From a bacterium (GTDB lineage Bacteria > Patescibacteriota > UBA1384 > CAILIB01): 64,000 nt of DNA. Where the stretch lies: NCBI GenBank assembly GCA_037131105.1, contig JBAXRQ010000002.1, forward strand, positions 94,100 through 158,099, written 5' to 3'. Positions 1 through 64,000 of the stretch are shown one piece after another; within the stretch, counting starts at the first letter, position 1; the number at the start of each line of letters is the position of its first letter. The translations under genes were made by a program, and so were the position numbers. The notes under the pieces were generated by a model that was not told the origin of the DNA, did not search any database, and worked only from the letters and a program-made list of their open reading frames with translations.

Positions 1-1682
1 CCCCACTCCACTACCGTAAACCCGTTGCGAGCCCGGGCCGAGAGATGCTGGGCAGGCAGGCTCACTGACTGCTGCAATCCTTCGAAGTCCAGGAAGACGC
101 GGATCACTGTATCAGGCTTTGGAGTGACTTCCAGAGGGGCCAGACGGTTCATATCTGCAGTACCCAGCCAGGAGAGGCGTACGTACGGGGTGGTAGGCAG
201 CTTAGGCAGCCAGAAGTCCAGGAAGTCGGACTGTTCCTGCTTGTTCAGACCCAGCTGTACCAACTGCTGCTTCAGAGTGGCAGCCGCCTCGCTTCCCTTC
301 ACCACCACTCCGGAGTTGATGGTAGGATAAGTGCCGTTGCCCAGACCCTCCCAGAAGAGGTTGCCGAAGCTCTTGCCTGCGGCAGTGGTCAGTGCGCCAT
401 TTGGCTTAGCCAGAACGTTCCAGCCACCATTGTAGGCAGGCTCGGACTTGGTAATGCTCGCCCCCACCTTCACCGAGACCTGGGTGTCCTTGGTCGGATA
501 GAGGTAGACCACGGGCTTGCCGCATTCAGCTTGGGAGCCGTAGACAGAATTCCGCAACACGATCATGTTGCCGAGCGGGTCCTGGGTTAAGATGACCGGA
601 TGCTTTTTCAGGAAGTCAGCATAGCTGATGGTGATGCTCTCACCGGTCTTGGTGTCGAAATATTTTCCGTCATTGAGCATGGCATAGGCGCCCTTGGTAA
701 CAGCATTGTTGGTGTCCTTGTACTCATAGACCGCCTTACCAGCTGCCGTAGTACCGACCTGGGTGAAAAGTGAAAGATCAGGGCTAGCCACAACATTGAC
801 TCCCGAAGCCCTACCGCACGCGCCCCCTCCGTCAATCCGATAGGTGTCGGCATTCTTCGCGCCGTCCTTCCAGGTGACACTTGCCACCATACTGTCATTC
901 AGAACTGCCGAGGTGGGAGCCGTATACGTTACCGCCGTACCGTCGAAACGTCGAAGGACCAGATAATAAATCGCAGTGCCGTCATCCAAGGTCTTAGCAA
1001 ATGAATAGACCGGTCCATACGGCGTTGTATCGACAGGTTGAGCGGACTGCTTAAAGGAATCACCAGCAAAGATAGAGAAGAGGCCAGTAACTGTGCCCAC
1101 ATCCAGGTTTGCTCCCTTTACCTTTAAGGTCGTCTGTTGAGCGACCGACTGAAGAGTAACTGTGTTATTTGCAGTAACAATGCCGGCATAGCCGATATTT
1201 TCGGCGCCACCACTATTTTGAGCATATACCGCCTTATTGTATGTGGTGAGAAGAGTATAGGTTCCCTTGCTCCCAGTATCCTTCAAGAACAACTCACTAT
1301 CAGGGCCACCCAAGCCCAAAGCTACCAATTGGGTCAACACAATATCGCGACCGTTATAATCTCCTACATGGTAATAAGAGGTCTCGTCTGCACTACCGGC
1401 ATAGCCTTCAGGATAGACATACAGCTTCAGATCTGCCAGCTTCACTGGCGCAGCCAGCCACGTCACTCCTGCCTCGGCAAACGGTGTCGGCGCTGGTGTA
1501 GCCGTCGGGGTAGCCGTAGCCTTGGCACCTGCGCTTGGCGTAGGCGTTGCGGTAGTCTTGGTACTGTTCTGCTGGCCTTGGGCATACCAGGCTACCCCGG
1601 CACCGGCCACTACCACTACCGCCAACCCCACCAATACCACCGGACTAATGCCCTTTGCTGCCCCCTCCTTTTTGTTGTTCAT
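1..1682 (-). CDS. Partial surface/secreted protein. Start codon at 1682-1680; the C-terminus runs off the left edge of the window. It has an N-terminal signal-anchor, a Thr/Pro/Ala-rich linker and a large extracytoplasmic domain.
   Basis: Seen in sequence: the minus-strand frame appears open (translated by eye) from ATG at 1682 (MNNKKEGAAKGISPVVLVGLAVVVVAGAG...) to the window edge. It is missing from the ORF track only because no stop lies inside the window. The hydrophobic N-terminus followed by TATPTPSAGAKATATPTATPAPTP matches the linker style of other surface proteins here. No family recognised. Confidence 0.5.
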   Translation of the reverse strand, partial: MNNKKEGAAKGISPVVLVGLAVVVVAGAGVAWYAQGQQNSTKTTATPTPSAGAKATATPTATPAPTPFAEAGVTWLAAPVKLADLKLYVYPEGYAGSADETSYYHVGDYNGRDIVLTQLVALGLGGPDSELFLKDTGSKGTYTLLTTYNKAVYAQNSGGAENIGYAGIVTANNTVTLQSVAQQTTLKVKGANLDVGTVTGLFSIFAGDSFKQSAQPVDTTPYGPVYSFAKTLDDGTAIYYLVLRRFDGTAVTYTAPTSAVLNDSMVASVTWKDGAKNADTYRIDGGGACGRASGVNVVASPDLSLFTQVGTTAAGKAVYEYKDTNNAVTKGAYAMLNDGKYFDTKTGESITISYADFLKKHPVILTQDPLGNMIVLRNSVYGSQAECGKPVVYLYPTKDTQVSVKVGASITKSEPAYNGGWNVLAKPNGALTTAAGKSFGNLFWEGLGNGTYPTINSGVVVKGSEAAATLKQQLVQLGLNKQEQSDFLDFWLPKLPTTPYVRLSWLGTADMNRLAPLEVTPKPDTVIRVFLDFEGLQQSVSLPAQHLSARARNGFTVVEW

Positions 1683-1718
1683 AAAAAAGTCTAACGTTCA
1701 GTTACTTCCCAGTTTATG

Positions 1719-3479
1719 TCAGGGACGAGGAAAGTACAACTCAGTTCCCGTTTCGGTCGTCCGGAGGCTACTTTTCAGAGGGTCATATATCCGGCTCAGA
1801 CGCGTTGCCTTTTCTGCCCCCGTAAGCAGGCTGGGCGCTGACGACTTAATCCCCACCGGTAGGCCAAAGATCCGCAGCCCCTGGTCAGTAAACTCGCCCC
1901 CGACCAGCATGCCCCGCTGGGTCTCCACTGAAAAACCCTGGTCGAAGATGAGATTGCCCATGGAGTAGATGATGGGCACGCCCTTGTACAGCTCCGAGTC
2001 CTGCACCACATGGGGATGTGCCCCGATCACCAGATCAGCGCCAGCGTCGATCCAAGCATGGGCCTGGGAGGCCTGACCTGAAGAATGGGTGGTCTGGTAC
2101 TCCACTCCCCAATGGGGAAATACCAGCACCCGGTCGGAAGCCGTCTGCTTCAGCGACTTAATCAGACTGCTCAGATCAGGATTGCTGTCCAAGGTCAGTA
2201 CCGTGATCACATGCAGCGAAATACCCTGGCCGGAAATAGTCAGCGCCTTCACCGTGTCGACATCACTAGGTCCGCCCACTGGCGTCACCCCAGCCGCTGT
2301 CAGCACCGAACGGGTATTCTCGAGACCAGCTTGGCCAGCGTTCAGACTGTGGTTATTGGCCAGGCTAACCGCATTTACGTGCAGAGCCTTCACCACGTCG
2401 ATGGACTGGGGCGGGAAGTTGAAGACCAGGTTGTTTGAGGTCACGTTATTATCCACCGGACCGGAAGCTATCGGCCCCTCGTGGTTAAGCATTCCCAGAT
2501 CAGCACCCCAGAAGGTACGCGGACTGAACTTGTCCACCACCTGAGTGAACTTCCCACCGTTCTTGAAGAAATACTGGTCGGCCACCGATCTATCCAGCAT
2601 GATGTCCCCCCCTAGCAAGAACGAGACGCTGGCGGCCGGCACCGTCTTGGCGCCTGGCTCATACCAACCAAAGAGGTGGGTGGTGCCCTCCCCGTCCAGA
2701 TCCTTCACCAGCACACCAGAGTTAGTGTGGTTCTTCAGGACGAAATGGCCGGCTGCCCGGTCAGTGGCAAAGCGAGAGGCTAGCACCAGGCTTAACGGCG
2801 AGTCCACCTCAGCCACCTTGGTCAACGTATCGAGATCAAGATTGTCCAGGGCCCGGATACTGACAGCATCATGCAGCTCCCCCAGCTTGGCCGGCTGATA
2901 ATGGGAAAAGTCCACCGAGGCGATCACTAGGCAGTCAGGACAGACATCGGAGATATCGTCGGCCAGCTTAGTTGCCTGGCTCTGGGTGGCCTTTGAGCCG
3001 ATGATCAGGGGCACTATCTTGGCGCCAGGAAAGGTATGGGCGATGTCATGGAGAATATTCCTGATCCCATGCTCATTGGTAAAGCTGCCGATCTCCTCAG
3101 TTACACCGTCCTTCTCCACCCGCTTAATCAGGTCCAGATCGGGGTCAATGATACCAGCATCGGTGGACCAGCTCTGAGGTGTAGTCTGGATGGCGCCACT
3201 ACCTGACTCGTAGTGGTTAGGAGAGACCAGCACTATGGTCTTAGGCTTCAGACCAGTGGTTGCAGCCTGGGTAAAGAGCTCGGCCCGCTGAGTTGCTACC
3301 AGCTGGTGATGCGGCACAATGAGGGCCACCGGTAGTGGATTTGGCCGAGGCGTGACCGTTGCCCTCGGTACCAGTTTAGTGGGCGTATGCACGTCCACCT
3401 TATAAAAGTACCCTATCCCCACCAGAATAAGGGCCACGGAGGCTAGAGAGAAGGCCAAGGAAATGATCTGCCGTCTCAT
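1719..3479 (-). CDS. Fusion protein: N-terminal TM anchor, then a MEMO1-like domain (AmmeMemoRadiSam system protein B family), then a CapA/PGA_cap-type metallophosphatase domain.
   Basis: Seen in sequence: N-terminal hydrophobic helix; HH...SPNHY...DFSHY segment typical of the MEMO/extradiol-dioxygenase-like fold; C-terminal GGDIMLDR...GAHPHVVQ...MGNLIFDQ typical of CapA-family calcineurin-like phosphoesterases. Family assignment from established knowledge of motifs; not searched. Confidence 0.6.
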   Translation of the reverse strand: MRRQIISLAFSLASVALILVGIGYFYKVDVHTPTKLVPRATVTPRPNPLPVALIVPHHQLVATQRAELFTQAATTGLKPKTIVLVSPNHYESGSGAIQTTPQSWSTDAGIIDPDLDLIKRVEKDGVTEEIGSFTNEHGIRNILHDIAHTFPGAKIVPLIIGSKATQSQATKLADDISDVCPDCLVIASVDFSHYQPAKLGELHDAVSIRALDNLDLDTLTKVAEVDSPLSLVLASRFATDRAAGHFVLKNHTNSGVLVKDLDGEGTTHLFGWYEPGAKTVPAASVSFLLGGDIMLDRSVADQYFFKNGGKFTQVVDKFSPRTFWGADLGMLNHEGPIASGPVDNNVTSNNLVFNFPPQSIDVVKALHVNAVSLANNHSLNAGQAGLENTRSVLTAAGVTPVGGPSDVDTVKALTISGQGISLHVITVLTLDSNPDLSSLIKSLKQTASDRVLVFPHWGVEYQTTHSSGQASQAHAWIDAGADLVIGAHPHVVQDSELYKGVPIIYSMGNLIFDQGFSVETQRGMLVGGEFTDQGLRIFGLPVGIKSSAPSLLTGAEKATRLSRIYDPLKSSLRTTETGTELYFPRP

Positions 3480-3958
3480 TCCCCCGTCGCTACCCGGAGA
3501 ATCTCCTGCTGCAAAGTATAGGGGTCAGGGACGCTGCGGATCAGAAAGGGCTCCCCCGTGCCCGGTGTCCTGATGGTGATATCACCGAAGCCAAACAGCG
3601 TGTTGAACAGGCCTTTTACCTCATGGGATACCTGCAGCACCGCCTGAAGGCTGCATTCTACCAGCTCCCGGTTGAACGGTCCCTTCTGGGAAAGGAAGAT
3701 CACCCGCTCATTGGTAAGTAGTACCAGAGAGTTGTTCCAGGCGTGCCAAGCCAATACTCCTCGCACCACTGCTAGCACCAGGCAGAGCAAGAACAAGGCC
3801 GAAAGAAATGAATTCGAAGTAATGAAGACAAAGGCAGCTAACGGGAGCAGTAGAAGACTGCCCGCCACCATAAAGGGACGAAGCAGTACCAGGGGGTGCT
3901 GATGACTAAAGAGAACTACCTCCTCACTGTTGTGCTGGCCCTGGAAGCGATAGGACAT
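3476..3958 (-). CDS. Small integral membrane protein, hypothetical.
   Basis: 160-aa ORF with two long hydrophobic segments. Overlaps neighbouring genes in operon fashion (4-nt ATGA overlap with the downstream gene). An alternative internal start is possible. Confidence 0.4.
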   Translation of the reverse strand: MSYRFQGQHNSEEVVLFSHQHPLVLLRPFMVAGSLLLLPLAAFVFITSNSFLSALFLLCLVLAVVRGVLAWHAWNNSLVLLTNERVIFLSQKGPFNRELVECSLQAVLQVSHEVKGLFNTLFGFGDITIRTPGTGEPFLIRSVPDPYTLQQEILRVATGE

Positions 3959-4334
3959 ACTGTTTGATCTTCTCCACTACCGCACCGGGTAAAATGCCGC
4001 CCTTGGTGATGTAGTCACTAGCTCCAAGCTGCAGGCCCTTTGCCTGGTCGTCGATGTCTCCGAGTGCTGAAACAATGATCACTGGAATATGCTTGGTGGC
4101 AGGATCAGCCTTTACCATGGATAGGACGTCATATCCTGAGATCTTTGGGATCATGATGTCCAGCAGGATGAGCTGAGTATCAGGGTGAGCTGCCAACTGG
4201 TCCAGGGCCTGCTGTCCGTCGAAGGCCTGCACCACGTTAAAACCGGCACCGATAAAGCGGTCCAGATAGAGCTCCTGGAGGATGCGATCGTCTTCTACAA
4301 GCAGGATCTTGGCGGGGGTGGGTTGGTCGGCCAT
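3924..4334 (-). CDS. Stand-alone response-regulator receiver (CheY-like REC) protein.
   Basis: LLVEDD...ILLDIMIPKISGYDVL...K pattern of REC domains (acidic pocket, phospho-acceptor Asp, conserved Lys). No output domain. Confidence 0.8.
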   Translation of the reverse strand: MADQPTPAKILLVEDDRILQELYLDRFIGAGFNVVQAFDGQQALDQLAAHPDTQLILLDIMIPKISGYDVLSMVKADPATKHIPVIIVSALGDIDDQAKGLQLGASDYITKGGILPGAVVEKIKQYVLSLPGPAQQ

Positions 4335-4479
4335 AAAGGGTAGTTAATGCTTTAGGACTTAATCATTCTGGTGCGTAGCGAGGAATCCCTGAGAAACGGA
4401 GTGAGACGTACTTGTTGGTACGTTGAACGAGTATCGGAGGGGATGACGACGCTAGGCGCAGAATGGGGCCCTTCAGAAG

Positions 4480-5571
4480 TTAGTTTACTCTTTTTAGAGC
4501 ACGCTGTTCAAGAGCATAGGTGACCAGAATCAGGCCGGTCATACACACCACCAGGCCGATAGCCAGTTTGCCCTTATCGGCCGATTCAGAGCCCCGTACT
4601 GCCAGAAGGCCAAAGGTAAGTGAGAAAGCGTTGATGAGAATGACCACCTGCGGCACCGTGAAGCCTATTTTCATCAGGCGGTGGTGCAGATGACGCTGGT
4701 CGGCCATGAAGGGGCTTTGCCGGGCCCGTAGACGCCTGAAAATGACCACTAGGGCATCGAGAACCGGAATCCCCATGACCAGGGCGGCAGTAGCCACCTT
4801 GCCCCCGGAAATGATAGCAATCACCGCTAAGAGAAAACCAAGTAGCTGCGAGCCCACTGTGCCCATAAACAGCTTGGAGGGAAACCAGTTCCAGGGAAGA
4901 AAGCCCAGGGTCACCCCAAAGAGGAGTAGTGAAAGTGTCGCCGTACCCATTAGCCCCAGCTGTAGGCTCAGTAAGAACAAGGTTACCGAAGCAGTCAGGG
5001 CAATACTCCCGGCCAACCCGTCCAGTCCGTCAAACCAGTTCATGACGTTGATCATTATCATTACCCAGACCACGGTAAAGGCATCGGACCAGAATACTCC
5101 CAGCTGGAGCTCTCCACCCCAGGGTAGACGCAAGAAGGGCACAGTCACTCCTGCTGCTACCAGGATCAGTCCTGCCACTAGCTGGCCGGCCAGTTGCCCT
5201 TGCCAGGAGACACCCTTCAGATCATCCCAAAGGCCGACAATTAAGAGCAACGTCATGCCACCAAGTAGGCCCCAGACTGCCCCGTCTATACCCAGGAAAG
5301 GTGGTCTTCCAAAGTCGAGGCTCCCGTACTGTTTTCCCAGGGTTAGCAACCAGCCGAGCGTCACGACAACAGTAAGCCACATGGCTACTCCCCCTACCCG
5401 GGGCTTGCGTACCGTATGCATGTCACGGGTACGAATGCTGGGCAACAGATGGCGCTTCAGGGCCAGCTGCCTCAAGACGCCGGTCAATGCGCAGGAAAGC
5501 ACCAAGGCAAATCCCGCCAAAGCCCAGGGCTCAGGGTATCGTTCCAGCAGCCTCACCCACCATTCGAACAT
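4480..5571 (-). CDS. Glycosyltransferase family 4, MraY/WecA-like polyprenyl-phosphate N-acetylhexosamine-1-phosphate transferase.
   Basis: Polytopic membrane protein with DDxxG (WDDLKGVS) and NxxNxxDGxDGL (NVMNWFDGLDGLAGS) motifs of the MraY/WecA/TagO superfamily. Confidence 0.8.
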   Translation of the reverse strand: MFEWWVRLLERYPEPWALAGFALVLSCALTGVLRQLALKRHLLPSIRTRDMHTVRKPRVGGVAMWLTVVVTLGWLLTLGKQYGSLDFGRPPFLGIDGAVWGLLGGMTLLLIVGLWDDLKGVSWQGQLAGQLVAGLILVAAGVTVPFLRLPWGGELQLGVFWSDAFTVVWVMIMINVMNWFDGLDGLAGSIALTASVTLFLLSLQLGLMGTATLSLLLFGVTLGFLPWNWFPSKLFMGTVGSQLLGFLLAVIAIISGGKVATAALVMGIPVLDALVVIFRRLRARQSPFMADQRHLHHRLMKIGFTVPQVVILINAFSLTFGLLAVRGSESADKGKLAIGLVVCMTGLILVTYALEQRALKRVN

Positions 5572-5584
5572 AGACTAGGGTTAC

Positions 5585-6211
5585 CTACTGGTTGCGCTTG
5601 TCGCCGAACATTATCACATGGTCAGCCCGGTCATAGTCATTCAGCTCGCTGTCCTTGAACCAGTGTTTGATTTCATGGGCGGCCTCTTCGGCGGTCTCAG
5701 AAGCATGAACGATATTGAAGATACTACGACCCTCGAGGTTCGCGGCAGTAGGAGCGTCGATGGAGAAGTCTCCTCTGATAGTACCCGGCTCAGCGAAAAC
5801 CGGCAGCGTGGCACCAACCAGCTTGCGAATGATCGAAATGGCGTGTATGCCCTCCACCACCATCGGCACTACTGGTCCAATAACCATAAAGTCCACTAGT
5901 GCCTCGCGCACCTTGGCGCCGATCTCACCAGCGTCATCAGTGCCCATATGCTCTTTAGGATCCAATTCATACTCTGCGAAAGTCTTCAGCCCTTTATTTC
6001 CTAGCCGCTCTACCCATGTAGCATCCTTCGGATAAAAAGCATCAACATGAGCGGAGGTGGCTGACATCATCTTCATGGCAATGATCTTGAGGCCGCGCTG
6101 CTCTAGGCGCTTGATTACCTCGCCGATCAGACCGCGCATGACGCCGTCTGGCTTTACCATGATAAAACTACGCTCAGTCGGCAGTTCGTGTGTCTTGTAT
6201 TTTGAAGCCAT
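5585..6211 (-). CDS. ndk: Nucleoside diphosphate kinase (long form with an internal insertion).
   Basis: FIMVKPDGV...GLIGEVI...NIVHASE (His active site region) are Ndk hallmarks. The 208-aa length implies insertions. Confidence 0.85.
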   Translation of the reverse strand: MASKYKTHELPTERSFIMVKPDGVMRGLIGEVIKRLEQRGLKIIAMKMMSATSAHVDAFYPKDATWVERLGNKGLKTFAEYELDPKEHMGTDDAGEIGAKVREALVDFMVIGPVVPMVVEGIHAISIIRKLVGATLPVFAEPGTIRGDFSIDAPTAANLEGRSIFNIVHASETAEEAAHEIKHWFKDSELNDYDRADHVIMFGDKRNQ

Positions 6212-6220
6212 GCAACGTTC

Positions 6221-7510
6221 TTACTGGTTAATATGTTCTAAGGTAAGTAGTTGAGAAAGTCCATCCGCATCCTCTTGGGGACCAATGACAGCTAACCGTA
6301 GCCACTGCTCTTGCAATAGTTCTTGTGCCACCTCACGGATCTCTTCTGCAGTAACCGCCAGGATCTTTTTCTCAATGCTCTCGGTATCCTCGATCCCCTT
6401 CTCAAGCAGGCTCTGCATGCCGTAGAACTCTGCCACCTGCTCGGAGTCCTCTAGTGAGAGCAGCATTTTGCCGAGCAGGAACTGCTGGGCCCGGTCCAAC
6501 TCTTCAGGGGTTACTAGCTCTTCGCGGATCTTGCGAAGCTCCACCATAATGGCGGCCACAGCCTGGGGCAGGCGCGCATTATCCACTCCCGCTGAAGCTA
6601 CTAGCATGCCGGTCTCACGATAGCTGTCAGGCATGGCCCGTACGTAGTAGCAGAGACCCTGCTGCTCACGTACCGAGGTAAACAGACGAGAGCTCATGTT
6701 GCCACCTAGAATAGTGGCCAGCAGCCGGTAGGGGTACTTCTTGGGATGAGCGATAGGATAACCCTTGGTGACTAGCATGAGGTGGGTCTGCTCGGAGGCC
6801 TTGTGCTCCAGCCGAACTCGCTTCTCGGTAGCCTGGTATTCAGCTACCTCAGGTTCGTAGCCCTCACCCTGGGGAAGCTCGGCGAAGAATCGCTCCACCA
6901 TCTCCTTGGCCTGGTCGAACTCAACGGCCCCGGCAATGATCACCGTGCACTTGGAGCCCATATAGAACTGCTTTCGATAGTCGCGAAAGTCCTCAGCAGT
7001 AAAAGCGGTGACACTTTCCTTGGTACCGGTAATCGGACGTCCTAGTGGTGAGTCGCCATATACTAAGTCGGCTAGCACCTGGTCTACCTTGCGCATCGGC
7101 ATGTCCTCGTACATATTGATCTCTTCGACGATCACCCCCTTCTCCTTGGTCAGCTCCTCTTCAGGGAAGGTCGCGTGCAGGACCATGTCAGAGAGCACGT
7201 CGAGACCAAGCTCCAGATGGTTGCCTGCAGTTTTGGTGTAGAAACCGGTAAACTCCTGGGCGGTGAAGGCATTGAACTCACCCCCTACGGCGTCCAGGGT
7301 CTGAGCAATCTGCTGAGCAGTAAGAAACTTACGCCCTCCTTTGAAAACCATGTGCTCGGCAAAATGAGCCAGGCCACGCTGGTGGTCGCTTTCATAACGA
7401 GAACCCACTTCCATCAGAACGATGGCCGTCACTGCAGCTGTAGCGGGGAGAGGCACCACCACTAAGGAGATACCGTTGCTGGTCGTATGCTGGATAATGG
7501 TGTGCTTCAT
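6221..7510 (-). CDS. M16-family (pitrilysin/insulinase-like) zinc metallopeptidase.
   Basis: Inverted zinc motif HxxEH (GLAHFAEHMVFKG) near the N-terminus and a ~430-aa two-lobed architecture. Confidence 0.85.
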   Translation of the reverse strand: MKHTIIQHTTSNGISLVVVPLPATAAVTAIVLMEVGSRYESDHQRGLAHFAEHMVFKGGRKFLTAQQIAQTLDAVGGEFNAFTAQEFTGFYTKTAGNHLELGLDVLSDMVLHATFPEEELTKEKGVIVEEINMYEDMPMRKVDQVLADLVYGDSPLGRPITGTKESVTAFTAEDFRDYRKQFYMGSKCTVIIAGAVEFDQAKEMVERFFAELPQGEGYEPEVAEYQATEKRVRLEHKASEQTHLMLVTKGYPIAHPKKYPYRLLATILGGNMSSRLFTSVREQQGLCYYVRAMPDSYRETGMLVASAGVDNARLPQAVAAIMVELRKIREELVTPEELDRAQQFLLGKMLLSLEDSEQVAEFYGMQSLLEKGIEDTESIEKKILAVTAEEIREVAQELLQEQWLRLAVIGPQEDADGLSQLLTLEHINQ

Positions 7511-7561
7511 AGGGGGTGACGCGGATACGCTGAGTTGACCGCACCGTGAAGTGCGGATTGT

Positions 7562-7727
7562 CTAGGATCTATCTCACGATTGCTTAAAGAATGGAATTTC
7601 CACTGTATGAGACGAAAGTGGTGAGAGACAAGGAGTCGTATCGGATATACGGCGACGAGTCTCAAGCCGCTTACAGTCCGTACGGTGGGAATTCCACTTA
7701 CTTTAGTAATCGTGAGATAGATCCTAG
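7562..7727. repeat. Long imperfect palindrome (~165 bp) with nested inverted repeats, MITE-like.
   Basis: Seen in sequence: CTAGGATCTATCTCACGATTGCTTAAAG at the left pairs with CTTTAGTAATCGTGAGATAGATCCTAG at the right. Inner arms GGAATTTCCACTG / GTGGGAATTCCAC. Sits in the divergent intergenic region upstream of the M16 peptidase gene. Confidence 0.6.
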
Positions 7728-7807
7728 CTGCTTCTACATTAGCAAGTTGTCCTTTACGAAGCCAGCTCTGGCCGATATAGTGGTCTTAGCTTTTAGTAAC
7801 TGCGATC

Positions 7808-8437
7808 ATGCTGCACATCGACCTGAATAACATCCTGTCCGAGGAAGACGCACTCCAGAAGATTTCCGACATCTTTACCAAGGTGGAGAATGAAAAGGTA
7901 ACCTATGTACTCACCAAATCAGGCCGTCCGGTACTGGCTATCGTGGACATCGACCAGCTTGAGCAGAATTTCAAGACCGTTGGTATCGATGCGCCTGCTG
8001 CACCCGTAGAGATGCCTGCCGTCCAGCCGACCATGCCCAGCCTCACCGCTTCGCCCTCCGCTTCCATGCCCACAATGTCTGAATCCACTTCTCCAGCCGC
8101 CGCCTCAGCTATCATTAGTCCTACTATGGCGGCACCGGCTCCCGTGGCACCTCCCGTCCCTATGGCGGCTCCAGATCCCATGGCTGCACCTGCCAACCCT
8201 ATCAACGCTCCTTGGGCCGAAGAACTCCCTGATGAGACTGCTCCCGTAGCCGCTCCTGTTGTCGCTCCTGTCGCGCCGGCTGCTCCACCAGTCGATCCAG
8301 CGGCTCCCGCACCAGCTACTGATCCTGCCGCCGCCGTCACCCCGCAGGCACCACCTGCCGGCGTGCCGCCTATCAATGGCAGTCTAGAGCTACCCGAAAT
8401 GCCCGAAGACCCAACTAATAGTTCCCCTCTCGCGTAA
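7808..8437 (+). CDS. Protein with an N-terminal Phd/YefM-like (antitoxin-fold) domain fused to a long Pro/Ala-rich low-complexity tail.
   Basis: The N-terminal ~55 aa (EDALQKISDIFTKVENEKVTYVLTKSGRPVLAIVDIDQLEQ) fit the Phd/YefM pattern (hydrophobic core, TKxGxP..vivs.eeye). The rest is PAAP/APVA repeats. No adjacent toxin gene. Confidence 0.5.
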   Translation: MLHIDLNNILSEEDALQKISDIFTKVENEKVTYVLTKSGRPVLAIVDIDQLEQNFKTVGIDAPAAPVEMPAVQPTMPSLTASPSASMPTMSESTSPAAASAIISPTMAAPAPVAPPVPMAAPDPMAAPANPINAPWAEELPDETAPVAAPVVAPVAPAAPPVDPAAPAPATDPAAAVTPQAPPAGVPPINGSLELPEMPEDPTNSSPLA

Positions 8438-8458
8438 GACGTCACATACGTTCATAGG

Positions 8459-8567
8459 AAACTTTTGAGACGTATCCTGAAGGGATACTGTAGACAGGCT
8501 CCCTTGAGTCGATCAGTTTCCTGGGAATGTATGTGCGGCGACTCTCCGGAGTACGTCTCAAAAGTTT
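8459..8567. repeat. Copy of the 'CGTCTCAAGG / CGACTCAAGGG + covarying hairpin' palindromic repeat family (see the 42.6-43.2 kb cluster).
   Basis: Seen in sequence: TTGAGACG-TATCC-TGAA-GGGATAC ... CCCTTGAGTCGATCAG ... CTCCGGAGTACGTCTCAA. Outer arms AAACTTTTGAGACGTA / TACGTCTCAAAAGTTT are inverted repeats. Confidence 0.6.
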
Positions 8568-8645
8568 TTGATGGAAAGCCGTATGACAGCTTAGACTATT
8601 TGAACGGACGCCGTGCGCTCATAATGACGACACGTGCCGGACCAG

Positions 8646-8680
8646 GTAAAAGGACTCCTTAATCAGGAGTCCTTTTACAG
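8646..8680. terminator. Bidirectional intrinsic terminator hairpin.
   Basis: AAAAGGACTCCT-TAATC-AGGAGTCCTTTTAC: perfect 10-bp GC-containing stem flanked by A-run and T-run. Immediately downstream of the minus-strand HTH gene stop. Confidence 0.6.
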
Positions 8681-8694
8681 CCCAACAGAAAATT

Positions 8695-9276
8695 CTAGAC
8701 AGTGTGCATGATGTAGAGGAATGCCCCGACTGCGGCGGCGGCCATAAGCACGATAAGAACCGTCATGAGAACAGTCATCAGCCAACCACCACCTTCTTTA
8801 GCAGGTACTACCGGTGCCTGAGGTTGGGCCGCATCGGAACTAGCTGGCAATAGCTTCATCAACATAGCCTGGGACTGCTCGGCCCGTCCCCGCCAGACGC
8901 CAAGCTCCTCGCGAGCCTGAGAATGCTTGACCACTTCATCATTGTATTTGTCCTCGTACATGTCGGCCTTCTTCTGCCAATACTCATGGGCAGCGCCTGA
9001 CTCACCGGCCACTGCCACCCGGATGGCATGGGTAGGAATCGAAGCCGGCTCTGTAGCATCAGACTCCTCGTCCACAGGAACGCTCTCAGGCTTGATTTCA
9101 ATTGGAGCACCGCTGTAGAAGGCGCGTACCTGGTCAGGATCCACCATGTAAATAAAGCCGGTCAGGGTCTTCTCCTTGTGAAAAGGAATCTTGCCCGCTT
9201 TGATCAGGCGACGCAGGGTGACTTCTGATTTGCCAGCCGCGGCGGCGGCCCGGTCCAGCTGCATGAGTTCGGCCAT
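8695..9276 (-). CDS. Helix-turn-helix (MerR/excisionase-type) DNA-binding protein with a C-terminal transmembrane anchor.
   Basis: N-terminal LMQLDRAAAAAGKSEVTLRRLIKAGKIPFHK is an excisionase/MerR-type HTH. Hydrophobic C-terminus (WLMTVLMTVLIVLMAAAAVGAFLYIM). Start placed at internal MAELMQLD (ORF-track start at 9348 is probably too long). Confidence 0.6.
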   Translation of the reverse strand: MAELMQLDRAAAAAGKSEVTLRRLIKAGKIPFHKEKTLTGFIYMVDPDQVRAFYSGAPIEIKPESVPVDEESDATEPASIPTHAIRVAVAGESGAAHEYWQKKADMYEDKYNDEVVKHSQAREELGVWRGRAEQSQAMLMKLLPASSDAAQPQAPVVPAKEGGGWLMTVLMTVLIVLMAAAAVGAFLYIMHTV

Positions 9277-9340
9277 GGGTAGTAAAAGACTAGGCTTGAA
9301 TAGAACTAGTATAACGAATTCGAGCCACCTGAGTATACAC

Positions 9341-11935
9341 TCAGCCAATCAGCTGCCCGGACTCCTCAGGTGCGGCTGGCACTGGCGCCTCCTCTACCCT
9401 CTGTACACGAAATATTGAGCGCATGGTCTGTTGGTCGACGGCAGCGAGCAGCTGGGTAAATAGCCGATACCCCTCGGACTTATAAGCTACGAGCGGATCA
9501 TTCTGGGCATAGCCCTGCAGTCCGATACCGGTGCGCAACTCCTGCATGGTGTTGAGGTGCTCGACCCAGAGCAGGTCAATGGTACGCAGGTAGATGCTCC
9601 TTAGTACGTTGCCAAAGTGTTCGCCGAACTCGGTCTTCTTGCTGGCGTAGACCTCTTCAAAGAGATGACTGAGCCGTCCCTCCACTGCCGCGTCGCTCTG
9701 AAAGTCATCGAGCTCCTTATGCAGCACCTGGACAGCCTGGTCAGAAAGACCCAGCATGGCATGGACATCGCGGGACAGCTGTTCCAGATTCCATTCGTGC
9801 TTACCGCCGGAGGCGTGTACACCAGCCAAATGACGGGCCTCGCCGGCCATAGCTGCCTCCACCAGACTCTCGATCTCCTCATTGTTCTCAGCAGCAGCCA
9901 CCAGGGCCTTGCGCCGGCGCTTGTAGATCACCTCGCGGTGGCGGTTCATGACGTCGTCAAACTGGACTAGACGCTTTCGCATGTCAAAGTTATGGCCTTC
10001 CACCTTCTTCTGGGCCGACTCGATGGTACGGGAGATCATCTTGTGCTCAATGGCATCGTCGTCAGGAACGCCCATGACATCCAGCCAGTGCTTCATCCGC
10101 TCACCACCAAAGATACGCATCAGATCATCGTCGGTAGAAATGAAGAACTGGGAGGAACCGGCGTCACCCTGGCGTCCAGCCCGACCGCGCAGCTGGTTGT
10201 CGATACGGCGGGATTCGTGGCGCTCAGTACCCAATACGTGCAGGCCACCTAGCCTCAGCACCTCATCGTGGGCCATCTGCCAATCGCTGTGAGCCACTTC
10301 GTAACCTGCAGCGGTGTCGAAATCAGCCCTACGTGGAGGGACGCCACCCAACATGATGTCCGTACCTCGACCGGCGAGGTTCGTGGCGAGGGTGACGGCG
10401 TTCTTGCGGCCAGCCTGGGCAATGATATGGGCCTCGCGCTCGTTGTTCTTGGCATTGAGGATCTCATGCTTGATGCCCCCCTTCTTCAGGGCCTCGGCCA
10501 GCCGCTCATTCTTCTCAATAGAGATAGTACCGATCAGAATAGGCTGTCCAGCCTGATGACGCTCCTTGATGCTGGCTACCAATGCCTTAAACTTGCCCTG
10601 CTCGCTCTTGTAGATCTGGTCGGGCAGGTCCTTGCGCACCATAGGACGGTTCGTAGGAATCGGGATAACCTCGAGTCCGTAGATCTTAATGAACTCCTCT
10701 TCCTCAGTCTTGGCGGTACCGGTCATACCTGAAAGCTTGGTATAGAGGCGGAACAGGTTCTGGAATGAGATGGTCGCGAGCGTATCGGACTCGCGCTGCA
10801 CCTTCACGCCCTCCTTGGCCTCAATAGCCTGGTGCAAACCCTCACTGTAGCGGCGTCCGGGCATCAGGCGGCCAGTGAACTCATCTACGATGACCACTTC
10901 CCCCTCCTGCACCACGTAGTCCTTATCGCGGCGGAAGAGGATGTTGGCCTTCAAGGCTTCTTCAAGATGATAGGCCAGCGACATTTCTTGGCCGGCATAG
11001 ATATTCTCCACGCCCAGCCACTCCTCCATCTTGGCAAGGCCCGACTGGGTAAGGGAAACTACCTTGTCCTTCTCATCCACCGTATAGTCGTCCTCAGCCT
11101 TCAGACGGGGCACCAGCCTTGAGAACTGTACGTACATGTCAGCCGACTCTTCGGCAGGCCCGGAGATAATAAGCGGGGTACGAGCTTCGTCGATAAGAAT
11201 GGAGTCCACTTCGTCGACAATGGCGTAGAACAGCTCGCGCTGCACCAGGTGTTCCTGGGTGGGCGCCATATTGTCACGCAGGTAGTCGAAACCGAACTCG
11301 TTGTTAGTACCGTAGGTAATGTCGCAGGCGTAGGCCTCCTTGCGGCTGACCGGCACCAGCTCACCCTCCTGGTATTTTAGGGCAGTATCATGCACCACTA
11401 TGCCGACGGTCAGGCCCAAGTAGTCATAGACGGGTCCGTAGTCCTCTACCGCCTTCTTGGCCAGGTAGTCGTTGACGGTGACCAGGTGGACGCCGCGGCC
11501 GGCCAGTGCATTTAAGTAAAGTGGCAAGGTAGCGACCAAGGTCTTACCTTCACCAGTCTTCATCTCAGCAATGTTTCCCAGGTGCAGGGCAATGCCACCC
11601 AGCATCTGGACGTCGAAATGCCGCTGGCCCACCGTCCGCTTGGACGCCTCACGCACGACGGCGAAGGCCTCAGGCAAAATGTGACTGAGGGAGGCATTCA
11701 CCTCTTTTTTCTCGTTCACCCGGTCAGACATCTCCAGCATGGCCAGAGGGTCATGCTCATTCTTGGAAAGGCGCTCCTTGGCCTTTTCCCTGAGCTCGGC
11801 GGTCTTGGCCTTCAGCTTGGCATCAGAGAGCGCAGCCAGTGGCTCCTCGAAAGCATTAATCGCATCGAGAGTCTTCTTATGCTGCTTGAGGAATGCTTTG
11901 GAGCTGTCACCAGCCAACCGATCCAATAGGTTCAT
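9341..11935 (-). CDS. secA: Preprotein translocase ATPase SecA.
   Basis: 864 aa. MNLLDRLAGDSSKAFLKQHKK N-terminus, DEAD-like motor motifs, preprotein cross-linking and wing/scaffold regions recognisable throughout. Confidence 0.95.
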   Translation of the reverse strand: MNLLDRLAGDSSKAFLKQHKKTLDAINAFEEPLAALSDAKLKAKTAELREKAKERLSKNEHDPLAMLEMSDRVNEKKEVNASLSHILPEAFAVVREASKRTVGQRHFDVQMLGGIALHLGNIAEMKTGEGKTLVATLPLYLNALAGRGVHLVTVNDYLAKKAVEDYGPVYDYLGLTVGIVVHDTALKYQEGELVPVSRKEAYACDITYGTNNEFGFDYLRDNMAPTQEHLVQRELFYAIVDEVDSILIDEARTPLIISGPAEESADMYVQFSRLVPRLKAEDDYTVDEKDKVVSLTQSGLAKMEEWLGVENIYAGQEMSLAYHLEEALKANILFRRDKDYVVQEGEVVIVDEFTGRLMPGRRYSEGLHQAIEAKEGVKVQRESDTLATISFQNLFRLYTKLSGMTGTAKTEEEEFIKIYGLEVIPIPTNRPMVRKDLPDQIYKSEQGKFKALVASIKERHQAGQPILIGTISIEKNERLAEALKKGGIKHEILNAKNNEREAHIIAQAGRKNAVTLATNLAGRGTDIMLGGVPPRRADFDTAAGYEVAHSDWQMAHDEVLRLGGLHVLGTERHESRRIDNQLRGRAGRQGDAGSSQFFISTDDDLMRIFGGERMKHWLDVMGVPDDDAIEHKMISRTIESAQKKVEGHNFDMRKRLVQFDDVMNRHREVIYKRRRKALVAAAENNEEIESLVEAAMAGEARHLAGVHASGGKHEWNLEQLSRDVHAMLGLSDQAVQVLHKELDDFQSDAAVEGRLSHLFEEVYASKKTEFGEHFGNVLRSIYLRTIDLLWVEHLNTMQELRTGIGLQGYAQNDPLVAYKSEGYRLFTQLLAAVDQQTMRSIFRVQRVEEAPVPAAPEESGQLIG

Positions 11936-11939
11936 AGGA

Positions 11940-12365
11940 GGTTCTGTATAGGAGAAAGTTGCATTCGTATGATAGCCGTTCCTACAGAAAAGCGCAAAGG
12001 AGAAGGACAGGTAAGGTCAACGCCCCAAAACAAAACGAAGGCCCGATGATCTGGGTCCTTCGTTTAGAGGTGCTCGGCCGTAGCCAGGCACCGAGACTTT
12101 CACACCAAGTTGGGATCGGGTCTCCACTCTGGACCAGCACTTCTTAGTACTGGCACCTCAACCAACAAATGCTGGTGGTCGCGCCTGGGACGCCATACCC
12201 TTCGAACACTCAGGCTGAAGGCCCTTCCACTGCCCTGAGCACTCCAGACGTACCTTTGCTGCCGGTTTGCTACGATTGCCCCACCGCGATGCGGTTGGGC
12301 ATGTGCTGCTCCTGCGGGTTTCCCCGCAATCGTTACTGCGATTTTCACTTTGTCCTCCCCAATAT
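11940..12365 (-). ncRNA. rnpB: Candidate RNase P RNA (rnpB-like) directly upstream of secA.
   Basis: Seen in sequence (minus strand): AGGGCAG; GGUGCCAG-UACUAAGAAG-UGCUGG hairpin; GGUGUGAAAGUC followed by CUCGGUGCC..GGCCGAG..CACC hairpin; and ACAGAACC near the 3' end. Each resembles a conserved block of bacterial RNase P RNA (AUAGGGCAGG, GGUGCCAGGUAACGCCUGG, GGGUGAAA..GGUG..CACC, ACAGAACCCGGCUUA). Extensive nested stems (ACGATTGC/GCAATCGT, CCACCGC/GCGGTTGG, GCGGG/CCCGC) occupy a 550-bp intergenic region with no credible ORF. Boundaries approximate. The 5' P4 strand (GGAAAGUCCGG) is not cleanly present, and the 3' end would abut the secA start codon. Confidence 0.4.
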
Positions 12366-12492
12366 ACGTCCCTTAGCTACGGAACGATTGCCTCTTGTAT
12401 AGCAGGAAATCCGAATAATGTCAATGCCGGAGTTGCCTCATGGGCTACAAACGTTTAAGGCCCCGGCAACAATGCCAGGGCCTTACGTAAAA

Positions 12493-13086
12493 TCACTTTC
12501 TTCTCGCGCTCCTTGTTTCCCAGAGCTCAAAGCTCTTCATGACGTCTTCTAAGTCTGGGCCAACTTTGGCAACGCCAGCGAGGCTGGCCTTACGGAGTAG
12601 GAGACCTAAGATGTGCAACTCTTCAGCTTCCTGAGCGCTCAACACGTCTTGAGACGGCTTGAGTTGCTTTGCTAATGCCCCCCTCTCCTCTGGAGGACAT
12701 TCCTCTAACTGCCTGCATTTCTCCCAATACATCCCTACTTTAACAAGCAGCTCCTCAATTCTCGGCATGACCAATGACTGTATTCTAGTAAACTCGTCAC
12801 TCCGGTCCAGCTTCAGGTATACGGCATCGTTCCCCGTAATCAGTGCCTCAGCGATAACCGGCTGGTCGCCACTGAGAAATTGGGCCCTATCCGGATAAGC
12901 AGAAGAATCTGCATCCCCCTTAGGGAGCCTTGGGAGAAGAGAGCCATGGCAAAGCTCTAGGTGGTGAAGATTGGGAAGGACGATTTGTATCCCCCGATCG
13001 ACTACCTCCTCCTGCTTGCCGTTCTTGATCACATAGATCGTAGCGCCTCCTGGCAGTCTCGACATTAATTCACCCCTTTCAATCAA
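12493..13086 (-). CDS. Hypothetical protein in a locally lower-GC segment.
   Basis: 197-aa ORF (start may be the internal MSRLPGG...). No family recognised. Composition visibly more AT-rich than the flanking secA/serS. Confidence 0.4.
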   Translation of the reverse strand: MIERGELMSRLPGGATIYVIKNGKQEEVVDRGIQIVLPNLHHLELCHGSLLPRLPKGDADSSAYPDRAQFLSGDQPVIAEALITGNDAVYLKLDRSDEFTRIQSLVMPRIEELLVKVGMYWEKCRQLEECPPEERGALAKQLKPSQDVLSAQEAEELHILGLLLRKASLAGVAKVGPDLEDVMKSFELWETRSARRK

Positions 13087-13155
13087 AATACAAAACAGAG
13101 ACGATCATACAGCATCGTCCTCGCTAAGTCAATCACTCCTGATCAAAAAGGACTC

Positions 13156-14448
13156 TTAGTCCCGCTTCCGGATCTCGCTAAAGCCGGTATAGGGAATCAG
13201 CACCTCAGGAATAGCAATGCTGCCATCCTCGCGCTGGTTGTTTTCTAGAATAGGTATCAGGATACGGGGCGAGGCGAAGGCCGTAGAGTTCAGGGTATGC
13301 ACAAACTCGGTCTCCCCCGTCTGGTCGCCCCCCACCCTACGGAAGCGGATGCCCAGGGTACGGGCTTGGTAGTCGGTGTCATTGGAAGCCGAGCAAGTCT
13401 CGCCGTACTTATCCATGCCGGCCATCCAGGTCTCGACGTCCCATTTCTTAGCCTGGGGCGTGCCAAGATCACCGCCGCAATTCAGTACTACCTGGTACGG
13501 CAGGCCAAGCTTCTGGAGCAAGTCTTCGTGCAATGAAAGCAGCAGCTCGTGCTCTTTCACCGTATCGTCAGGGCGGGCATAGGAGAACATTTCCACCTTA
13601 TTGAACTGGTGTACCCGGTAGAGACCGCGGGTCTCTTTGCCGTAGGTGCCAGCCTCTCGACGGAAGCAGGCGGAAATACCAGCGTAGCGCAGAGGTAGCT
13701 CGGACTCGGAGAGAATCTCGCCGGCATGGTAGTTGGCCAGGGCGACTTCAGCAGTACCGGCTAGGTACAGTCCGTCCCGGTCCACCTTATAGGCGTCGCC
13801 GTCCTGCTCGTCCTCGGGAGCGGCAAAATGACCGGCCCCGTACATGGCCTCGGCTCTTACCAGGTCTGGCACCGACAGCAAGGTAAAGCCCTTGGCCTTC
13901 AAGGTGTCGAGAGCCAGGCGCAGTACCGCCTGCTCCAGGATGACCAGCTCATTCTTCAGATAATAGAACTTAGCACCGGAGACCTTGGCCGCCCTTTTGG
14001 TGTCCAGCAGGTCGAGCTCCTCGCAGAGCACCTCGTGATCTTTGGGGGTAAAGGCGAAGGCAGGCTTCTCCCCCACCGTCTTTACGACTACGTTCTCCTT
14101 GTCGGAGGCACCCTCTGGCACGTCCTCAGTAGGAAGGTTGGGGATCTGGCGCATAAGCACCGTCCAGGACTCGTCCAGAGCGGTCAGGCGGTCCTTGTCG
14201 GCCTTAATGGCATCAGACAGCTCCTTGAGGTCGCCACGCAGCTTCTCGCGATCCTCAGGCGTCGCCTTGGCCATCTCGTTACTGGCCTGGTTCTGCTTGG
14301 CTTGGCGGGTCTCACTTTCCTGACGCAGGGATTTACGCTCAGAATCGACGGTCAACAACCGGTCGACCAGGGAAGGGTCGCCGTGTTTCTTGGTAATGCC
14401 GGCCTTTACCAGGTCGGGATTGTCGCGAATGAGCTTGATGTCGAGCAT
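13156..14448 (-). CDS. serS: Seryl-tRNA synthetase.
   Basis: MLDIKLIRDNPDLVK N-terminal coiled-coil arm and class II aaRS motifs in the C-terminal catalytic domain (…FRRE…, GSALA-like motif 3 region). 430 aa. Confidence 0.95.
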   Translation of the reverse strand: MLDIKLIRDNPDLVKAGITKKHGDPSLVDRLLTVDSERKSLRQESETRQAKQNQASNEMAKATPEDREKLRGDLKELSDAIKADKDRLTALDESWTVLMRQIPNLPTEDVPEGASDKENVVVKTVGEKPAFAFTPKDHEVLCEELDLLDTKRAAKVSGAKFYYLKNELVILEQAVLRLALDTLKAKGFTLLSVPDLVRAEAMYGAGHFAAPEDEQDGDAYKVDRDGLYLAGTAEVALANYHAGEILSESELPLRYAGISACFRREAGTYGKETRGLYRVHQFNKVEMFSYARPDDTVKEHELLLSLHEDLLQKLGLPYQVVLNCGGDLGTPQAKKWDVETWMAGMDKYGETCSASNDTDYQARTLGIRFRRVGGDQTGETEFVHTLNSTAFASPRILIPILENNQREDGSIAIPEVLIPYTGFSEIRKRD

Positions 14449-14519
14449 AGAGAGACGTTAATCCTGCGGGATATGTCTCATACTAGCCGATTCCTTTCCA
14501 GGTGTACAGATCAAAAAAA

Positions 14520-14556
14520 GGTGCCGAGCCTTGCGGCGCAGCACCTTCCCTAGAAA
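14520..14556 (-). terminator. Intrinsic terminator on the minus strand.
   Basis: Minus strand reads AAGGUGCUGCGCCGCAAGGCUCGGCACCUUUUUUUGAUC: 7-bp outer stem plus inner GC stem followed by U7. Confidence 0.5.
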
Positions 14557-14920
14557 CATACGAGAACATTTTAACTACCGGGATGACCCCGCCTGAAGGC
14601 TTCTACACCAGGCTGAGGTCTCCCAGGTCTCTCACGTCGGGAGAGACAGTCCGATCAGCCTGGCACCGGGGCTGTACATCCGGCCTTTTTATCGTGTCGC
14701 ACAAGCAAGCACGAAGGAGCAAGGGAATTTAAGAATCGATCGGAGCCTCTGACACATCCTGGGCGGCTGTCAGTACGTCGTCACCGGCAAACCCGTGCTA
14801 GCACACAATGAAACGTGAGCGTTCACCGCTCGAGACGGGTGGGGTGAGTAAATGACTCACCCGCACTCGAGACGTGAACTGTCCTAATCTATGGGCCTCC
14901 TTCCCGGCCCCGTCACATCC

Positions 14921-15310
14921 TTACTTGCGGAAGCAGATTTCCTTGCTCCCCCGCATAAGGTGCACACCCCAAATGTGCAGCTCCACCGGGTGCTTGAGAT
15001 CCGGATAAACGACATCCTGCTGGATGGTCCGGGTATACGTGCGTCGGTCCTTCAGGACGTACGTATCCACGAACCACGGCAGAAGATCATGTTCATCCGG
15101 TTCCGCCTGGAGCCAGACTTCGGCCATCTGGATGCCGCGGTAGTCCATGACCGTCCGGACCCGCTCGAACGGAGCCGCACTCCACTCCTTGTAAGGGAGG
15201 GGGTGGGCCGTCGGCTGGTTGGCACGGTGGACCGCCACAGCAAGAATGACGAAAAGGATGGCCCCGGCGAGGTACGACGCGATTTTCTGAAAGGTATTCA
15301 TAACTATCAT
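14921..15310 (-). CDS. Small membrane-anchored hypothetical protein.
   Basis: 129 aa with one N-terminal hydrophobic helix (IASYLAGAILFVILAVAV). No family recognised. Confidence 0.4.
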   Translation of the reverse strand: MIVMNTFQKIASYLAGAILFVILAVAVHRANQPTAHPLPYKEWSAAPFERVRTVMDYRGIQMAEVWLQAEPDEHDLLPWFVDTYVLKDRRTYTRTIQQDVVYPDLKHPVELHIWGVHLMRGSKEICFRK

Positions 15311-15693
15311 TTCTCCTGCGTACTGGCCCGCCGGCTCGAATTTTCAAACTATTGAGTCGCTTTCAGCGCTCAGGATGGATACTTAGTAGCCTAAGGAACG
15401 CACCCGAACCCGGAACAGCGCTACAAGCGAAACCTGGCGACCAGCAAGCGTCTCAAGGCGGGGTACATCACTACACGCAGTGGATGATCGCCCGAATTCC
15501 TATTACTTGGCGGATTGTCAGTCGTTATCAGGTCTCGCTCGTTTGCAGGAAGAGTTATATCATTTTGATTTATATTTGTCAAGTATATTTGAAAGGTAAA
15601 TATAAAATAGGAGAATTTATAAGGTTAAAATACTATCTTTTTTACTTTCATTTCAAATTGAATATGGACAAAAGCTATTATTTGTGTCATACT

Positions 15694-16494
15694 ATGAGCA
15701 TGGTAAAAATCACTACTTTCCTCAAGCGCATCGGCCTCAGTGACAAAGAGGCGATCATCTATGAGTATCTCCTGAATAAGGGAGAGCTCTCGGTTGCTGA
15801 GCTGAGCCAAGTCAGCCAGCTTAAGCGCGGTGACCTCTATAACGTCCTCTATAGCCTCCGCGACCGCGACCTGGTACAGCAGGTGGACCGCGGACGTAGC
15901 TCCACCTTCTCGGTCACTGACCCTACCCTCCTGAAAAACCAGATCGAGGTACAAAAAGACCGCCTGGCCGAGGCGGAGGCAGCTACCAGCGTCCTCCTCC
16001 CCAAGCTGGTATCCCAGTACACCATCACCTCAAACCGGCCCTCTGTGCGTTACCTCGAAGGACTTCCCGGACTGATAAGCGTCTACGACGAGCTCTTTGC
16101 ATCCAAGGAAAAGGAGTTCCTTCTTCTGCGCTCGGTGTACGACAATACGACCCCGGAGATTTCCGAGGTCATCAACCAGATGGTTGAACGTCAGATCGCC
16201 CAGAAGATGAAGGTGCGCCTGATTGCCCCCCTTGAGGAGAAGAGCAAGCGACGCTACCTGGTCACTGACAAGGAGCGCGGCATCGAGCGTCGCATCGTGG
16301 AGGAAAGCCAGCTCCAGTCCCCCGCCCAGATCATGATCTGGGGTGACTGTGTCGCCATTATTTCCCTGAAGGGCCATACCGTTATTACCCTCATGGAGAA
16401 TGCCGACATCGCTCAGACCTTCCGCAATATGTTCACCTATATGTGGGAAAAGGCCGAGCCTTACCACGATAAGGTAGTGAAGAGTTGGAAATGA
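15694..16494 (+). CDS. TrmB-family HTH transcriptional regulator.
   Basis: Start placed at ATG 15694 (MSMVKITTFLKRIGLSDKEAIIYEYLLNKGELSVAELSQVSQLKRGDLYNVLYSLRDRDLV), downstream of a strongly AT-rich promoter-like stretch (15540-15690). N-terminal winged-HTH of TrmB type. The ORF-track start at 15352 runs through the AT-rich region and is too long. Confidence 0.7.
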   Translation: MSMVKITTFLKRIGLSDKEAIIYEYLLNKGELSVAELSQVSQLKRGDLYNVLYSLRDRDLVQQVDRGRSSTFSVTDPTLLKNQIEVQKDRLAEAEAATSVLLPKLVSQYTITSNRPSVRYLEGLPGLISVYDELFASKEKEFLLLRSVYDNTTPEISEVINQMVERQIAQKMKVRLIAPLEEKSKRRYLVTDKERGIERRIVEESQLQSPAQIMIWGDCVAIISLKGHTVITLMENADIAQTFRNMFTYMWEKAEPYHDKVVKSWK

Positions 16495-16498
16495 TACC

Positions 16499-18448
16499 CT
16501 ACGACGATTTGTGAGTCGTCTCTTTCTTGCTGTCCCTGTGTGCAGGAGAAGCTTTCTTCCTGCCTCTTTTCCATAGAATCAGACCGAGGACTGCGGCAAG
16601 CGCCGCTACGGCGAGTACTCCCGCAAGTATCCACCAGATATACCCTTTGCCTGACTGATTCGTGAGCCCGCTGCCGACCACCTTGAAGTCAAATACGTCC
16701 TGCTCATCAGGCTGAGCCACCGTACTCACCGTTATTTTGTGCGTACCGCTGGGAAGGGTGGCCGCATCGACTGAATAGGTCCACTCCCCCTTGTCATCGG
16801 CAGTCACCGCATAGCTTTTTACTGTGCTATAGACCCGTATAGTAACCACCTCATTCGGCTGGGCAGTACCGTTCAGCAGAATGGGCTGTGAGGTTTTCAC
16901 CTGCACATTCTTTCCTACGCCGGCCTCATAGGTTGCCGCACCGACCTTAACTCGTATGGCAGCCAAGGGAGGCGGGGCACCCTCAGGTACAGTACTGGCC
17001 TCAGGAGTAGCAGCGGGTATAGGTGTCGCCTTAGTTCCTGGCTTGGGTGTGGCAGTTGGCTTGGGAGTGGCAGTTGGCTTTGAGGAGGTCTTGGGAGTAG
17101 GGTTAGCCCCTGAAGCAGGAGTACTCGCGGCGGTCGGGGTGGCAGGTGCCACCACCGGAGGAATGCCTATATAGGCGAGCCTGGTACTCAGCAGCACATC
17201 CCAACGATGAGCCACCTCGCGCTGTCCGGCCTGATTCCAATGGGTGCCTTCCCTTCTCCAGGCAAGATCAATCAGGTCGTCACTGTCTACTCCAGGAAAT
17301 ATGTCCTGGCCGTTTATTACTTCATTCTGAGCCTGGCGGATCACTTGCATGGCTGCCAGGTCCGCGGGACTTGTGTTCACAGTTGCACCGGCGGTAGCGA
17401 AATAAGTGCTGTGAGAGACATACCATGGCACCGTCCAGCCGGAATCGCGACGGGAGGCATTGATGAGGTCCATGATCCCTGCCTTGTAGGCGTCCTTCGA
17501 GGTCTTAAGGTTGGCATCGGCCTCGCCCTGGACCCAGAGAATACCCCGCACCCCGTTCTTGCCAAAGTAGTCCAGCCCCATCTTCATACGGTTGCCATAC
17601 AGGTAATAGTCGTCTGGCGTCCAGTTGTGGACTCTTGGCTGATGGGTCACCGAGGTACCACCTTCAGCTATCGAAAGGAAGCCTATGGGCACGTGGAGGC
17701 TGGCTTCGAGATTAGCACCTACTTGGGACCAGATAGAGCCATTAACGACCTGGGGCTGGCTGGGAATGGGCTGGGTGCGAATATTGGGCTGTGGCTCATT
17801 AGCTTTTTCCCATCCTCGGTCAGGCTGGCCGGGGTAGAAGCCGGCTATAGTTATACCGTCGGCAGTCTGGGTCCCTTCCCCCCGCCAGGCAGACACACGG
17901 TCGGAAGTAGTGGCCATGTAGCTGCCTGTATTGGCGGCATTTGACTGCCCTGCCGTAATAAACACCTCGCCCACACCGACCCGGTCGACCTGGGCGCTGG
18001 CGGCGGTCACGCCACTGCGTGTCGCCCTCACCTCTACGGAATACCAGCCTCCCGCTGTCATCCTCAGACTTCCAGAAAATGAACCGTCTGATGCGGTAGT
18101 AGCCACCTCCGTCCAATCGGTACCCACCCCCTTCTGCCCCGACATGACGGTGGAACGAGCCTCCACCCTGAGGCCAGCCGGGCTGCTGCCGGCAAAGGAT
18201 CCCTTGACCGGGACCAGCGCATAGTTACTATCATTTCGCTGAACCACCTCTCGGGCCTGGGGATACTTGATGCTTACGCTGCTGCCCACTGAGAGATCGA
18301 TGGCATGGCTACGTCTGGCAAGATAGCCGTAGGTTCCCAGTGCCGTCAAAGCGAGCAGCAGAATGACGGGTCCCGCTATCCTGAGAACACTTCGCGGCAC
18401 GGTGACGTGGTTCATCCTGAGAATTCGCTTACAGATGTAATGTCTCAA
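16499..18448 (-). CDS. Cell-surface carbohydrate esterase: SASA-family (sialate O-acetylesterase-like, SGNH-type) domain flanked by Ig-like domains, with a Pro/Thr linker and C-terminal TM anchor.
   Basis: GQSN nucleophile block (ITAGQSNAANTGS) and ILWVQGEAD block typical of the SASA/DUF303 family. PTATPKPTATPKPGTKATP linker. C-terminal hydrophobic helix followed by KRGRKK. Confidence 0.7.
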   Translation of the reverse strand: MRHYICKRILRMNHVTVPRSVLRIAGPVILLLALTALGTYGYLARRSHAIDLSVGSSVSIKYPQAREVVQRNDSNYALVPVKGSFAGSSPAGLRVEARSTVMSGQKGVGTDWTEVATTASDGSFSGSLRMTAGGWYSVEVRATRSGVTAASAQVDRVGVGEVFITAGQSNAANTGSYMATTSDRVSAWRGEGTQTADGITIAGFYPGQPDRGWEKANEPQPNIRTQPIPSQPQVVNGSIWSQVGANLEASLHVPIGFLSIAEGGTSVTHQPRVHNWTPDDYYLYGNRMKMGLDYFGKNGVRGILWVQGEADANLKTSKDAYKAGIMDLINASRRDSGWTVPWYVSHSTYFATAGATVNTSPADLAAMQVIRQAQNEVINGQDIFPGVDSDDLIDLAWRREGTHWNQAGQREVAHRWDVLLSTRLAYIGIPPVVAPATPTAASTPASGANPTPKTSSKPTATPKPTATPKPGTKATPIPAATPEASTVPEGAPPPLAAIRVKVGAATYEAGVGKNVQVKTSQPILLNGTAQPNEVVTIRVYSTVKSYAVTADDKGEWTYSVDAATLPSGTHKITVSTVAQPDEQDVFDFKVVGSGLTNQSGKGYIWWILAGVLAVAALAAVLGLILWKRGRKKASPAHRDSKKETTHKSS

Positions 18449-18487
18449 CTATATAAGACTGGTCCGGCAAAAGGAACCGACAAAAAA

Positions 18488-18520
18488 AGACGGCCAGCAC
18501 AGCCGTCCCATGCCCCACCA
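18488..18520 (-). terminator. Intrinsic terminator downstream of lysS.
   Basis: Minus strand: GACGGCUGUGCUGGCCGUC followed by UUUUUUUG. Confidence 0.5.
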
Positions 18521-18529
18521 ACAAGTCGC

Positions 18530-20032
18530 CTATTCGAAGTTCTCTTCAGGTTCCGGCCGCATAGTCGGGAAGAACACTATCTCCCGAATTGACTCCAGGT
18601 CCATAAAAATGGCCAGAGCGCGGTCAATCCCTCCCCCGTAACCACCAGTAGGCGGCATTCCGTACTCAAGGGCGCGCAGGAAGTCCTTGTCCATACGCTG
18701 GGCCTCAGGATCACCGGCCAGGCGCAGCTTCTCCTGCTCCTCAAACCGCTCACGCTGGTCGATAGGATCGTTCAGCTCACTGAAGGCATTGCCCAGCTCG
18801 GCACCGTCAATGAGTAGCTGGAAACGCTGGGTGATCTTGGGATTGTCAGCATGCTTCTTGGCCAGCGGCGAGAACTCCAAGGGATGGTCAATAATAAACT
18901 GGGGCTGGATCAGGTTCGGACGTACTGTCTTCTTGTACAGCTGGTCCATCAGGCGGCCGCGTCCGAGGGAAAGGTCAGTGTCCACCCGGTATTTCTTGAC
19001 GGTTTCAACGAGCTCTTCGTCGGTGATGGTAAGGATATCGATGCCTGCATACTGCCTGAGTAGCTCCTGGTAGCTGGTACGTGGCCAAGGGCCGGAAAAA
19101 TCCAGCACATGCTCTCCCCGCTGCAGCTGGAGAGTACCAAATGTCTCCTGAATGATATAGCGATACATCTCCTCGACCAGATCCATGAGCTGGGTATAGT
19201 CGGCGTAGGCCCAGTAGAACTCCATCGTGGTGAACTCCTGCAGGTGCTGGGGACTGATCCCTTCGTTACGATAGGCACGGCCGATCTCAAACACCTTGTC
19301 AAAGCCGCCGACAATCAGACGCTTCAGATGTAGTTCCGGTGAGATGCGCAGGAACAGGTCTACGTCCAGGGCGTTGTGATGGGTGACGAAGGGCTCGGCA
19401 TCGGCGCCCCCAGGGATCTCCTCCAGGGTAGGTGTTTCCACCTCTATGAAGCCCTTCTCAGTAAGGAAACGACGCATGGCTGCCACATAGCGGCTGCGCT
19501 TAGCGAAGCGCTCGCGGACATCGGAGCTCACGATGAGCTCAGCATAGCGCTGGCGCTGGCGCTGCTCGACGTCCTGCAGGCCCTTCCAGAGGTCCGGCAT
19601 GGGGCGCAAAGCCTTGGTCAGGATAGTCCAGTCCTTTACCTCTACGGTAAGCTCTCCTCGCTTGGTCACGAAGAGCGGCCCGGAAGCATGGATGAAGTCA
19701 CCCAGATCCAGCAGCTGGATACGCTCGAACCATTCCTCGGAGATGATATCCTTCTTCAACATAAGCTGTATCTTGCCGCTCTCATCCTGGAGATCGACGA
19801 AATACAGCCCTCCCTGCCCACGCAGGGAATAGATGCGGCCTGCTACTGAGACTCCTCCCTCAAGACGAGCACCCTCCCCCATTCCTAGGAGATGGTTGCC
19901 CGAATCACGCACTGAAGACACCGAGTCATGCTCGGGTACGGTGGCTGGATAGGGGTCAATGCCGGCGTCATACCACGCCTGCAGCTTGGCCCTGCGAGCC
20001 TCAAACGGGTCTAGTCCTTCGAACTGATACAT
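18530..20032 (-). CDS. lysS: Lysyl-tRNA synthetase (class II).
   Basis: N-terminal OB anticodon-binding domain (…FVDLQDESGKIQLMLKKD…) and class II catalytic core with motifs 1-3. 500 aa. Confidence 0.9.
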   Translation of the reverse strand: MYQFEGLDPFEARRAKLQAWYDAGIDPYPATVPEHDSVSSVRDSGNHLLGMGEGARLEGGVSVAGRIYSLRGQGGLYFVDLQDESGKIQLMLKKDIISEEWFERIQLLDLGDFIHASGPLFVTKRGELTVEVKDWTILTKALRPMPDLWKGLQDVEQRQRQRYAELIVSSDVRERFAKRSRYVAAMRRFLTEKGFIEVETPTLEEIPGGADAEPFVTHHNALDVDLFLRISPELHLKRLIVGGFDKVFEIGRAYRNEGISPQHLQEFTTMEFYWAYADYTQLMDLVEEMYRYIIQETFGTLQLQRGEHVLDFSGPWPRTSYQELLRQYAGIDILTITDEELVETVKKYRVDTDLSLGRGRLMDQLYKKTVRPNLIQPQFIIDHPLEFSPLAKKHADNPKITQRFQLLIDGAELGNAFSELNDPIDQRERFEEQEKLRLAGDPEAQRMDKDFLRALEYGMPPTGGYGGGIDRALAIFMDLESIREIVFFPTMRPEPEENFE

Positions 20033-20066
20033 CGCTTCTCGTTACCTGACGTTTCTCGAACCTAGA

Positions 20067-20534
20067 CTACGATATCTTAATGATACTATAATCTACTGTT
20101 CCGCCGTCGGGAATAGCAACTTTCACAGTGTCACCTACCTTAGCGCCCATAAGAGCCACACCCAGGGGGGACTCAATGGAGATCAGTCCCTTGGTAGGAT
20201 CGGACTCAGCGGAGCCGACCAGATTGAATACCATGTCGTCGCCATCTATCTTGACCTCGACCTTGGAACCCATAGCCACCTTGTTGCCGGCCTTGGCCTT
20301 GGCAGTGTCGATGACGCGGGCCTTGCGAAGCAGAGCCTCGAGCTCCTCAATGCGACCCTCAATCATGGACTGGGAAGTGCGAGCAGCGTCATATTCAGCG
20401 TTCTCAGAAAGATCACCGTACTCACGGGTCTCTTTGATCTTCTTAATGACGTCTTTTCGGTCAACATCAATAAGCTGCTTGAGCTCAAGCTGCAGCTTCT
20501 CGATGCCTTCTTTGGTCAGGTAGATGTCCTTCAT
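20067..20534 (-). CDS. greA: Transcription elongation factor GreA.
   Basis: MKDIYLTKEGIEKLQLELKQL...GDLSENAEYDAA: coiled-coil with acidic tip, plus FKBP-like C-terminal domain. 155 aa. Confidence 0.9.
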   Translation of the reverse strand: MKDIYLTKEGIEKLQLELKQLIDVDRKDVIKKIKETREYGDLSENAEYDAARTSQSMIEGRIEELEALLRKARVIDTAKAKAGNKVAMGSKVEVKIDGDDMVFNLVGSAESDPTKGLISIESPLGVALMGAKVGDTVKVAIPDGGTVDYSIIKIS

Positions 20535-20771
20535 GCTCGTAATTTCTTGTTTCTAGTGTAAAAAAAAGCAAAAAGTACCACCGTTTTTCGATCGCGCTGT
20601 CATGCGGCTCCGAATGGATTTCTCCCTGGCTACCGTACCGTTAGCGCCGATCGTCGAGTACTTTTTATCGCTGTTAAGTATAGGCCAAACTGGTTTTGCT
20701 GTCAATCCTTCTAAAAACCTTTTTGGAAGCTGATTATGACAAAATTATGAAAAATGTCACACCCCCATTTC

Positions 20772-22619
20772 TTACTCCAATACCGCTTTAATGCGCCGTA
20801 CTCCGGCACTAACCGCCTCCTCTTTCGCGATTCGAAACTTCCCCATTCCCCCGGTATGCTCCACGTGGGGACCGGTGCAGATCTCCTTGCTGAAGTCGCC
20901 CATAGTGTATACCGAGACGCTGTCGCCGTACTTGTGGCCGAAGAGCCCGATAGCCCCCTCCTGCTTAGCCTGGTCAGGGCTCATAGTGGCACTGGTCACC
21001 TGCAGGTCGCGCTGGATCTGCTCATTGACCATAGTCTCAACGGCCGCAATCTGCTCAGGCGTCATTTTCTCGGGGTACGAGAAGTCAAAGCGCAGCCGCT
21101 CAGGAGTAATGTTGCTCCCCTTCTGCTGGACGCCATCGCCCAGGACCTTGCGCAGGGACTGGTGCAGAAGATGGGTGGCGGTGTGGTACCGGACCGACAT
21201 CTCGCTGGTGTCACCTAATCCGCTCTTAAACATCTTGTCGGAGCTGGAGCGGGACAGCTCCTGGTGAGCCTTAAGTTCAGCTCGGAACCCAAGAGAATCC
21301 ACGGCGACCCCCTTTTCATAGGCCAGCTCCTCAGTCAGTTCAATAGGAAAGCCATACGACTGATATAAGTTGAAAGCATCCTTACCCGAAATGTCATCGG
21401 CGCTGATCTTCTCAAACTCCTTCTTACCCTGCTGCAGCGTCTTTCTGAATTTCTCTTCCTCTTTGACTATCTCGGCCTTGATTTCGTCCTTCTTGACGAA
21501 GGTTTCTGGGTAGGCATCTTCGTAACAACCGAGTATTGCATCGACGGTCGATTCAAGACCCCCCCGCTCAATGCCTAGACGGTCCCAATGCCTCACCGAG
21601 CGGCGGATTAAACGCCGGACATAATACCCTTTCTCGGTATTACTGGGGATTACCCCATCGGAAATGAGGAAGGCAGCGGCCCGTACATGGTCAAGAATGA
21701 TCTGAAAAGACTTGGTATAGTCAGCGTCATCGTAGGACAGCCCCGAGAGACTCTCCAGGAGCTTCACGCCCCCGTCAAACATGTCGGTACGAAATATGTC
21801 CGGCTGGTCGTTAGTAGCGGCAAGCATGCGCTCAAGGCCTCCCCCGAAGTCCACGTTCTGCTTGGCAAGCTTGTCAAAACCCTTGCCATCCTTCTTGCGG
21901 TACTCCATGAAGACAGAATTGCCGATCTCAAAGTAACGGCCGCAGTCACAGTTAGGGTGACAATGCTCCCCGAAGGCAGGATTGTGCTCCACATCGAACT
22001 CAAAGAATAGTTCCGAGTCCGGACCTCCCGGCTCACCTGGCGACATCTTATCTATCGAACCCTGACGGGCCCACCAGTTCTTCTTGGTGTAGTAGAAGAT
22101 GCGTCCGCCCTGCATGCCAGCCTTGGCGCCGTTCTCTTCTGTTCCCAGGTCCACAGCTGTGGCCTCAATTCCTTTTTCAGCAAACAGCTTCTGCCAGAGA
22201 CTTACTGTTTCTTCATCCCTGGGAATCCCGTTCTCTTCATCTCCACCAAAGGCTGTCACGAACAGCCGCTTAGGATCCAGGCCGATCTCCTCAGTCAGGA
22301 ACTGGAATACCCAGGGGATCTGCTCATTCTTGAAGTAATCCCCCAGGGACCAGTTCCCCAGCATCTCAAAGAAGGTAGTGTGGCGGCTGTCACCTATTTC
22401 CTCTATGTCGTCGGTGCGGAAGCTCTTTTGGGAGTTCGCTAGCCTGGTCCCGTCAGCGTGGGGCTGCCCCAGCAGATACGGCACCAGCGGCTGCATGCCC
22501 GACCCGGTAAAAAGAGTGGTCGGGTCATTTTCAGGCACCAGAGAAGCTGAGGGCATGATCACATGTCCTCTCTTGGCATAGAACTCAAGGAAACGGCGGC
22601 GGATTTCTGTGCTGTGCAT
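20772..22619 (-). CDS. alaS: Alanyl-tRNA synthetase, short form (catalytic + tRNA-recognition + editing domains; lacks the C-terminal C-Ala domain).
   Basis: N-terminus MHSTEIRRRFLEFYAKRGHVIMPSASLVPENDPTTLFTGSGMQ is canonical AlaRS. Editing-domain HxxxH…CGGTHV-like block near the C-terminus (HTATHLLHQ…CTGPHV). 615 aa. Confidence 0.85.
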   Translation of the reverse strand: MHSTEIRRRFLEFYAKRGHVIMPSASLVPENDPTTLFTGSGMQPLVPYLLGQPHADGTRLANSQKSFRTDDIEEIGDSRHTTFFEMLGNWSLGDYFKNEQIPWVFQFLTEEIGLDPKRLFVTAFGGDEENGIPRDEETVSLWQKLFAEKGIEATAVDLGTEENGAKAGMQGGRIFYYTKKNWWARQGSIDKMSPGEPGGPDSELFFEFDVEHNPAFGEHCHPNCDCGRYFEIGNSVFMEYRKKDGKGFDKLAKQNVDFGGGLERMLAATNDQPDIFRTDMFDGGVKLLESLSGLSYDDADYTKSFQIILDHVRAAAFLISDGVIPSNTEKGYYVRRLIRRSVRHWDRLGIERGGLESTVDAILGCYEDAYPETFVKKDEIKAEIVKEEEKFRKTLQQGKKEFEKISADDISGKDAFNLYQSYGFPIELTEELAYEKGVAVDSLGFRAELKAHQELSRSSSDKMFKSGLGDTSEMSVRYHTATHLLHQSLRKVLGDGVQQKGSNITPERLRFDFSYPEKMTPEQIAAVETMVNEQIQRDLQVTSATMSPDQAKQEGAIGLFGHKYGDSVSVYTMGDFSKEICTGPHVEHTGGMGKFRIAKEEAVSAGVRRIKAVLE

Positions 22620-22791
22620 GGGCCCACATTATCAGATCACAAATAGATTTGAAAGCGAAAACACGAGTTCACAAGGGCCGCTGGAGTCGGATGTATTTCA
22701 AGAAAGGAGCGAGTACAGTACTGAGGCGTACTAGCGTACGTCGAAGGAGGCTCGGAGCTCCTGACGCAGAAAGACGCCGGGTCCAGTGGCT

Positions 22792-23682
22792 CTAAAGGGA
22801 GGGGAACTCGAAGACAGCAGTAGTCCCCTTCTTCTGCCTTGACGTAAACGTAATATTTCCCTGGTGCAACCTGGCGATAGCCTGGGCGATGTGCAAGCCC
22901 AGTCCCAGCCCCTCATAGTCAAAGGTGTACATCGAAGTGCCCCGGTAAAACTCCTCGCTGGCATGGGCGATAACCTCGTCAGGCATGCCGATGCCATTGT
23001 CCACTATCATTACCGAGAAGATCCCCCGCTCCTGCTTGATATTCACCTTTACCTCGCCCCCATCCAGACTGAACTTGACCGCATTATCCGCTAGGGCGAT
23101 CAGCGCCTGCTTCAGGCGACGCTCATCAAAGCGAGCCTCCTTTACCTCATGACTGTCATCTGTAATCGTCATCTTAAGCCCTTTGGCCCGGGCGAAGGGA
23201 TCGACGGCAGTGACAGCGGCGCTTACTGTATCCATGAGATTACCTACACCCAGGTTGAGCGTAAGATTTTTCTGGTCAATCTCACCTACTAGTACCAGCT
23301 GCTGGGTAACAATCCAGAGGCGCTGCTGGCCTCGCACAATGGCCTCGTAATAATTCCCACGCTGCTCTGCGGTCAAAGACGTATCGCCTTCCTGCAGGCT
23401 GCTGACCGCAGTCTGGATGATGGTAATCGGATTGAGAAGATAATGAGAGGCCAGTGAAATGAACTGGTCCTTCCTATCGCGCAGCTCCTTCTCCACTCCC
23501 CGCCGCAGCAACGGGTGAATGAAAAAGGCATACAGAACCAGGCACAGCAGAAAGCCGACCACTACGCCTATTTCCAGGCTGCCCGGATCAAATGCAAAGA
23601 AGGTGGTATCCATACCGTCCAGTATAGCAAATGTGCTACCATAGGAGGTAAGCGCGCCCTCTGCGCCATCAGCAATCAGCAC
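22792..23682 (-). CDS. Sensor histidine kinase (HisKA + HATPase_c) with an N-terminal TM segment.
   Basis: H-box region LASHYLLNPI and N/G1/G2 boxes (ALADNAVKFS…VDNGIGMP…GLGLGLHIAQ). The true start may be the internal MDTTFF…. No cognate regulator adjacent. Confidence 0.8.
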   Translation of the reverse strand: MLIADGAEGALTSYGSTFAILDGMDTTFFAFDPGSLEIGVVVGFLLCLVLYAFFIHPLLRRGVEKELRDRKDQFISLASHYLLNPITIIQTAVSSLQEGDTSLTAEQRGNYYEAIVRGQQRLWIVTQQLVLVGEIDQKNLTLNLGVGNLMDTVSAAVTAVDPFARAKGLKMTITDDSHEVKEARFDERRLKQALIALADNAVKFSLDGGEVKVNIKQERGIFSVMIVDNGIGMPDEVIAHASEEFYRGTSMYTFDYEGLGLGLHIAQAIARLHQGNITFTSRQKKGTTAVFEFPSL

Positions 23683-23696
23683 CAGAAGCCACTCCT

Positions 23697-24965
23697 ATGC
23701 TTTTCTCTTCTCGCAAGCGGACTCCTCGCAAACCCGCAGCACTTGCCCTCGACATCGGTACTGAGTTCGTCAAGGTACTGGTCTTTGAGATTGAGGATGA
23801 GCGTGGCACCGTTATCAGCCAGGCACGGGCTCGCCAACGCCTTTCCGACATGCACGGCGGCAGCGTCACTGATATCGCCGGAGTCATCCACACCGCCAGC
23901 AAGGCCATTACTGAAGCTTTTGAGGCGGCAGGACGCGAACCAGAACAGGTAGTGGTGGGCATCGCCGGAGAGCTAGTAAAGGGAAATACCACTGTCACTA
24001 CCGCTACCCGCAAGAAGCCCCAGACCCCCATTGGCGAGTCCGAGCTCAAGGAGATCATCAACCATGCCCAGAAGGAAACCCTTTCCAAATCCCGCAAGGA
24101 CCTGTCCTGGGAAAGCGGCTACTCTGAAATCGACGTCCAGCTGGTAAATTCTGCAGTAGTCAGCGTCAAAATCGACGGCTACCGCGTCTCCAACCCCCTG
24201 GGCTTCCAAGGTCGCCAGGTAGAAGTCGGCATCTATACCGCCTACGCTCCCACCGTCCATCTCGGCGCCATACAGGCCATAGTGGAAGGCCTTGACCTTG
24301 ACCTGTTATCCATCGCCACCGAGCCCTACGCCGTGGCCCGCTGCTTTGGGTCTGACGAGGCCAGCGACATTTCCAGCATCTTCATAGACATTGGCGGCGG
24401 CACCACCGACATCGCCGTTGTCCGTTCAGGAGGCCTGGAGGGCACCAAAATGTTCGCCCTAGGAGGTCGCGTATTTACCAAGCGGATCGCCACCATGCTG
24501 AAGCTTTCGTTCGCAGAGGCCGAGAAGATCAAGATCGCCTATTCCGAGGGCAGGCTGGAGGAAAAGGACATGAAGCGGGTCGGCGAGTTCATTAAGAACG
24601 AGGTGGCCGTCTGGATCTCAGGCATTGAGTTGGCCCTGGAGGAGTTCACCCAGTCTGATCGTTTTACCGACAATCGCCTGCTCCCCTCCAAGATGTACAT
24701 CTGCGGCGGCGGCAGTCTGCTTCCTGATCTGAAGAAGGCCCTGGAAAAGAAGGCCTGGACCAAGTCGCTCCCCTTTGCAAAGGAGCCGGAAGTACAGTAC
24801 ATTAAACCTGACCAAGTGGCCAATATCGTCGACGGCACCGGCAAGCTGGACAGCGCCCAAGACGTCACCCCGATGGCCCTGGCAAATCTCGCCCTTGACC
24901 TGGTCGGCAACGAATCACCGGTAGCGGGCACCTTCACCAAGATCCTCAAAGGCCTGCGGACATAA
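23697..24965 (+). CDS. ftsA: Cell division protein FtsA.
   Basis: Actin-fold motifs ALDIGTEFVKVLVFE and DIGGGTTDIAVV. 422 aa. Confidence 0.9.
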   Translation: MLFSSRKRTPRKPAALALDIGTEFVKVLVFEIEDERGTVISQARARQRLSDMHGGSVTDIAGVIHTASKAITEAFEAAGREPEQVVVGIAGELVKGNTTVTTATRKKPQTPIGESELKEIINHAQKETLSKSRKDLSWESGYSEIDVQLVNSAVVSVKIDGYRVSNPLGFQGRQVEVGIYTAYAPTVHLGAIQAIVEGLDLDLLSIATEPYAVARCFGSDEASDISSIFIDIGGGTTDIAVVRSGGLEGTKMFALGGRVFTKRIATMLKLSFAEAEKIKIAYSEGRLEEKDMKRVGEFIKNEVAVWISGIELALEEFTQSDRFTDNRLLPSKMYICGGGSLLPDLKKALEKKAWTKSLPFAKEPEVQYIKPDQVANIVDGTGKLDSAQDVTPMALANLALDLVGNESPVAGTFTKILKGLRT

Positions 24966-24973
24966 GCATTCCC

Positions 24974-26764
24974 ATGAATCCCATCTACGTAGAAGTCAGC
25001 GACGAGATCACCACGGTCATTGAACGGATGTCGGGAAGCCCCGATCCGGTCATTGCCCTGGTCATTCCCCGTGGTGCCCTTCTATTGCAGAGCCTGGTAA
25101 ACCTGAAGCTGGCCAAGAAGACCGCTGCCGACGCCGGCAAACAGCTGGTACTAGTGACTACCGATAAGATAGGCAGAAATCTGGCTGCCCAGGTTGGCCT
25201 TTCGGTGGTCTCGCAGCTTGAAGATGCCGGTTCGTTGGAGAAGGCGGTTCCTGCTGATGAAGGCGTGAAGATGATCGACGGGGTAAAAGTACACCGTTAC
25301 TATGAGGAAGGCACGGGCGCACCTGAAGAAGCTGCTGAAGGCGTCGAAGCGTCTGGAGTAGTGGGAGCTACTGCCGCCGTAGAGCCTATCGTCCCCCGTG
25401 AGATCATGAAGGCCAAGAAGACTGAGGAAGCTCCGGAGGAGATCCGACCCATCACCACCCGCGAGGTCAAGACAGACCTGCCAGCTGCAGCAGAATCAGT
25501 AGACGCACCCATCGAGATCAAGCCCACTGCCGAGCCTACCATTGCCACTGCGGCGGTCGATATCACACCCGCAGTCAAAGACACACCTCCGACTGACGAC
25601 CCACTCTCTATGGCTTCAGCCTCCACTCCCCCCGCGGCAAGTCCTAGCAATCCCCGCAGGCGCAAGTTCATCCTGCTCGGCGTCTATGTGGTCATCCTAC
25701 TACTGCTGGCCGCTACCGGCGTCAGCGCTTTTTACCTACCAAAGACCGAGGTCGATATCATCGTTGACTCCCAGCCTTGGAAGAAGGATACCACTATCGC
25801 CGCTACTACCGGCAGCCCTACTCTACCTTCTGAACTCATTACCTCCCAGCTGGACGATACCCTTACCTTCTCTGCCACCGGAAGCGTTGAACTGGGCAAT
25901 AAAGCCCAGGGTACCGCCTCAGTCTCCAACCTTGACTCAAGTGATCCTAAGTTATTACCTGCCGGCAGTCAGATTCTCGCTAATGGCCTCACCTTCATTA
26001 CCCAGGAGAAGGTGACGGTGCCCGGAGCTAGTATCGTCAGCGGCACCCCCGTACCCGGAACAACCAACGTGCAAATCTCCGCCCAGGCCCCTGGTACAGC
26101 CAGCAATCTTTCCCAGACTCCCGCCACCGTCCCCGGCCAGAAGCTTTTTGCCCAAATCATCAGTACTACCGCTGGCACCAGCAAGGTAGCGGCCGTCGTT
26201 ACCGATACTGATATTGCCAATGCCAAGGCTGCCCTGATCAAGAAAGGCAAGGATGATGTTGGGGCCAAGCTGGTAGCATCGCTCAAAGACCGCGACGTAC
26301 TCTTTGATCCCGGCACCGACATCTTCAGCAATGACGCGTTCCACCCCTCTGTAGCTTCCGGCAGTCAGAACAGCTCAGGTACGGTTACTGCCACCTTCAC
26401 CTTAAAGCGACTGGTCGCCGACAAGGCCAAGGCTACGGCCGCCGCCAAAACGTCTCTCACTACCAGCTCCGACCCCAGCCTCACCTATGTCACTGAAAAG
26501 GTCGACTTTACCAAGACGGTAGTCGATATGGCCGGCAGCACGGTCACCCTTTCAGCCACCGGACAGGGGCGCTTCTCAGCTACGATAGATCCTGCTCCCA
26601 TCCGTAGTCAGCTAGTAGGCAAGAGCCGCAGTGCCGGTGAAGCCCTTCTGAAGACTTCTGTCAAAAACGGACAAGTGGTCATCAAGCAGCAGCCCAGCTG
26701 GTGGCCCATCCACAACTTCCCTTATTCGGGCAAGTATCTGACTGTCCTCGTAAAATATGAATAG
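24974..26764 (+). CDS. Bitopic membrane protein co-transcribed with ftsA: small cytoplasmic N-terminal domain, acidic/Pro-rich linker, single TM, and a large Ser/Thr-rich extracytoplasmic domain. Putative divisome-associated.
   Basis: 8-nt gap after ftsA. TM helix FILLGVYVVILLLLAATGVSAFYL near residue 225. No tubulin signature (GGGTG[ST]G), so this is not FtsZ. Confidence 0.5.
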   Translation: MNPIYVEVSDEITTVIERMSGSPDPVIALVIPRGALLLQSLVNLKLAKKTAADAGKQLVLVTTDKIGRNLAAQVGLSVVSQLEDAGSLEKAVPADEGVKMIDGVKVHRYYEEGTGAPEEAAEGVEASGVVGATAAVEPIVPREIMKAKKTEEAPEEIRPITTREVKTDLPAAAESVDAPIEIKPTAEPTIATAAVDITPAVKDTPPTDDPLSMASASTPPAASPSNPRRRKFILLGVYVVILLLLAATGVSAFYLPKTEVDIIVDSQPWKKDTTIAATTGSPTLPSELITSQLDDTLTFSATGSVELGNKAQGTASVSNLDSSDPKLLPAGSQILANGLTFITQEKVTVPGASIVSGTPVPGTTNVQISAQAPGTASNLSQTPATVPGQKLFAQIISTTAGTSKVAAVVTDTDIANAKAALIKKGKDDVGAKLVASLKDRDVLFDPGTDIFSNDAFHPSVASGSQNSSGTVTATFTLKRLVADKAKATAAAKTSLTTSSDPSLTYVTEKVDFTKTVVDMAGSTVTLSATGQGRFSATIDPAPIRSQLVGKSRSAGEALLKTSVKNGQVVIKQQPSWWPIHNFPYSGKYLTVLVKYE

Positions 26765-26915
26765 AGTTCATAGCCTAACTATTACAGTAAGTGAAATCAT
26801 CACTCTACCAGCTGCAAACAGTTCACGGTTCGTCGTCGTATATCCAATACACCTCCTCACCCCTTACTGTTTTCGCTGTGTATAGTGACTATTTCATTCT
26901 TGTAACAGCTAGGCG

Positions 26916-27326
26916 ATGAACTCTCGCCCCATTCTGGGGCTTGATATTGGCTTCAAACGGACAGGGGTGGCCGTCTCTGAAAGCGGCCTGATCGCCCAGC
27001 CGCTGGGAGTCCTCGAGGCTGACATGCCCCACATGACCAAGGTCCTGCACGGGATCGTCGCGTACGTAGATGAGTACTCTGTCGGCACTATAGTTGTTGG
27101 CCTCCCCTACACCGAAGACGGTGAACCGACCAGTCAGTCCCTCAGGGTGGAGGGTGTACTTGAGTCCCTCCGTGCACTCCTAGCCGACCGGCAGCCCCCT
27201 GTCGAAATCGTTACCGTAAATGAGTTCTACTCAAGCCAGGAAGCCGACGAGATGTACCCCAACGTAGAACGCGATGCGGCGGCGGCGGCCATTATTCTCC
27301 AGCACTACTTAGACCAAATCACCTGA
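26916..27326 (+). CDS. ruvX: YqgF/RuvX Holliday-junction resolvase-like nuclease (pre-16S rRNA processing).
   Basis: LGLDIGFKRTGVAVSE N-terminal RNase H-like motif. 136 aa. Confidence 0.85.
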   Translation: MNSRPILGLDIGFKRTGVAVSESGLIAQPLGVLEADMPHMTKVLHGIVAYVDEYSVGTIVVGLPYTEDGEPTSQSLRVEGVLESLRALLADRQPPVEIVTVNEFYSSQEADEMYPNVERDAAAAAIILQHYLDQIT

Positions 27327-28108
27327 TGTTTTCCTCCCTCTTCCATAAACTGGTCTTTTCCTTCCTGGTGGTCCTCGTCATCGGCAGCGGTGCCGCGTAT
27401 TTCGGTGTAAAACACCTACAGAAGATTCGTGACGAACGTGATACAGCTGCACTTAACGAAAAGAAGCGAGACATTAGTATTACCGTTATCGAGGGCAAGC
27501 GCCGGGAAGAAGTGGCTACCCTCATGCAGGAGAAGGGCATCTGTACGGCCGCCGACTTCCTTACCGCCAGCGAAGGCATGGAGGGCACCCTGTTCCCTGA
27601 TACCTACCGGTTCTTTGCAAATACCACCGCCAAGGACGTCGTAGCCGAGATGACCGCCGACTACACGAAGCGTACCGCCGATCTCAATCCCACCCCCGAC
27701 CAGCTGATCATTGCCTCCATTGTCGAACGCGAGGCGTTGCGGGATGCGGACCGGGCCGCCATAGCTAGCATTTACCTGAACCGGCTGAAGATCGGTATGA
27801 AGCTTGAGGCCGACCCCAGTGTGCAATATGCCAAGGATAGCCAGGCCTTTGTAGCACAAGGCAACCCGGTAAGCTACAAGTTCTGGGTACCCATTATCCA
27901 GGCTGATTATCAGTCGGTGCAGTCTCCTTACAACCTTTACACCGTCACCGGCCTACCTCCCGGCCCTATCGACAGCCCCGGCCTTGAAAGTATCAAAGCT
28001 GCCGTCAATCCGACCAAGACAAACTATTACTTCCTTTACTACGGCAAGGACGGCACCTTCCTACCTGCCAAGACCTACGACGAGCACCTCAGAAACCTGA
28101 GCAAATAG
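27326..28108 (+). CDS. mltG: Endolytic murein transglycosylase MltG (YceG family).
   Basis: N-terminal TM followed by a YceG domain with the conserved C-terminal block (…YNLYTVTGLPPGPI…NYYFLY…). Confidence 0.85.
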   Translation: MFSSLFHKLVFSFLVVLVIGSGAAYFGVKHLQKIRDERDTAALNEKKRDISITVIEGKRREEVATLMQEKGICTAADFLTASEGMEGTLFPDTYRFFANTTAKDVVAEMTADYTKRTADLNPTPDQLIIASIVEREALRDADRAAIASIYLNRLKIGMKLEADPSVQYAKDSQAFVAQGNPVSYKFWVPIIQADYQSVQSPYNLYTVTGLPPGPIDSPGLESIKAAVNPTKTNYYFLYYGKDGTFLPAKTYDEHLRNLSK

Positions 28109-28195
28109 AAATCTCTCCTTCCTAGCCCATAGCCGCGACTAGCTAAATCTGCTACTCTGATAGGTGCATACAAACACTATTTTGATCGTCCTTCC

Positions 28196-29248
28196 ATGCG
28201 TTTTCGCGCCCTCGACTTCCTCCTCGGCAACATCTCCCACGACATCGGCATCGACCTGGGCACCGCCTATTGTCTGGTCTATGTGCGTGGCCAGGGCGTG
28301 GTCATCAACGAGCCCAGCGTGGTAGCCATCAACAAGAAGACCAAGCAGATCCTGGCCATCGGCGACGAGGCCAAGAAGATGGTAGGCCGCACTCCCGCCC
28401 ACATCGTCGCCATCCGTCCGCTGGTGGACGGCGTCGTCTCCGACTTCGAGGTCACCGAGGCCATGCTCAAATACTTCATTGAAAAGGTGGAGAAAGCCAA
28501 GTTCTCCTTAGTACCTCGTCCGCGCCTACTGGTAGGTATTCCCTACGGCGTCACTGAGGTAGAGCGCCGCGCCGTGGAAGAGGCTGGCTTGAACGCCGGC
28601 GCCCGCCAGGTATTCCTTATCGAGGAGCCCATGGCTGCCGCCATCGGGGCCAATCTTCCTGTCCAGGAAGCCACCGGAAACCTCATAGTAGACATCGGCG
28701 GCGGCACCACTGAGGTAGCCGTCATCAGCCTGGGAGGCATCGTCACCTCCCGGTCGCTTCGTATCGCCGGAGATGAGCTGAACGACGACATCATCTCCTT
28801 CGCCCGCGACCAGTACAATCTGTTGCTCGGTGAGCGCACGGCAGAGGACCTTAAGATCGCCATCGGCAGCGCTTTCCCGTTGACCGAGAAAATGACCGCC
28901 CCCATGCGTGGCCGAGACCTGATTACCGGCCTCCCCAAGGAGATCATCGTCACCGACGAGGAAATCCGCAAAGCTCTTTCTAAGTCAGTTACTGCTATCG
29001 TGGACGCGGTGAAGCTCACCGTCGAAGAGACTCCGCCAGAGCTGCTGGCCGATGTTATGGACCGCGGAGTCATACTGGCCGGCGGCGGCGCTCTACTGCG
29101 CGGCCTTGATAAGCTACTTCAACAGGTCACTGGTATGCCGGTATACCTAGCTGAAGACCCGCTCAGCTGCGTGGTGCGCGGCACCGGCGCCGTCCTTGAG
29201 AACCTCGACCACCTCCAGGCCCTCCTGCTTCCGGCCGTCTACCGCTAA
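28196..29248 (+). CDS. mreB: Rod-shape determining actin homologue MreB.
   Basis: IGIDLGTAYCLVYV, DIGGGTTEVAVIS, and overall MreB length and conservation. Confidence 0.95.
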   Translation: MRFRALDFLLGNISHDIGIDLGTAYCLVYVRGQGVVINEPSVVAINKKTKQILAIGDEAKKMVGRTPAHIVAIRPLVDGVVSDFEVTEAMLKYFIEKVEKAKFSLVPRPRLLVGIPYGVTEVERRAVEEAGLNAGARQVFLIEEPMAAAIGANLPVQEATGNLIVDIGGGTTEVAVISLGGIVTSRSLRIAGDELNDDIISFARDQYNLLLGERTAEDLKIAIGSAFPLTEKMTAPMRGRDLITGLPKEIIVTDEEIRKALSKSVTAIVDAVKLTVEETPPELLADVMDRGVILAGGGALLRGLDKLLQQVTGMPVYLAEDPLSCVVRGTGAVLENLDHLQALLLPAVYR

Positions 29249-29260
29249 ACCACCCCCTCT

Positions 29261-30043
29261 ATGCTCAAGCGCCTCGGCGTCTTCTTCGGCATCCTCATCC
29301 TCCTGTTCATCATACCGATCTCATGGACGGCCCCTTTGCGTGATATCACCGTCCAAGCAGTGAAGCCTCTGGGCTCTGCTCTCATCCGCCAGAACACCTC
29401 GTTCTTCAATACCATACAGAGCCTGCGCCAGATCGGTACCCTGCGCGACCAAAACCTGAAACTTGAGCAGCAGGTGGTAACCCTGCAGCAGACCCTGGCT
29501 GACAAGCAGACGGTAGAGCGAGAAAATGACGCCCTGCGCAAAGAAGTCGGAGTTACCGGCGTCACCCAGACTACTGAAAAAGCCCTGGCCCATATCGTAC
29601 TGATAAGTGACAACCCTCTTGATCGCACAGTGACCGTCGACATCGGTAGCGCCGAAGGCATAAAACCAGACCAGCCGGCCGTGTCCCAAGGCGCCTTGGT
29701 TGGAAAGGTGGTAAGCGTCAGGCAGCATTCAGCCGTCATCAGGCTCATTACCTCGAACCAGTCCCGTATCCAGGTATGGCTCTCTAACAACAGGGAAAAA
29801 GGCCTCCTGGTTGGCGACGGAAACAGCGTGCTGCTGACCAACATCACCCAGGGGGTAGAGGTAAAGAATGACTCCATAGTAGAGACCAGCGGCCTGGGCG
29901 GATCCGTCCCCCAGGGCATCCTAGTTGGTGAGACTACCGGACTAGCCTCCAAAAAAAGTGACCTCAGCCAGAGCTTCAAGGTGAAGCCGGCCCAAGACCC
30001 CTTCGGCATCGAGTCGGTATTCATACTCCTAACCTCAGGATGA
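29261..30043 (+). CDS. mreC: Rod-shape determining protein MreC.
   Basis: N-terminal TM, coiled-coil (LKLEQQVVTLQQTLADKQTVERENDALRKE), then beta-rich domain. Sits between mreB and mreD/PBP2. Confidence 0.8.
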   Translation: MLKRLGVFFGILILLFIIPISWTAPLRDITVQAVKPLGSALIRQNTSFFNTIQSLRQIGTLRDQNLKLEQQVVTLQQTLADKQTVERENDALRKEVGVTGVTQTTEKALAHIVLISDNPLDRTVTVDIGSAEGIKPDQPAVSQGALVGKVVSVRQHSAVIRLITSNQSRIQVWLSNNREKGLLVGDGNSVLLTNITQGVEVKNDSIVETSGLGGSVPQGILVGETTGLASKKSDLSQSFKVKPAQDPFGIESVFILLTSG

Positions 30044-30501
30044 TGGGACGCCTCCTCCTAGCCCTACTCGGCTTTCTCGCCGTCATCTTCTCCTTGACCC
30101 TACTGGCCAGCACCTCCTTTCAAGTAGTCGCAACTCTTTATGCCCTCGCTTTACTCACCCTCTTCTTCAGAAACAATCCCGCCGAAGGCTACTGGCTCCT
30201 TGGGGGCATCACCGTGGGACTTGAGCTACTTGGCACCAGCCACCCCGGAGAAGCTTCCTTGGTGAGCCTTATCGTAGTCGGCAGCCATCTCCTTTTTGGA
30301 GAACAGCTGCGTTTTACAGCACCCCTAGTCCGTTTTGTGGCCGCCCTGCTGGTGGTCTTTATCTCATACGATCTTATTATCCTTTCCTGGCGGCACGCCA
30401 TCGGTTATCTCTTCCCCCTCTTCATTACCTATCTGCTTATCTGTCTCGGCACCTGGCTGCTTACCACCTTCCGCCATACCCCCCACCATGAGTTCATTTG
30501 A
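30040..30501 (+). CDS. mreD: Polytopic membrane protein, probable MreD.
   Basis: 153 aa, about five hydrophobic helices. Position between mreC and PBP2, with overlapping stop/start. Confidence 0.55.
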   Translation: MMGRLLLALLGFLAVIFSLTLLASTSFQVVATLYALALLTLFFRNNPAEGYWLLGGITVGLELLGTSHPGEASLVSLIVVGSHLLFGEQLRFTAPLVRFVAALLVVFISYDLIILSWRHAIGYLFPLFITYLLICLGTWLLTTFRHTPHHEFI

Positions 30502-32563
30502 CCTGTTCGGCAATCCGAGCCAGGAGCGCAAGATGGAGGAAGACACCTTCTACGACTCTCGTGATTACCGCTTGCCCCCGGAAGAGCTGGAGCATGGGGT
30601 CGAGGAAGACCAGCGCCCGGTACCTGCTCTCAACGGGCTACGCGTAGCCTTCGTCCTTTGCATCACCATGCTCGGTGTCCAGTGTTTTCGTCTTCAGGTA
30701 AGCCAAGGCGCCCAGAACCGAGCCCAGGCTGAGAGCAACAGCATCAAGCTGATCAATGTACCTGCTGACCGCGGTCTCATTGAGGATAGCAAGGGCACTA
30801 TCATTGCCCAAAATACCCGCCAGCTGGCTCTGGCCATAAATCCACAGACCCTACCTGCCAAAAAAACTGACCGCCAGACTGTCTACGACCTGTTACAGAA
30901 AAAAGCCGGCATCGACAGCCAAACCATTGCCATTATTGAGGACACCACCCACCCCACCGACCCCAGCGCTTTCCGTAGCCCTGATATTTTCACTATCAAA
31001 AGTAGTCTGACCAAGGACGAAAGTCTCCTTTACCAGGAATGGTTCGCCGCTACGCCCGGAGTACTTATCCAGGAGGCGCCCATTCGTCAGTACACTTCAT
31101 TCACTTCCATGGGCCACCTACTCGGCTACGTTGGGCAAGCCACTGAGAATGACATTAAGAGCAATGGGGCTATCCGCGGCCAGATTCTTGGCAAGGGAGG
31201 CCTCGAGGAGCAGTACAATGACCTACTAGGCGGCATTCCCGGCAAACAGAAGGCAGAGGTGGACGCAGCAGGAAACATCGTAAGAACTCTTTCGGGTGGC
31301 ACCGTGGTGCAGCCAGGCACGACCCTCCGTATTAGCCTGGACACCAATCTCCAGAAGATTGTGGCGGCCTCCCTCCAGAATGCCATCGAGCTCCGCTCCA
31401 AGACCTTCGGTGATGCCACCAAGAAGCTCGGTGCTTCGGCGGTCATCCTCAACCCTAGCAACGGCGCCATCCTGGCCATGGTTTCATTGCCAGATTATGA
31501 CGGCAACCTATTCGCCAACGGCATTAGCCAGGCCAATTATAAGAAGTTGCTAGACGATCCTGCCGATCCACTGCTGAACCGGGCCATCCAAGGACTCTAC
31601 CCCTCTGGCTCAGTCATCAAGCCCATCATCGCCGCTGGTGCCCTCCAGGATGGCATAGTCACCGCCAACCGCACCCTCGACACCTCGTCTCCGGTAAAGA
31701 TTGGTGGCTTCACCTTCCCTGACTGGAAGACCCATGGCACCAGTGACATCCGCAAGGCCATCGCCCAGTCTAATGACATCTTTTTCTACGCCATCGGCGG
31801 CGGACTGCCCAGCCAAGGGGTAAAGGGGTTAGGGATCGACGCCTTGAATAAGGTCCTGAACGGCTTCGGCTTCGGCACACCTACCGGCATCGATCTGCCT
31901 GGAGAAGAAGCAGGACTTACTCCCGGACCCGATTGGAAGGAGCAGAACATCAAGGAAGACTGGTATATCGGCGACACCTACCATCAGTCCATCGGCCAGG
32001 GGTATTTCCTGACCACTCCGCTCCAGATCGCTGCCGCCACTGCTGCCATCGCAAATGGTGGCACCCTGTATCAGCCCCAGTTGGGCTGGTCTACGGTGGA
32101 CCCAATCACAGGAAAGGAACGTCTAATGCCTCACAAGGTCCTTAACTCAAACTGGATCAGCGCCGCCAATATCCGTTCAGTCCAAGAGGGCATGGAAATG
32201 ACCACCCAACCAGGAGGAACCGCTCAGCTACTCGGTAAACTAACTGTCGTGACGGCTGGTAAAACAGGAACGGCTGAATTTGGCACCGACGGCCTCACCC
32301 ATTCCTGGTATTCTGGGTATGCGCCGGCCAAGGACCCTAAGTACGTCATTGCCATTCTTATAGAAGGTGACGGAAATGTGACCGAGGCCACTGAGAGTTC
32401 CGAGCCTGTAGCCGAGGAGATACTACGCGGCATCTTCAACCAACCCCTGGAACCTGGCCAGCCGCTCTTTACCCAGGCCCTCTTGCCTGGCGGGACCAAA
32501 ACCACGACGCCCGAGGCTACGCCCACGCCCAGTCCGACACCCACACCGACTCCAGCCCCTTAA
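30487..32563 (+). CDS. mrdA: Penicillin-binding protein 2 (class B transpeptidase) with a C-terminal Thr/Pro repeat tail.
   Basis: Start placed at ATG 30487 (MSSFDLFGN…). Transpeptidase motifs SxxK (SGSVIKP), SxN-like, and KTGT (KTGTAEF). C-terminal TPTPSPTPTPTPAP. Confidence 0.85.
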
Positions 32564-32573
32564 TCTTCAAACC

Positions 32574-32861
32574 GTGCCCTGGAAAAAGACCTCTCAGCTG
32601 ATTAGCAAGAACATGTACCGCAACGGGCTTGGTCCTATTCTAATCGCCGGACAGGTATGCCGCGAGGCCGAACGCCTCTACCCCGGCCTCTACAAAGCAG
32701 TTTCCCTGAAAGATGGCTGCCTAAACCTGGAAATCCAACGTACAGACAGACTCAAACTGGTCATGATCCAAGGCAAGCTTATCGAGGATCTCAAGGCCTA
32801 TTCCACCGCCCAAAATCTCCCTCCCATCGACCGGATACGATTGACATTTTACTCAGAATAA
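32574..32861 (+). CDS. DUF721-family small protein (zinc-ribbon-like, often near replication genes).
   Basis: 95 aa. Pattern LISKNMYRNGLGP…AVSLKDGCLNLEI…LKLVMIQGKLIEDLKAY resembles DUF721. Moderate confidence, by eye only. Confidence 0.45.
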   Translation: MPWKKTSQLISKNMYRNGLGPILIAGQVCREAERLYPGLYKAVSLKDGCLNLEIQRTDRLKLVMIQGKLIEDLKAYSTAQNLPPIDRIRLTFYSE

Positions 32862-32920
32862 GGTATACTCGTGATGTACAAGTTTGCGCTCTCCTCGTTT
32901 CACCCTCCTTTCCGCTTCTG

Positions 32921-33493
32921 ATGGACTCCTCCACCCATAAGCTCTCCGACCTGGCAGACCAGGTCCGTACCTGCACTCTCTGTCGCCTTTGTGAAGGCCG
33001 CACCAATGCAGTCCCGGGGGAAGGAAATTTCTCCGCCGACGTGGTATTTATCGGCGAGGGACCAGGAAAAAATGAAGACGAGCAAGGCATCCCCTTCTGC
33101 GGAGCCTCAGGCAAGCTGCTTGACAGTCTTCTTGCCACCATCAATCTCTCCCGTCAGGACGTATTTATTACCAATGTCGTTAAGTGCCGCCCACCGGGCA
33201 ATCGCGACCCCCTTCCTGACGAGAAGCAGACCTGTGCTACCACCTACCTCAACCGACAGCTCGAATTGATCAACCCTAAGCTCATTGTCACCCTCGGTCG
33301 TCACGCCCTTGGCCATTTTATCCCGGACCTCAAGATCTCTCAGGTTCACGGTCAGCCCAAGCGCCATCACGGCCAAGTCTACCTAGCCCTCTACCACCCT
33401 GCAGTCGCCCTTTATAACGGCGGCATGCGTCAAACCCTCGAGGAGGATTTCCTCATTATTCCAAAAGTATTACGCACACTAGCATCCCAATAA
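32921..33493 (+). CDS. Uracil-DNA glycosylase, family 4.
   Basis: Start placed at ATG 32921 (MDSSTHKLS…). Motifs CTLCRLCEGR (Fe-S cysteines), GEGPG, and FITNVVKCRPPGNRDP (family-4 motif B). Confidence 0.8.
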   Translation: MDSSTHKLSDLADQVRTCTLCRLCEGRTNAVPGEGNFSADVVFIGEGPGKNEDEQGIPFCGASGKLLDSLLATINLSRQDVFITNVVKCRPPGNRDPLPDEKQTCATTYLNRQLELINPKLIVTLGRHALGHFIPDLKISQVHGQPKRHHGQVYLALYHPAVALYNGGMRQTLEEDFLIIPKVLRTLASQ

Positions 33494-35829
33494 TGGACAT
33501 CATCACAAACAAAGAAGTGTTCTCCAGCGAGAACCAGGCTAATATGCCTAAGAAGGTCGGACGACGCCCTAGCCGTCCCCGCACTACATCCGGGCCACGT
33601 AACTCACGCCCAGCTGCCGGTGACCAGCACTCAAAGGCACCCGTAGCTACTCAGGCTGCCCCGGCTGCAGTACCTGCTGACGTACAGCCTACCACTGTCG
33701 GCCCCCACACCGACTCTACTACCTACCAGGCAGAGCCTAAGAAGACTGTCTTCTACCAGGCCTCCCGTCCTCGTACGCCTCTGGCCGGTGAGACCCCTGC
33801 CCCCGAAGGCGCTGCTCCTGCAGCCCCTCTTGGCGACCGCCAGCCTCGCAATGACCGACGCCCCCGTCGGCCGCTTCCTGGTGGCTTCTCTTCTGGCGGC
33901 CAGCGTTCCAGTATGCCACGTCCTACCCCTCAGGCACCCGCTCAGTCGAGCGCTCCCGCCGAGAACCCGGCCAGCCTGCCTATCGGCCACCCCAACCATC
34001 CTGACAATCCTCGTAATCCCGGCCGCTTCCAGGCCCCTGCTCGTCGTCCTGACCGCCGTCGCTATCCCGAGGACAGCGGAGGTGTCTTCATGCAGCCAGG
34101 TGGCAACCTGAAGGCCCTCAGCGAGACCCAGCCCGAGTCTTCCGTCCCCAAGAACACCACCGGCGAGAAGCTGAAGATCATTCCTCTGGGTGGTCTTGAG
34201 GAAATCGGCAAGAACATGACAGTTTTCGAATACGGCAATGACATTATCATCGTCGACATGGGCTTCCAGTTCCCTGAGTCCGACATGTTAGGTATCGACT
34301 ATGTCATCCCTGACGTTACCTACCTCGAGGCCAAGAAGGCCAACATCCGCGGTGCCATCATCACCCACGGCCACCTTGACCACACCGGTGCCATTCCTTA
34401 CATCGTCCAGAAGCTCGGCTTCCCTACCCTATACGGAACCGCCATCACCATGGGCATGGCCAAGGGCCGACTGACCGAGTTCGGTCTTGAGGGCAAGAAC
34501 AAGATGGTCGCCATCGAGCCTGAGAAGGACGTCCTGCGCCTCGGTGTCTTCACCATCCGTCCCTTCCGCCTAATGCACAGCATCCCCGGCGCCATCGGTC
34601 TAGAGATCGAGACCCCTAACGGACGTATCTCCTACTGTACCGACTGGAAGTTCGACTACACCCCAGCCTCCGGCGAGCAGATCGACTTCCGTACCCTGGC
34701 CGCCATCGGTACCCGCGGCGTAGACCTGCTGTTCTCTGACTCCACCAATGTCGACCGTCCCGGCCACTCCATCTCTGAGAAGGTGGTTGAGACCTCGTTG
34801 AACACCGCCATTTCTGAGGCGAAGGCCCGCGTGATTATCGCGATGTTCTCCTCTGACCTGAACCGGGTCCAGATGGCGCTCAATGCCGCCGCCAAGTCAG
34901 GCCGCAAGGTACTGGTAGTCGGCCGCAGTATGATGCAGAACGTTGAAATGGCCGTGAACCTGAAGGCTCTGAACGTACCACCAAACACCCTGGTCTCCGA
35001 GCGTGAGATCAACCGATTCGCCGACGAGAAGGTACTGGTACTTTCTACCGGTGCCCAAGGTGAGGACCGGGCTGCCCTGTCCCGCATGGCTTCCGGTGAG
35101 CACCGCGTCATCAAGATCAAGAAGGGCGACACCGTCATTCTTTCCTCTTCCCCTATCCCAGGTAACGAGCGAGCTGTCAGCGGCGTCATGGACAAGCTGT
35201 ACAAGGCTGGTGCCAGCGTGATCTACAACAAGATCATGGACACCCACACCTCAGGCCACGCCTACCAGGAAGACCTGAAGCTGATGCTCGCATTGATGCG
35301 GCCTAAGTACTTCGTACCGCTGCACGGTGAGCGCGCCCGCCTGATATTGCACGGCAAGCTGGCCCAAGAGGTCGGCGTCAGCCCAGAGAACGTCATCATC
35401 GGTGACAACGGTCTGATCCTCGAGATGGACAGTACCGGTAAGGTGTATCCTACCGAGAACCACGCCCCTGCCGGCTACGTCATGGTGGACGGCCTCGGTG
35501 TCGGTGACGTTGGAAACATCGTCCTGCGTGACCGCCAGGCCATGGCCCAGGAAGGCGTATTCTTCATCGTCAGCGTCTATGACGCCAAGCAGAAGCGATT
35601 CCTGAACTCACCCGACCTTATCTCCCGTGGATTTATCTACATGCGTGAGAATGAGGGCTTCGTGAACGAGGTGCGCAATGAGATTAAGGGCTTCCTCGCC
35701 AAGGCAGTAGCCAGCGGCAAGGTTGACCTTCCTGCTATCCGGAACGACCTGCGCGACCGGGTCAGCAAGTACCTCTATGAGAAGACCGAGCGCCAGCCAA
35801 TGGTTATCCCGGTGATTATTGAGGTCTAA
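33493..35829 (+). CDS. rnj: Ribonuclease J (metallo-beta-lactamase/beta-CASP) with a ~220-aa Pro/Arg/Ala-rich disordered N-terminal extension.
   Basis: IIPLGGLEEIGKNMTVFEY…IIVDMG…THGHLDHTGAIP (HxHxDH) and the beta-CASP and C-terminal domains. The N-terminal 220 aa are low complexity (RPSRPRTTSGPRNSRPAAG…). Confidence 0.9.
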   Translation: MDIITNKEVFSSENQANMPKKVGRRPSRPRTTSGPRNSRPAAGDQHSKAPVATQAAPAAVPADVQPTTVGPHTDSTTYQAEPKKTVFYQASRPRTPLAGETPAPEGAAPAAPLGDRQPRNDRRPRRPLPGGFSSGGQRSSMPRPTPQAPAQSSAPAENPASLPIGHPNHPDNPRNPGRFQAPARRPDRRRYPEDSGGVFMQPGGNLKALSETQPESSVPKNTTGEKLKIIPLGGLEEIGKNMTVFEYGNDIIIVDMGFQFPESDMLGIDYVIPDVTYLEAKKANIRGAIITHGHLDHTGAIPYIVQKLGFPTLYGTAITMGMAKGRLTEFGLEGKNKMVAIEPEKDVLRLGVFTIRPFRLMHSIPGAIGLEIETPNGRISYCTDWKFDYTPASGEQIDFRTLAAIGTRGVDLLFSDSTNVDRPGHSISEKVVETSLNTAISEAKARVIIAMFSSDLNRVQMALNAAAKSGRKVLVVGRSMMQNVEMAVNLKALNVPPNTLVSEREINRFADEKVLVLSTGAQGEDRAALSRMASGEHRVIKIKKGDTVILSSSPIPGNERAVSGVMDKLYKAGASVIYNKIMDTHTSGHAYQEDLKLMLALMRPKYFVPLHGERARLILHGKLAQEVGVSPENVIIGDNGLILEMDSTGKVYPTENHAPAGYVMVDGLGVGDVGNIVLRDRQAMAQEGVFFIVSVYDAKQKRFLNSPDLISRGFIYMRENEGFVNEVRNEIKGFLAKAVASGKVDLPAIRNDLRDRVSKYLYEKTERQPMVIPVIIEV

Positions 35830-35847
35830 ATAGCTTGGTGCAGCAGA

Positions 35848-35878
35848 AAAGGGACCCGAATAGGGTCCTTTTTCGTAT
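35848..35878 (+). terminator. Intrinsic terminator after rnj.
   Basis: AAAAGGGACCC-GAATA-GGGTCCTTTTTCG. Confidence 0.6.
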
Positions 35879-36105
35879 CAAGAAATCTTGTTATCCTTTT
35901 CTTATCATGACTAACACTCCCGACAAACAACTCGAGAAGATTACCAGCATGCTTCCTCCTCTTCCCAAGAAGTACCAGGGTAATAACCTTGATACTATCA
36001 TTGTAGAAGCAACTGATGCTTTCTTCTTCGAAAAGTACCTCAGTCAGACTGACTAGGCCACGTACTTAAGAATCGTTCTTTTAAACGCTCTAGCTCTATG
36101 GGCAT

Positions 36106-36134
36106 GTTGGCGCAGGGCTCTTCTTTCGGTATAC
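36106..36134 (+). promoter_or_regulatory. Sigma70-like promoter for the helicase gene.
   Basis: TTGGCG – 17 nt – TATACT, ending ~10 nt before the ATG at 36145 (near-leaderless transcript). Confidence 0.4.
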
Positions 36135-36144
36135 TCAACCCCGC

Positions 36145-37506
36145 ATGACTACACCCGAGATCACCCCCCAGTTCCAAGCCGCCCTCGACCTCATGGAGGA
36201 CAGTAATCAGCACGTCTTCCTCACCGGACGGGCCGGCACTGGCAAATCCACTCTCTTGAATCACTTTAGAACCATCACCAAGAAGAAGGTGGCGGTACTG
36301 GCCCCCACCGGAGTGGCAGCCATTAATGTAGGAGGACAGACCATCCACTCATTCTTCAGATTTCGTCCCGACGTTACTCCTGACACTGCCAGCCGCAGTC
36401 GCCCGGCCGCTGAGAATGCCAAGCTGTATAAGACCCTGGACACCATAGTCATCGACGAGGTCTCCATGCTTCGGGCCGACATGCTGGACTGCATAAACAG
36501 GTTCCTGCGCCTCTACGGGCCCCACAAGGACAGGCCATTCGGCGGCGTCCAGATGATCTTCATCGGTGACCTCTACCAGCTGCCTCCCGTAGTCACCACC
36601 CAGGACCGTGAGATCTTCAACTCTCAGTATAAGAGCCCCTACTTCTTCGACGCCAAGATTATTGATGACATTACCCTTTACCTGGCCGAGCTGGACCACA
36701 TCTTCAGGCAGAAGGATGACTCCTTCATCTCCATCCTGAACGCCATCCGGGAAAACGCCGTCACACCCGAACAACTGGAGGAGCTCAATGAGCGACAAGT
36801 ACTGTATCAGGGGCAAGAGGAAGGACTCATCTCCCTCACCACTACCAACGACCTTGCCCACAAAATCAACGACGAGCACCTGCGGGAGCTGCCAGCCCCA
36901 GAGCACACCTTCGTCGGCACTCCCACCGGCAGCTTCAAGGAGCGTGACTTCCCCACCCCGCAAGAACTCAAGCTCAAGCCCGACGCCCAAGTCATGCTAC
37001 TGGTAAATGACCCCAAAGGACGCTGGGTAAACGGCAGCATAGGGCGGGTAAAACGGGTATATGACGACCCTCAAGGTAGCGACCCCGTGGTGGAGGTCGA
37101 GCTTTCAGACGGCCGGCTTATCAAGGTCCTCCCATTCATGTGGGAGATGTCAAAGTACGTGCTAAGCCCCGAGAGCGGCCAGCTCGAGTCAGAGCTGGTA
37201 GGCAGTTACCGCCACTACCCGTTGCGCCTGGCCTGGGCTGTAACCATACATAAGAGCCAGGGATCAACCTTCGACCGGGTCCATATCGATTTGGGTCGCG
37301 GGACCTTCAGTCACGGCCAATTATACGTGGCGCTGAGCCGTTGCCGAACCCTCGACGGCATCACACTGAAGCAAAGTATCGTCCCTCGATACATAGTGAC
37401 CGACAAGCGCATCAGTGAGTTTCTCAAAAGCTTCAAGGACGGCATGCGGCAAGTCGGCCAAGCCAGCCTAGCCTTTGGGGATGGCTGGTCGGAATGGGGA
37501 GCCTAA
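36145..37506 (+). CDS. Pif1/RecD-family (SF1B) DNA helicase.
   Basis: Walker A (FLTGRAGTGKST); motif II and Pif1-style blocks (VIDEVSMLRADMLDCINRFLR…FGGVQMIFIGDLYQLPPV); C-terminal …AVTIHKSQGSTFDRV. Confidence 0.8.
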   Translation: MTTPEITPQFQAALDLMEDSNQHVFLTGRAGTGKSTLLNHFRTITKKKVAVLAPTGVAAINVGGQTIHSFFRFRPDVTPDTASRSRPAAENAKLYKTLDTIVIDEVSMLRADMLDCINRFLRLYGPHKDRPFGGVQMIFIGDLYQLPPVVTTQDREIFNSQYKSPYFFDAKIIDDITLYLAELDHIFRQKDDSFISILNAIRENAVTPEQLEELNERQVLYQGQEEGLISLTTTNDLAHKINDEHLRELPAPEHTFVGTPTGSFKERDFPTPQELKLKPDAQVMLLVNDPKGRWVNGSIGRVKRVYDDPQGSDPVVEVELSDGRLIKVLPFMWEMSKYVLSPESGQLESELVGSYRHYPLRLAWAVTIHKSQGSTFDRVHIDLGRGTFSHGQLYVALSRCRTLDGITLKQSIVPRYIVTDKRISEFLKSFKDGMRQVGQASLAFGDGWSEWGA

Positions 37507-37571
37507 CACACAGTAGCAGGGCGCCGCTCTCGACGCCCTGCTACATATCTTCAGGCTTTAGTGTGCCTCTA

Positions 37572-37847
37572 TTACTGCTGGCCATCTGATGCGCCGTCCC
37601 TTACCTTTGCCCAAAGCTCGTCAAGTCTCTCCTGTGAGATTCCTTCCCGTCCCCGCTCTTCATCAATCTCCGCGAGAACATCCCTGTGCTCATACATAAT
37701 CGCCATTACCGGACCGACTTTCTCTATCGTCTCCAGATCCAATCCCTCGGTTAGACGTGCCCGTTCCTCTTCGGGGATACCTTCAAGAGGATCCTTCTTC
37801 TGGTTAGGACTCTCGCCAAACCCGCCACCAAATTGTTCTTCGTACAT
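37572..37847 (-). CDS. Small acidic hypothetical protein.
   Basis: 91-aa ORF, Glu/Asp-rich. No family recognised. Confidence 0.35.
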   Translation of the reverse strand: MYEEQFGGGFGESPNQKKDPLEGIPEEERARLTEGLDLETIEKVGPVMAIMYEHRDVLAEIDEERGREGISQERLDELWAKVRDGASDGQQ

Positions 37848-37976
37848 CGTGCTCCTTTCTCTCTAGTTAGCGATCTTTTCTTAATACTAATCCTTCGGAC
37901 CCCACTGTCAATCCTCAGTTGAGTCACATCCTGCCGTGGTATACAGTAAGGGCAGCCTCAGCCCCTTATTAACACC

Positions 37977-38321
37977 ATGAACAAGAATGGCCCTGTACTC
38001 TCAACCCTCTTTTTTATTTCAGTCTGCCTCTCTGCTGGCTCCTACCTTATTAAGAGCTACGACACATTCAGCTGCACCGACGTCATTGACCTTTCCAGGC
38101 CAACCCTAACCTGCAAAGACACCCTGCGAGGCTGGCCCGTCACCTACTATTATTCAAATCTTGAAGGACAGGACCTGGCGCTACGGGGATATGACAGCCT
38201 CAATAAGCCCCTCCCAATTACCATGGAGTTCGCCTTAAATACCTGCTGCTACCTGGTACCCCTTGGCCTGGCCTATGGCCTACTTATCGCGCTAAAGAAG
38301 AAGCCGGCTAAAGCTCAATAA
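37977..38321 (+). CDS. Small membrane/secreted hypothetical protein.
   Basis: 114 aa with N-terminal and C-terminal hydrophobic segments and several Cys. Confidence 0.35.
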   Translation: MNKNGPVLSTLFFISVCLSAGSYLIKSYDTFSCTDVIDLSRPTLTCKDTLRGWPVTYYYSNLEGQDLALRGYDSLNKPLPITMEFALNTCCYLVPLGLAYGLLIALKKKPAKAQ

Positions 38322-39342
38322 CCTTCACCTCCCCCTTCAACAGCTTCTCCACCGTCCCCAGCTCAGTGGTGGTCATAATCACCTGGTAGTCGCCAAATAC
38401 CGTCACCAGCCGCTCCCGCCGCTCGGCGTCCAGCTCTGAAAATATGTCGTCCAGCAGCAGTACCGGCCTGGTCTCCGTTCTTTCGGTCATATACTCCAAC
38501 TCAGCCATCTTGAAGGCCACCAGCAGTGACCGGGCCTGGCCGCGCGACATGGACTCATGCACCGGATGGTCGCCCCAGTACACCTCAAAGTCCTCCCGGT
38601 GAGGGCCATAGAGACTATTGCCGGAAGCTATCTCCTTCTCACGGTTCATTTTCAAATGCTCGAGAAAACTGTGGGAATGCCCGTGTGGGCTCTGATGGTA
38701 GCGAAGTGAAATCTCACCCATCCCCGGCACCATCTGCTCAAATATGGCCGGTATAAGTCCCTGTAGGGCCTCGGTAAAGCCTATGCGCCCGGCCTGGATG
38801 ACTGCCTGCACCTCGGCCAGCTGCTCATCCCAGAACTCCAGCTCACTGGGGCCAGACAACCCCTCGGCTATATTCTTCAATAGTCGGTTCCGCTGCTTCA
38901 GCACTTTACCTAGCTGGATGATGGCCTGGGTATAGGTCTGTGAGGTCTGGGAAATGACCCGGTCCAAGTACTGGCGCCTATAGGTAGGCGCTCCATAGAG
39001 CAGTGACATATCGTCTGGCTGGAAAAGGATGGTGGGAAACAACCCGATCACCTGGGTAGTCCGCTTACTGACCCCGTCTATCTTCATCCGCTTCAGGTAG
39101 GGCGAATGCTGCACCACCAGTTCGGTCACCCCGCTTACCACCCGGCAAAAGGGCGCCTCCCAGCGGATTACCTCGGTATCTTTTTCGGTTTTCCACGAGG
39201 TCGTCAGTGACAAAAGCGATATAGCCTCGAGGATCGATGTCTTACCGGCTCCGTTGTTTCCGGTGATGATGGTGAGCGGCGAAAAGTCGAACGAGGCCTT
39301 TTCAAAACCCCGGAATTGGTCGAGTTCTAACCTGTTGATCAT
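38308..39342 (-). CDS. recF: DNA replication and repair protein RecF.
   Basis: FRGFEKASFDFSPLTIITGNNGAGKTSILEAISLL (Walker A), SMC-like signature and Walker B at the C-terminus. Directly downstream of dnaN. Confidence 0.9.
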   Translation of the reverse strand: MINRLELDQFRGFEKASFDFSPLTIITGNNGAGKTSILEAISLLSLTTSWKTEKDTEVIRWEAPFCRVVSGVTELVVQHSPYLKRMKIDGVSKRTTQVIGLFPTILFQPDDMSLLYGAPTYRRQYLDRVISQTSQTYTQAIIQLGKVLKQRNRLLKNIAEGLSGPSELEFWDEQLAEVQAVIQAGRIGFTEALQGLIPAIFEQMVPGMGEISLRYHQSPHGHSHSFLEHLKMNREKEIASGNSLYGPHREDFEVYWGDHPVHESMSRGQARSLLVAFKMAELEYMTERTETRPVLLLDDIFSELDAERRERLVTVFGDYQVIMTTTELGTVEKLLKGEVKVIEL

Positions 39343-40451
39343 GAATCAAGCCGGATCGGCATCACCAGTTGAAGGTACGTAGGATCCTCGGTCCCGATGA
39401 CCAGTGCGGTGGTGGGTCCGCTGAAGCGCAGCTCCAAGTGGGGCGAGTTGCTGGCCGTGCAGGCGTCCAAAAGGAACTTGGCATTGAAGGCTGCCCGGAC
39501 CGGTTCGAAGCCCTCCTGCATCACCGCATAGACCGTATGACTAGTACTCCCCCTCTGGGAGCCGTAACTAGCGATAGTAAAGGTTCCCTCGGAGTCGATC
39601 TCCACCATGACATTGGCCACACCAGACTGGGAAAAGATGGCCGATAGACGTAATGCCTGTACCAGCTCGGTAGTTGTCACTTCGGCTACGGCCATGAACT
39701 TCTGGGGAATGATGGCGTGGTACTTGGGGAAATTGCCGGTCAGCAGCCTGGAATAGATCTCCAAGGTGTCCAGCCTCATCAGAAGCTGCTGGTCGGTGAT
39801 CTCCACTTCCAGGTCAGGAAACTCTACGAAGGATGCCGAGATCCGGATAAGCTCCTGGATGGTCCGCATCGGCACCAGGAAGGTAAATGAGTCCTGGATG
39901 GGCACAATGGGAATGCGACGCTCCACCAACCTGAAGCTGTCGGTAGCAGCTAAAACGGCTGTCTCCTCAGAAAGGTTCATATATACCCCAGTAAGTACTG
40001 GTCGGGACTGGTCCTGAGCACAAGCAATCACCACCTGCTTCAGAGCCTCTACCAGAGGCGTCAGGGGCAGTCTGACCTTAGAACCCTTCTCCAGCTTAGG
40101 CAGGTCAGGAAACTCCTCGGCGTCGATGCCGGCAATACGCCCAGTCACCTTATTACTCTTCCCCACCATTTCAAACGACTCCAAGCTAAACGTAAGAGTG
40201 TCATCAGGATTCTGGTGCACGAACTCCTGAAAAATCTTAGCTGGCACCGTAAAGGTCCCCTCCTGCTCGATAGTGGCAGGGATATGGGTGGTCATGGCCA
40301 ATTCCAGGTCAGTAGCAGTGATCCTTAGGATGTCCTTGTCGGTCTCTAGGAGGATATTTGAAAGCACTGGCAGGCTGCTCCGTATAGTAATGATGCGGCT
40401 AACGTACTGGAGGTGTCGGTCAAGTAGTTCCCGGGAGCAGCTGAATTTCAT
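39339..40451 (-). CDS. dnaN: DNA polymerase III beta sliding clamp.
   Basis: 370 aa, three-domain clamp. Position dnaA-dnaN-recF, with a 4-nt overlap with recF. Confidence 0.9.
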   Translation of the reverse strand: MKFSCSRELLDRHLQYVSRIITIRSSLPVLSNILLETDKDILRITATDLELAMTTHIPATIEQEGTFTVPAKIFQEFVHQNPDDTLTFSLESFEMVGKSNKVTGRIAGIDAEEFPDLPKLEKGSKVRLPLTPLVEALKQVVIACAQDQSRPVLTGVYMNLSEETAVLAATDSFRLVERRIPIVPIQDSFTFLVPMRTIQELIRISASFVEFPDLEVEITDQQLLMRLDTLEIYSRLLTGNFPKYHAIIPQKFMAVAEVTTTELVQALRLSAIFSQSGVANVMVEIDSEGTFTIASYGSQRGSTSHTVYAVMQEGFEPVRAAFNAKFLLDACTASNSPHLELRFSGPTTALVIGTEDPTYLQLVMPIRLDS

Positions 40452-41096
40452 GGTATATCCCTAGAATGTGGATAAGTAGTGGAAAACGTGGGGAGAACCC
40501 TGTGTATTATATGGGGGAAATGGCGGGATAACTATGGGATAAGTAGCGTCTTTCCCCACCCTCGCCACCTACCTGTGGGCAAACTCCGACTTCTCCCGGT
40601 TCTTTCCGTAGGTTGTCCGAAGGTTCTCCCCATAGTATAGCAGGAAAAAGAACGCTACCGGAGGGGTTTCCACCAGTCTTTCCACATCTCCCCACCCCTT
40701 ATTGTCATTGTTGTTATAAATACTTATTAAAGAGAGAAGAGAACCCATATAATACATCCTATAAAAATCAGAAGGCCCCCCACTAAGTGAGAGGCGTTCC
40801 GTACGGCTAAACATGTTTCTACTCCGGCCAAACCCGTTCTTCGTGCTGGATAAGGAACGCGTCTTTATCCATTAAGATTACTACTGCCAAAGATTGGCGA
40901 TTGTGGTGTCCCATAATGAGCACCACGGCCGGCTCGTCTTTGAGGTTGAGGATTTGATATCCCCCACCTCTTAGTGTAGCTAACTGCTGTGTGGCCCAGG
41001 TGCGCGGCGCTGTAACGACGGTGACTGGTATTTTCATGATTCCTCTCCTTAAAACGTGCCTGGAGTATACGCCAAAACCCTGAAAAAGTCAACCCC
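40452..41096. promoter_or_regulatory. dnaA-dnaN intergenic region with origin-like features (DnaA box plus AT-rich unwinding-element candidate).
   Basis: TGTGGATAA (perfect DnaA box, 40467-40475). Degenerate GGGATAAGT/GGGATAACT boxes at ~40520-40550. A very AT-rich run at ~40700-40770 (TTGTTGTTATAAATACTTATTAAAGAGAG…ATATAATACATCCTATAAAAATC). Confidence 0.5.
40819..41037 (-). CDS. DUF370 (RemA/YaaB-like) small protein between dnaA and dnaN.
   Basis: 72 aa. VVTAPRT… and SLAVVILMDKDAFL resemble the IVSANR… and TRAVIITDSDHVIL blocks of DUF370 proteins. Assignment by eye, moderate. Confidence 0.4.
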   Translation of the reverse strand: MKIPVTVVTAPRTWATQQLATLRGGGYQILNLKDEPAVVLIMGHHNRQSLAVVILMDKDAFLIQHEERVWPE

Positions 41097-42572
41097 CTAA
41101 GGCTTGTGGCCGCCTACATAAAACAGTTCCTTTATCCGGCTGAGCTCATCGAGAAGATCTGGTGATTTCTTCATTTCCTTCTCAATCTTGTCTACGGAGT
41201 GCATAGCGGTGGTATGATCGCGTCCCCCAATCTCACGGCCGATGGTGGGAAAGGTCATACCGAGTTCGTTCTTCATCAAATACATGAGGATCTGACGTGG
41301 CTTGACTATCTCCTGTTGGCGACGTGGACCTTGTACATCTTTGAAGTCTACTCCGTAATATTCGCAGACTATCTCTTTAATCTGTTCAAAGGTGGTCTTC
41401 TTTAGTGGTTTATGTAATGAAAATGCCCGCAGCATATCCCGTACTTCTTCAAGGGAAGGCGGCGTGTCGCTAGAGGCTAGGTGTACAAGTACGGTGGTAA
41501 GAGCCCCTTCGAGCTCCCGGATGTTCGTCTCCACCAGGTCGGCTATATAGAAGATAACCTGGTCGGGTAGGCTGATGCCCTTCTCCTCACACTTAGCCTG
41601 GAGAATGGCCTGACGGGTCTCCTGGTCAGGTAGCTGCATGTCAGCGATCATACCAGAGCTGAACCGGCTAGAAAGACGCTCTTCTAGGTCAGCGATCTCG
41701 CTTGGCGCCTTATCTGAGGTGATAATAATTTGCTTATCAGTCTGGTAGAGGGAGTTAAAGGTGTGGAAGAACTCCTCCTGGATACCATCTTTACCGGCGA
41801 TAAACTGGATGTCGTCTATCAGGAAGACGTCGACGTTCCGGTACTTCTTCTTAAAGGCATCCATCTTATTGCCGCGGATACCAGCCACATACTCGTTCAT
41901 GAGGCTTTCACTGGAGACGTAGACCACCCGCTTTTGTGGTTCTCGGGCAATAATCTCATTACCTACTGCCTGCATCAGGTGAGTTTTACCGAGTCCTACT
42001 CCCCCATAAAGGTAGAGGGGGTTATACATTTTACCAGGACGTTCAGCTACGGCTTTGGCGGCGGCGTGGGCTAGTCGATTGCGGTTACCGATGATAAAGG
42101 TGTCAAAGCGGTACTTCGGGTTGAGGTTTGACTCCGGGATGGGGTCTGAGCTGCGCTGCTGAGCGGCTTGGGAGGGTGAGACGGGTTCTGAGTCATCCAC
42201 GCTATTGAAGAGGCTCTGCCCGCCGGCTGGCGCGTTCTTACGGCCTACCTTGGGCTTTGCGACGATGATATATTCTATAGTTGTGACTTCATATCCGGCC
42301 TGCTGGGAAATGGAGGCTAGAATCTTACCTTCAGCGTATTTATGGATGAATCCTTTAGAGTGGATGTTTTCCACAGTAACCTGGGCGGAACCTGGTGTGA
42401 GGGCGGTTAGTTGGGCTCCATGGAACCAAGTCTTGAAGACAGCCGGCGAAATCTCCCCTTCTATCTCAGAGAGGGCCTGTTTCCAGATTAGATTGAGCTG
42501 TTCTTCGGTCATGGCGGCGGAAAGGAAGGTGTAAAAATAAGGGCTGCTGCCCCTTAGTGAATAGGATACCAA
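41097..42572 (-). CDS. dnaA: Chromosomal replication initiator DnaA.
   Basis: AAA+ Walker A/B, sensor motifs, and C-terminal DnaA-box-binding HTH. The likely true start is the second Met (MTEEQLNLIWKQ…, ~42512); the ORF-track start at 42572 would abut the DnaA boxes. Confidence 0.95.
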   Translation of the reverse strand: MVSYSLRGSSPYFYTFLSAAMTEEQLNLIWKQALSEIEGEISPAVFKTWFHGAQLTALTPGSAQVTVENIHSKGFIHKYAEGKILASISQQAGYEVTTIEYIIVAKPKVGRKNAPAGGQSLFNSVDDSEPVSPSQAAQQRSSDPIPESNLNPKYRFDTFIIGNRNRLAHAAAKAVAERPGKMYNPLYLYGGVGLGKTHLMQAVGNEIIAREPQKRVVYVSSESLMNEYVAGIRGNKMDAFKKKYRNVDVFLIDDIQFIAGKDGIQEEFFHTFNSLYQTDKQIIITSDKAPSEIADLEERLSSRFSSGMIADMQLPDQETRQAILQAKCEEKGISLPDQVIFYIADLVETNIRELEGALTTVLVHLASSDTPPSLEEVRDMLRAFSLHKPLKKTTFEQIKEIVCEYYGVDFKDVQGPRRQQEIVKPRQILMYLMKNELGMTFPTIGREIGGRDHTTAMHSVDKIEKEMKKSPDLLDELSRIKELFYVGGHKP

Positions 42573-42575
42573 GAG

Positions 42576-42604
42576 TTATCCACAGGTGTAAAGAGTTATC
42601 CACA
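42576..42604. promoter_or_regulatory. Two consensus DnaA boxes immediately upstream of dnaA.
   Basis: TTATCCACA at 42576-42584 and 42596-42604 (GAGTTATCCACAGGTGTAAAGAGTTATCCACAATA). Confidence 0.75.
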
Positions 42605-42606
42605 AT

Positions 42607-43160
42607 AAACCTAGATGTTCTCTTATTTCGAACTGATCGACTCAAGGGAACCCATCTTATATATCCTTCCAGGATATGTCTCAAGGTCCGAAATAAGAGA
42701 ACATCTAGGTTTACAGTAAACTCCCAGGGCGGACTGATCGACTCAAGGAAACTATATACTTGTACTCCTTCGGAGTACGTCTCAAGGTTCAAATTACCAA
42801 TGCGCATGCAGATACAGGTTAATACCCTGAAAAGTCGTTCGACTCAAGGGAGCCTGTCAGAAAGTACTCCTCCAGAGTACGTCTCAAAGACTTTTCAGGT
42901 ACTTGCATGAAGATTCAGGCTAATACTGAAAACGACTGACTGACTCACTCCTATAAGAAAAGACCGGCAGCCCGACAAGAGGCCTTGAGACGTATCCCGG
43001 AGGGATACTGCTATATGGCCTCACTAAGTCGAACGACTCTTGTTGGGCTGCTGGTCTTTATTACTTCGGAATACGTCTCAAGGTCCATTTCAGGCAAGCA
43101 GCGGCAGATTCAGGTGATGTAGTAATCAAAGCTGTTCGACTCAAGGGCCCCGATGTTATT
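42607..43160. repeat. Cluster of about five to six degenerate copies of a ~100-bp palindromic repeat unit (half-sites CGACTCAAGGGA and a covarying hairpin followed by CGTCTCAAGG).
   Basis: Seen in sequence: unit 1 (42611-42708) is bounded by perfect 20-bp terminal inverted repeats CTAGATGTTCTCTTATTTCG / CGAAATAAGAGAACATCTAG. Recurrent CTGATCGACTCAAGG (42628, 42733), GTTCGACTCAAGGG (42835, 43132) and (G)AGTACGTCTCAAGG (42672, 42770, 42878, 43070; inverted copy at 42985). Internal hairpins covary between copies: ATATCCT/AGGATAT, GTACTCC/GGAGTAC, AGTACTC/GAGTACT, GTATCCC/GGGATAC. Confidence 0.65.
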
Positions 43161-43179
43161 TTTCTGATACTATTTTCTT

Positions 43180-43707
43180 ATGAAACTCATAATTATATAC
43201 GGTCCTCCAGCCGCTGGTAAGCTCACTGTCGCCCAGGAGCTTGCCCGAATAACGGGATACCGTCTTTTCCATAATCACCTTACCATTGAGCTGGCCAAGG
43301 AGATATTTCCTGAGCGGAATCAGCAAAGTGCTGATTTAATTTCCCAACTAAGGCTTGATGTTTTTGATGCTGCGGCTAAAGCTGGCACTGACCTTATCTT
43401 TACCATGGTATACGCGGCTGGACTGGATGACGAGTACTTCTCTAGGGTCGTTGAAATTATAGAGTCTTCCGGTGGTGAAGTGTGCTTCGTTCAACTTCTA
43501 CCAAGTGAAAAAGTCTTGGAAAGTCGAATATCTGCCCAGTCTCGAGCCGCCTACTCAAAAATCAGAGACGTTGAGGTCTTAAGGAACCTGACCGCAACCC
43601 GCGACCTTCTTACGCCAGTGAGCCATGATTTAAATCTCTCCATTGATAATAGTGAAAGATCACCTCAGGACGTCGCCGAACAGATAAGCCGACATTTCTC
43701 TCTCTAG
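43180..43707 (+). CDS. Small P-loop NTPase / nucleotide-kinase-fold protein (AAA_33/shikimate-kinase-like).
   Basis: Walker A at the N-terminus (IIIYGPPAAGKLT). 175 aa. Substrate not determinable. Confidence 0.6.
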   Translation: MKLIIIYGPPAAGKLTVAQELARITGYRLFHNHLTIELAKEIFPERNQQSADLISQLRLDVFDAAAKAGTDLIFTMVYAAGLDDEYFSRVVEIIESSGGEVCFVQLLPSEKVLESRISAQSRAAYSKIRDVEVLRNLTATRDLLTPVSHDLNLSIDNSERSPQDVAEQISRHFSL

Positions 43708-43709
43708 TT

Positions 43710-44144
43710 CTAACCTGAGACGATCCAGGAAAAGGTCTTAGGGTGGACGATAGCCACACCTTCCCATTCCTTAAGGTCGAGCAGGTCCTTGTCTAGGGTG
43801 ATTATTAGATTCGCCTTGCCAGCTTGGGCGCAAGCTAAGATGTGGTTGTCGTCAGGATCTCGAAGGATGACTTTAGGAACCAGGGGTGCCTCAATGATCG
43901 CTGTTCCCTTTCTAATGAAGTCTAGGTATTTACCAACCTGCTCAGCTGTAAATTCAAACTTAGTACCCATCTTTCTTTTTAGTTCGCCCAGGATATATTC
44001 CGAGCAAAGGACGGTGAATTCACCGTATAATCCTCGTTTAACCAGTTCCTCGGACATCCCGGGACGCAAAAAGGCCGCAATATAGATATTGGTGTCAAAT
44101 ACTACTCGAAGCTGGTGGGAGCTAGCCGAAGATCCGCTCGACAT
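43710..44144 (-). CDS. PIN-domain toxin (PIN_3 / TIGR00305-like VapC family).
   Basis: VVFDTNIYIAA N-terminal acidic motif and DPDDNHILACAQAGKANLIITLDKDL C-terminal PIN_3 block. 4-codon overlap with the upstream RHH gene. Confidence 0.75.
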   Translation of the reverse strand: MSSGSSASSHQLRVVFDTNIYIAAFLRPGMSEELVKRGLYGEFTVLCSEYILGELKRKMGTKFEFTAEQVGKYLDFIRKGTAIIEAPLVPKVILRDPDDNHILACAQAGKANLIITLDKDLLDLKEWEGVAIVHPKTFSWIVSG

Positions 44145-44343
44145 CGTCGTCGGATTCTATACCTAGCTGCTTGGCGATGCGGTCACCTGCTTTCCGTATC
44201 TCTTGCCACTGTGACTCAAAGGAGTATAGATGTAAGGCATCCTTAAAAATCTGACTGCGAGAACGGTTTGAGTCAGTCGCCAGCTTATTAACCTGGGCAA
44301 CCTCGCTATCAGAGAGTGAAATCGAGACAATATTGGCAGGCAT
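44122..44343 (-). CDS. Ribbon-helix-helix (CopG-like) antitoxin partnered with the PIN toxin.
   Basis: Start placed at MPANIVSISLSDSEVAQVNKLATDSNRSRSQIFKDAL: N-terminal beta-strand plus two helices typical of RHH. Immediately upstream of, and overlapping, the PIN gene. Confidence 0.65.
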   Translation of the reverse strand: MPANIVSISLSDSEVAQVNKLATDSNRSRSQIFKDALHLYSFESQWQEIRKAGDRIAKQLGIESDDDVERIFG

Positions 44344-44480
44344 AAAAAGCAATGAAGTGATATATCTGTATATTAATAATATTTATTAATACTGTCAATA
44401 TTCCGTCCCTGTCCCACACCTTGTCCTAAGTAAAAAAATAAGATATAGTAAGGCCTGACTAATTACTCGAGTACTCACAG

Positions 44481-44639
44481 ATGTATCTCAATTTCAAACC
44501 CAACAAGCGCAAGCGCGTTCGTACCCACGGCTTCCGCGAGCGCATGCTGACCAAGAAGGGCCGCCAGGTCATTCTTCGCCGTATGGCCAAGGGCCGCGTT
44601 AAGCTGACTGTCTCCAACGAGAACAAGAAGTTTAAGTAG
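44481..44639 (+). CDS. rpmH: 50S ribosomal protein L34.
   Basis: 52-aa [55 protein letters not shown], absent from the ORF track because it is short. Classic L34 pattern (KR…HGFR.RM.T..GR.VL..RR.KGR..L) and classic position immediately before rnpA. Confidence 0.85.
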
Positions 44640-44644
44640 GTCCG

Positions 44645-44968
44645 GTGTTCTCCCGTCCAAACCGCCTTCGTCGCGGGGCCGATATCATCACCGTACTACG
44701 TAAGGGCCGCCGGCAGAATGCACCGGCGGTTACCTGTTCTTTTATAGCCAAACCGGCTACACTGGGAAGGATCGCCGTGATCGTAGACACTAAGGTGTCC
44801 AAGCGAGCGGTAGTCAGGAACCTTATAAAGCGCCGTGTGCGTTCTATAGTTCGAGAGCTTGGCCTCCCCCAAGGTGACCTGGTGATCCGGGTCTGGAAAG
44901 GTGGTGACGCCCTGAGCTTCGACCAACTCCATCAGCAAGTACGCCAATGCCTGGGCAAGCTCGCCTGA
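44645..44968 (+). CDS. rnpA: RNase P protein component.
   Basis: GTG start. RNR-like basic motif region (…KRAVVRNLIKRRVRSIVRE…). 107 aa. Follows rpmH. Confidence 0.85.
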   Translation: MFSRPNRLRRGADIITVLRKGRRQNAPAVTCSFIAKPATLGRIAVIVDTKVSKRAVVRNLIKRRVRSIVRELGLPQGDLVIRVWKGGDALSFDQLHQQVRQCLGKLA

Positions 44969-45207
44969 ATCCGGCCCAAAAGGTGCTCTTGGCCGCTATC
45001 AAGTGGTACCAGACGCACCTCTCCCCTGACCACAGTCCGCGTAAGGTGTTCTACCCCTACGGCTACTGTCGTTATACGCCAACCTGTAGCCAGTACAGTG
45101 TCGACGCTATTCGGAAACACGGTGCGATCTGGGGCTCGGTTCTTACTCTCTGGCGTATTCTCCGTTGTAATCCCTGGTCGCATGGCGGCCACGACCCAGT
45201 CAGATAA
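44947..45207 (+). CDS. yidD: Membrane protein insertion efficiency factor YidD.
   Basis: …LAAIKWYQTHLSP…CRYTPTCSQYSVDAIRKHG… matches the conserved YidD core. Overlaps the rnpA 3' end. Confidence 0.8.
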   Translation: MPGQARLNPAQKVLLAAIKWYQTHLSPDHSPRKVFYPYGYCRYTPTCSQYSVDAIRKHGAIWGSVLTLWRILRCNPWSHGGHDPVR

Positions 45208-45221
45208 TATTCTTACCTTCC

Positions 45222-46061
45222 ATGCCTGAGATTCTTTCCGCCATCGTCTATTATCCCTTCGTCAACGTCCTCAACTTCTTTATTTGGGCGACGCCGGGCC
45301 ATTATGCAGCAGCAGGTATTGCCCTGCTGACCATCCTAGTACGGCTTGTCCTGATTGTCCCTTATAAGAAGGGGGCCCAGAGCCAGCGCCGTATGATGCA
45401 GCTGCAACCGCTGCTTGACGAGCTGAAGAAGGAATACGCTGGTGACCAGCAGGGTCTGGCAGCCGCCCAGATGGAGCTGTATAAGAAGAACAACATCAAC
45501 CCGTTCTCTAGCTGTGGTTCTCTTCTACTCCAGCTTCCGGTGCTATACCTCCTGTATTACACTATCCAGCACGGCCTAGTAGCTCACAATCCACACTTGT
45601 ACGGATGGCTGCCGAAGCCTGAGTTCATTAATACTGCTTTCTTTGGCATTGACCTGCTGAAGCCTGATAAGACGTTCATCCTACCTATTATTGCCTCCGG
45701 TCTGCAGTTGATCCAGGTGAAGATGACACTTCCTCCTAAGTCTGCCAGTAGTAATGACGCCCAGCAGGCTACCCAGCGGATGATGATGTACCTGGCACCG
45801 GCCCTCACATTGTATATCTCATATCGTCTCGAAGCCGGCGTAGCCGTGTACTGGATAGTGACCAACCTGTTCTCTATTGTTCAGCAGTACTATGTCAATA
45901 AGGAGCGCTTGAGCCTAACTGGTGTCGAGAAGGTTGTGGAAGCAGCTGAGAAGGCTCACCCAGAGGCAATCGCTGCTATGGAGAAGGCTGAAGCTGAGGT
46001 GTTGGGCACTGAAGTGAAGAAGGGCGTCCAGGTTACCGTTCGTAAGAAATCCAAAAAATAG
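45222..46061 (+). CDS. yidC: Membrane protein insertase YidC (short, Oxa1-like form).
   Basis: 279 aa. Five TM core with the conserved hydrophilic-groove arginine region (…PYKKGAQSQRRMMQLQPLL…) and a C-terminal basic tail. Follows yidD. Confidence 0.85.
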   Translation: MPEILSAIVYYPFVNVLNFFIWATPGHYAAAGIALLTILVRLVLIVPYKKGAQSQRRMMQLQPLLDELKKEYAGDQQGLAAAQMELYKKNNINPFSSCGSLLLQLPVLYLLYYTIQHGLVAHNPHLYGWLPKPEFINTAFFGIDLLKPDKTFILPIIASGLQLIQVKMTLPPKSASSNDAQQATQRMMMYLAPALTLYISYRLEAGVAVYWIVTNLFSIVQQYYVNKERLSLTGVEKVVEAAEKAHPEAIAAMEKAEAEVLGTEVKKGVQVTVRKKSKK

Positions 46062-46077
46062 CCACCCTTGTGGCTTT

Positions 46078-46167
46078 GGAGAGATGGCTGAGTGGTCGAA
46101 GGCGGCGGTCTCGAAAACCGTTATGCGGGCAACTGCATCTAGGGTTCGAATCCCTATCTCTCCGCCA
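46078..46167 (+). tRNA. tRNA-Ser (anticodon CGA), type II with long variable arm, CCA encoded.
   Basis: GGAGAGA (acceptor) … anticodon loop CU-CGA-AA … long variable arm TATGCGGGCAACTGCATC … T-arm TAGGG-TTCGAAT-CCCTA … TCTCTCC-G-CCA. Acceptor and T stems pair perfectly. Confidence 0.85.
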
Positions 46168-46170
46168 AAG

Positions 46171-46200
46171 TAAAAAGAGTATCTAAGGATACTCTTTTTA
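46171..46200. terminator. Bidirectional intrinsic terminator after tRNA-Ser.
   Basis: AAAAAGAGTATC-TAAG-GATACTCTTTTTAC. Confidence 0.6.
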
Positions 46201-46209
46201 CTTTGTGCT

Positions 46210-46365
46210 TCGCGATAGGGATTCGAGTCCCGCTTTGACCTGCTGGAGCAGGTCGGAATGTTCGCGGAAGCGAGTGACCGAATCCCTATCTTCCATGGAG
46301 TGGTGATTGCTTACTCGGTCAAGGAGTGGAGAAGGCCCGGCCGCCATCCCTATCTCTTCCTTATG
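46210..46365. repeat. Three partial copies of the tRNA-Ser 3' end (one inverted, two direct), att-site-like remnants.
   Basis: GCGATAGGGATTCGAGTCCCGC (inverted copy of GGGTTCGAATCCCTATC), CCGAATCCCTATCTTCC and CATCCCTATCTCTTCC (direct copies of CGAATCCCTATCTCTCC). Confidence 0.55.
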
Positions 46366-46431
46366 TCCCCTACCTTACATAATTCCGACACATTGCTGCT
46401 ACACTTAGGTCAAACATCCTAACCACCCCCT

Positions 46432-46800
46432 ATGGAAAGGCCATCCTTTCTGGGAAGCGCTCTGGAGCACGAAGCGTCAGTGGAATCCACTCAGGTTAGG
46501 AGCTTCATAGCGGATCTACTCCCTCAGGCCCTGGTGAGAATTGAGGGTACTATACTCCTGGCTGAGGTGGATAGAGGTGGAGCCAAGCGGGTTGGCGAAG
46601 AAATCTGGGGGGCTTATATTGAGATGATGGCCCAAGATGCCTTATTTTCTAGTGTTCATTATGAGCCTGGCTTTATATCAGCGGACCTGGTGAAGCCTGA
46701 GTCGGGTATCACCTCGTTACGGGTACGTAAGGTGGCCTCTACTCCTCAGGCTACATTACCGACAGCATATACCGGTCAACCGGTGCGTATTCATCAGTGA
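46432..46800 (+). CDS. Hypothetical protein.
   Basis: 122-aa ORF. No family recognised. Its 3' end overlaps the convergent spermidine-synthase-like gene by ~50 nt, so it may be spurious. Confidence 0.3.
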   Translation: MERPSFLGSALEHEASVESTQVRSFIADLLPQALVRIEGTILLAEVDRGGAKRVGEEIWGAYIEMMAQDALFSSVHYEPGFISADLVKPESGITSLRVRKVASTPQATLPTAYTGQPVRIHQ

Positions 46801-48241
46801 GTACTGGCTGGCTGGTCTCTACCTGTTTAGTCCAGAGATGATTAAAATACCCCTGGATCTCTTTGTCGGGACTTACGAATGAAGGCTTTGTGGGGCTTTT
46901 GAGTGCTACTATCATCACATTTTGGACATCGGTACCGTTTTCAGGTTTGTTGACCGCAAAAGCGTAGACCTGGGGAAATACCGACTTATAGGTGGCGTAC
47001 TCGGCTTGGAAGAACTGACTTTTGGGGCCGTTGATAGCGGAGATAACATTGAGGATCACCACTCCCTTTGGCGTGAGCCTGTCGTACATGCGCTGGACCG
47101 CTTCCTGGGTGGTCAGCTGGTAGGGTACCGACATTGATCTAAAGGCGTCACCGTAGATGACGTCATAGGTCTGGGTGGTCTCATTGAGATAGGTGCGGGC
47201 GTCAGCGTGGAAGATGTTCAGCCGGTCAGAATCCTTCAGGTTGAAATACTGCTTGGCTAGCTCGGTCACCTTGGGATCGATCTCCACCACGTCCATCTTA
47301 GCCTCTGGATAATGGGTTAGGAAATCCTTGGGATAGGAATAGGCCGCCCCACCCAGCATCAGTCCTCTACCCTGGGCAATGGCAGGGTTCAGAGTGCTGT
47401 CCAGCCTGTAATAGTTTGTGTAGGGAAAGGTAAGCTTGTCACCGTTAAGGTACATGGCAGAGCTAAACTCATTGCCGATCTGCATGAAGCGAGCTTCTTC
47501 AGTCTGCCCTGGAAAATAGCCAGAATAGATCCAGATACGAGAATATTGCGAGTCAGTATCGATAAAACCCTGCTGGGCCAGGACGAGGTCATGAACACGG
47601 AAGATGACCAGGCCGGCTACTAGTATGAGCGCCAGTCCAGTCTGCAGAGGCAGGCTGCGCCGGGTGAATCCGACGGCGAGGAGAGAAGCTGCCAGTAAGA
47701 TAGCGGCTACCAGAAGTAAGACGGTGGTGGTGCGTAGATACTCGATCAGGAAAAAGCCGGCTAGAAAGGTGCCGGTGATGCTCCCTAGGGTAGAAATAGC
47801 GTAGAGATTGCCCACGGTGCTACCTGTGTATTTAAGGGTCTCCATCTTCAGTTTCACCGCGTACGGCGATACCATGCCCAGCAGTACGGTAGCAGGGGCG
47901 AAGAGCACCAGACAGACTACCACCGAGCGGATATAGAGGGATTGGGTCGCGGCTGTGGCAAGGGTAAAGAGACTTCCCTGGATATAAGGTATGCAGGCCA
48001 CGAGTATGCCTGATACCAGTAAAAGGCTGGCTAAGACCTGGTAAGAAGGCCTGCGGTCGGCTAGGCGGCCACCCAGCCAGTATCCTAGGCTTAGGCTTCC
48101 CAGTATTATTCCGATCAGGCTGGACCAGACTACTATAGTGGTGCCCAGGTATGGAGAAAGCACCCGGGAGCCGTCTAATTCAAGGATCATGCCGGCAGCG
48201 CCGACCAAAAAGACGAGAATCTCTAGGAAGTATTTTTTCAT
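46751..48241 (-). CDS. Fused polytopic membrane domain plus spermidine-synthase-like (PABS) aminopropyltransferase domain.
   Basis: N-terminal ~220 aa with about seven hydrophobic helices. C-terminal GGAAYSYPKDFLTHYPEAKMDVVEIDPKVTELAKQYF…IYGDAF… matches the PABS/SpeE fold (GGGDG-like, D(V)VEID). Confidence 0.75.
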   Translation of the reverse strand: MKKYFLEILVFLVGAAGMILELDGSRVLSPYLGTTIVVWSSLIGIILGSLSLGYWLGGRLADRRPSYQVLASLLLVSGILVACIPYIQGSLFTLATAATQSLYIRSVVVCLVLFAPATVLLGMVSPYAVKLKMETLKYTGSTVGNLYAISTLGSITGTFLAGFFLIEYLRTTTVLLLVAAILLAASLLAVGFTRRSLPLQTGLALILVAGLVIFRVHDLVLAQQGFIDTDSQYSRIWIYSGYFPGQTEEARFMQIGNEFSSAMYLNGDKLTFPYTNYYRLDSTLNPAIAQGRGLMLGGAAYSYPKDFLTHYPEAKMDVVEIDPKVTELAKQYFNLKDSDRLNIFHADARTYLNETTQTYDVIYGDAFRSMSVPYQLTTQEAVQRMYDRLTPKGVVILNVISAINGPKSQFFQAEYATYKSVFPQVYAFAVNKPENGTDVQNVMIVALKSPTKPSFVSPDKEIQGYFNHLWTKQVETSQPVLTDEYAPVDRYMLSVM

Positions 48242-48413
48242 GGTTTCATTATACCTTCTTGGAGCTATCTATTGCACCATTGCATTTTTTGGGAAACAGG
48301 TGTACAGTTAAGCAGTCTTTTAGAGACGTGTCTCCGTCTTGCTGGGTCGAGGGTAGGTAGGAAGACAGAATCGTAGAAACAAGTGTAATTCGTTTGAACT
48401 AAATTTTTCCCAT

Positions 48414-48692
48414 ATGTCCAAGAAGCTATACGTTGGTGGTCTTCCTTATTCCACCACCACTGAGGAACTAGAGGCTGCATTCGCCCCTTTCGGTACCGTT
48501 GAAGAGGCTATCATCATCTCCGACCGTGAGACCGGCCGCAGCAAGGGTTTTGGTTTCGTTACCATCACCGAAGACAAGGGTGCTGACGACGCTATCGAAG
48601 CTATGAACGGCAAGGACTTCAATGGTCGTCCTCTTACCGTCAATGAGGCTCGTCCTAAGGAGGCTGCTCCTGCTTACCGCTCTGAGCGCTAA
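48414..48692 (+). CDS. RRM-type RNA-binding protein.
   Basis: RNP-2 (LYVGGL) and RNP-1 (KGFGFVTI) motifs. 92 aa. Confidence 0.85.
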   Translation: MSKKLYVGGLPYSTTTEELEAAFAPFGTVEEAIIISDRETGRSKGFGFVTITEDKGADDAIEAMNGKDFNGRPLTVNEARPKEAAPAYRSER

Positions 48693-48711
48693 TCAGTTTT
48701 CAGCTTTAGGA

Positions 48712-48745
48712 TAAGAAAGGGACCCCCTAGGGGGTCCCTTTCTTT
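48712..48745. terminator. Intrinsic terminator after the RRM gene.
   Basis: AAAGGGACCCCC-TA-GGGGGTCCCTTTCTTT. Confidence 0.7.
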
Positions 48746-48778
48746 GCCATATCCTCCCCTTCTCCCACAAAAATGAAT

Positions 48779-48990
48779 GATCTTCGCTGGTGTGGGCCCA
48801 CACGGCGGAGAACGCTCAGATCCTAAGACCGCCTTCCGAGGCAGCGTCGCTTCCGGGCTAACAGTTAAGGAATCGTCCTCCCTGCCACATCTACAATGTG
48901 GAAGATCTTCGCTGGTATGAGATTCATACGGCGGAGGCCGCTCAGATCCTAGGACCGCCTTCCGGCGGTCCGTCGCTCCCGAAGCGGCGT
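48779..48990. repeat. Two tandem ~100-nt structured repeats (candidate small RNAs) between the convergent RRM and pilB genes.
   Basis: Unit A GATCTTCGCTGG-GTGTGGGCCCACAC-GGCGGAGAACGCTCAGATCCTAAGACCGCCTTCCG… and unit B GATCTTCGCTGG-GTATGAGATTCATAC-GGCGGAGGCCGCTCAGATCCTAGGACCGCCTTCCGGCGGTCC…. Flanks are conserved while the hairpin stem covaries (GTGTGGG/CCCACAC versus GTATGAG/TTCATAC). Each unit also carries a tiny ATG…RRRxLRS* ORF (17-18 aa) whose hairpin-encoded residues are not conserved. Confidence 0.55.
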
Positions 48991-50510
48991 TAGGCCGAGG
49001 TAACTCGATAGATCTCTGACTCGGTGGTCATCCCCCGCTTTACCTTGTCCAGGCCGTCATTAAGCATGGAGACCATACCGCCACGCTCGGCGATCTGTTC
49101 CAGGCCTCCCTGGTCACGGTGCTGCATGACCGCTTGCTCGAACTCAGTGTTGGGGCAGAGTACTTCGCCGATGACTATGCGGCCGGAGTACTCTGGTTTC
49201 TCAGCGGTGGTTCCCGGTACCAGTTTGCGCACCAAGCGTTGGGCGACGACCATCTGGATACTGCCGGCCAGCAGGAACGGCTCGATTCCCATCTCCAGGA
49301 AACGGGTATGGGCAGTGACTGCGTTGTTGGTGTGCAGGGTGGAAAGCACCAGGTGGCCGGTAAGGCTGGCATTCAGGGCGATGGTGGCGGTCTCAGGGTC
49401 CCGAATTTCACCGATCATGACAATGTCAGGGTCCTGACGCATGGCCCCACGCAATCCTTCCGCAAAGGTGAAGCCGTGCTCGCTGTCGATCTGGCTCTGT
49501 TGCAATCCAGGTAGGCGGTACTCGATAGGATCCTCCAGGGTAATAATCTTCTTCTCGGGCGAGTTCAGTACTTTGAGCAGTGCGTACAAGGTAGTGGACT
49601 TTCCTGATCCGGTAGGTCCCGTCACAATGATTAGCCCGTAAGGCTTCTTGATGATCCTATTGATGAGTCCCTGGTTATATTCTGAGAATCCCAGCTCCTG
49701 GATGGTAAGGGTCTGCATGTCCTGGCGCAGTATTCTCATGACGATCCCCTCTCCGTAGCCAGTCGGGATGGTGGCGACGCGCAGGTCGGCGTTGATGCCT
49801 TTGTCTTGGAGGCCGAAGCGACCGTCCTGGGTGTTGCTCTTGTCGTCCAACTTCATCTTTGACTGGACCTTGATGCGGGAGACTAGGCCGTGATGCTGGG
49901 CCATGGGAAGCTCCAGAACCTTCTGTAGTACGCCATCTATGCGGAAGCGGATCTCCAGGACCTTCTCGCTAGGCTCGAGGTGGATATCCGAGGCCTGGGC
50001 ATTGAAGGCAGCGGCTAGAATAACATCTAGTAGTTCTGTCGTACTGGCCTTACCCGCCTGTTCGCGCAGGTCGTCCAGGGTACGGATGTTGTGGAAGTAG
50101 TCTTTTTTCTGCTCCTCGGTGCGGTTCCGGGAGAACTGAGCCTCTTCTTCCACCCGCTCATTACGGAGTTTCTGATAGGCGTCTATGAGCACATTCATAC
50201 TGGTTGCCGAGACTACGGTGAGCTCCAGGTCCTTATGCCAGTCATTCGCAAGGGCTATCAACTCCTTGTGGATCTCCTCATCGTCAGGGCGTTCTACCGC
50301 CATATGTACCTTGGTAGATGACCGCACGTAGGCGGCGTAGCGGCGCTTGGTAACCGTTTCTATAGGGACAAGCTCCAATACGTCCAGGTTAAAGGGGAAG
50401 TCGTCCAGCTGGGTAGTGGTCATTCCCATGTTGGCGGCCATGGCGGCGGCCTGGTGCTCTTCCTTCTCGCGCTGGAACTGCCTGAGTGAGACGTCTAATG
50501 AGGCGGGCAT
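48990..50510 (-). CDS. PilB/GspE-family secretion ATPase (type IV pilus / T2SS-like assembly ATPase; VirB11 superfamily).
   Basis: Walker A (IIVTGPTGSGKSTTLYALL), Asp box, Walker B and His box. ~506 aa with an N-terminal GspE_N-like domain. Confidence 0.85.
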   Translation of the reverse strand: MPASLDVSLRQFQREKEEHQAAAMAANMGMTTTQLDDFPFNLDVLELVPIETVTKRRYAAYVRSSTKVHMAVERPDDEEIHKELIALANDWHKDLELTVVSATSMNVLIDAYQKLRNERVEEEAQFSRNRTEEQKKDYFHNIRTLDDLREQAGKASTTELLDVILAAAFNAQASDIHLEPSEKVLEIRFRIDGVLQKVLELPMAQHHGLVSRIKVQSKMKLDDKSNTQDGRFGLQDKGINADLRVATIPTGYGEGIVMRILRQDMQTLTIQELGFSEYNQGLINRIIKKPYGLIIVTGPTGSGKSTTLYALLKVLNSPEKKIITLEDPIEYRLPGLQQSQIDSEHGFTFAEGLRGAMRQDPDIVMIGEIRDPETATIALNASLTGHLVLSTLHTNNAVTAHTRFLEMGIEPFLLAGSIQMVVAQRLVRKLVPGTTAEKPEYSGRIVIGEVLCPNTEFEQAVMQHRDQGGLEQIAERGGMVSMLNDGLDKVKRGMTTESEIYRVTSA

Positions 50511-50526
50511 AGAGGTGATTTAGTAG

Positions 50527-53500
50527 TTACCAGCGGACATGTATGCGGTCCCAGAAACTTGAATCGGGGAAGAATCCGGCGCGGTAGTCTGTGATTGGCG
50601 TGTAATACTTGTACCCGTTCTTTTCCTGGACGGCATTGGTATTTGCCCTATCGGTAAGAGCGCCATACCCGTAGCTTCCATCCTGCTGCCATGGGGCTGG
50701 TTCTGACAGATATCCTTCCAAGGAACCCAGATCGCCTGCCGGATGACTAAATACTTGGGATACCCAGAGGGAATTCGGGTGGGTCTGTGAGATGCCTGCC
50801 CATTTCTCTGGCATCTGCAACAGGTCAAGTAGTACGCTGTGGACGTTCTGCTGGGCTACTGCCTTGACTCCGGCGGCGTAGGTCACGGGATTCTTGGCGT
50901 CGAAGTCACTCTGGGGAAGATTATTGGCAGCCAGGCTTGCTCCAGCATTGGGCGGATTCGGAGCGCCAAGCGGCCAGTAGCCGTCTCCGGTAGCTCTCTG
51001 CACAACCACTACCTTATATACTCCGAACAAGTTGACCAGGATGAACTGCAGCAGCATTACCGGTGCCAGGGCGGGGCAGATGAAGAGATCGACTATGGCA
51101 CCCACCAGGAGATCCAGGCTGCCCGGTACCAGTCCCAGGGAAGTTTCCAGGCTGCGCAGCTGGTCGCCGAATACCGTGGTGATGGCTAGGGTGATAAGGA
51201 AAGCGGCGGCATTATCCTTAGCGCCCTGGCTGGCGTTGGTGGTAAGGGTATGGACTGCCTTGTAGACGTTGTAGAGCTTCTGGGCGGTACCCGGTTTGAA
51301 GCCGAACATCTTGTCACCGAAGGCGAACAGCTTCTGCTGACCTATCTGGGTAAGCAGGTTTGACATGCTAGGCACGGGCTTGCCATCCTTTCCGAGCTTG
51401 CCGCTGCCGTTATGGAACACGTCGGAACTGAAACCGCTGGAAGCCCAGCCGGCGAAGGCCTGCATAAACTGGGGGGTATTCTGGGCGCCGATAAGCTCGT
51501 TCAGCTTGGCAGTCACAAAGCCCCCCACCTTGGCCATGATGGCGTCAATGGCGGCCTGTTTCAGTCCATCCGCATAGGCAGAGGCGTTCTTAAAGCCGTT
51601 GGCGGCGAAGTCCTTCAGGGTGGCTATGTCGGCGGCGGTGAGGGCGCTTCCCAGGGCTCCTGCCAGGGCAGAGTTGATACCGTACTGGGCCAGCATGGTC
51701 ATTCTCTCGGCATCGGTACCGTGGGTAAGTGTCTCAATGAAGCCTGCCGGGATGTTCTTGTCCACCGAGAACAGCAGGGTGTCATAGATGGCGTTCTGCA
51801 TCTGGGACTTTACGTCCTGGATGAGGCTCTTCTGGAAGTCCTTCTTACCGATCTCCTTGATAGCGTTGAGCTCAGGCCCGATACCGGGGTCGTTCAGACA
51901 GTTGTCCAAAGAGCCGCAGGGGGCATTGGGGTACTTATCCTTGAAATAGCTGTTCAGGGCGTCCTTGCCTGCCGCCTCGACAACCGCCGTCGATAGGCTG
52001 AAGTCCTTCAGACTGTCTCTGAGGTTCTGGTATTGCAGGATAAAGTCGTCAATACGGTCGGCAACCCCCTCAAGCTTGCCTAGACCCTTGTTAAGGGTGC
52101 CGATGAGTTCCTGGACGGCAATGTCGGTAAGGCTGCTGACGTCGCCAGAAAGGATGGCCTGCAGGTCGACATGGCCTATGAGCCCCGGTAGGTTTCCTCC
52201 CCCCAGCTTGGCAATCTCGGCATTGATCATGCTGTTCAGGCTGTCCTGGAGAAGATCGCGGGCAGCAGTCTTATTGAAATCGAGTGAACAGCTTTGGGAG
52301 CCAAAGGTAATGTCGCAGTTGGCCGAGAGGAAGGCATTGCGGAAGCTGGCGGTGAACCCGTCGATGTCAGCTTGGTCAGCAACATTGAATATCTTGCTGG
52401 CTAGCTTCTGCATGCCGATGGTAAGCGCGATCTCTGGTGCCTGGGACGGGTTTAGTACCAGATCGGTAATGGTACCTGCAGGTAGCTGCAGCTTTGACTC
52501 CATGTCAGCGCTCCAAGTCTGGGCAAGACCTAGGTAGAGTGCCTGACCGTTGATGTTGCTGAAGGCGTTTGAAAGAGACCCAAAGCCTCCGGCCGGAGCA
52601 TGGCACGATCTCAGGCTGCTGCTCCCCACGAGGTAACCGTACAGGTCGCATCCTGTGGCATTCTGGATGGCGGCAAGGAGGGCTTGGGCGCTGGCCGGCG
52701 CCCCATTGGCATTAAGATTGGCCTGGGTTTGGGCTAGCTGGTGCTGGGTGGACGGAGTATACAGGACGTCGGCGGTGATCTGGCCGGTAATAAAGCTCTT
52801 AAGAGAGTCACCAGGAGTGGCCCCCAGCCCGTAGAGGCCGTTCAGCTGGCTGGTCCGCGACTGCAATCCGGCAATCTGGTTAGCATAGTCATCGTCATTG
52901 ACCGAGTATTCGGACTTTGTGTTGTTGACTAGATCACTAATGGCTACGTAGCCGCCGTCATTGGTCAGATCATGCAACAAGGTGTCGAAGGAGTCCTTAT
53001 CTTTCTTGACCAGCGGATTGGTAATGATGCTATTTGGTGAAGTCTGCCAGTAGGGCGAATTCGAGTCACTGATCTGGGAAATGACATCCTTACGTGTCTT
53101 AGCAATATAATTGGTCAGGATCCGGTCAGCCTTAGGGTCTGCCTGGGACGGATCGATACTTACCCGAGAGCTGATTCCGCTAAGGATCTTCAGGGCCGCC
53201 TGTACAGAGGGTGGGTCCTGAAGGCCTAGGCTGGTAAGAATGGCGCCGGGATCATTAAGATCGACTACCTGCTTGAAGTCTCCTTTGAAGCTGTTGGCGA
53301 CCAGTCCGAGGCCCTGGCTGAGAAGAGAGTTTCCGAAGTTCTGGTTAAAGGTGCCTGGAGTGGTGATGTCAAAGCCGGCTGGGAAGCCCAGGTCGCTGGC
53401 TACCGCCTGTATCCCCATCTGGCCCATGAAGGCAAAGCGTGCCCCGCTTGCCTCGGCAGCCGTACAGGTCTGAGGACTGTCGGCTGTACCACAGATGGGA

Positions 53501-56500
53501 TCAGCCAGGTTGATAGCGGTGCCGCTCTTCCAGTCCATCCGTTCATCGATAAGCTTCCCTCCGATCTTGGTGAGAAGATTCTGGCTCTGTCCGGTGAAAA
53601 GGCTGACTAGGTCGTTTGTAGAAACCTTGTAGCGTTCGTCATAGCTACTGTTTCCTGAAATGAGGTTGGTAAGTAGCTGCTGGGAGCGCTCGGTTATTGT
53701 TTTGGCACCGAAGGATAGGGCGTCTTCATCATTGATAGGTTGACTCTTCTGAGAAGCGTCAGCACGACCCACGGACATCTCCAGGCCAGCAAGGCTACTG
53801 TTGCCGCTTGTGAGCCAGCCAGTCAGGCTGCCGCTAGGAAGGTTGAGTGACTGGGTGAGCTGACAGTCTGCGGTATGCTCTGAGAAGTTGGTCAGCTGGC
53901 TGTCCAAGGCGTTAGCACGTACGGGGTCCGAAGCATCGCTGGTCTGACGTCCTGAAAGAATGGCCTGCTTCAGGGTGTCAGCGGCGCTGCAGGATCCGCT
54001 GCCATAGGTGTTGCCTGTGGACAGGGATGCCTGAGGGGCTAGAGAGCTTTGGCTATTGCCGTCCTGGGGAGTGTCCAGGCCCCGACCCACGATTGCTTCC
54101 TGAATGACGTGTGCGGCCTTCATGACGTCCTGGCGGCCTGACTCGTTGGCCGGGGCTGAGTTCAGGATGGCTGACTCGATATCGACTATTGCCTTCCTAA
54201 CTGCTTCCACTCCGTTCGGAGCCGACTTGTCCTTGAAGGTAGACAACGCTGGAGTGGCTCCGGCAAGTCCTCCCGAAGAAATCAGGTTACTTACCAGCCC
54301 CTGAAGTTGAGAATAACGGGCGTAATAGAAATCATCCCCACTTGGATCCGCGACGTCAGGGGGCGTCGAGCTCCCTGATCCAGACTGGGCCTGGAGCTGG
54401 TCTGGGCGCAAAGGCAGGTCGGTGCGTCCCCAGACTCCCTTGAGCAGTTCAACGGTACCTATTCGGTCAAATACCTGACTAGCTTCCTTACGGTAGAAGA
54501 TACGGTCCATGTCGGCAGAATCCAGCAGGCCGTTGGTACTGAGGAGGGTGCTGACTCCCGTAGAAGTGAAGTCGCCTTGGTAGGGGGTGCCGTCACCGTT
54601 AACCTCGTTAAAGAGCTGGTGCTGGGCCACTTTGTCGGTCGTGAGGGCGTGAGTGGCAACCTGCTGGCCGATAGTCTTCAGGATGCCGAGGCCGCCTTTC
54701 AGAAGCGTGGCGACGGGATCTCCGCTTCCTGGCTGGACACTGCTGATCTGACCCTGGGGAGTAAAGGTTACCGAAGTGCTGGTCAAATTCAGGCTGGCGC
54801 CCATGCCTCCCTGTCCGATCTTGTCGAAGTATCCCAGTACGCCGTCATCCAGCTGGTGTAGTTGGGAGATGATGGCGCTCAAAGCGTTCTGGGCCTGCTT
54901 GGTACTGGTACTTGATACGTATCCCTCGGTGGAGGCACCTGTGGTAGACAACTGGGAAAGACGCTGCTGGGCGGCTTGGAACTGGGTGAGCCACCCTGAT
55001 GACCAGTTGGAAGGTGTAGGGTCGTTGACTGTGTTGAAGGTGTTCTTCAGAACGGTGATCCTATCGGCCTGGGTCTGGGTGGGCGGCAGATGATAGGTAT
55101 TGCTCCAGACTACATTCTTGATTTGGGGAACAAGGGTATCTGCCTGGGCCTGGGTGAAAGCGCCGGCTCTGACCAGAGCCGTAATGTTAGGATCCCCTGC
55201 TGGGGCCTCCGGAGGTACGACCAGAGGCTTTCCAGGGACTATGACAGTCGTGAGTGGAGGAATAGTGGTAGTACCGGAGGTAGTGAGAAGGCTGTAGAGG
55301 TTGTTCTGGTTACAAATGTCCAGAGGGTTGCTCTCCTTGAACTGCGACAGAACAGTAGTGCAGTCGAGGCCGTTTGCGGCGATAGAGGTAACTCCAACAA
55401 GGGGAAATGGTACGCCGGCGAAGGTTCCGGTCCGGGTAACTGTTTCGGTCTGGTCGGCAGCCGTAGCGGTAGTAGTGAAGCTACCGATGTCCCCTTGAAT
55501 GGTGCGAGTACCTACTAGGTTGAAATAATCACTCAGTGACTTCTGTCCTCCGATCAGTTTGGCGGTGGGCCGGTCAAAGTCAGCCTGGGCGGTGGGCACC
55601 CCGAAGCTCGGTGTGCTAGTACCGGGTGATATATAAGTGAGGTAGAGGTCCTTGTCGAGCTGGTCGGCATTGGTGTTGGAGAAAATGGCCTTAGCAGCCG
55701 GTCCGGCGGCGAGAAGCTGGCTGAAGTCCGATACTCGCAGGCTTTGAGGGGGCAGATTATAGAGCTCCTCGATCCGCCCTATGCCGATGGCCTTGGCAAT
55801 ATCGGCAGCGCTCTGGAGAGAGAAGCCAGTGCTTGGGCTGAGGGTACCGGGGGTTACATGGAAGACATTCTCCTCAAGATAGCGGCTTCCTATCGATGTC
55901 TGTATGGCGGCCGGAGTACTACCTTGTACGGAATCGGCGGGTAGGTTCAGCATTTGCTCCAGGGTGGACTGGCCGACATTCTGGGTTATGGTCCCCCCTT
56001 TGTTGACGAGGGCATTGGGGAGTAGGCCGAGCTGCTGGCTTAGGTAGGCTCGTCCGAAGTTGTCCAGTGTGGAGGAAAGGTCAGAGCCCTTTAGTCCCCC
56101 GGTTGGCCCTCCTATCAGCTGACTTAATAACGAGGCGCCGGTCTGTTTGACCAAGTCCCCGATATTATTCATCGTGATGCCGGAGATATTGACGCTCGTC
56201 TGCAGGTCGAGGTTGGCCAGGAAGGTATCGAAGCCTCCCTTGAATGCGTTCAGTGCTCCCTGGTAGACAGTGCTGATATTCGGCAGGCCGCCAGACTGGG
56301 AGATGCCCTCGTCAGTCTGCCAGGCTACCTTGGTGGGGAACTGGGTGTACTGATAACTTACCTTGTCTCTTCCTATTCGTTTCTTCTCGGTGATCTTGGT
56401 GGTGACCCGGATGTTATCGATAGCGTCGATATCAAGGGCCTTGGCCAGGCAGGTGCTTCCGTGCGGCGGGTTTACATCATAATAATGGGCCGAGAAGATA

Positions 56501-57474
56501 CCACCATTACATTCATTGCGTGGTGCTGTTGAGTCGTCATTGGCAGTGAACTCCTTGTTCACCCCACCGGTCTGTAAAATCTGCCCTACGTCGATAAGCT
56601 CATGTCCTGCCCCTCCTTCAGAGGTAGGAGTGACCAGGTAGGTGAGGGTCCTCAGGATGCGGACGTCGGCCTTCGGGGCGTCCCAGCAGTTGTTTACCCA
56701 GGCTACGTCGTCGTAGTAGAGGGGTTTCCAGGCCTTTATGTCCAGGGAGCAGCCCGGGTCACTTTGTTGCTGGGTGTTTCCGTCAGAGTCCTTTATGGCG
56801 ACTCCCTTATCATCTATCTTGACCTTGGTCTCATCGCAGGCATTGCCATCCAGCTTCCGGCACGGCTCGCCTACCAGACCATAATAGTCGAGTGGGTTTT
56901 TGAAGGTTATCTTATTGGTAGGGAGAGTTGCGGCAGTCAGGACGCTCTCGGTGAGGCCACTGATGCCAAGTGGAGAAAGGAGGCGGCTAGCATCCTGATT
57001 ACAGACCCACCACCCCCCATCGTCTGCTGCGCCGACTCGGGCGATTTGGCTTTCGGTATCGGGAGGATAGGTCGGGCCGATATCATCCTTGGTGACGAAG
57101 GTCATTCCCCCATCTGGATCCTCGCTATATTTTAAGTAATCCTGGTACGAGAGCTGGTCGTTCTCATCCAGGACACTAGCACTGTCCGGGCTGCCAGTAT
57201 CATTAAGGCCGCTGATATCGTCAGGGCTTAGCTTACTGTACTCGGTATTTCCGTCGACGTAGTTTGGATCGGCGCTAGCGATGCCCTGGCCAATGGCGTT
57301 GCAGCGCTGCGAGAGCTCGGATTTGGTAAATGCGGTAGAGGTCGGGGCGGCCTGCACGGCAGCTGTCGGCATGGCTGCGGAGAGGAGAGGAACGTACACC
57401 ATTGTCTGGGCCATGACAATGATCAGGGTGGTCTTCGTTCCGCGACGAAATTGAGAGAAGAAAGAGGCCATCAT
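50527..57474 (-). CDS. Giant (2315 aa) secreted/surface protein with an N-terminal signal peptide, long Ser/Thr/Gly/Asn/Gln-rich low-complexity body, and C-terminal hydrophobic (TM) segments.
   Basis: Uninterrupted 6.9-kb ORF. N-terminus MMASFFSQFRRGTKTTLIIVMAQTMVYVPLLSAAMPTAAVQA is signal-like. C-terminal …AAAFLITLAITTVFG…LLVGAIVDLFICPALAPVMLLQFILVNLFGVY… are TM helices. No enzymatic motif recognised. Confidence 0.7.
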   Translation of the reverse strand: MMASFFSQFRRGTKTTLIIVMAQTMVYVPLLSAAMPTAAVQAAPTSTAFTKSELSQRCNAIGQGIASADPNYVDGNTEYSKLSPDDISGLNDTGSPDSASVLDENDQLSYQDYLKYSEDPDGGMTFVTKDDIGPTYPPDTESQIARVGAADDGGWWVCNQDASRLLSPLGISGLTESVLTAATLPTNKITFKNPLDYYGLVGEPCRKLDGNACDETKVKIDDKGVAIKDSDGNTQQQSDPGCSLDIKAWKPLYYDDVAWVNNCWDAPKADVRILRTLTYLVTPTSEGGAGHELIDVGQILQTGGVNKEFTANDDSTAPRNECNGGIFSAHYYDVNPPHGSTCLAKALDIDAIDNIRVTTKITEKKRIGRDKVSYQYTQFPTKVAWQTDEGISQSGGLPNISTVYQGALNAFKGGFDTFLANLDLQTSVNISGITMNNIGDLVKQTGASLLSQLIGGPTGGLKGSDLSSTLDNFGRAYLSQQLGLLPNALVNKGGTITQNVGQSTLEQMLNLPADSVQGSTPAAIQTSIGSRYLEENVFHVTPGTLSPSTGFSLQSAADIAKAIGIGRIEELYNLPPQSLRVSDFSQLLAAGPAAKAIFSNTNADQLDKDLYLTYISPGTSTPSFGVPTAQADFDRPTAKLIGGQKSLSDYFNLVGTRTIQGDIGSFTTTATAADQTETVTRTGTFAGVPFPLVGVTSIAANGLDCTTVLSQFKESNPLDICNQNNLYSLLTTSGTTTIPPLTTVIVPGKPLVVPPEAPAGDPNITALVRAGAFTQAQADTLVPQIKNVVWSNTYHLPPTQTQADRITVLKNTFNTVNDPTPSNWSSGWLTQFQAAQQRLSQLSTTGASTEGYVSSTSTKQAQNALSAIISQLHQLDDGVLGYFDKIGQGGMGASLNLTSTSVTFTPQGQISSVQPGSGDPVATLLKGGLGILKTIGQQVATHALTTDKVAQHQLFNEVNGDGTPYQGDFTSTGVSTLLSTNGLLDSADMDRIFYRKEASQVFDRIGTVELLKGVWGRTDLPLRPDQLQAQSGSGSSTPPDVADPSGDDFYYARYSQLQGLVSNLISSGGLAGATPALSTFKDKSAPNGVEAVRKAIVDIESAILNSAPANESGRQDVMKAAHVIQEAIVGRGLDTPQDGNSQSSLAPQASLSTGNTYGSGSCSAADTLKQAILSGRQTSDASDPVRANALDSQLTNFSEHTADCQLTQSLNLPSGSLTGWLTSGNSSLAGLEMSVGRADASQKSQPINDEDALSFGAKTITERSQQLLTNLISGNSSYDERYKVSTNDLVSLFTGQSQNLLTKIGGKLIDERMDWKSGTAINLADPICGTADSPQTCTAAEASGARFAFMGQMGIQAVASDLGFPAGFDITTPGTFNQNFGNSLLSQGLGLVANSFKGDFKQVVDLNDPGAILTSLGLQDPPSVQAALKILSGISSRVSIDPSQADPKADRILTNYIAKTRKDVISQISDSNSPYWQTSPNSIITNPLVKKDKDSFDTLLHDLTNDGGYVAISDLVNNTKSEYSVNDDDYANQIAGLQSRTSQLNGLYGLGATPGDSLKSFITGQITADVLYTPSTQHQLAQTQANLNANGAPASAQALLAAIQNATGCDLYGYLVGSSSLRSCHAPAGGFGSLSNAFSNINGQALYLGLAQTWSADMESKLQLPAGTITDLVLNPSQAPEIALTIGMQKLASKIFNVADQADIDGFTASFRNAFLSANCDITFGSQSCSLDFNKTAARDLLQDSLNSMINAEIAKLGGGNLPGLIGHVDLQAILSGDVSSLTDIAVQELIGTLNKGLGKLEGVADRIDDFILQYQNLRDSLKDFSLSTAVVEAAGKDALNSYFKDKYPNAPCGSLDNCLNDPGIGPELNAIKEIGKKDFQKSLIQDVKSQMQNAIYDTLLFSVDKNIPAGFIETLTHGTDAERMTMLAQYGINSALAGALGSALTAADIATLKDFAANGFKNASAYADGLKQAAIDAIMAKVGGFVTAKLNELIGAQNTPQFMQAFAGWASSGFSSDVFHNGSGKLGKDGKPVPSMSNLLTQIGQQKLFAFGDKMFGFKPGTAQKLYNVYKAVHTLTTNASQGAKDNAAAFLITLAITTVFGDQLRSLETSLGLVPGSLDLLVGAIVDLFICPALAPVMLLQFILVNLFGVYKVVVVQRATGDGYWPLGAPNPPNAGASLAANNLPQSDFDAKNPVTYAAGVKAVAQQNVHSVLLDLLQMPEKWAGISQTHPNSLWVSQVFSHPAGDLGSLEGYLSEPAPWQQDGSYGYGALTDRANTNAVQEKNGYKYYTPITDYRAGFFPDSSFWDRIHVRW

Positions 57475-58547
57475 AGGAAGGATTTGTTGACCAATAGGTC
57501 GTGGCCGCCGCCGTTTTTGCCACCACCCTGCTTCCCAAGGGTGCTAAATACGAAGTCGGCGGTTAAAACGTGTTTAAAGCGCCCAGTATTAGCATTCTTT
57601 ATGCTTCCGGCCGGCCAGGTGATTGGGTTGTTGACGTAGAGGCTCTTGTTGGCGGGATTGTATCCGGTCACCACTACGACGTGCACGGTGCCATAAAACG
57701 TTCCCCTCGTATAGATGTTGAAGGGATAGCCTCCGTTGATCGATTTCACGGCTAAATTGTAGAGCTGGTTAGCGCTACTTGCTGAGGCAAAGTCATAGTT
57801 AGCGCTCTTTCCGTATTGCCTGGCTACGGCATTTACATAGGAGGGGCTTGATACTGCGTTGAAAACTTCCCCATCTGGGTGCGCGCTAGTCAAGTGGCCC
57901 TTGGTGATTTCGACATGGTTTGATAAGGGGGTTCTGGAGTGATCCCCATGCGCCAGATACATCATGATCATCAAGGCCGAGGTCATAGCGCACCAGTTAT
58001 GTCCACCCTGGATCAGGAGAGGAACGTCTAGGCAAGTACCACCTTGGTCACAGGCCGTGGCTCCCCCAGGAAGGAGCTGATTGAGAGTCTTGCTATCAGC
58101 GATGAACTGTTTGGCGGCAGTCGTGCGCTTGTTCTTGCTGACCGTATCTATCGCCCCTATGGTCTGGCGCACAATGTCGATTTCCCCGACCATTCTATCT
58201 ATAAGAGGGATGAGCTCCGTGGAAGTGATGTTGGCATAGCCGGGCTTCTTCCCCTGGATATTACCCTTGATTGTCTGGAGGCGTGCCTTGAGGGCGTCGA
58301 GCTGGGCGGCATTTGCCAGGAGGAACTTGCCAGGGTCATTGTAGAGGGCCAGCTCTGACATGAGCTGAGCAATTGCAGGATCGGAGGGATCTGCCGGCTG
58401 CACGGCGGTATCACCAGTAGGACAGGGACCGGTACAGGTGTTTCCCGATCCAAAAGAGGCCGCCGCCAATAGAAAAAGCGTAGCCAGCATGATGCCGAGC
58501 ATGATGTAGATGTTGGCGCCTCCCCCCTTCTTTTCTGGTTCAGCCAC
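57471..58547 (-). CDS. Membrane-anchored C39-like (papain-fold, Peptidase_C39_2-type) cysteine peptidase domain protein.
   Basis: N-terminal TM (IYIMLGIMLATLFLLAAASF). …QGGHNWCAMTSALMIMMYL… (Cys) and …YGTVHVVVVTGYN… (His) spacing fits the C39-like fold. By eye only. Confidence 0.45.
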   Translation of the reverse strand: MAEPEKKGGGANIYIMLGIMLATLFLLAAASFGSGNTCTGPCPTGDTAVQPADPSDPAIAQLMSELALYNDPGKFLLANAAQLDALKARLQTIKGNIQGKKPGYANITSTELIPLIDRMVGEIDIVRQTIGAIDTVSKNKRTTAAKQFIADSKTLNQLLPGGATACDQGGTCLDVPLLIQGGHNWCAMTSALMIMMYLAHGDHSRTPLSNHVEITKGHLTSAHPDGEVFNAVSSPSYVNAVARQYGKSANYDFASASSANQLYNLAVKSINGGYPFNIYTRGTFYGTVHVVVVTGYNPANKSLYVNNPITWPAGSIKNANTGRFKHVLTADFVFSTLGKQGGGKNGGGHDLLVNKSFL

Positions 58548-58575
58548 GGTCCCCTCCCTTAGCTTGTTTGGTGTG

Positions 58576-59883
58576 CTATAAGGCTAATCCAACGGTATAC
58601 AGTGAACTATCGGTGTAGAATATCAGCGTCTTGCTTGTTCCGAAATAGAACATGCCCTTGATCGATAGCTGGGTCGGGAAGGCAAATACCACTTCCTTGC
58701 TGGTGCCGTCGATGCCATATGAGGTAATGGCGTTACTGTTCTGACTGGGGAGGTAAAAGCCGCTACTACCCTTCCAGGCTGCTTGGGCGACCTTGCCTGC
58801 CACATTCAGCTGTTTCTGCCCACTCCCATCCGGCTTCATGGTACCGAGAACGCTGATTCCTGCCGACTGACTCTCATAGAGAATTATACCACTGTCGGGA
58901 GAGAAAGAGGCATCGAGGATGGAGCCGCCAGTCGTCAGCTGCTTCAGGGTGCCATCCGCCGTGGTGTACACCCAAAGATTCTCAAGTCCTGGGTCGCTGG
59001 AACGAGCTACTAGAAGTATATAGGCGTCATTGGGAGACCAAATCAGTTTAGGATTGGGAATGGCACTGAGGTCTGCCTTGCGGTCCATCTTGGTAAGGCG
59101 CTTATCGCTAAATACCAATGAGCGCTCGCCCCCGGCGGTAAAGTAGGCGAAGGCCAACCGCTCGGGGTTCAGGGGGTCCCAGATGGGTGAGATTATCTCG
59201 GGGCCGCCCAGTTTGACCAGGGTTTGGGTAGTAAAGTTAAACGTAGGAATTTCTCTAAGGTAGACCCCGTCAGCTTCGGTGATGAGGGCGACATCAGGCT
59301 GACTTGACCACTGGACATCACTTACTCCATGCAGATTAGTGGTAGTGAGCGGCACACGGATCTGGCTGCTGATGTTCATTCGGTAAATGGTCTTGCGGTT
59401 GTCTCCCAGGTAGAAGACTGATTTTTCGTCAACAGAAGGCCTCACGTAGTCGACGGTGGCCACCTCTGACTGCTTGCTGGTGGGCTGGAAGGCGTAGGCC
59501 GGACGTACCTGGAGACTCTGCCCCCTGCCCAGTAGGATGTCCTGCACAAAGGGAAGGTAGTGGGTCTTGGCGATCTGCAGCCGGTAGCTCCCAGCGAATA
59601 CGGTGATCTCGTAGCCCTTGTTGGTGAGCTTGGTTGGTGCCTTCTGGCCGTTCAGGGTAATGGTGATATCCTTGCTGGTGTCGAGAATGAGAATGGTACT
59701 GCGACCGCTGGTATACAGGTATAGCCCCAGTAATGACAGGATGAACGCGGCTATGACGGCCGTAATCCCCCAGCTGCGTAGCTTCTTGCGGCGGATATCC
59801 TTAGTAAAAGGACTTGAAGATACAGGGGGTACCTTGCCCGTACTGGGCTTGTTGGGTGCGATAATAGGTGGCGGTGTCTCCAC
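58576..59883 (-). CDS. Bitopic membrane protein with a TolB-like (PD40/WD40-like) beta-propeller ectodomain.
   Basis: N-terminal TM (ITAVIAAFILSLLGLYLY). Repeated …WSP(N/D)…Y…… / …SFSPDSGIILYES… blocks typical of PD40 blades. Confidence 0.5.
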   Translation of the reverse strand: METPPPIIAPNKPSTGKVPPVSSSPFTKDIRRKKLRSWGITAVIAAFILSLLGLYLYTSGRSTILILDTSKDITITLNGQKAPTKLTNKGYEITVFAGSYRLQIAKTHYLPFVQDILLGRGQSLQVRPAYAFQPTSKQSEVATVDYVRPSVDEKSVFYLGDNRKTIYRMNISSQIRVPLTTTNLHGVSDVQWSSQPDVALITEADGVYLREIPTFNFTTQTLVKLGGPEIISPIWDPLNPERLAFAYFTAGGERSLVFSDKRLTKMDRKADLSAIPNPKLIWSPNDAYILLVARSSDPGLENLWVYTTADGTLKQLTTGGSILDASFSPDSGIILYESQSAGISVLGTMKPDGSGQKQLNVAGKVAQAAWKGSSGFYLPSQNSNAITSYGIDGTSKEVVFAFPTQLSIKGMFYFGTSKTLIFYTDSSLYTVGLAL

Positions 59884-59886
59884 GGG

Positions 59887-60393
59887 CTACTTTTTCGGAA
59901 CTGCAGGGGCGGCCGGCTTCGGAGTAGGTGCGGCCACTGGGAAGGCGCTGCCTTGGAGAGTAACGCTATTGGCTATCTGGTGCAGGATAAAGCTGACCGA
60001 GGCGAAGACTATGCCGCCTATGACTATTCCGATGATCCGCTGCTTAGCCTTCTTGGACTGCTCTGGTGAGACGCCTCCGAACATATACTGGACGCCAGAA
60101 AAGGCGATGGCGATGACTGCCACGAACAGAACCAGTGGAGAGATCTGCCTAATGATCTGGTCCATATACTGTGGGAAGGTGGTATTGTTCGTACAGCCAC
60201 TGACCAGGACCCCCTGGAAGCAGGGCTGGGAGGTGGGCTGGGGCGGTAGAAGGGATCCGACCGGACCCCCCACAACAGGAGTAGTCCCAGCAGCATAGAC
60301 ATGGGTCACACTTAATACGGCCAAAGCGTAGAATGAAGCGGCAAGTCCTACGAGGCGGGAGGCAGATCTATGGGTCATAGACTCATGATACAC
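59887..60393 (-). CDS. Small membrane protein with VirB2/TrbC-pilin-like architecture (signal peptide plus two hydrophobic helices).
   Basis: 168 aa. Signal-like N-terminus; two hydrophobic segments (ISPLVLFVAVIAIAFSGVQYMFGG … IIGIVIGGIVFASVSFIL) separated by a short polar loop; Pro/Ala-rich C-terminal tail. Architecture only, no sequence-level proof. Confidence 0.4.
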   Translation of the reverse strand: MYHESMTHRSASRLVGLAASFYALAVLSVTHVYAAGTTPVVGGPVGSLLPPQPTSQPCFQGVLVSGCTNNTTFPQYMDQIIRQISPLVLFVAVIAIAFSGVQYMFGGVSPEQSKKAKQRIIGIVIGGIVFASVSFILHQIANSVTLQGSAFPVAAPTPKPAAPAVPKK

Positions 60394-60418
60394 CTACGCC
60401 CCGACTGCTGAACAGGCT

Positions 60419-61492
60419 TTAGAGCGAAAGCGTGTAGAGTGTTGCATTGGTGAGAATCAAGACGCTGTCACCAAAGGGTAGTATCTGGTCTATGTTCTGA
60501 ATATAGGGCCCGTCAACTGAGTGGGTTGAAGTAACGGACCCACCTTCTGAAAGACTAACCATGATTACCTCGTCTCCGGCAGGAGAGGCTGCCACTAGTA
60601 GCTGGGAACCCACCCATGCCTGGGTCTGTCCGCACGCAGTAGTAGTATCGGTTACCTTGGAAGAGTACAGGCTAATCACTGATGCTGAATCAACTTGATG
60701 CTGAAATGCCAGGGTGCCTTCTGCTGACCACCCGATGAGGCCGGTAATAGCGGCGGCCACGTTTTTTTTGACAGTGCCGTTGGCCTCGATAATGGTGAGG
60801 CTGCTCTGGTCTCCGTCAGAGGATTGGTCGCTCACCATGAGGGCAATTCGCCCGTCTTTTTGTGAAATGACCATCTGATCAACCTGTCCTGTAATCTTGG
60901 AAAGGTTGAGGTTTCCTCCTCCCGGAGTCAGTGCGATTAGTTGGGTTGTGGCGCCATCCACGCTGCCCACTGCGTACACTACCTGCCCACTCATGCTCCA
61001 GGCACCTGAGGAGCCCGGAATGTCAGTAAGGGTGCCACTGGCGGCATTGAGAAGCTTCAGTGTCTTGGAATCGTCATCACTTTCGCCGGCGTATGAAAGC
61101 AGGGCGGTCTTTGAGTCTGGCGACCATTGGATCTGCCGGGGGGTAGGGTCAAGTGTGGTGATGGTGGTTACAGCCTTAGTTGCGGCTGAATATTCCTTGA
61201 GATTGCCGTCGCTGTCCAGATATCGAACCACTTGACCACCACTGACTGGGCTAGCCCGGTCTACGGTGTTGGCATCGACTGCTATGGCCACAGGAGTGGC
61301 AACCGGGAAGGGAGTTGGTACAACGCCGGGGGTACCTTGGCTGCTAGTAGCTGTCACGCCGGTATTCCCGGTTGATGTTGTGGCATGTCTCTTGGAAAAA
61401 TAGAGCGAAAGCAGGGCTCCTACTCCGAGTACAACAACCACGGCGGCGAGAATGAGGGTTGGCTTGGGGGTGCGTAGGTTCATGGTTACCAC
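60419..61492 (-). CDS. Second bitopic membrane protein with a TolB-like beta-propeller ectodomain.
   Basis: N-terminal TM (LILAAVVVVLGVGALLSLYF). Repeated …WSPDSKTALLSY…, …G(T/S)L(T/K)…, and …DG(R/A)…A(L/M)… blade-like blocks. Confidence 0.5.
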   Translation of the reverse strand: MVTMNLRTPKPTLILAAVVVVLGVGALLSLYFSKRHATTSTGNTGVTATSSQGTPGVVPTPFPVATPVAIAVDANTVDRASPVSGGQVVRYLDSDGNLKEYSAATKAVTTITTLDPTPRQIQWSPDSKTALLSYAGESDDDSKTLKLLNAASGTLTDIPGSSGAWSMSGQVVYAVGSVDGATTQLIALTPGGGNLNLSKITGQVDQMVISQKDGRIALMVSDQSSDGDQSSLTIIEANGTVKKNVAAAITGLIGWSAEGTLAFQHQVDSASVISLYSSKVTDTTTACGQTQAWVGSQLLVAASPAGDEVIMVSLSEGGSVTSTHSVDGPYIQNIDQILPFGDSVLILTNATLYTLSL

Positions 61493-63603
61493 TTACCGGT
61501 AGTACCGACTTTTGATTTAAGGGTCGCACAGGTCTGCTCTTCTCCAGCGTTATTGATGCCCAGCGGACCAAGCACAGCGTGCATGAAGGGAATGCCTGGA
61601 TCGGTACGGTGGAACTTCTGTTCTGCACCGGTCTGAATCACCCTACAGTCGGCGATCATGTGAGAGATGACGTCACCTGAAGGGATGCCGTATTTCTGCT
61701 GGAGGTACTTGACTAGCTTGGTGTTTGAAGCCACCTGTGCCGAGGTGAAGTTATGGCCCGCCCTTCCGTTTTCGAAGTCGCCCTCATTTTCCACCGATAT
61801 GGTGACTCCTCCGTTGGCCACGTTGTAGTGAGAGACACCCGCGGTTTGTTTTGTCTCTGGTAAGAACTGGTAGATGGTACCGTCCTTACCTACTACGAAC
61901 TGGACATATTTTTGTCCGTCGCCAGAAACTTTCATCGAGTTGTTGAACTGATCCCAGGCCTGCTGGACGGTCTCGTCAGGGTCTGTACTGTGGTCGCCGT
62001 AGGTGGAAAGGTAATGCAGAGCGATCACCTTAGGCATGGCGTAGTTGTGGTTGATGTTGGGATTTGTCTCTGTAGCGGCAGTGAGTGGCTTCTGGGTGCA
62101 GAACGTACAGATGCCCTTGTCTGCAGGTATGGACGTAACCAGTCCGGTCGATCCGGTTGAGGGAGGCCCAGTCAGTGCTACTGGACCGAGAGGCGTGTTT
62201 TGGTCTTTGACGATGGCGACAGTAACCCGGTTGTCGTTATCCTTGGGGGTTCTGTCAGCGTTAATGCCGTCCTGTTTGTCGTAACCCTTGCCGGGATTAG
62301 TCAGTCCGAGGGCATAGAATACCTCTGTAGTGGCACCGGCGCCGATCCCGTTTCGGCGTACTACATAGGAGTTAGGTCCGCAGTCGTCGATGCTGACGAC
62401 TACGCTCTTGTGGGTCTCTACGCTGGTAACCAGGAGCTTCTTTTTCCCCCAGGCATGACTGTAACCTCCATGACAGCCATCCAAATTCTTGTCGTATGCC
62501 CAGGGCTCGTTGAATAACCAGCGTTCCTGTTCAGGTGTCATCTTGCCAAAGGAGGCGCCCTGCCCACGATTCTTGGTATCGGTAGTGGGGTAGATCTTGC
62601 CAGAGTCTACTCCGGCATAATGGGTGCCAGTGATCATTTTATCCGCCATATGACTCTCATGTCCTAACTTGGTATCTGGAAATGGGAGGACCAGGCCGTC
62701 CAGGCTGGCTACTGTCTCTACGTTCGCAGTACCGTTAACACCCACAGCAGTGGGTGTGTCGCCGAAGGCTATGGAGGAGAGGGAGATAATCAGAACCACT
62801 ACAAGGATAATAATAAACAACACAGAGCTGATTGCTATTATCAGGATATCCCTCCTATGCTTGACTGCCCATTTTGTAGCTATTTCTCCTGCAACACCTG
62901 TTCCTGTGGCTGCCCCCACAGCCTTGGCGCCGGCATCTACTGCCATGTCCTTTACCTGGGATTTAGCATTTCCCCCTGTTGTCGCATGGGCTAGGGGGTT
63001 GCTGCTGAGGCTACTTGAGGAGGCAGCCGCAGACCCGGCCAGGCTTGCGGTAGTCCCAGACTTTTCACCCGCAGCTTTTCCAGCCACAGATGCAGCTCCG
63101 CCTCCGGCTTTTCCGGTCTGATTGGCCGGATTGGCGGTGAGCTGATATCCACCACTGCCGCCGGTGGTAATGTTGGCTTTGGGCTGGGGGCCGCCGCTTA
63201 GGTTGCCTGGGCCGGGCAGGGCGGCTCCAGCAGGAGAGACGTTCTGAGCGGCCACGGCATCAGGTGCTACGCCGGCCTCAGTCCGGCGTATGCTTTGAGG
63301 GTTCGCAATGGTCTGGTCAGGTCCCAGGCTCTGGTTATAGTAGGCAGTTGGATTAGGGGTTGTCCCACTGGTCTGGGTGGTCTCAGGAGCCTGGGCAGAG
63401 CCACTAGTCGCGGTGGTATCGGCGGGAGTACTGGAGGTAGAAGCTGTAGTCTCAGTGGTCCGAGGAGCCTCTCCCCCCTGGCTCTGGGTGACTGGTTCAG
63501 TGAAACTAGGCTCGGCAAGCTCCTGCTCACCAAGCTCCTGCTCGGACTCCTCGTCTAAGAGCCCGGCTAGCTCTTCCCCAGTGTCGACCTCTTCTACAGG
63601 CAT
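61486..63603 (-). CDS. T4SS-associated cell-wall hydrolase: disordered acidic/Ser-Thr-rich N-terminus, single TM, RlpA/3D-type double-psi beta-barrel (lytic transglycosylase-like) domain and a C-terminal Amidase_2 (PGRP-type N-acetylmuramoyl-L-alanine amidase) domain.
   Basis: TM ILIIAISSVLFIIILVVVLIISL. …GYSHAWGKKKLLVTSVETHKSVVVSIDDCGP… resembles the DPBB of RlpA/3D domains (…VvVrvnDrGP). …AGVSHYNVANGGVTISVENEGDF…HMIADCRVIQTGAEQKFHRTDPG resembles Amidase_2 (sYHy…iGIE…H.d…k.CPG). Confidence 0.6.
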   Translation of the reverse strand: MPVEEVDTGEELAGLLDEESEQELGEQELAEPSFTEPVTQSQGGEAPRTTETTASTSSTPADTTATSGSAQAPETTQTSGTTPNPTAYYNQSLGPDQTIANPQSIRRTEAGVAPDAVAAQNVSPAGAALPGPGNLSGGPQPKANITTGGSGGYQLTANPANQTGKAGGGAASVAGKAAGEKSGTTASLAGSAAASSSSLSSNPLAHATTGGNAKSQVKDMAVDAGAKAVGAATGTGVAGEIATKWAVKHRRDILIIAISSVLFIIILVVVLIISLSSIAFGDTPTAVGVNGTANVETVASLDGLVLPFPDTKLGHESHMADKMITGTHYAGVDSGKIYPTTDTKNRGQGASFGKMTPEQERWLFNEPWAYDKNLDGCHGGYSHAWGKKKLLVTSVETHKSVVVSIDDCGPNSYVVRRNGIGAGATTEVFYALGLTNPGKGYDKQDGINADRTPKDNDNRVTVAIVKDQNTPLGPVALTGPPSTGSTGLVTSIPADKGICTFCTQKPLTAATETNPNINHNYAMPKVIALHYLSTYGDHSTDPDETVQQAWDQFNNSMKVSGDGQKYVQFVVGKDGTIYQFLPETKQTAGVSHYNVANGGVTISVENEGDFENGRAGHNFTSAQVASNTKLVKYLQQKYGIPSGDVISHMIADCRVIQTGAEQKFHRTDPGIPFMHAVLGPLGINNAGEEQTCATLKSKVGTTGKW

Positions 63604-63612
63604 GCTTCGTGC

Positions 63613-64000
63613 TTAATTACCGCCGCCGCGCATGGCGAGCAGCTGCTTTGGATCGGTGGTAATGATCTGGTCTTCAGTGTAGGAGGCAGTAATCTTGATA
63701 GCTACGTGGTTCAGTCCGGCGAAGAAGAGGCCTTCCCCTACCGCTGCATTGAGCAGCAGATACTTTTCCTGTTCGGTCAGGTTGAATACGTTCGAGATCA
63801 CGTCAATGGATGAGGTGGACTGCTTCAGGAGTACCTGCATCGATGAGTTCGACACCACCGCCTTTCCGTACTTATTGGAGAGGAAGTCCTCAACGTCCTG
63901 GGAGATGATGGTAAGACCGAGGAAATACTTACGGGCGCGCTTGGCTAGACCGTACAGGAAGCGGGCCGAGTCCTCGTACTGCATCATCCACCAGGCTTCA
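63613..64000 (-). CDS. VirB4/TrbE/CagE-family conjugation (T4SS) ATPase, C-terminal fragment. The gene continues beyond the right edge of the window.
   Basis: ARKYFLGLTIISQDVEDFLSNKYGKAVVSNSSMQVLLKQ matches the VirB4 C-terminal block (ARKYg.s..laTQs..Dfl.s…ai.eNs.tki.L.q), followed by …LTEQEKYLLLNAAVGEGLF…. The reading frame is open to position 64000. Confidence 0.7.
   Translation of the reverse strand, partial: EAWWMMQYEDSARFLYGLAKRARKYFLGLTIISQDVEDFLSNKYGKAVVSNSSMQVLLKQSTSSIDVISNVFNLTEQEKYLLLNAAVGEGLFFAGLNHVAIKITASYTEDQIITTDPKQLLAMRGGGN

Follow-up and report, generated by a model that had tools for sequence, protein, structure and literature searches.

A dispersed hairpin repeat with a conserved tip and copy-specific stems forms a tandem array upstream of dnaA in a Patescibacteria-like genome

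Repeat array upstream of dnaA

In the 64,000-nucleotide stretch of DNA analysed here (the window), the spacer upstream of dnaA holds five units in strict tandem repeat with a period of 101 bp. Next to the array, at the GC-skew minimum, are two perfect DnaA boxes (42576, 42596); the array's own 5′ boxes start at 42639, 42740, 42841, 42942 (degenerate) and 43138. All sequence features named in a preliminary description of this region are present and exceed chance as judged by shuffles and a covariance model. They are listed below, each on the strand with the better fold; bit scores are those of the covariance model.

42606-42713, minus strand: array unit A (U1), a complete element (77.8 bits; folding z = -8.5), with copy-specific stem arms at 42606-42633 and 42686-42713 (28 nt, 27/28 or 96% complementary), 5′ box GACTCAAGG at 42639-42647, hairpin P2 at 42661-42677 and 3′ box GTCTCAAGG at 42678-42686
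42734-42790, minus strand: array unit B (U2), the core alone without a closing stem (65.1 bits; flanks non-complementary), with boxes at 42740-42748 and 42779-42787 and P2 at 42762-42778
42826-42899, minus strand: array unit C (U3; 83.9 bits), with a short stem at 42826-42839 and 42886-42899 (arms 14 nt, 93% complementary), boxes at 42841-42849 and 42881-42889 and P2 at 42864-42880
42936-43131, minus strand: array unit D, split by an insertion of ~95 nt and placed by the 101-bp box register and the five-unit alignment, with its own degenerate 5′ box GACTCACTCC at 42942-42951, a hairpin remnant at 43058-43074 and a 3′ box at 43075-43083 (27 bits for 43017-43095)
42959-43059, plus strand: U4, a complete inverted element nested in unit D (78.2 bits), with a copy-specific stem at 42959-42986 and 43032-43059 (arms 28 nt, 86% complementary), box CCTTGAGAC at 42983-42991, P2 at 42992-43008 and a degenerate second box at 43022-43030
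43132-43160, minus strand: array unit E, truncated to its 5′ box (43138-43146) and stopping just short of an AAA_33 gene

The region had been described as an array of degenerate units. Five units are indeed present, but the inverted one at 42959-43059 is a nested insertion rather than part of the array: alignment of the five units contains a single 95-column insertion, in unit D, and the inserted U4 folds on its own (-60.8 kcal/mol, z = -9.3). The perfect 20-bp terminal inverted repeats credited to U1 are real and even longer than was claimed; they are, however, stems peculiar to that copy and not family-wide terminal repeats.

Copies elsewhere in the genome

Twelve full copies were collected, five in the window, two on the same contig beside dnaE and five on other contigs. 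The two beside dnaE flank it on both sides, just left of the window, and the five short contigs that carry the remaining copies come from the same lake metagenomes. The distant copy reported at 8.46 kb is genuine. The interval given for it, 8459-8567, contains most of one complete copy and, at its right end, an oppositely oriented partial copy:

8443-8535, plus strand: U6, a complete dispersed copy between convergent genes (90.5 bits, E = 7e-24), with stem arms at 8443-8463 and 8515-8535, box TTGAGAC at 8465-8471, P2 at 8472-8488 and box CCTTGAGTC at 8502-8510
8538-8567, minus strand: partial copy abutting U6, composed of a degenerate hairpin and CGTCTCAAAAGTTT

Positions 8459-8474 of U6 and 8552-8567 of the adjoining partial copy form a perfect 16-nt inverted match. 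The geometry of this partial copy is the same as that of the unit D remnant beside U4.

The element is dispersed, as had been proposed: at least nine loci were found in the same population genome, all of them intergenic, and most lie far from oriC with no relation to replication genes. Several copies occupy gene 3′ ends (after uvrB, tRNA-Arg, a sortase gene and dnaE), and others are situated upstream of genes or within an operon (L019 and L107b; L018 between ftsE and ftsX). Their hairpins are stable, with folding z-scores of -6 to -12. Short-read contigs break within copies (L108 at both ends, L019 at its end, L004 at its start), and the element explains why short-read assemblies of the source population are interrupted at these points. 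Replication-strand bias, assessed at four contig loci, was inconsistent across copies, and these are too few independent loci.

Conserved core and covarying hairpin

The window contains 5 occurrences of the box GACTCAAGG, where 0.79 are expected (none of 100 shuffles reached 5), and 6 of GTCTCAARG, where the expectation is 1.43. With one exception, these matches fall within the two regions singled out in the preliminary description. Each copy has a conserved core of ~52 nt, in which two boxes in direct repeat, G(A/T)CTCAAGG, accompany a variable linker and P2, a hairpin of 7 bp capped by a loop of 3 nt. On the opposite strand the boxes read CTTGAG(A/T)C, and their first three bases (GAC/GTC) pair mutually. 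Sequence conservation drops to background ~8 nt beyond the core.

In the 12-copy alignment P2 is 98.8% paired, and four of its seven pairs carry compensatory changes on both sides. Over the structure as a whole, pairing is 88%, and sliding the partners by 1-3 columns reduces it to 32-46%; covariation is seen at all 13 stem pairs scored, and none of 500 shuffles attained the observed covariation score. The four hairpin stem variants quoted earlier (ATATCCT/AGGATAT, GTACTCC/GGAGTAC, AGTACTC/GAGTACT and GTATCCC/GGGATAC) were correctly read, and the covariation then claimed for the internal hairpin is upheld. Selection therefore appears, from this covariation, to act on the fold and not on primary sequence. 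A possible third helix, GGCUC/GAGUC, is 88% paired, mostly through invariant bases and wobble pairs; having a single compensatory change, it was set aside as evidence.

Copy-specific stems

The core is closed by a stem of 18-28 bp in the dispersed copies and of 11-14 bp in one array unit. Stem sequence is distinct in each copy, even where cores are 98% identical. U6 and L020 illustrate this best: they differ at one of 61 core bases and have identical linkers, their stems are unrelated, and the sequence that they share extends for 61 nt and none beyond. When compared with ~110 kb of the same genome, stem arms matched only themselves. The inner 7-8 bp of the arms are semi-conserved, and outer arm identity is at chance level. 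By local alignment and register-anchored identity, likeness between the arms of different copies was not significantly above that of shuffled arms; the best pairs (L020/L021, 0.55; L017/L107a, 0.50) stand against a null 99th percentile of 0.545, values compatible with common descent of the stems and equally with unrelated origins. Three long arms used as spacer-like queries gave no matches in viral contigs. The puzzle posed by these stems is that a 61-nt core can be 98% identical across loci whose stems are unrelated.

Strand asymmetry

In the GACTCAAGG orientation, stem mismatches comprise 12 A.C and only 1 G.U, so the A.C mismatches become wobble pairs on the opposite strand. The wobble-bearing strand is the more stable one in 11 of 12 copies (Wilcoxon p = 0.006). 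This asymmetry tracks the orientation of the element and not the chromosome strand, since U4 and U6 are inverted relative to U1-U3. Because wobble pairs gather on one strand and that strand folds better in nearly every copy, the element appears to act single-stranded and folded. The strand-specific wobble pattern is a handle on the active strand that needs nothing but sequence.

Read on the favoured strand, 11 of 12 copies have GAA or GGA as the hairpin loop, and in nine a C-G pair closes it. The d(C-GNA-G) mini-hairpin has exceptional stability in DNA (PMC13037366, PMC3201870); the triloop is accordingly a lead towards single-stranded DNA that rests on analogy and is not a test. We infer that DNA rather than RNA is the acting form, with the reservation that RNA and DNA folding are indistinguishable by sequence. 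Gene orientation supports the DNA reading but can also be turned against it. At all seven unambiguous loci the favoured strand runs antisense to the adjacent gene, so that read-through mRNA would carry the worse-folding strand; the same bias could mean that transcription rather than single-stranded DNA is what matters.

No promoter-like or terminator-like signals were found flanking the copies. Sigma-70-like hexamers within the core (TTGAGA-N17/18-TAnAnn) were present in some copies only, inconsistently, and were not called by a promoter scan. The possibility that the copies are intrinsic terminators was rejected, because a T-run follows the stem in only two of 12 copies (L020 and U4) and the wobble pairs lie on the antisense strand.

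Distribution and database searches

An exact-pattern scan of 185,579 GTDB species genomes gave no matches. In IMG/VR, a two-box pattern returned 10 matches, all attributable to chance and lacking the hairpin, and a hairpin-plus-box pattern returned none; blastn with the elements against plasmid and phage collections was also negative. Matches in JGI metagenomes came solely from the source population, in one set of related samples. In five relatives, the ~85 kb around dnaA searched with the covariance model contained no copy, and their rpmH-dnaA spacers measure 190-350 bp. The array, the AAA_33 gene and a PIN/RHH pair form a block that is missing from all five of these spacers.

At gathering thresholds, Rfam 15 recognised only a tRNA in the window. 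Even at E ≤ 10, the array drew only generic miRNA-hairpin matches (18-35 bits against thresholds of 57-100) and none to the other families covered, among them hammerhead, twister, twister-sister, pistol, hatchet, HDV-like, Y RNA and 6S. The hammerhead core (CUGANGA...GAAA) was absent by eye.

The cognate transposase envisaged in the preliminary description did not turn up: a Pfam search of sizeable ORFs in the window and its flanks found no transposase, integrase, HUH or RAYT gene in 82 kb of contiguous sequence, all of these ORFs encoding housekeeping, T4SS-like or unknown proteins. No target-site duplications were seen at any border, including those of the nested insertion, nor any conserved flanking tetranucleotide or motif outside the stems. 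The literature offered nothing relevant on conserved-loop/variable-stem repeats or loop-targeting MITEs. By sequence comparison, the element matches no described family and is lineage-specific.

Interpretation

We consider the copies to be, with a probability of about 0.45, a lineage-specific REP/REPIN/MITE-like hairpin repeat that is recognised as folded single-stranded DNA, the oriC array being a by-product of local duplication. They would belong to the broad class of non-coding interspersed hairpin repeats, here of ~95-110 nt, in which each copy would present the conserved module at the tip of a long stem of its own. The active strand would read 5′-arm-YTTGAGAC-hairpin-linker-CCCTTGAGTCGAWC-arm′. 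A protein acting in trans to process single-stranded DNA, namely a transposase or nuclease whose gene lies elsewhere in the genome, would recognise the module, and the stem would need only to pair. Both this partner and the mode of mobility are things that we infer. Copies would spread by insertion of the whole hairpin and by local tandem duplication, and the array would be a duplication product in an insertion-tolerant, recently remodelled spacer and not a working part of the origin. As a side effect, such stable hairpins would probably behave in transcripts as REP elements do, as barriers, stabilisers or terminators.

Mobility rests on one nested insertion, in which a complete hairpin of ~95 nt breaks into one unit of an array that otherwise keeps an exact 101-bp period; the intergenic position of every copy and the contig breaks within copies fit with it. 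The population assemblies compared were all identical, and no empty site or presence/absence polymorphism was seen among them, which counts against mobility. Copy-and-paste of whole hairpins also predicts sister copies that share a stem. None was found among the known copies, a second point against the preferred reading, which leaves the origin of the copy-specific stems unexplained.

The main rival, which we regard as rather unlikely, holds that the copies are small structured RNAs of one family, whether a host non-coding RNA or a new self-cleaving or protein-recruiting RNA. Function would then reside in the junction of the two CUUGAG boxes and P2, and variation in the closing helix would be tolerated, as it is among paralogous ribozymes or tRNAs. 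Functional RNAs typically combine a conserved junction with covarying helices; in addition, only one strand carries G.U-type mismatches, the cores are conserved far beyond the stems, and tandem arrays recall some ribozyme-bearing repeats. Such an RNA is, however, hard to square with the lack of Rfam matches other than sub-threshold generic miRNA-hairpin models and with a better-folding strand that is antisense at 7/7 loci, at copies devoid of promoter- or terminator-like signals. A host RNA would not usually be absent from relatives and from all reference genomes, small ribozymes need far less than closing stems of 18-28 bp, and GNA triloops are better known in DNA. The identical linkers and unrelated stems of U6 and L020 also point to recent copying and not to old paralogy.

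A bolder proposal, unlikely in our estimation, is that a conserved three-way-junction module on an ever-new stem represents an undescribed, structure-defined element. It would be either a mobile hairpin borne on single-stranded DNA, with its stem rebuilt or exchanged at each event, or a new and possibly catalytic class of structured RNA in the candidate phyla radiation. A mechanism that rebuilds or exchanges the stem would match none of the REP, MITE, IS200/IS605 and attC paradigms.

The stems would find a simple source if only a core of ~64 nt, bounded by a semi-conserved inner inverted repeat of 7-8 bp (AAAACT...AGTTTT), were mobile and inserted at the apex of pre-existing hairpins. The targets would be the intrinsic terminators of 14-20 bp common in the clade, and the copy-specific stems would be the target hairpins. 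Plain perfect hairpins with stems of 14-18 bp, about the size of the outer stems, are indeed common in this genome and its relatives, and several copies sit exactly at gene 3′ ends. The T-tract after the L020 stem, the 61 nt and no more shared by U6 and L020, the decay of conservation ~8 nt outside the core and the position of U4 at the centre of a local AT-rich quasi-palindrome (TAAGAAA/TTTATTA) all fit as well. We nevertheless find core-only insertion quite unlikely. U4 adds ~95 nt, and sister array units have no hairpin at that site, so the stem arrived with the insertion. The wobble pairs lie antisense to the upstream gene, whereas terminators on the sense strand would show the reverse, T-runs stand behind only 2/12 stems, and some copies are upstream of genes or in an operon.

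It could also be argued that the copies are decaying local duplications without selected function, their palindromy kept by mutation alone through hairpin-templated quasipalindrome correction. Template switching within hairpins, an established mutational mechanism, needs no selection to create perfect palindromes or lengthen existing ones. Several stems contain no mismatch over 24-26 bp, and some overlap native gene ends (the uvrB stop codon, the tRNA ACCA, the dnaE stop codon) as if copied from one arm to the other. We strongly doubt this account, because the copies are dispersed and not merely local, mutation alone gives no reason for a 12:1 wobble bias towards one strand in both chromosomal orientations, the core boxes stay the same while linkers and stems change from copy to copy, and double substitutions arose independently in P2 four times or more.

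Protein-binding sites specific to the origin (iterons or accessory oriC elements, taken as direct repeats in double-stranded DNA with spacings of ~40 bp and 101 bp), a link drawn in the preliminary description, would suit the adjoining DnaA boxes and the regular spacing but are barely credible, because most loci are distant from oriC, relatives with the same dnaA-rpmH synteny entirely lack the array, double-stranded sites need no copy-specific complementary stems, covarying hairpin or strand-specific wobble, the array is accompanied by an inserted P-loop gene and a toxin-antitoxin pair, and local tandem duplication of 101 bp explains the array itself.

For annotation, the conspicuous repeats beside dnaA would not be origin elements. 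Their host belongs to a Patescibacteria-like lineage that has been sampled little and has a compact genome, a setting in which selfish repeats are considered rare.

Comparison with known systems

REP and REPIN elements are mobilised by RAYT (HUH Y1) transposases (Bertels & Rainey 2011, PMC3116915; Messing et al. 2012, PMC3479197). Like them, the element is a short non-coding sequence present in multiple intergenic copies, folds into a ~100-nt hairpin that shows compensatory changes, would act as folded single-stranded DNA, occurs in clusters and in both orientations, and is often found at gene 3′ ends. In contrast to REPINs, which have conserved REP arms and a variable spacer or loop, it has a conserved apical module and copy-specific arms. 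It also lacks a GTAG-type (GT[AG]G) head, and the 82 kb examined contain no RAYT gene.

The assignment to a MITE/REP-like class made in the preliminary description is the best available, although a conventional MITE can be set aside, because the stems are specific to each copy and do not represent family-wide transposon ends. Similar to the MITEs Correia, ERIC, RUP and BOX, the element is ~100 nt long, non-coding and dispersed, forms a long hairpin and can affect neighbouring transcripts, and its one nested insertion indicates movement. MITEs, however, have conserved terminal inverted repeats and target-site duplications, and here the outer arms are unique, duplications are absent and no parent IS is known.

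The single-stranded DNA transposons IS200/IS605 and their PATE derivatives (PMC6006769) share with the element a strand-specific cis-acting hairpin without terminal inverted repeats or target duplications, a short conserved motif (CTTG/TCAA-like) beside that hairpin and a possible coupling to a strand-specific process. They differ in having a conserved target tetra- or pentanucleotide at their borders, a TnpA, which was not found here, and separate left-end and right-end hairpins, where the element has one recognition hairpin and a long, unique stem clamp.

Integron attC sites are likewise imperfect palindromes (60-140 nt) in which structure is conserved over sequence and one folded strand, antisense to the adjacent gene, acts. 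Their layout is the opposite, with conserved outer R″/R′ boxes (RYYYAAC/GTTRRRY) and a variable centre, and the element is without cassettes or cassette ORFs, an IntI gene and R/L boxes.

T-shaped origin hairpins of HUH-Rep systems, such as parvovirus ITRs and the nick sites of CRESS viruses and rolling-circle plasmids (for example CTTG|ATA), presumably resemble it in carrying a conserved apical module on a stem of free sequence, with CTTGA boxes beside a small hairpin and a single-stranded DNA logic. Unlike these origins, the element has no Rep gene or replicon context, and its copies are chromosomal and dispersed. If the preferred reading is true, it would be a structurally inverted variant among the few bacterial hairpin repeats, with a conserved tip on a free stem where REPINs have conserved arms and a free loop.

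Organization of the array beside dnaA

The element is a hairpin repeat of about 95-110 nt, in which a ~52-nt core of two direct boxes and a small 7-bp hairpin is usually closed by a stem peculiar to each copy. Read in the orientation of the preliminary description (here called forward), a unit runs arm - (G/T)(A/T)TC - GACTCAAGG(G/A)A - ~12-nt linker - 7-bp stem/3-nt loop/7-bp stem - GTCTCAA(G/A)G - arm'. The boxes are direct repeats with one base different (GAC vs GTC), so their first three bases are complementary; this 3-bp helix is invariant in 12/12 full copies aligned from the window, its flank and metagenome contigs. Sequence information reaches background ~8 nt beyond the core, where dispersed copies carry their own inverted arms, the total stem being typically 18-28 bp. 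Hairpin stability is -45 to -65 kcal/mol (z = -6 to -12).

All sequence features listed in the preliminary description are present, and its four hairpin variants are correct. In the window, GACTCAAGG occurs 5 times (0.79 expected) and GTCTCAARG 6 times (1.43 expected). The array is more regular than had been described, with 5′ boxes starting at 42639, 42740, 42841, 42942 (degenerate, GACTCACTCC) and 43138, a period of 101 bp plus one extra 95 nt. Alignment of the five units requires one 95-column insertion only, in the fourth (unit D): a complete inverted element closed by a 23-28 bp stem of its own (U4, 42959-43059), whose insertion point is the middle of a short AT-rich quasi-palindrome immediately 5′ of the host unit's hairpin. 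Unit B has no closing stem and unit C has 11-14 bp. The "terminal inverted repeats" reported for unit 1 are indeed complementary arms (28 nt each, 27/28), but the name is a misnomer since arms are copy-specific. The 49-nt array spacer has its own conserved piece, GCATG(C/A)AGAT(A/T)CAGG(T/C)TAATAC, with a small hairpin (42807-42830, 42906-42928, 43098-43120); the piece was not found at dispersed copies. Two ORFs crossing the array, 42466-42807 (-) and 42557-42910 (+), of 113 and 117 aa, are almost certainly spurious, although one public assembly annotates one of them as a gene.

Origin setting and relatives

The window lies on a 283-kb metagenomic contig (ENA ERZ27300165 k141_631109), and several ENA, Logan and JGI samples contain assemblies of the same population, with the repeat region identical in all. 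Its DnaA has a best identity of 43-45% among 185,579 GTDB species genomes (Chloroflexota, several Patescibacteria) and 63% to an NCBI protein labelled 'Patescibacteria group bacterium', which points to an uncultured, poorly represented, probably Patescibacteria-like lineage. The sign of the GC skew switches at about 40-44 kb, where dnaN-dnaA diverges from rpmH-rnpA-yidD-yidC and two perfect DnaA boxes occur (42576 and 42596); the earlier term "origin-proximal" is therefore right as a location. From the origin, which GC skew places near 42 kb, dnaA-dnaN-recF and rpmH-yidC alone diverge; the long gene blocks on its two sides, 23697-37506 (+) and 46751-63987 (-), face it and so run head-on to replication.

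In five relatives, whose DnaA is 64-75% identical, the synteny rpmH-dnaA-dnaN-recF-RNase J-UDG-PBP2-MreC-MreB is retained. Their rpmH-dnaA spacers measure only 190-350 bp, against ~1.9 kb here (42513-44480), and an unfiltered covariance-model search of ~85 kb of these genomes found only plain hairpins and no copy. The suggested role as iteron-like sites near the origin is not supported: the array is not an origin component, and is a local tandem duplication inside a spacer that took other insertions too.

Other contents of the rpmH-dnaA spacer
43180-43707: AAA_33 P-loop gene
43710-44352: PIN_3/RHH toxin-antitoxin pair
44362-44391: most AT-rich 30-mer of the origin region, upstream of rpmH

Because this 30-mer is far from the two DnaA boxes, the ancestral oriC may have been split. 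Elsewhere in the window (50527-57474 (-) and 57471-63987), a 2315-aa ORF without Pfam match adjoins ORF 48990-50510 and a T4SS-like cluster (C39-like peptidase, TrbC-type pilin, amidase, VirB4-like, TraC-like, PrgI). Relatives have similar giant ORFs (2423 and 2975 aa) in the same position, and their counterparts of 48990-50510 have a T2SSE ATPase domain.

Since the element was also not found in GTDB genomes, IMG/VR, plasmids or phages, the family is lineage-specific; it is known from a single uncultured population.

Distribution of copies

That the element is dispersed has been borne out. Within the window, a covariance model built from ten copies found none beyond those already known (65-90 bits) and the unit-D remnant (27 bits); just left of the window it found two more, flanking dnaE on either side. 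The 82 kb of contiguous sequence thus contain four loci. Scanning JGI metagenomes for an exact pattern gave six contigs, which come from a single group of related samples and represent the oriC locus and five new loci. The extra copy formerly placed at 8459-8567 is real, but is actually a complete copy and an opposed partial one, a geometry like that of unit D beside the nested U4. All known copies are intergenic, and short-read contigs often end within them, as a repeat predicts.

Copies of the element outside the array
8443-8535: complete copy (U6), 8.4-kb locus, between convergent genes
8538-8567: partial copy, orientation opposite to U6, abutting it
After uvrB: stem overlaps the last uvrB codons
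Between ftsE and ftsX
Upstream of an ABC ATPase gene
Immediately 3′ of tRNA-Arg
3′ of a sortase gene
On both sides of dnaE: two copies left of the window, same contig

The copy upstream of dnaE (17272-17365 of the left flank, L107) takes the annotated GTG start and first dnaE codons into its stem. That start is probably too far upstream, because the PHP domain begins 30 codons after it and there is an in-frame ATG 21 codons further on.

Folding and the favoured strand

The proposed selection on secondary structure is supported by the 12-copy alignment. Pairing in the small hairpin reaches 98.8%, and 4/7 of its pairs have changed on both sides; 13/13 scored stem pairs covary; across the whole structure pairing is 88%, compared with 32-46% when partners are slid; and 0/500 shuffles reached the observed covariation. 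With each stem paired in its own register, transition-type mismatches on the forward strand were A.C 12 times and G.U once, and therefore G.U/G.T wobble pairs fall on the reverse strand (5′-arm-YTTGAGAC-hairpin-linker-CCCTTGAGTCGAWC-arm'), which is the more stable in 11/12 copies (p = 0.006). This bias tracks the element and not the chromosome, U4 and U6 being inverted relative to array units U1-U3, and it appears to oppose the direction expected from the genome's skew-type mutation pressure. For these reasons, we read it as a constraint on reverse-strand folding.

Three points lean towards DNA rather than RNA as the folded strand. Reverse-strand loops are GAA or GGA in 11/12 copies, with a C-G closing pair in 9, the type of the d(C-GNA-G) mini-hairpin, which is exceptionally stable in DNA (PMC13037366, PMC3201870). 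The forward strand is sense at 7/7 loci with unambiguous neighbour-gene direction (two-sided p about 0.016), therefore read-through transcripts would carry the worse-folding strand. The flanks of the copies show no promoter-like or terminator-like signals, and with a different stem around each copy there is no space for an external promoter common to all. Rfam contains no family that matches the element. A new structured-RNA family is a live rival reading, though a less probable one.

Mobility and the copy-specific stems

A complete ~95-nt hairpin, stem included, inserted into an existing array unit, as the nesting of U4 demonstrates. U6 and L020, a sequence from outside the window, have 60/61 bases in common, variable linker included, and nothing beyond. 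Arm similarity over all copy pairs is at chance level; arms matched nothing else in ~110 kb, nor did three long arms match viral contigs. By these comparisons, stems do not seem to be inherited in any simple way. Whole hairpins may have moved long ago, their stems diverging under pairing constraint while gene conversion kept the cores alike. One arm may also have been rebuilt from the other by hairpin-templated copying, which would explain stems entering native gene ends (the uvrB stop codon, tRNA ACCA and dnaE stop codon). Insertion of a ~64-nt core at the tip of long hairpins already in place, the clade's usual terminators, would fit the copy positions at gene ends but is contradicted by U4 and by the wobble pairs on the antisense strand; it is a live rival of low probability. 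A cognate transposase had been envisaged; no candidate enzyme gene is encoded in the 82 kb.

Very long perfect intergenic hairpins (14-20 bp stems, 0-5 nt loops), apparently bidirectional terminators, are habitual in this genome and its relatives (8646-8678, 37513-37544, 46166-46205, 48713-48744; also hairpins of L103, L104 and L111). The 18-bp one at 46166-46205 follows tRNA-Ser (46078-46164) and precedes tRNA-Ser 3′-arm fragments, inverted at 46214-46226 and direct at 46279-46290 (region 46078-46300), that may be left over from attachment sites of an integrative element.

Comparison with known systems

At a probability of roughly 0.45, we favour an interspersed hairpin repeat that is specific to this lineage and is recognised in folded single-stranded form, probably as ssDNA. 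For every specific family, the element lacks the defining features that were tested. MITEs have family-wide terminal inverted repeats and target duplications, whereas the element has neither; IS200/IS605 derivatives insert beside a short fixed motif, of which there is no sign here; in attC sites the outer boxes are conserved and the centre varies, a layout that the element does not share. REP/REPIN sequences are intergenic ~100-nt hairpins, which a single-copy HUH transposase is believed to process as ssDNA (PMC3116915, PMC3479197, PMC6006769). The element lacks the REPIN GTAG head, and in REPINs the arms are conserved and the spacer is freer, the reverse of the arrangement here. Nevertheless, as an intergenic ~100-nt hairpin with compensatory changes it resembles REP/REPIN most. 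The earlier mobile MITE/REP-like reading survives in kind; we tentatively place the element there as a new variant, whose conserved tip and copy-specific stem, with a one-strand wobble signature, are unusual and testable.

Follow-up and report, generated by a model that had tools for sequence, protein, structure and literature searches.

An oriC-adjacent type IV secretion operon of a Patescibacterium that combines a VirB4/PrgI core with a giant envelope protein, a PEGA-propeller protein and a zinc-less PilB-like ATPase

The genes at one end of a 64,000-nucleotide stretch of Patescibacteria DNA (the window) are, judged from their sequences, the last eight of ten genes in a chromosomal operon, and we consider it probable (roughly 0.78) that this operon encodes a Patescibacteria (CPR) type IV secretion system (T4SS) of the monoderm, MPF_FATA-related kind, which interacts with a host cell by the mechanism proposed below. 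Systems of this kind have been published as a Patescibacteria T4SS that is encoded on the chromosome beside oriC, includes a pilin and has no relaxase (Wang 2023, PMC10633639; Quiñonero-Coronel 2025, PMC12102498). Ultra-small CPR bacteria probably use it on their host cells. The T4SS core is not new, and the added features are the PilB-like ATPase, the giant protein and the PEGA plus PD40 propeller; in the Patescibacteria T4SS literature we found no mention of a giant-protein family with a LAS-like module and a C-terminal anchor, of a terminal zinc-less PilB-like ATPase or of a PEGA plus PD40 propeller encoded after the pilin gene.

As listed in Table 1, all eight ORFs of the window portion lie on the minus strand and are transcribed in the direction 64000 to 48990, with distances between successive genes of 9, -7, 25, 3, 28, -4 and 16 nt, which confirms the tight co-directional array (gaps or overlaps of at most 28 nt) described in the initial annotation. 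The operon begins with the PrgI gene and ends with that of the PilB-like ATPase. The same gene order was found in 10 other loci from relatives and is thus not a chance arrangement in the window; the succession PrgI, TrsD-like, VirB4 and, further on, the giant protein is present in 11 of 11 loci, so that co-occurrence, which had been named as a check on the cluster, holds, with the genes kept together rather than scattered. The cluster adjoins the replication origin (oriC): dnaA, dnaN, recF, rpmH, rnpA and yidC lie 3–10 kb downstream, the GC skew switches sign at 39–46 kb of the window, and a site beside the origin is the one reported for Patescibacteria T4SSs (PMC12102498). GC content is uniform across the window, which together with 10 kb beyond it covers 74 kb of the 284-kb contig, and housekeeping genes surround the cluster near dnaA. 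The chromosomal position is unchanged in lineages whose VirB4 proteins are 67–91% identical, and also in Southlakia. At a distance of 4.6 kb before the operon begins, a comM-like gene encodes a Mg-chelatase.

Table 1. Features of the operon within the window (positions are those of the window)
Feature	Position	Strand	Evidence
VirB4 ATPase, C-terminal 128 codons	63613..64000	-	PF19044 2.2e-10; gene runs past window edge
705-aa bitopic Amidase_2 protein	61486..63603	-	Amidase_2 7.6e-15; PHROG amidases
357-aa bitopic protein	60419..61492	-	N-terminal TM, aa 8-35
VirB2/TrbC-like T4SS pilin, 168-aa ORF	59887..60393	-	PF18895, PF04956
435-aa bitopic PEGA-like + TolB-like PD40 beta-propeller protein	58576..59883	-	TM aa 35-60
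358-aa bitopic Peptidase_C39_2 protein	57471..58547	-	1e-13, 52.5 bits (cut-off 24)
2315-aa giant envelope protein	50527..57474	-	TM prediction; full-length homologs 28-35% identity
Candidate LAS-like module of the giant protein, aa 250-410	56245..56727	-	most conserved module
506-aa PilB/GspE-family (T2SSE) ATPase, terminal gene	48990..50510	-	T2SSE 375.9 bits, 2e-112

The full VirB4 protein (602 aa) scores 361.9 bits against NF045971 (CD1110-type VirB4; cut-off 325), aligns to positions 177–734 of that model and is 80–89% identical to many proteins named 'Patescibacteria group bacterium'. Two genes that precede virB4 fall beyond the window edge; they encode a 297-aa TrsD-like protein, which is a detached VirB4 N-domain matching TrsD and VirB4 model positions 5–151, and a 151-aa PrgI/VirB3-like protein (PF12666, 33.5 bits; cut-off 27). 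By these alignments VirB4 is split in two, a TrsD-like N-domain protein and the 602-aa ATPase. The fragment at the window edge thus belongs to a genuine VirB4 rather than to another FtsK/HerA-type ATPase. The impression that only half of the cluster was visible did not hold, as extending the contig adds only ~2.7 kb to it, with genes for PrgI and the TrsD-like protein and the remainder of virB4. Genes for VirD4, VirB6 or a relaxase were not found within 10 kb past the window, including 6.4 kb upstream of the operon, and relaxase, VirD4 and integrase genes were likewise absent from the window itself and the 10 kb beyond it. Searches of the operon found neither a polytopic VirB6-like channel protein nor a VirB8-like one, which indicates that such channel components are either unrecognised or encoded elsewhere; a TrbL-like gene lies upstream in one Berkelbacteria relative, and VirD4 homologs are far from virB4 in many genomes (2025 survey, PMC12102498). 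Overall, the system is a Gram-positive-type T4SS, as had been claimed: monoderm and MPF_FATA-related, its parts including a VirB2-like pilin as well as cell-wall hydrolases.

The pilin exceeds the cut-offs of both T4SS_pilin (PF18895, 35.3 bits) and TrbC (PF04956, 32 bits), and its 168-aa ORF starts with a stretch resembling a signal peptide and contains two hydrophobic helices, at aa 78–109 and 118–142. In the recorded gene call the start lies 40 codons further on (128 aa), so that the signal peptide is lost. The 705-aa protein comprises an acidic, Ser/Thr-rich N-terminal portion of ~250 aa, one TM segment (aa 249–287), a middle domain without assignment and, at the C-terminus, an Amidase_2 domain (N-acetylmuramoyl-L-alanine amidase; aa 524–653), and its predicted function is the VirB1-like one of cutting the wall. 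It had been described as a DPBB plus amidase hydrolase; the amidase was recovered, but the DPBB domain found no support in Pfam, PDB or PHROGs. The 357-aa protein, which has no match in Pfam, NCBIfam or PDB, contains one PD40-like blade ('QIQWSPDSKTALL'; hhalign probability 37%) and by phmmer matches a 349-aa protein of locus L007 (2.8e-5) and a propeller ortholog (1e-3). It is fast evolving, without a clear ortholog in relatives, and is possibly a divergent PD40-type propeller.

Of the two propeller membrane proteins initially annotated, it is the 435-aa protein that has a TolB propeller (TIGR02800, 9.4e-9; about 4e-6 to TolB PDB chains), whereas the 357-aa protein shows the single blade. Orthologs of the 435-aa protein occur in 10 of 10 related loci (22–50% identity) and exceed the Pfam cut-offs for PEGA and PD40; in all four loci in which a pilin was detected the PEGA plus PD40 ortholog is directly downstream of the pilin gene. 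The similarity to TolB of the Tol-Pal system is at the domain level only (34.7 bits against a cut-off of 343): the C-terminal PD40 propeller aligns (E of 4e-6 to 1e-8), but the TolB N-terminal domain and Tol-Pal partners are lacking, the organism is a monoderm, and the protein is membrane-anchored with PEGA. In the 358-aa protein, an N-terminal TM segment and a helical region precede a C-terminal Peptidase_C39_2 domain (papain-fold cysteine peptidase; aa 173–308), with Cys189 (NWCAMTS) and His289 (TVHVVVV) as candidate catalytic residues. Its N-terminal half resembles a ~350-aa 'pre-giant' protein of locus L090, and its C-terminal half resembles the C39 domain that ends 664–692-aa proteins in loci L006 and L090. 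The essential T4SS cluster of Southlakia includes a protein with a cysteine-proteinase domain (SEML1_0006) and a PEGA protein (SEML1_0005) (PMC10633639). Because these are likely counterparts, the C39-like and propeller/PEGA proteins are not foreign additions.

The giant protein begins with a signal/anchor (aa 15–36), continues as a long extracytoplasmic region and ends in a hydrophobic hairpin (aa 2113–2159) followed by a conserved 155-aa tail. Its family comprises 238 representative clusters, nearly all of 1400–3300 aa, with the architecture kept in 87–90 of 110 long members, and it is encoded inside the T4SS cluster in each of the 11 loci examined; identity of 28–35% where VirB4 is 80–87% identical points to fast evolution. 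The protein has no Pfam match, and Pfam adhesin-type domains or repeats (Ig, cadherin, LPXTG, collagen-binding) were found neither in any of its segments nor in five family members. Tandem repeats and internal BLAST repeats were also absent, and the description 'low-complexity' does not fit, since the protein is compositionally biased yet has just 20 low-entropy windows out of 2303. The N-proximal module carries the motifs D.R.L.TL.YLVTP..GGAG and S-A-H ... A-L-D-I-D-A-I-D, the latter corresponding to the family motif [ST]xHxxGxAxD with a ~10-aa insertion in the subclade of the window. The module is a candidate for a divergent LAS (VanY/Hedgehog/M15-like) domain, an assignment that falls below significance in each single test, and a third conserved ligand for zinc was not found in it. 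As this LAS/VanY-like module is the only conserved recognisable one, the giant protein points to peptidoglycan rather than adhesion, and its earlier interpretation as an adhesin presented by the machine was not supported.

The terminal ATPase shares a superfamily with PilB, GspE, ComGA and VirB11 and has a full T2SSE domain with Walker A (aa 298), the Walker B region (aa 360) and the His box (aa 389). It scores 438.6 bits for GspE (cut-off 630), 414 for PilB (675), 248 for ComGA (300) and 45 for VirB11 (250), below all four equivalog cut-offs but far nearer PilB/GspE than VirB11 in sequence (438 versus 45 bits). VirB11, which represents the superfamily in T4SSs, is required by diderms to build the T-pilus; to our knowledge, it is absent from monoderm T4SSs. 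The GspE-type N-domain proposed at the outset was weakly detected, as an MshEN-like N-terminal extension (E = 0.008). In contrast to PilB, GspE and ComGA, the ATPase is zinc-less, the tetracysteine module being deleted between aa 423 and 441 (window 49164–49244), and no platform protein (PilC/GspF) or prepilins are encoded nearby; PilC, PilM/N/O, PilT and prepilin genes were all absent from the 64-kb window. CxxC is missing from the ATPases of the window and of loci L088, L090 and L093; two CxxC are present in that of L089 and in every canonical PilB compared. The gene closes the cluster in four of four assessable close relatives (55–65% identity), all four copies being devoid of the tetracysteine motif, and including L090 with its shuffled order, and lies 16–17 nt after the preceding gene or overlaps it, which suggests co-transcription with the T4SS genes. 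In locus L096 it was not found within 2.4 kb of the giant gene, and in a Berkelbacteria-like clade the homolog is 7 kb off across the oriC block, by yidC, with the zinc motif kept. The suggested hybrid with a PilB motor stands as a hypothesis: the adjacency is kept in the close relatives but not in the Berkelbacteria-like clade.

The closest known system is the T4SS of Southlakia epibionticum ML1 (SEML1_0004-0019), which comprises PrgI, TrsD-like, VirB4 and PEGA proteins, pilins, a lysozyme/cysteine-proteinase protein and a 1113-aa large protein with a Hedgehog/DD-peptidase domain (SEML1_0007), and in which nearly all genes are essential, the exception being the NTF2-like SEML1_0012 (PMC10633639). 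With this system and the Patescibacteria T4SS clade the operon shares a chromosomal position beside dnaA/dnaN/recF, the order PrgI – TrsD-like – VirB4, VirB2-like pilin(s), a PEGA-domain exported protein and the lack of a nearby relaxase or T4CP; wall hydrolases, one with a cysteine-peptidase domain, directly follow virB4, as in Southlakia. However, the window operon has one pilin instead of an array of six, an Amidase_2 hydrolase instead of lysozyme-like domains and no recognisable VirB6/TrbL-like or NTF2/VirB8-like genes; its PEGA domain is fused to a PD40 propeller, its 2315-aa protein replaces SEML1_0007 with the LAS-like motif N-terminal rather than C-terminal, and it is closed by the zinc-less PilB-like ATPase. 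Likeness extends to the Firmicutes MPF_FATA T4SSs (CTn2/CD1110, pCF10 Prg/Pcf, pIP501 Tra, pGO1 Trs): VirB4 exceeds the cut-off of the CD1110-family model, PrgI is VirB3-like, the TrsD-like protein is as in pGO1, the membrane-anchored multi-domain wall hydrolase is VirB1-like (cf. PrgK/TraG), and the monoderm architecture has no VirB7/9/10. Unlike those systems, the operon lies off any mobile element, has no detected relaxase, T4CP, PrgH/VirB6 or PrgL/VirB8, and adds the VirB2-like pilin, PilB-like ATPase, propeller proteins and giant protein. We know of no VirB2-like pilin in Gram-positive T4SSs. Precedents for a T4SS that works together with type-IV-filament components are cited in PMC12102498, namely IncI plasmid R64 (T4SS plus a plasmid-encoded thin type IV pilus) and Sulfolobales Ced/Ups; these have a complete T4P set (pilins, platform, secretin or equivalents), whereas the window has the ATPase only.

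In the mechanism that we propose, VirB4 and PrgI would act at the cytoplasmic membrane as the engine that pulls out the pilin and builds a VirB2-type tube. Peptidoglycan at the contact site, whether the cell's own or the host's, would be opened by the amidase, the cysteine peptidase and the giant protein's LAS-like module. The PEGA-propeller proteins may scaffold the channel across the wall zone, in place of a VirB8-like scaffold and of the outer-membrane core (VirB9/10), which is missing from monoderm systems. As a hypothesis suggested by gene linkage, the PilB-like hexameric ATPase could be an extra motor, a functional analogue of VirB11. The absence of a nearby relaxase or coupling protein and of a mobile element argues for host-cell interaction and not conjugation, so that the machine most likely transfers protein or other cargo across an epibiont-host junction; a part in episymbiosis, as previously suggested, is plausible given that the cluster belongs to a Patescibacterium. 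This role matches the proposal for the essential Southlakia system (PMC10633639), and in another Patescibacterium cryoET has revealed a parasite-host tube 8.6 nm wide and 61 nm long (PMC11880426).

The PilB-like ATPase could instead be the motor of a T4P or competence pilus encoded elsewhere and merely T4SS-adjacent near oriC, a reading that we regard as possible, though tentatively. T4P are near-universal and pilB is well conserved in Patescibacteria (PMC12206443), the ATPase is full-length and PilB/GspE-type with GspE, PilB and ComGA as best models, and the site of the Berkelbacteria homolog beside yidC, 7 kb from the T4SS and with its zinc motif, suggests that the gene originally belonged to the oriC region and not to the T4SS. 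However, known CPR T4P loci group pilB with pilC, pilM/N/O, pilT and pilins (PMC12206443), none of which is in the window; adjacency to the T4SS persists in the four close relatives although other genes are shuffled; and the T4SS-linked copies have in common the derived loss of the tetracysteine module. We think it unlikely that the 2315-aa protein is a giant adhesin which a hybrid pilus/secretion machine displays to make cell-cell contact. Such a role would suit its signal/anchor, ~2000 extracytoplasmic residues, C-terminal membrane anchor, constant place in the cluster and fast evolution, which is frequent in host-contact proteins, and large surface adhesins (PrgB) are used by Gram-positive conjugation systems; but adhesin-type domains were not detected by Pfam, internal repeats are absent, and the sole strongly conserved module has a peptidase-like SxHxxGxAxD motif. 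Moreover, with a Sec signal and a membrane anchor, the giant protein does not have to be exported by the T4SS.

A DNA-uptake machine, in which a reversed T4SS (cf. Helicobacter ComB) and a ComGA/PilB-like ATPase import host DNA for nucleotides, appears quite improbable. Uptake would fit the lack of nucleotide synthesis in CPR bacteria, the additional match of the ATPase to ComGA, the comM-like gene close to the operon and the co-localisation of T4SS loci with comF, recG and radA in class ABY1 (PMC12102498). However, the ComGA score is below the cut-off, no comEC, comEA or comF gene is in the window, and in Southlakia the T4SS is essential but comEC dispensable (PMC10633639, PMC12857230), so that the essential role is not via ComEC-dependent uptake. 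Least credible, and very improbable, is that an integrated conjugative element or plasmid was caught in the assembly and that the cluster is its transfer apparatus: although VirB4 is of the CD1110/ICE type, and Firmicutes conjugative elements typically carry PrgI, TrsD and a wall hydrolase, the cluster lies by dnaA among housekeeping genes on a 284-kb contig, has no relaxase, T4CP or integrase gene in the 74 kb covered, shows no GC deviation, and occupies the same chromosomal site across the lineages compared and in Southlakia.

The initial annotation had described eight co-directional, tightly packed genes on the minus strand, and this observation stands: all eight ORFs were present at their coordinates, transcribed leftwards from the window's right-hand end to position 48990, with intergenic distances, in order, of 9, -7, 25, 3, 28, -4, and 16 nt. 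Most of its domain calls were confirmed by HMM (VirB4, Amidase_2, pilin, TolB-like, C39, and T2SSE), but that of a DPBB domain in the 705-aa amidase protein was unsupported by the searches, the segment '...LLVTSVETHKSVVVSIDDCGP...' being RlpA-like by eye only; its interpretation as a whole was supported in part. The 357-aa protein, a possible propeller, and the 2315-aa giant protein had no match in Pfam or NCBIfam. By hydropathy scan, every operon protein other than the ATPase carries a membrane anchor, with an N-terminal transmembrane segment in the propeller and C39 proteins and one at residues 249-287 of the amidase protein.

Genes of the T4SS operon within the window, in order of transcription.
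Feature	Coordinates	Strand	Evidence
VirB4 C terminus	63613-64000	-	PF19044; NF045971
Amidase_2 protein, 705 aa	61486-63603	-	HMM; Amidase_2 domain C-terminal
357-aa protein, possible propeller	60419-61492	-	no match in Pfam or NCBIfam
VirB2/TrbC-type T4SS pilin	59887-60393	-	PF18895 and PF04956, both above cutoff
TolB-like propeller protein	58576-59883	-	HMM; TolB PDB chains at 4e-6
Peptidase_C39_2 protein	57471-58547	-	HMM
Giant protein, 2315 aa	50527-57474	-	
T2SSE ATPase	48990-50510	-	HMM; GspE and PilB are best models

To the right, the locus was extended by 10 kb beyond the window on a 283,763-bp metagenomic contig (ena:ERZ27300165:k141_631109). A gene for a 297-aa protein overlaps virB4 by 4 nt (the split virB4 region being positions 7293-9991 of the extension, just right of the window) and is preceded by a gene for a 151-aa PrgI protein (PF12666, 33.5 bits; cutoff 27), so the operon comprises ten genes in total, from PrgI to the PilB-like ATPase. 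Upstream of PrgI there is a gap of 436 nt and then unrelated DHH, S1, ComM-like Mg-chelatase, and M48 peptidase genes. Promoter and terminator scans of the operon, the region upstream of PrgI, and the region downstream of the ATPase gave values at or below the shuffled expectation and are therefore uninformative on transcript structure. The complete VirB4 has 602 aa and scores 361.9 bits against NF045971 (CD1110 family; cutoff 325), aligning with model positions 177-734 only, and the 297-aa protein, which has a precomputed PF26593 (TraC-like) match, covers VirB4_CagE N-terminal positions 5-151. Because alignment of the 602-aa ATPase begins at model position 177 and the 297-aa protein fits the missing N terminus, VirB4 is split, which is the arrangement that the literature describes for TrsD; against the TrsD model itself (NF041427), the 297-aa protein gave 6.8e-6, below the model cutoff. 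Among the thousands of VirB4 relatives, those nearest (80-89% identical) bear the name 'Patescibacteria group bacterium', and one at 68% identity comes from Candidatus Berkelbacteria. VirD4, VirB6, and further components had been expected past the window edge; none was present within 10 kb rightwards. Searches of Pfam and NCBIfam gave no match to VirB6, TrbL, or PrgH in any operon protein, and a TrbL-like gene lies upstream in one Berkelbacteria relative. No relaxase, coupling protein (VirD4/TcpA), or integrase was found in the 74 kb of window plus extension.

In the Saccharibacterium Southlakia epibionticum, an essential T4SS (SEML1_0006-0019) adjoins dnaA (Wang et al. 2023, PMC10633639); it is like Gram-positive conjugative systems, yet it possesses pilins, and neither a coupling protein nor a relaxase belongs to it (PMC10633639). 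Surveying Patescibacteria, Quiñonero-Coronel et al. (2025, PMC12102498) recovered a single VirB4 clade, monophyletic and sister to MPF_FATA, in which TrsD, PrgI, and VirB2-like pilins are encoded near virB4 and the loci lie near dnaA, dnaN, rnpA, and rpmH; relaxases are nearly absent, VirB8 is scarce, and so is VirB6, which is scarce or absent in several classes (PMC12102498). The window locus shares with this type an MPF_FATA-related VirB4, PrgI, the TrsD-like protein, a pilin, a site near dnaA, and the lack of a relaxase or coupling protein nearby, and a detectable VirB6 is the sole published feature of the type that it lacks. Downstream of the ATPase follow genes for an RRM protein and a membrane spermidine-synthase-like protein, tRNA-Ser, yidC, rnpA, rpmH, an RHH/PIN pair, dnaA (6.4 kb from the cluster end), dnaN, and recF, and the GC skew changes sign at ∼39-46 kb; from these origin genes and the skew change we conclude that the cluster adjoins oriC. 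The remaining window is housekeeping (SecA, tRNA synthetases, FtsA, MreB, PBP2, and RNase J), and its GC content shows no deviation along its length. A mobile-element origin was rejected on account of these housekeeping flanks, the uniform GC, and the lack of a relaxase, coupling protein, or integrase in 74 kb; conjugative MPF_FATA systems, in contrast, have a relaxase, a coupling protein, and carriage on a mobile element, which the window locus lacks over the window and 10 kb. Overall, the window system belongs to the published Patescibacteria T4SS kind and is not a mobile element.

We compared the locus with ten further loci, five of which were obtained via VirB4 or giant-protein homologs (L005/L088, L006, L007, L089, and L090) and five independently (L092-L096), by a JGI metagenome scan with the conserved module of the giant protein in a 5-sequence alignment. 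Gene order was kept rather than scattered: in 11/11 loci, the window included, PrgI, the TrsD-like gene, and VirB4 are followed by two to six variable genes and then by the giant gene, all in one direction, and the giant gene encodes 2250-3173 aa where complete. The repertoire of variable genes comprises the pilin, a PEGA and PD40 propeller protein, a C39-containing protein, an Amidase_2 or VanY hydrolase, and a ∼350-aa protein encoded just upstream of the giant gene. These accessory proteins diverge much faster than VirB4, the giant protein showing 28-35% identity at VirB4 identities of 80-87%.

The pilin matched PF18895 (35.3 bits; cutoff 26.6) and PF04956 (32 bits; cutoff 27.9), is encoded 3.2 kb downstream of virB4, and by hydropathy has a signal-like segment and two hydrophobic helices. 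The recorded gene call (128 aa) begins at an internal GTG, which removes the signal peptide-like N terminus, and for a VirB2-type pilin the full 168-aa ORF, or a start at its Met6, fits better. The 435-aa propeller protein has orthologs in 10/10 relatives (22-50% identity), several of them above the Pfam cutoffs for both PEGA and PD40, and in each of the four loci that yielded a pilin (window, L088, L006, and L090) the propeller gene lies directly 3′ of the pilin gene. TolB has an N-terminal domain and a propeller, whereas the 435-aa protein scores below the TIGR02800 cutoff (34.7 bits against 343), with its last blades alone aligning, and its orthologs are PEGA plus PD40 proteins. Pfam gave nothing for the middle domain of the 705-aa protein or for the 357-aa protein, a PDB sequence search gave nothing for the latter, and a PHROGs search added only amidase matches.

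The C39-like protein matched PF13529, the 'C39-like' family, at 52.5 bits (cutoff 24), with Cys189 and His289 as candidate catalytic residues; it is bitopic and has no ABC domain, and no ABC exporter is encoded in the T4SS cluster. Bacteriocin-processing C39 peptidases are fused to or partnered with an ABC exporter and act on double-glycine leader substrates, a partnership that the window protein lacks. More likely, it is a cysteine peptidase acting on the wall, comparable to the CHAP domains found in VirB1-like proteins of Gram-positive systems. The pilin carries 'VVGG' after its predicted signal cleavage site, which raises the possibility that it is a candidate for processing by the neighboring C39-like peptidase. 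In relatives, the C39 domain forms the C-terminal end of separate 620-690-aa T4SS-cluster proteins, and the N-terminal half of the window protein resembles their ∼350-aa 'pre-giant' protein; judged from these sequences, the window protein looks like a fusion or rearrangement. A word-seeded search of a 5.8-billion-protein database returned only the protein itself and a contig scan returned nothing; it evolves too fast and is therefore unfit as a synteny anchor.

Hydropathy gives the giant protein an N-terminal signal or anchor, with a C-terminal hydrophobic hairpin at residues 2113-2159. It had been called low-complexity, a description that did not hold: low-entropy windows are few, neither tandem repeats nor internal ones were found, and it aligns with its homologs over its whole length. 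Neither Pfam searches on six overlapping pieces nor a PDB sequence search returned a match. A profile of residues 245-560 run against 1.84 billion representative proteins recovered 238 members, 118 of them below 1e-30; almost all have lengths of 1400-3300 aa and carry the module around residues 200-600. Among long members, 87/110 have an N-terminal hydrophobic segment and 90/110 a hydrophobic region ∼150-220 residues from the C terminus, with rare exceptions to the lack of any such segment in between. That the protein is an extended VirB6 was set aside, because it has only the C-terminal hairpin and not five or more transmembrane helices. At least five copies of a motif 'L.LP.GS[LI].G' following a helix-like 'G...L...' occur in the protein within residues 490-2140 (at residues 509, 1210, 1389, 1662, and 2113); the motif is conserved in family members and possibly marks a helical repeat that has diverged beyond what BLAST can detect.

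The most conserved block (residues 250-410) contains D.R.L.TL.YLVTP..GGAG and N[IV]SAHxxGQAVDISE[IV]D, and 70/112 members carry the exact [ST]xHxxGxAxD signature of the LAS zinc peptidase group, which includes VanY/M15 and the Hedgehog N-domain; in the window subclade, a ∼10-residue insertion divides the motif, parting S-A-H from A-L-D. For a third zinc ligand (ExxH or HxH), no conserved His follows the motif in the family, and the other frequent His (GGAGH) is upstream and not invariant. Pfam VanY gave E = 0.09 on one member and a PDB profile search touched Sonic hedgehog N-domains at the motif at E ∼ 0.9, both leaning towards a LAS assignment but neither being significant; a Foldseek search with the module returned nothing. 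PDB 6n7g is among the entries touched by the profile, and SEML1_0007, an essential 1113-aa Southlakia protein encoded just downstream of VirB4, has a structure-based Hedgehog/DD-peptidase domain (ECOD e6n7gC1; PMC10633639). On its sequence, the 250-410 module is probably a divergent LAS-like domain. An adhesin role, as suggested in the initial annotation, appears unlikely, and the conserved block carries this peptidase-like motif; we regard the giant protein as an envelope component of the T4SS that is anchored in the membrane.

The ATPase encoded by the last gene matched PF00437 at 375.9 bits and has Walker A, Walker B, and His box motifs at residues 298, 360, and 389. It scored below the equivalog cutoffs for GspE (TIGR02533, 438.6 against 630.25), PilB (TIGR02538, 414 against 675.65), and ComGA (NF041000, 248.2 against 300), and reached 45.3 bits against VirB11 (TIGR02788; cutoff 249.95) and 49.8 against TrbB (304.55). 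Orthologs with 55-65% identity close the cluster in every close relative whose cluster end is visible (L088, L090, and L093): the gene begins 17 nt past the giant gene in L088, overlaps it in L093, and in L090, with the pilin and propeller genes relocated to the 3′ side of the giant gene, follows the propeller gene. In the Berkelbacteria-like L096, no homolog was found within 2.4 kb of the giant gene. A contig scan with the protein gave generic PilB/GspE alone (35-47% identity, many phyla), which was useless for synteny. The evidence for a functional tie between the ATPase and the T4SS is thus linkage.

The ATPase could instead be a T4P motor that merely neighbors the operon, a reading that we doubt but take seriously. 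It is favored by the Berkelbacteria-like L089, in which a 39%-identical homolog lies 7 kb off the cluster, beyond an inverted dnaA-yidC block, and keeps the tetracysteine zinc module, as do 6/6 canonical PilB proteins compared. The window ATPase shares the T2SSE domain with such PilB/GspE assembly ATPases but lacks that module: in the alignment of the window, L088, L090, and L093 proteins, a ∼45-residue deletion after 'AQRLVRKL' removes it, and no CxxC is present. Nor does the window contain the platform, alignment, and prepilin genes of a T4P, as no PilC/GspF, PilM/N/O, PilT, or prepilin gene was found in its 64 kb, although characterized CPR T4P loci group these genes together (PMC12206443). 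By analogy, we infer a role like that of VirB11. A bolder reading, to which we assign a probability of only about one in four, is that the T4SS of one lineage recruited the zinc-less PilB/GspE ATPase to serve as a third motor dedicated to assembling a VirB2-type tube, analogous to VirB11 but of independent origin, and that the C-terminally anchored giant protein (nearly all members 1400-3300 aa) would breach the host wall at the contact site in the same apparatus with its divergent LAS-type module, the two together making a true T4SS/type-IV-filament hybrid for epibiont-host junctions.

Around a locus with this gene content, these topology signals, conserved linkage, an oriC-adjacent chromosomal site, and no DNA-processing genes nearby, the likely mechanism may be laid out as follows. 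PrgI, the TrsD-like protein, and VirB4 would form the membrane engine, and the pilin would build a VirB2-type tube; for comparison, cryoET has revealed between Mycosynbacter and its host a conduit measuring 8.6 nm by 61 nm (PMC11880426). Peptidoglycan would be opened by the amidase, the cysteine peptidase, and the LAS-like module, the PEGA-propeller proteins would scaffold the wall-spanning part, and the zinc-less PilB-like ATPase would add a VirB11-like motor. Cargo would be host-directed, whether protein or other, and not conjugative DNA.

Epibiotic growth requires Patescibacteria T4SSs. They possess pilins even though the envelope is monoderm, and they have neither VirB11 nor an outer-membrane core. 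The locus and its ten relatives offer three candidates for the missing parts: the zinc-less PilB-like ATPase, the pilin-paired PEGA-PD40 scaffold, and the giant anchored family with its peptidase-like motif. These three cluster-linked components are without description in the literature consulted for this system; the main text of the Patescibacteria survey makes no mention of PilB, T2SSE, C39, or propeller proteins, and its supplementary tables, in the parts accessible, hold no occurrence of T2SSE, C39, PD40, or Amidase_2 (PMC12102498). If the candidates belong to the machine, they provide testable handles on the way in which ultra-small bacteria link up with host cells; otherwise, the published system has simply gained one more case. 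They make the building and use of a pilus by a monoderm CPR T4SS more testable.

In the origin region (window 38308-46167), recF, dnaN, and dnaA lie on the minus strand and rpmH, rnpA, and yidC on the plus strand. Transcription of the T4SS operon heads towards the origin and so would be head-on to replication; the same orientation is found in Southlakia (dnaA, dnaN, and recF on the plus strand, SEML1_0004-0013 on the minus strand) and in L089 and L096, and the published 'gene dosage' idea is silent on it. When L089 10001-27443 is set against window 38308-57474, the block yidC-rnpA-rpmH/dnaA-dnaN-recF is inverted relative to the giant and PilB-like genes, and it looks like an origin-centered inversion parted the ATPase from the T4SS cluster, or brought them together. 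Between rpmH and dnaA lie the RHH antitoxin/PIN toxin pair (43710-44343, minus strand) and an AAA_33 kinase-like gene (43180-43707, plus strand). The spermidine-synthase-like domain between the T4SS cluster and yidC is fused to a multi-span hydrophobic N-terminal half in a 496-aa protein (46751-48241, minus strand). Two large proteins had no Pfam match: one of 638-649 aa (16499-18448, minus strand; 3521-5437 of L091, a locus overlapping the window) and one of 596 aa (24974-26764, plus strand), whose gene directly follows an FtsA-like gene.

Follow-up and report, generated by a model that had tools for sequence, protein, structure and literature searches.

The 64-kb stretch of DNA analysed here (the window) belongs to a metagenomic contig of 283 kb (ENA ERZ27300165) and comes from a Patescibacteria-group bacterium. 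It spans the replication origin, with recF-dnaN-dnaA, DnaA boxes upstream of dnaA and the cluster rpmH-rnpA-yidD-yidC-tRNA-Ser, and its cumulative GC skew reaches a minimum at 44-46 kb. Within it, the gene for a small RRM-type RNA-binding protein and a convergent gene for a GspE/PilB-type ATPase are separated by a spacer (48693-48989) that contains, in order, a perfect palindrome right after the RRM stop codon and two related units, A and B (Table 1). The palindrome has a GC stem, GGGACCCC/GGGGUCCC, lying between an A-tract and a T-tract, and its shape suggests that it probably terminates transcription of both the RRM gene (+) and pilB (-); a consensus terminator scan did not list it. An earlier reading of this DNA, made from the letters alone (the sequence-only reading), had placed a pair of repeats between a strong terminator and the end of pilB. 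This position is correct, with the terminator hairpin at 48713-48744 before the units and the pilB stop codon at 48990-48992 after them.

Table 1. Features of the element and its surroundings. Positions are those of the window unless a contig is named; scores in bits are for covariance models R1 and R2.
Feature	Position	Strand	Description
RRM_1 RNA-binding protein gene	48414..48692	+	92 aa; co-directional with the units
Probable bidirectional intrinsic terminator	48713..48744	both	perfect 16+16-nt palindrome, 100% complementary
Unit A core	48776..48858	+	83 nt; 106 bits with R1, 90 bits with R2
Unit A helix 1	48781..48811	+	UCUUCGCUG-G-UGUG[GGCC]CACA-CGGCGGAGA; bulged, with U.G pairs
Unit A invariant block	48815..48838	+	CTCAGATCCTAAGACCGCCTTCCG
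TACAAT	48892..48897	+	only good -10-like hexamer, before unit B; putative function
Unit B core	48901..48984	+	84 nt, best-preserved copy; 108 bits with R1, 108 bits with R2
Unit B helix 1	48906..48937	+	UCUUCGCUG-G-UAUGA[GAU]UCAUA-CGGCGGAGG
Unit B invariant block	48941..48964	+	CTCAGATCCTAGGACCGCCTTCCG
Unit B helix 2	48952..48971	+	GGACCGCC-UUCC-GGCGGUCC, 8 bp
GspE/PilB-type ATPase gene	48990..50510	-	506 aa; stop codon 5 nt past the unit B core
Third copy	L092:2406-2489 = L095:10649-10732	+	full-length homologue, 87.7 bits

The paired units beside pilB

The cores of units A and B are 88% identical and align with a score of 45, against 4.4 +/- 2.0 for shuffled sequences. A repeat search linked them through two direct-repeat blocks, at spacings of 125 and 126 nt, and the 64 kb contain exactly two occurrences of the 26-nt core CGCTCAGATCCTANGACCGCCTTCCG, where shuffles predict 0. 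The cores lie 42 nt apart, and the sequences that flank them show no detectable relationship, the observed alignment scores being matched by 143/1000 and 976/1000 shuffles. Since the flanks are unrelated, we read the two units as neighbouring copies of one ~84-nt element rather than as a head-to-tail array; TRF called no tandem array covering them. The sequence-only reading, which had described tandem repeats of ~100 nt, was thus right about two copies at this place, but overestimated their length and took them for an array. It had also raised the possibility that the duplication was an artefact of assembly. In an independent Logan assembly of SRR7053528, both units are present with identical sequence and arrangement, and an assembly artefact is therefore excluded.

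The gene order around the units differs between related genomes. In L089, the closest relative, yidC, tRNA-Ser, a terminator and pilB directly adjoin one another, and in other relatives the interval between yidC/tRNA-Ser and pilB is occupied by toxin-antitoxin and further accessory genes. From these arrangements, we read the segment made up of ORF122, a spermine-synthase-like gene, the RRM gene and the two units as a variable insert. The closest full-length match to PilB among 5.8 billion sequences is 70% identical and the best partial match 78%, and identity to the PilB proteins of GTDB species representatives is at most 47%. Homologues of the RRM protein are at most 72% identical, and there is therefore no close relative for comparison. 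Two special origins of the units were considered and rejected. An att repeat derived from tRNA-Ser does not fit, as the alignment score of 8.0 is close to the shuffle means of 8.0-8.5 on both strands. Template and variable repeats of a diversity-generating retroelement do not fit either, as the differences are not adenine-specific and no reverse transcriptase was found among the 49 window ORFs submitted to Pfam.

A third copy and the search for others

An exact-pattern scan of JGI metagenomes returned four matches, one of which is real (L092). The other three were dismissed as chance matches, as they lie inside long ORFs and match only in the seeded block. The real match is a single copy located in a 260-nt spacer between radC and folD. 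Because both genes lie on the + strand of the element, transcription in the + sense would be expected there. The same sequence is present in L095, a 25-kb Logan contig from SRR7053528, the same run in which the window's pilB locus is found. L095 resembles the window in GC content (54.4% vs 55.0%) and in tetranucleotide profile (r = 0.94, against at most 0.56 for relatives), and the two have a second short repeat family in common. Given the shared sample, base composition, tetranucleotide profile and repeat family, L095 is very probably another locus of the window's genome or population. The second family is itself a hairpin repeat, with several copies in both orientations in this genome.

In three relatives (L096-L098), the radC-folD spacer is only 16-32 nt long, compared with 260 nt in L095, and RadC relatives thus have a spacer too short to hold the element. 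These short spacers, together with the adjacency seen in L089, lead us to regard both loci of the element as insertions when compared with the closest relatives. The two loci have no flank in common, left or right, and the boundaries of homology are sharp. All three copies are preceded by a YYAC tetranucleotide (CCAC, CTAC and TTAC).

Across GTDB representatives, JGI metagenomes, IMG/VR, phages, plasmids and Rfam, the known copies number three, all from one uncultured Patescibacteria lineage. Exact-pattern scans of the GTDB species representatives gave 0 matches. In IMG/VR, three element-specific patterns found nothing and a fourth matched only generic GC hairpins, and BLAST found no copy in the phage and plasmid collections. 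In Rfam 15, searched both at the gathering thresholds and at E <= 10, no family covered the unit cores beyond one sub-threshold match to CC2171 (14.8 bits vs a gathering threshold of 75; E = 1.6; 48718-48893, - strand), and the remaining weak matches (E >= 0.34) were confined to the terminator palindrome and the stop codon of pilB. With filters off, neither R2 nor R1, the covariance model that we built from the two window units, found a copy beyond the known ones, whether in the 64-kb window or in L095.

The sequence-only reading had suggested that the units act on the secretion operon and had proposed scanning related genomes with a covariance model, especially downstream of pilB homologues. 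A scan of 23 loci around PilB homologues with R1 found no copies, and the element is absent from seven PilB-relative loci (63-78% identity). Together with the third copy between radC and folD, these results argue against a role tied to pilB or the secretion operon.

Structure of the element

RNAalifold, applied to the three copies, predicted two hairpins: helix 1, a 14-pair bulged hairpin, and helix 2, a 7-pair GC hairpin. The apical parts of helix 1 in the two window units, GTGTG-GGCC-CACAC and GTATGA-GAT-TCATAC, are as the sequence-only reading had described them. That reading had called the difference between them textbook covariation, which overstates the case for two copies: only one pair is truly compensatory between units A and B (G-C to A-U), and the other differences in the hairpin lie in the loop. 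With the third copy included, however, the claim of a selected hairpin is borne out. On the + strand, 41/41 cells of helix 1 are paired (100%), whereas on the - strand only 81% are, because U.G pairs turn into C.A. Two changes are compensatory, C-G to U-A in the basal stem and G-C to A-U in the apical stem; a further three are one-sided changes of the wobble type, and one U.G pair is invariant. Every substitution in helix 1 preserves pairing (7/7). When the observed number of substitutions was placed at random in simulations, the probability that all pairs were kept was ~0.012 for the change from unit B to unit A and ~0.004 for that from unit B to L092. The covariation score was matched by 60/500 shuffles, a thin statistic from three sequences of which two are adjacent. 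The folding energies of the cores are unexceptional (z = -0.4 to -1.75), and folding of the unit B region on the - strand gives z = -3.1. We conclude that helix 1 is a selected, + strand-specific structure, a conclusion for which the shuffle control is only suggestive, and that the structure of the element is probably functional.

Helix 2 is less uniform. Only unit B keeps it whole; L092 carries a single A.C mismatch, and in unit A the helix is mostly disrupted. Over the three copies, 76% of its cells are paired on the + strand and 86% on the - strand, where the loop reads GGAA. Between the two hairpins, and extending into the second, lies a 24-nt block, CTCAGATCCTA[A/G]GACCGCCTTCCG, that is invariant in all three copies except for the one A/G position; the first 40 nt of the element contain 7 changes between unit B and L092. 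The 3' half of this pyrimidine-rich 24-mer forms the 5' arm and the loop of helix 2. In the window units, though not in L092, the 3' arms of both hairpins read CGGCGG. A pseudoknot between GGCGG and CCGCC was rejected, as L092 has AAUGG in place of GGCGG with no compensating change. An alternative pairing, GAUCU with AGAUC, is possible, and both of its sides are invariant. No hammerhead, HDV-like, twister or pistol ribozyme core fits the element, judged by eye and with Rfam.

What the element may be

The reading that we favour, tentatively, is that the two units and the third copy are a lineage-restricted structured non-coding element of ~84-90 nt that may be selected as an RNA module of the + strand. 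The copies would then form a small set of structured RNAs, paralogous to one another and duplicated into a few intergenic sites immediately downstream of genes in the same orientation. Such RNAs could be expressed in two ways. First, they could be transcribed from weak promoters of their own, for which TACAAT lies at the right distance from unit B. Second, they could be expressed as part of a host transcript, as in the spacer of the radC-folD operon. Helix 1, a bulged hairpin of 14-15 bp, would provide a stable 5' structure, and the invariant single-stranded block could offer a surface for a protein or RNA partner. Transcription of the element, any such partner, and the nature of the hairpin as RNA rather than single-stranded DNA are all things that we infer. 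In the ultra-small, host-dependent Patescibacteria, non-coding RNAs and repeat elements have, to our knowledge, hardly been explored. A structure kept by compensatory changes in a streamlined genome of the ~1-Mb class suggests selection, and the element, if expressed, would be among few candidate regulatory RNAs in this group; in practice, it is a lead for holders of metatranscriptomes from these samples.

Several observations count against an RNA module, and with it against the pair of sRNAs that the sequence-only reading had suggested. A consensus scan found no promoter or terminator in 48300-49300, the window units are separated from the upstream + strand gene by a strong terminator, and helix 2 pairs slightly better on the - strand than on the + strand. 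TACAAT, which has no -35 element, ends 6 nt before the GATC at the base of helix 1 in unit B. The corresponding -10-like hexamers, AAAAAT in unit A and CAGAAT in L092, are weak; all three lie 4-6 nt before GATC, each without a -35. Helix 2 is followed by GUCGCUCC in place of a U-tract.

Sibling sRNAs such as LhrC1-4, OmrA/B, PrrF1/2 and Qrr are the closest parallel to the favoured reading. Like the element, they are paralogous units of ~80-110 nt, some of them adjacent in one intergenic region, which combine a conserved structure and a conserved single-stranded or loop block with a variable part and a pyrimidine-rich motif. The element agrees with them in its multiple copies (three) and its conserved structure (helix 1, 100% paired), but it has no Rho-independent terminator and no convincing promoter. 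It also shows no complementarity to the 45 start regions of the window, and its host has no Shine-Dalgarno sites that a CU-rich seed could mask. Sibling sRNAs in tandem or in multiple copies are an established theme (PMC4211561).

The main rival, a real if doubtful possibility, is that the element is a selfish or neutral dispersed DNA repeat, resembling REP/BIME, MITE, BOX/ERIC or IS200/IS605-PATE sequences. Its hairpin would be read as single-stranded DNA by a transposase encoded elsewhere, and, apart from incidental effects on transcripts nearby, it would serve no purpose for the host; if mobile, it would mark recent genome plasticity near the replication origin. Such a repeat would account for the insertion of both loci relative to the closest relatives (L089; L096-L098), the sharp boundaries and unrelated flanks, the side-by-side copies, as in BIMEs, and the absence of the element from relatives and public collections. 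That no promoter, terminator or target was found also favours it, as does the multi-copy second family of short hairpin repeats, present in both orientations in the same genome. Its hairpin argument is not harmed by wobbles, as T.G pairs are tolerated in DNA hairpins too. Against it, only three copies are known, two of them in an unbiased 64 kb; all are co-directional with the upstream gene; and the compensatory changes, together with the long invariant block, which is not palindromic, indicate that sequence-specific selection is ongoing. We consider this reading less probable than an RNA module.

Comparison with the individual families of such repeats gives a mixed picture. REP/BIME sequences are typically imperfect palindromes of 20-40 nt with a conserved head tetranucleotide, present in tens to hundreds of copies alongside a RAYT gene, and REP/BIME-, BOX-, ERIC- and Correia-type repeats are often co-transcribed and act as RNA hairpins. 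Like these, the element is a short structured extragenic repeat just 3' of genes, with copies side by side and with presence or absence differing between relatives. Its known copy number is far lower, however (2 in 64 kb and 1 in 18 kb), and it is 84 nt long, with an asymmetric long invariant block and no GTAG-type head; a Pfam search with 49 ORFs of the window found no transposase, RAYT, Y1-transposase domain or reverse transcriptase. As in MITEs such as Correia and ERIC, there is insertion polymorphism between related genomes, but the three-copy alignment shows no terminal inverted repeats, no target-site duplication and no shared flanking direct repeat. PATEs have similar subterminal hairpins at both ends, a conserved 5' target tetranucleotide and a Y1 TnpA encoded in the genome. 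The element shares with those of the IS200/IS605 type its two hairpins in ~90 nt, strand asymmetry, extrahelical bases and T.G pairs, and the YYAC before each copy is reminiscent of IS608-type target tetranucleotides. It differs in that its two hairpins are not alike in all copies, that no TnpA or TnpB lies nearby, with no TnpA in the window, and that there are only three copies.

Two further kinds of array were compared and rejected. ToxI-like loci of type III toxin-antitoxin systems have tandem repeats of ~35-45 nt immediately upstream of a co-directional endoribonuclease toxin gene; here, the next gene downstream is the convergent pilB and the unit length is 84-125 nt. TIGR arrays (TIGR-Tas), known from CPR bacteria and phages, consist of many dual-spacer units that are processed into 36-nt RNAs with box C/D motifs, and they adjoin a Nop-domain Tas gene (PMC12045711). 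The element resembles them in being a repeat of a Patescibacteria genome whose units combine conserved with variable parts, but it has two units with a 125-nt period, box C/D is not on one strand and no Nop-domain gene was found among the 49 window ORFs submitted to Pfam. The element is best placed, as a new and very small member, in the broad class of short structured intergenic repeats or sRNA paralogues; it does not represent a system of a new kind.

It is unlikely that the copies are a neutral remnant, left without function by local duplication or gene conversion, with the conservation of the hairpin a small-sample accident. There are only three sequences, the shuffle control of the covariation score (60/500) is not extreme and the folding z-scores are ordinary, all of which would suit such a leftover. 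However, the cores remain 82-88% identical while their flanks are randomised, and none of the seven substitutions in helix 1 disrupts a pair.

Rather improbable, too, is that the units are - strand RNA modules in the 3' UTR of pilB, where they would stabilise or regulate the mRNA of the secretion operon, the alternative that the sequence-only reading had named beside sRNAs. Because the terminator cuts off the upstream + strand gene, the only transcript to be expected over the window units is indeed the pilB 3' UTR on the - strand, and no pilB terminator precedes 48744-48713, so this mRNA should include both units in antisense. The - strand also offers helix 2 a GNRA-type loop (GGAA) with 86% pairing, and contributes the fold of the unit B region at z = -3.1. 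Yet helix 1, the sole helix with covariation, has conserved C.A mismatches on that strand (81% vs 100%), and the third copy, with no pilB anywhere near it, would lie in the opposite sense relative to the operon that hosts it. The seven PilB-relative loci without the element likewise speak against this reading.

We also considered that the element might act on translation. Shine-Dalgarno sites are used by 2/45 genes, compared with 12.6% of random positions, and many start codons of this genome, which is practically free of Shine-Dalgarno sites, are immediately preceded by a pyrimidine-rich motif. Against the 45 start regions of the 64-kb window, the best duplex of the invariant block has an energy of -22.3 kcal/mol, compared with -26.9 +/- 2.6 kcal/mol for shuffles, and the block pairs worse than 99% of them. 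An anti-Shine-Dalgarno sRNA was therefore rejected: the genome lacks the sites, and pairing between the block and start regions is poor. A new class of Patescibacteria-lineage sRNA that presents the CU-rich block CCGCCUUCCG in the loop of helix 2, and thereby sequesters a factor for translation initiation or RNA binding in the manner of a decoy or sponge, is conceivable but very improbable. The block would in that case mimic the motif 5' of start codons, and the sequestered factor might be, for example, the RRM protein encoded next door.

Least credible of all is that the copies are small peptide genes or decayed 5' gene fragments, such as the 31-aa ORF of unit B, MEDLRWYEIHTAEAAQILGPPSGGPSLPKRR. 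This ORF lies in another frame than the mini-ORFs of the sequence-only reading. It shares its frame with L092, the two copies encoding the similar peptides MEDLRWYEIHTAEAAQILGPPSGGPSL (unit B) and MNDLRWCETHTMEATQILGPPSGGPSL (L092), matches L092 at 22/27 residues and loosely resembles the start of HTH_17; its frame, with 4 synonymous and 4 non-synonymous codon changes, is the best of six, tied with one on the - strand. However, unit A is frame-shifted relative to unit B by a 1-nt indel in the loop, the DNA homology between unit B and L092 ends mid-ORF at codon 27, leaving unrelated C-termini, and base pairing explains every nucleotide change in the hairpin region. Pfam gave no match to the ORFs of the element at E <= 10, phmmer found no homologue of the unit B ORF among 1.84 billion representative proteins, and tblastn on the loci compared returned only the element itself. 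The mini-ORFs reported by the sequence-only reading, MNDLRWCGPTRRRTLRS and MWKIFAGMRFIRRRPLRS, are present in the two units, and its doubt that they are conserved peptides was justified: between unit B and L092 they show 1 synonymous and 7 non-synonymous codon changes, and in unit A the same indel shifts the frame. As no reading frame of the element shows a synonymous excess, and the frame is not kept in unit A, it does not resemble a type I toxin or a conserved micro-peptide.

Origin region and a second repeat family

Units A and B, the two structured non-coding cores, lie about 6 kb away from the replication origin, on the leading (+) strand side. Several landmarks of the origin are present in the window: two perfect DnaA boxes, TGTGGATAA, directly upstream of dnaA, a further box, TTATCCACA, upstream of dnaN, a GC-skew minimum at 44-46 kb, and the genes recF-dnaN-dnaA and rpmH-rnpA-yidD-yidC-tRNA-Ser. 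A toxin-antitoxin pair (43710-44352, minus strand), made up of a toxin with a PIN domain and an antitoxin of the ribbon-helix-helix type, is located between rpmH and the origin region.

We also observed a second dispersed repeat family of about 55-60 nt, both in the window and in L095, a Logan contig very probably derived from the same genome. Its consensus is TTGAGACGTAT(T/C)C(C/T)GAAGG(A/G)ATACTGT.AGACAGGCTCCCTTGAGTCGA, and its internal hairpin carries compensatory changes (GTATTC/GGAATAC, GTATCC/GGGATAC and GTACTC/GGAGTAC). At least six copies are crowded upstream of dnaA, with single copies elsewhere, and no Rfam family matched at the gathering threshold. These elements may represent either origin repeats of the iteron type or one more REP-like family. 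The window also contains two additional pairs of inverted repeats, one of which directly adjoins dnaA.

Coordinates of origin-region, repeat and pilB-cluster features (window positions unless L095 is named)
Feature	Location	Strand	Details
DnaA-box sites	~42573-42610 and 40452-40480
Second repeat family, single copy	8459-8518	+
Second repeat family, cluster	42600-43170	both
Cluster members, e.g.	42631-42684, 42738-42819, 42825-42887, 42983-43032, 43059-43115, 43132-43164
Second repeat family, copy	L095:16289-16356
Inverted-repeat pair	7562-7601 / 7688-7727		arms 40 nt, 80% complementarity, 86 nt apart
Inverted-repeat pair	42606-42633 / 42686-42713		arms 28 nt, 96% complementarity, 52 nt apart
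Other pilB-cluster coordinates	50527-57474	-
Other pilB-cluster coordinates	57471-58547, 59887-60393

The interval before pilB and the pilB cluster

Window 46165-48990 was compared with the corresponding loci of PilB relatives (L089:1192-1427, L087:1541-4900 and L085:11533-18940). The stretch from tRNA-Ser/yidC to pilB is a variable hotspot: L089, the closest relative, has an empty interval, the others carry toxin modules (PemK and PIN), APH, or HD/NUDIX/Fic genes, and the window has ORF122, a spermine-synthase-like membrane protein of 496 aa and an RRM protein. On the minus strand, frame 1 is open for 106 codons (48693-49010) across the entire intergenic region, both units and the terminator included; this frame has neither a stop nor a usable start, is not in the pilB frame, gave no Pfam match, and is probably a chance product of GC-rich sequence.

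pilB is the final gene of its cluster, which also encodes a 2315-aa protein in which Pfam identified no domain, a C39-like peptidase and a TrbC/VirB2-type pilin. The relatives keep the same organisation, with giants of 2360-3158 aa adjoining the ATPase. The cluster resembles a type IV secretion or pilus-like apparatus, not a classical type IV pilus operon.

Sequences upstream of start codons

We surveyed the 20 nt 5' of 45 start codons in the window (for example 50511-50530, 57475-57494 and 28176-28195). Shine-Dalgarno sequences preceded 2 of the 45 genes, against a background of 12.6%, and are essentially absent from this genome. Many genes carry a -10-like hexamer (TATAAT, TATACA or TATACT) 5-15 nt 5' of the ATG, a spacing which implies that the leaders of many genes in this genome would be very short or absent. 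A pyrimidine-rich motif (CCTCC, CTTCC or CCCTC) lies immediately upstream of the start in 10/45 genes, compared with 8% in the background.
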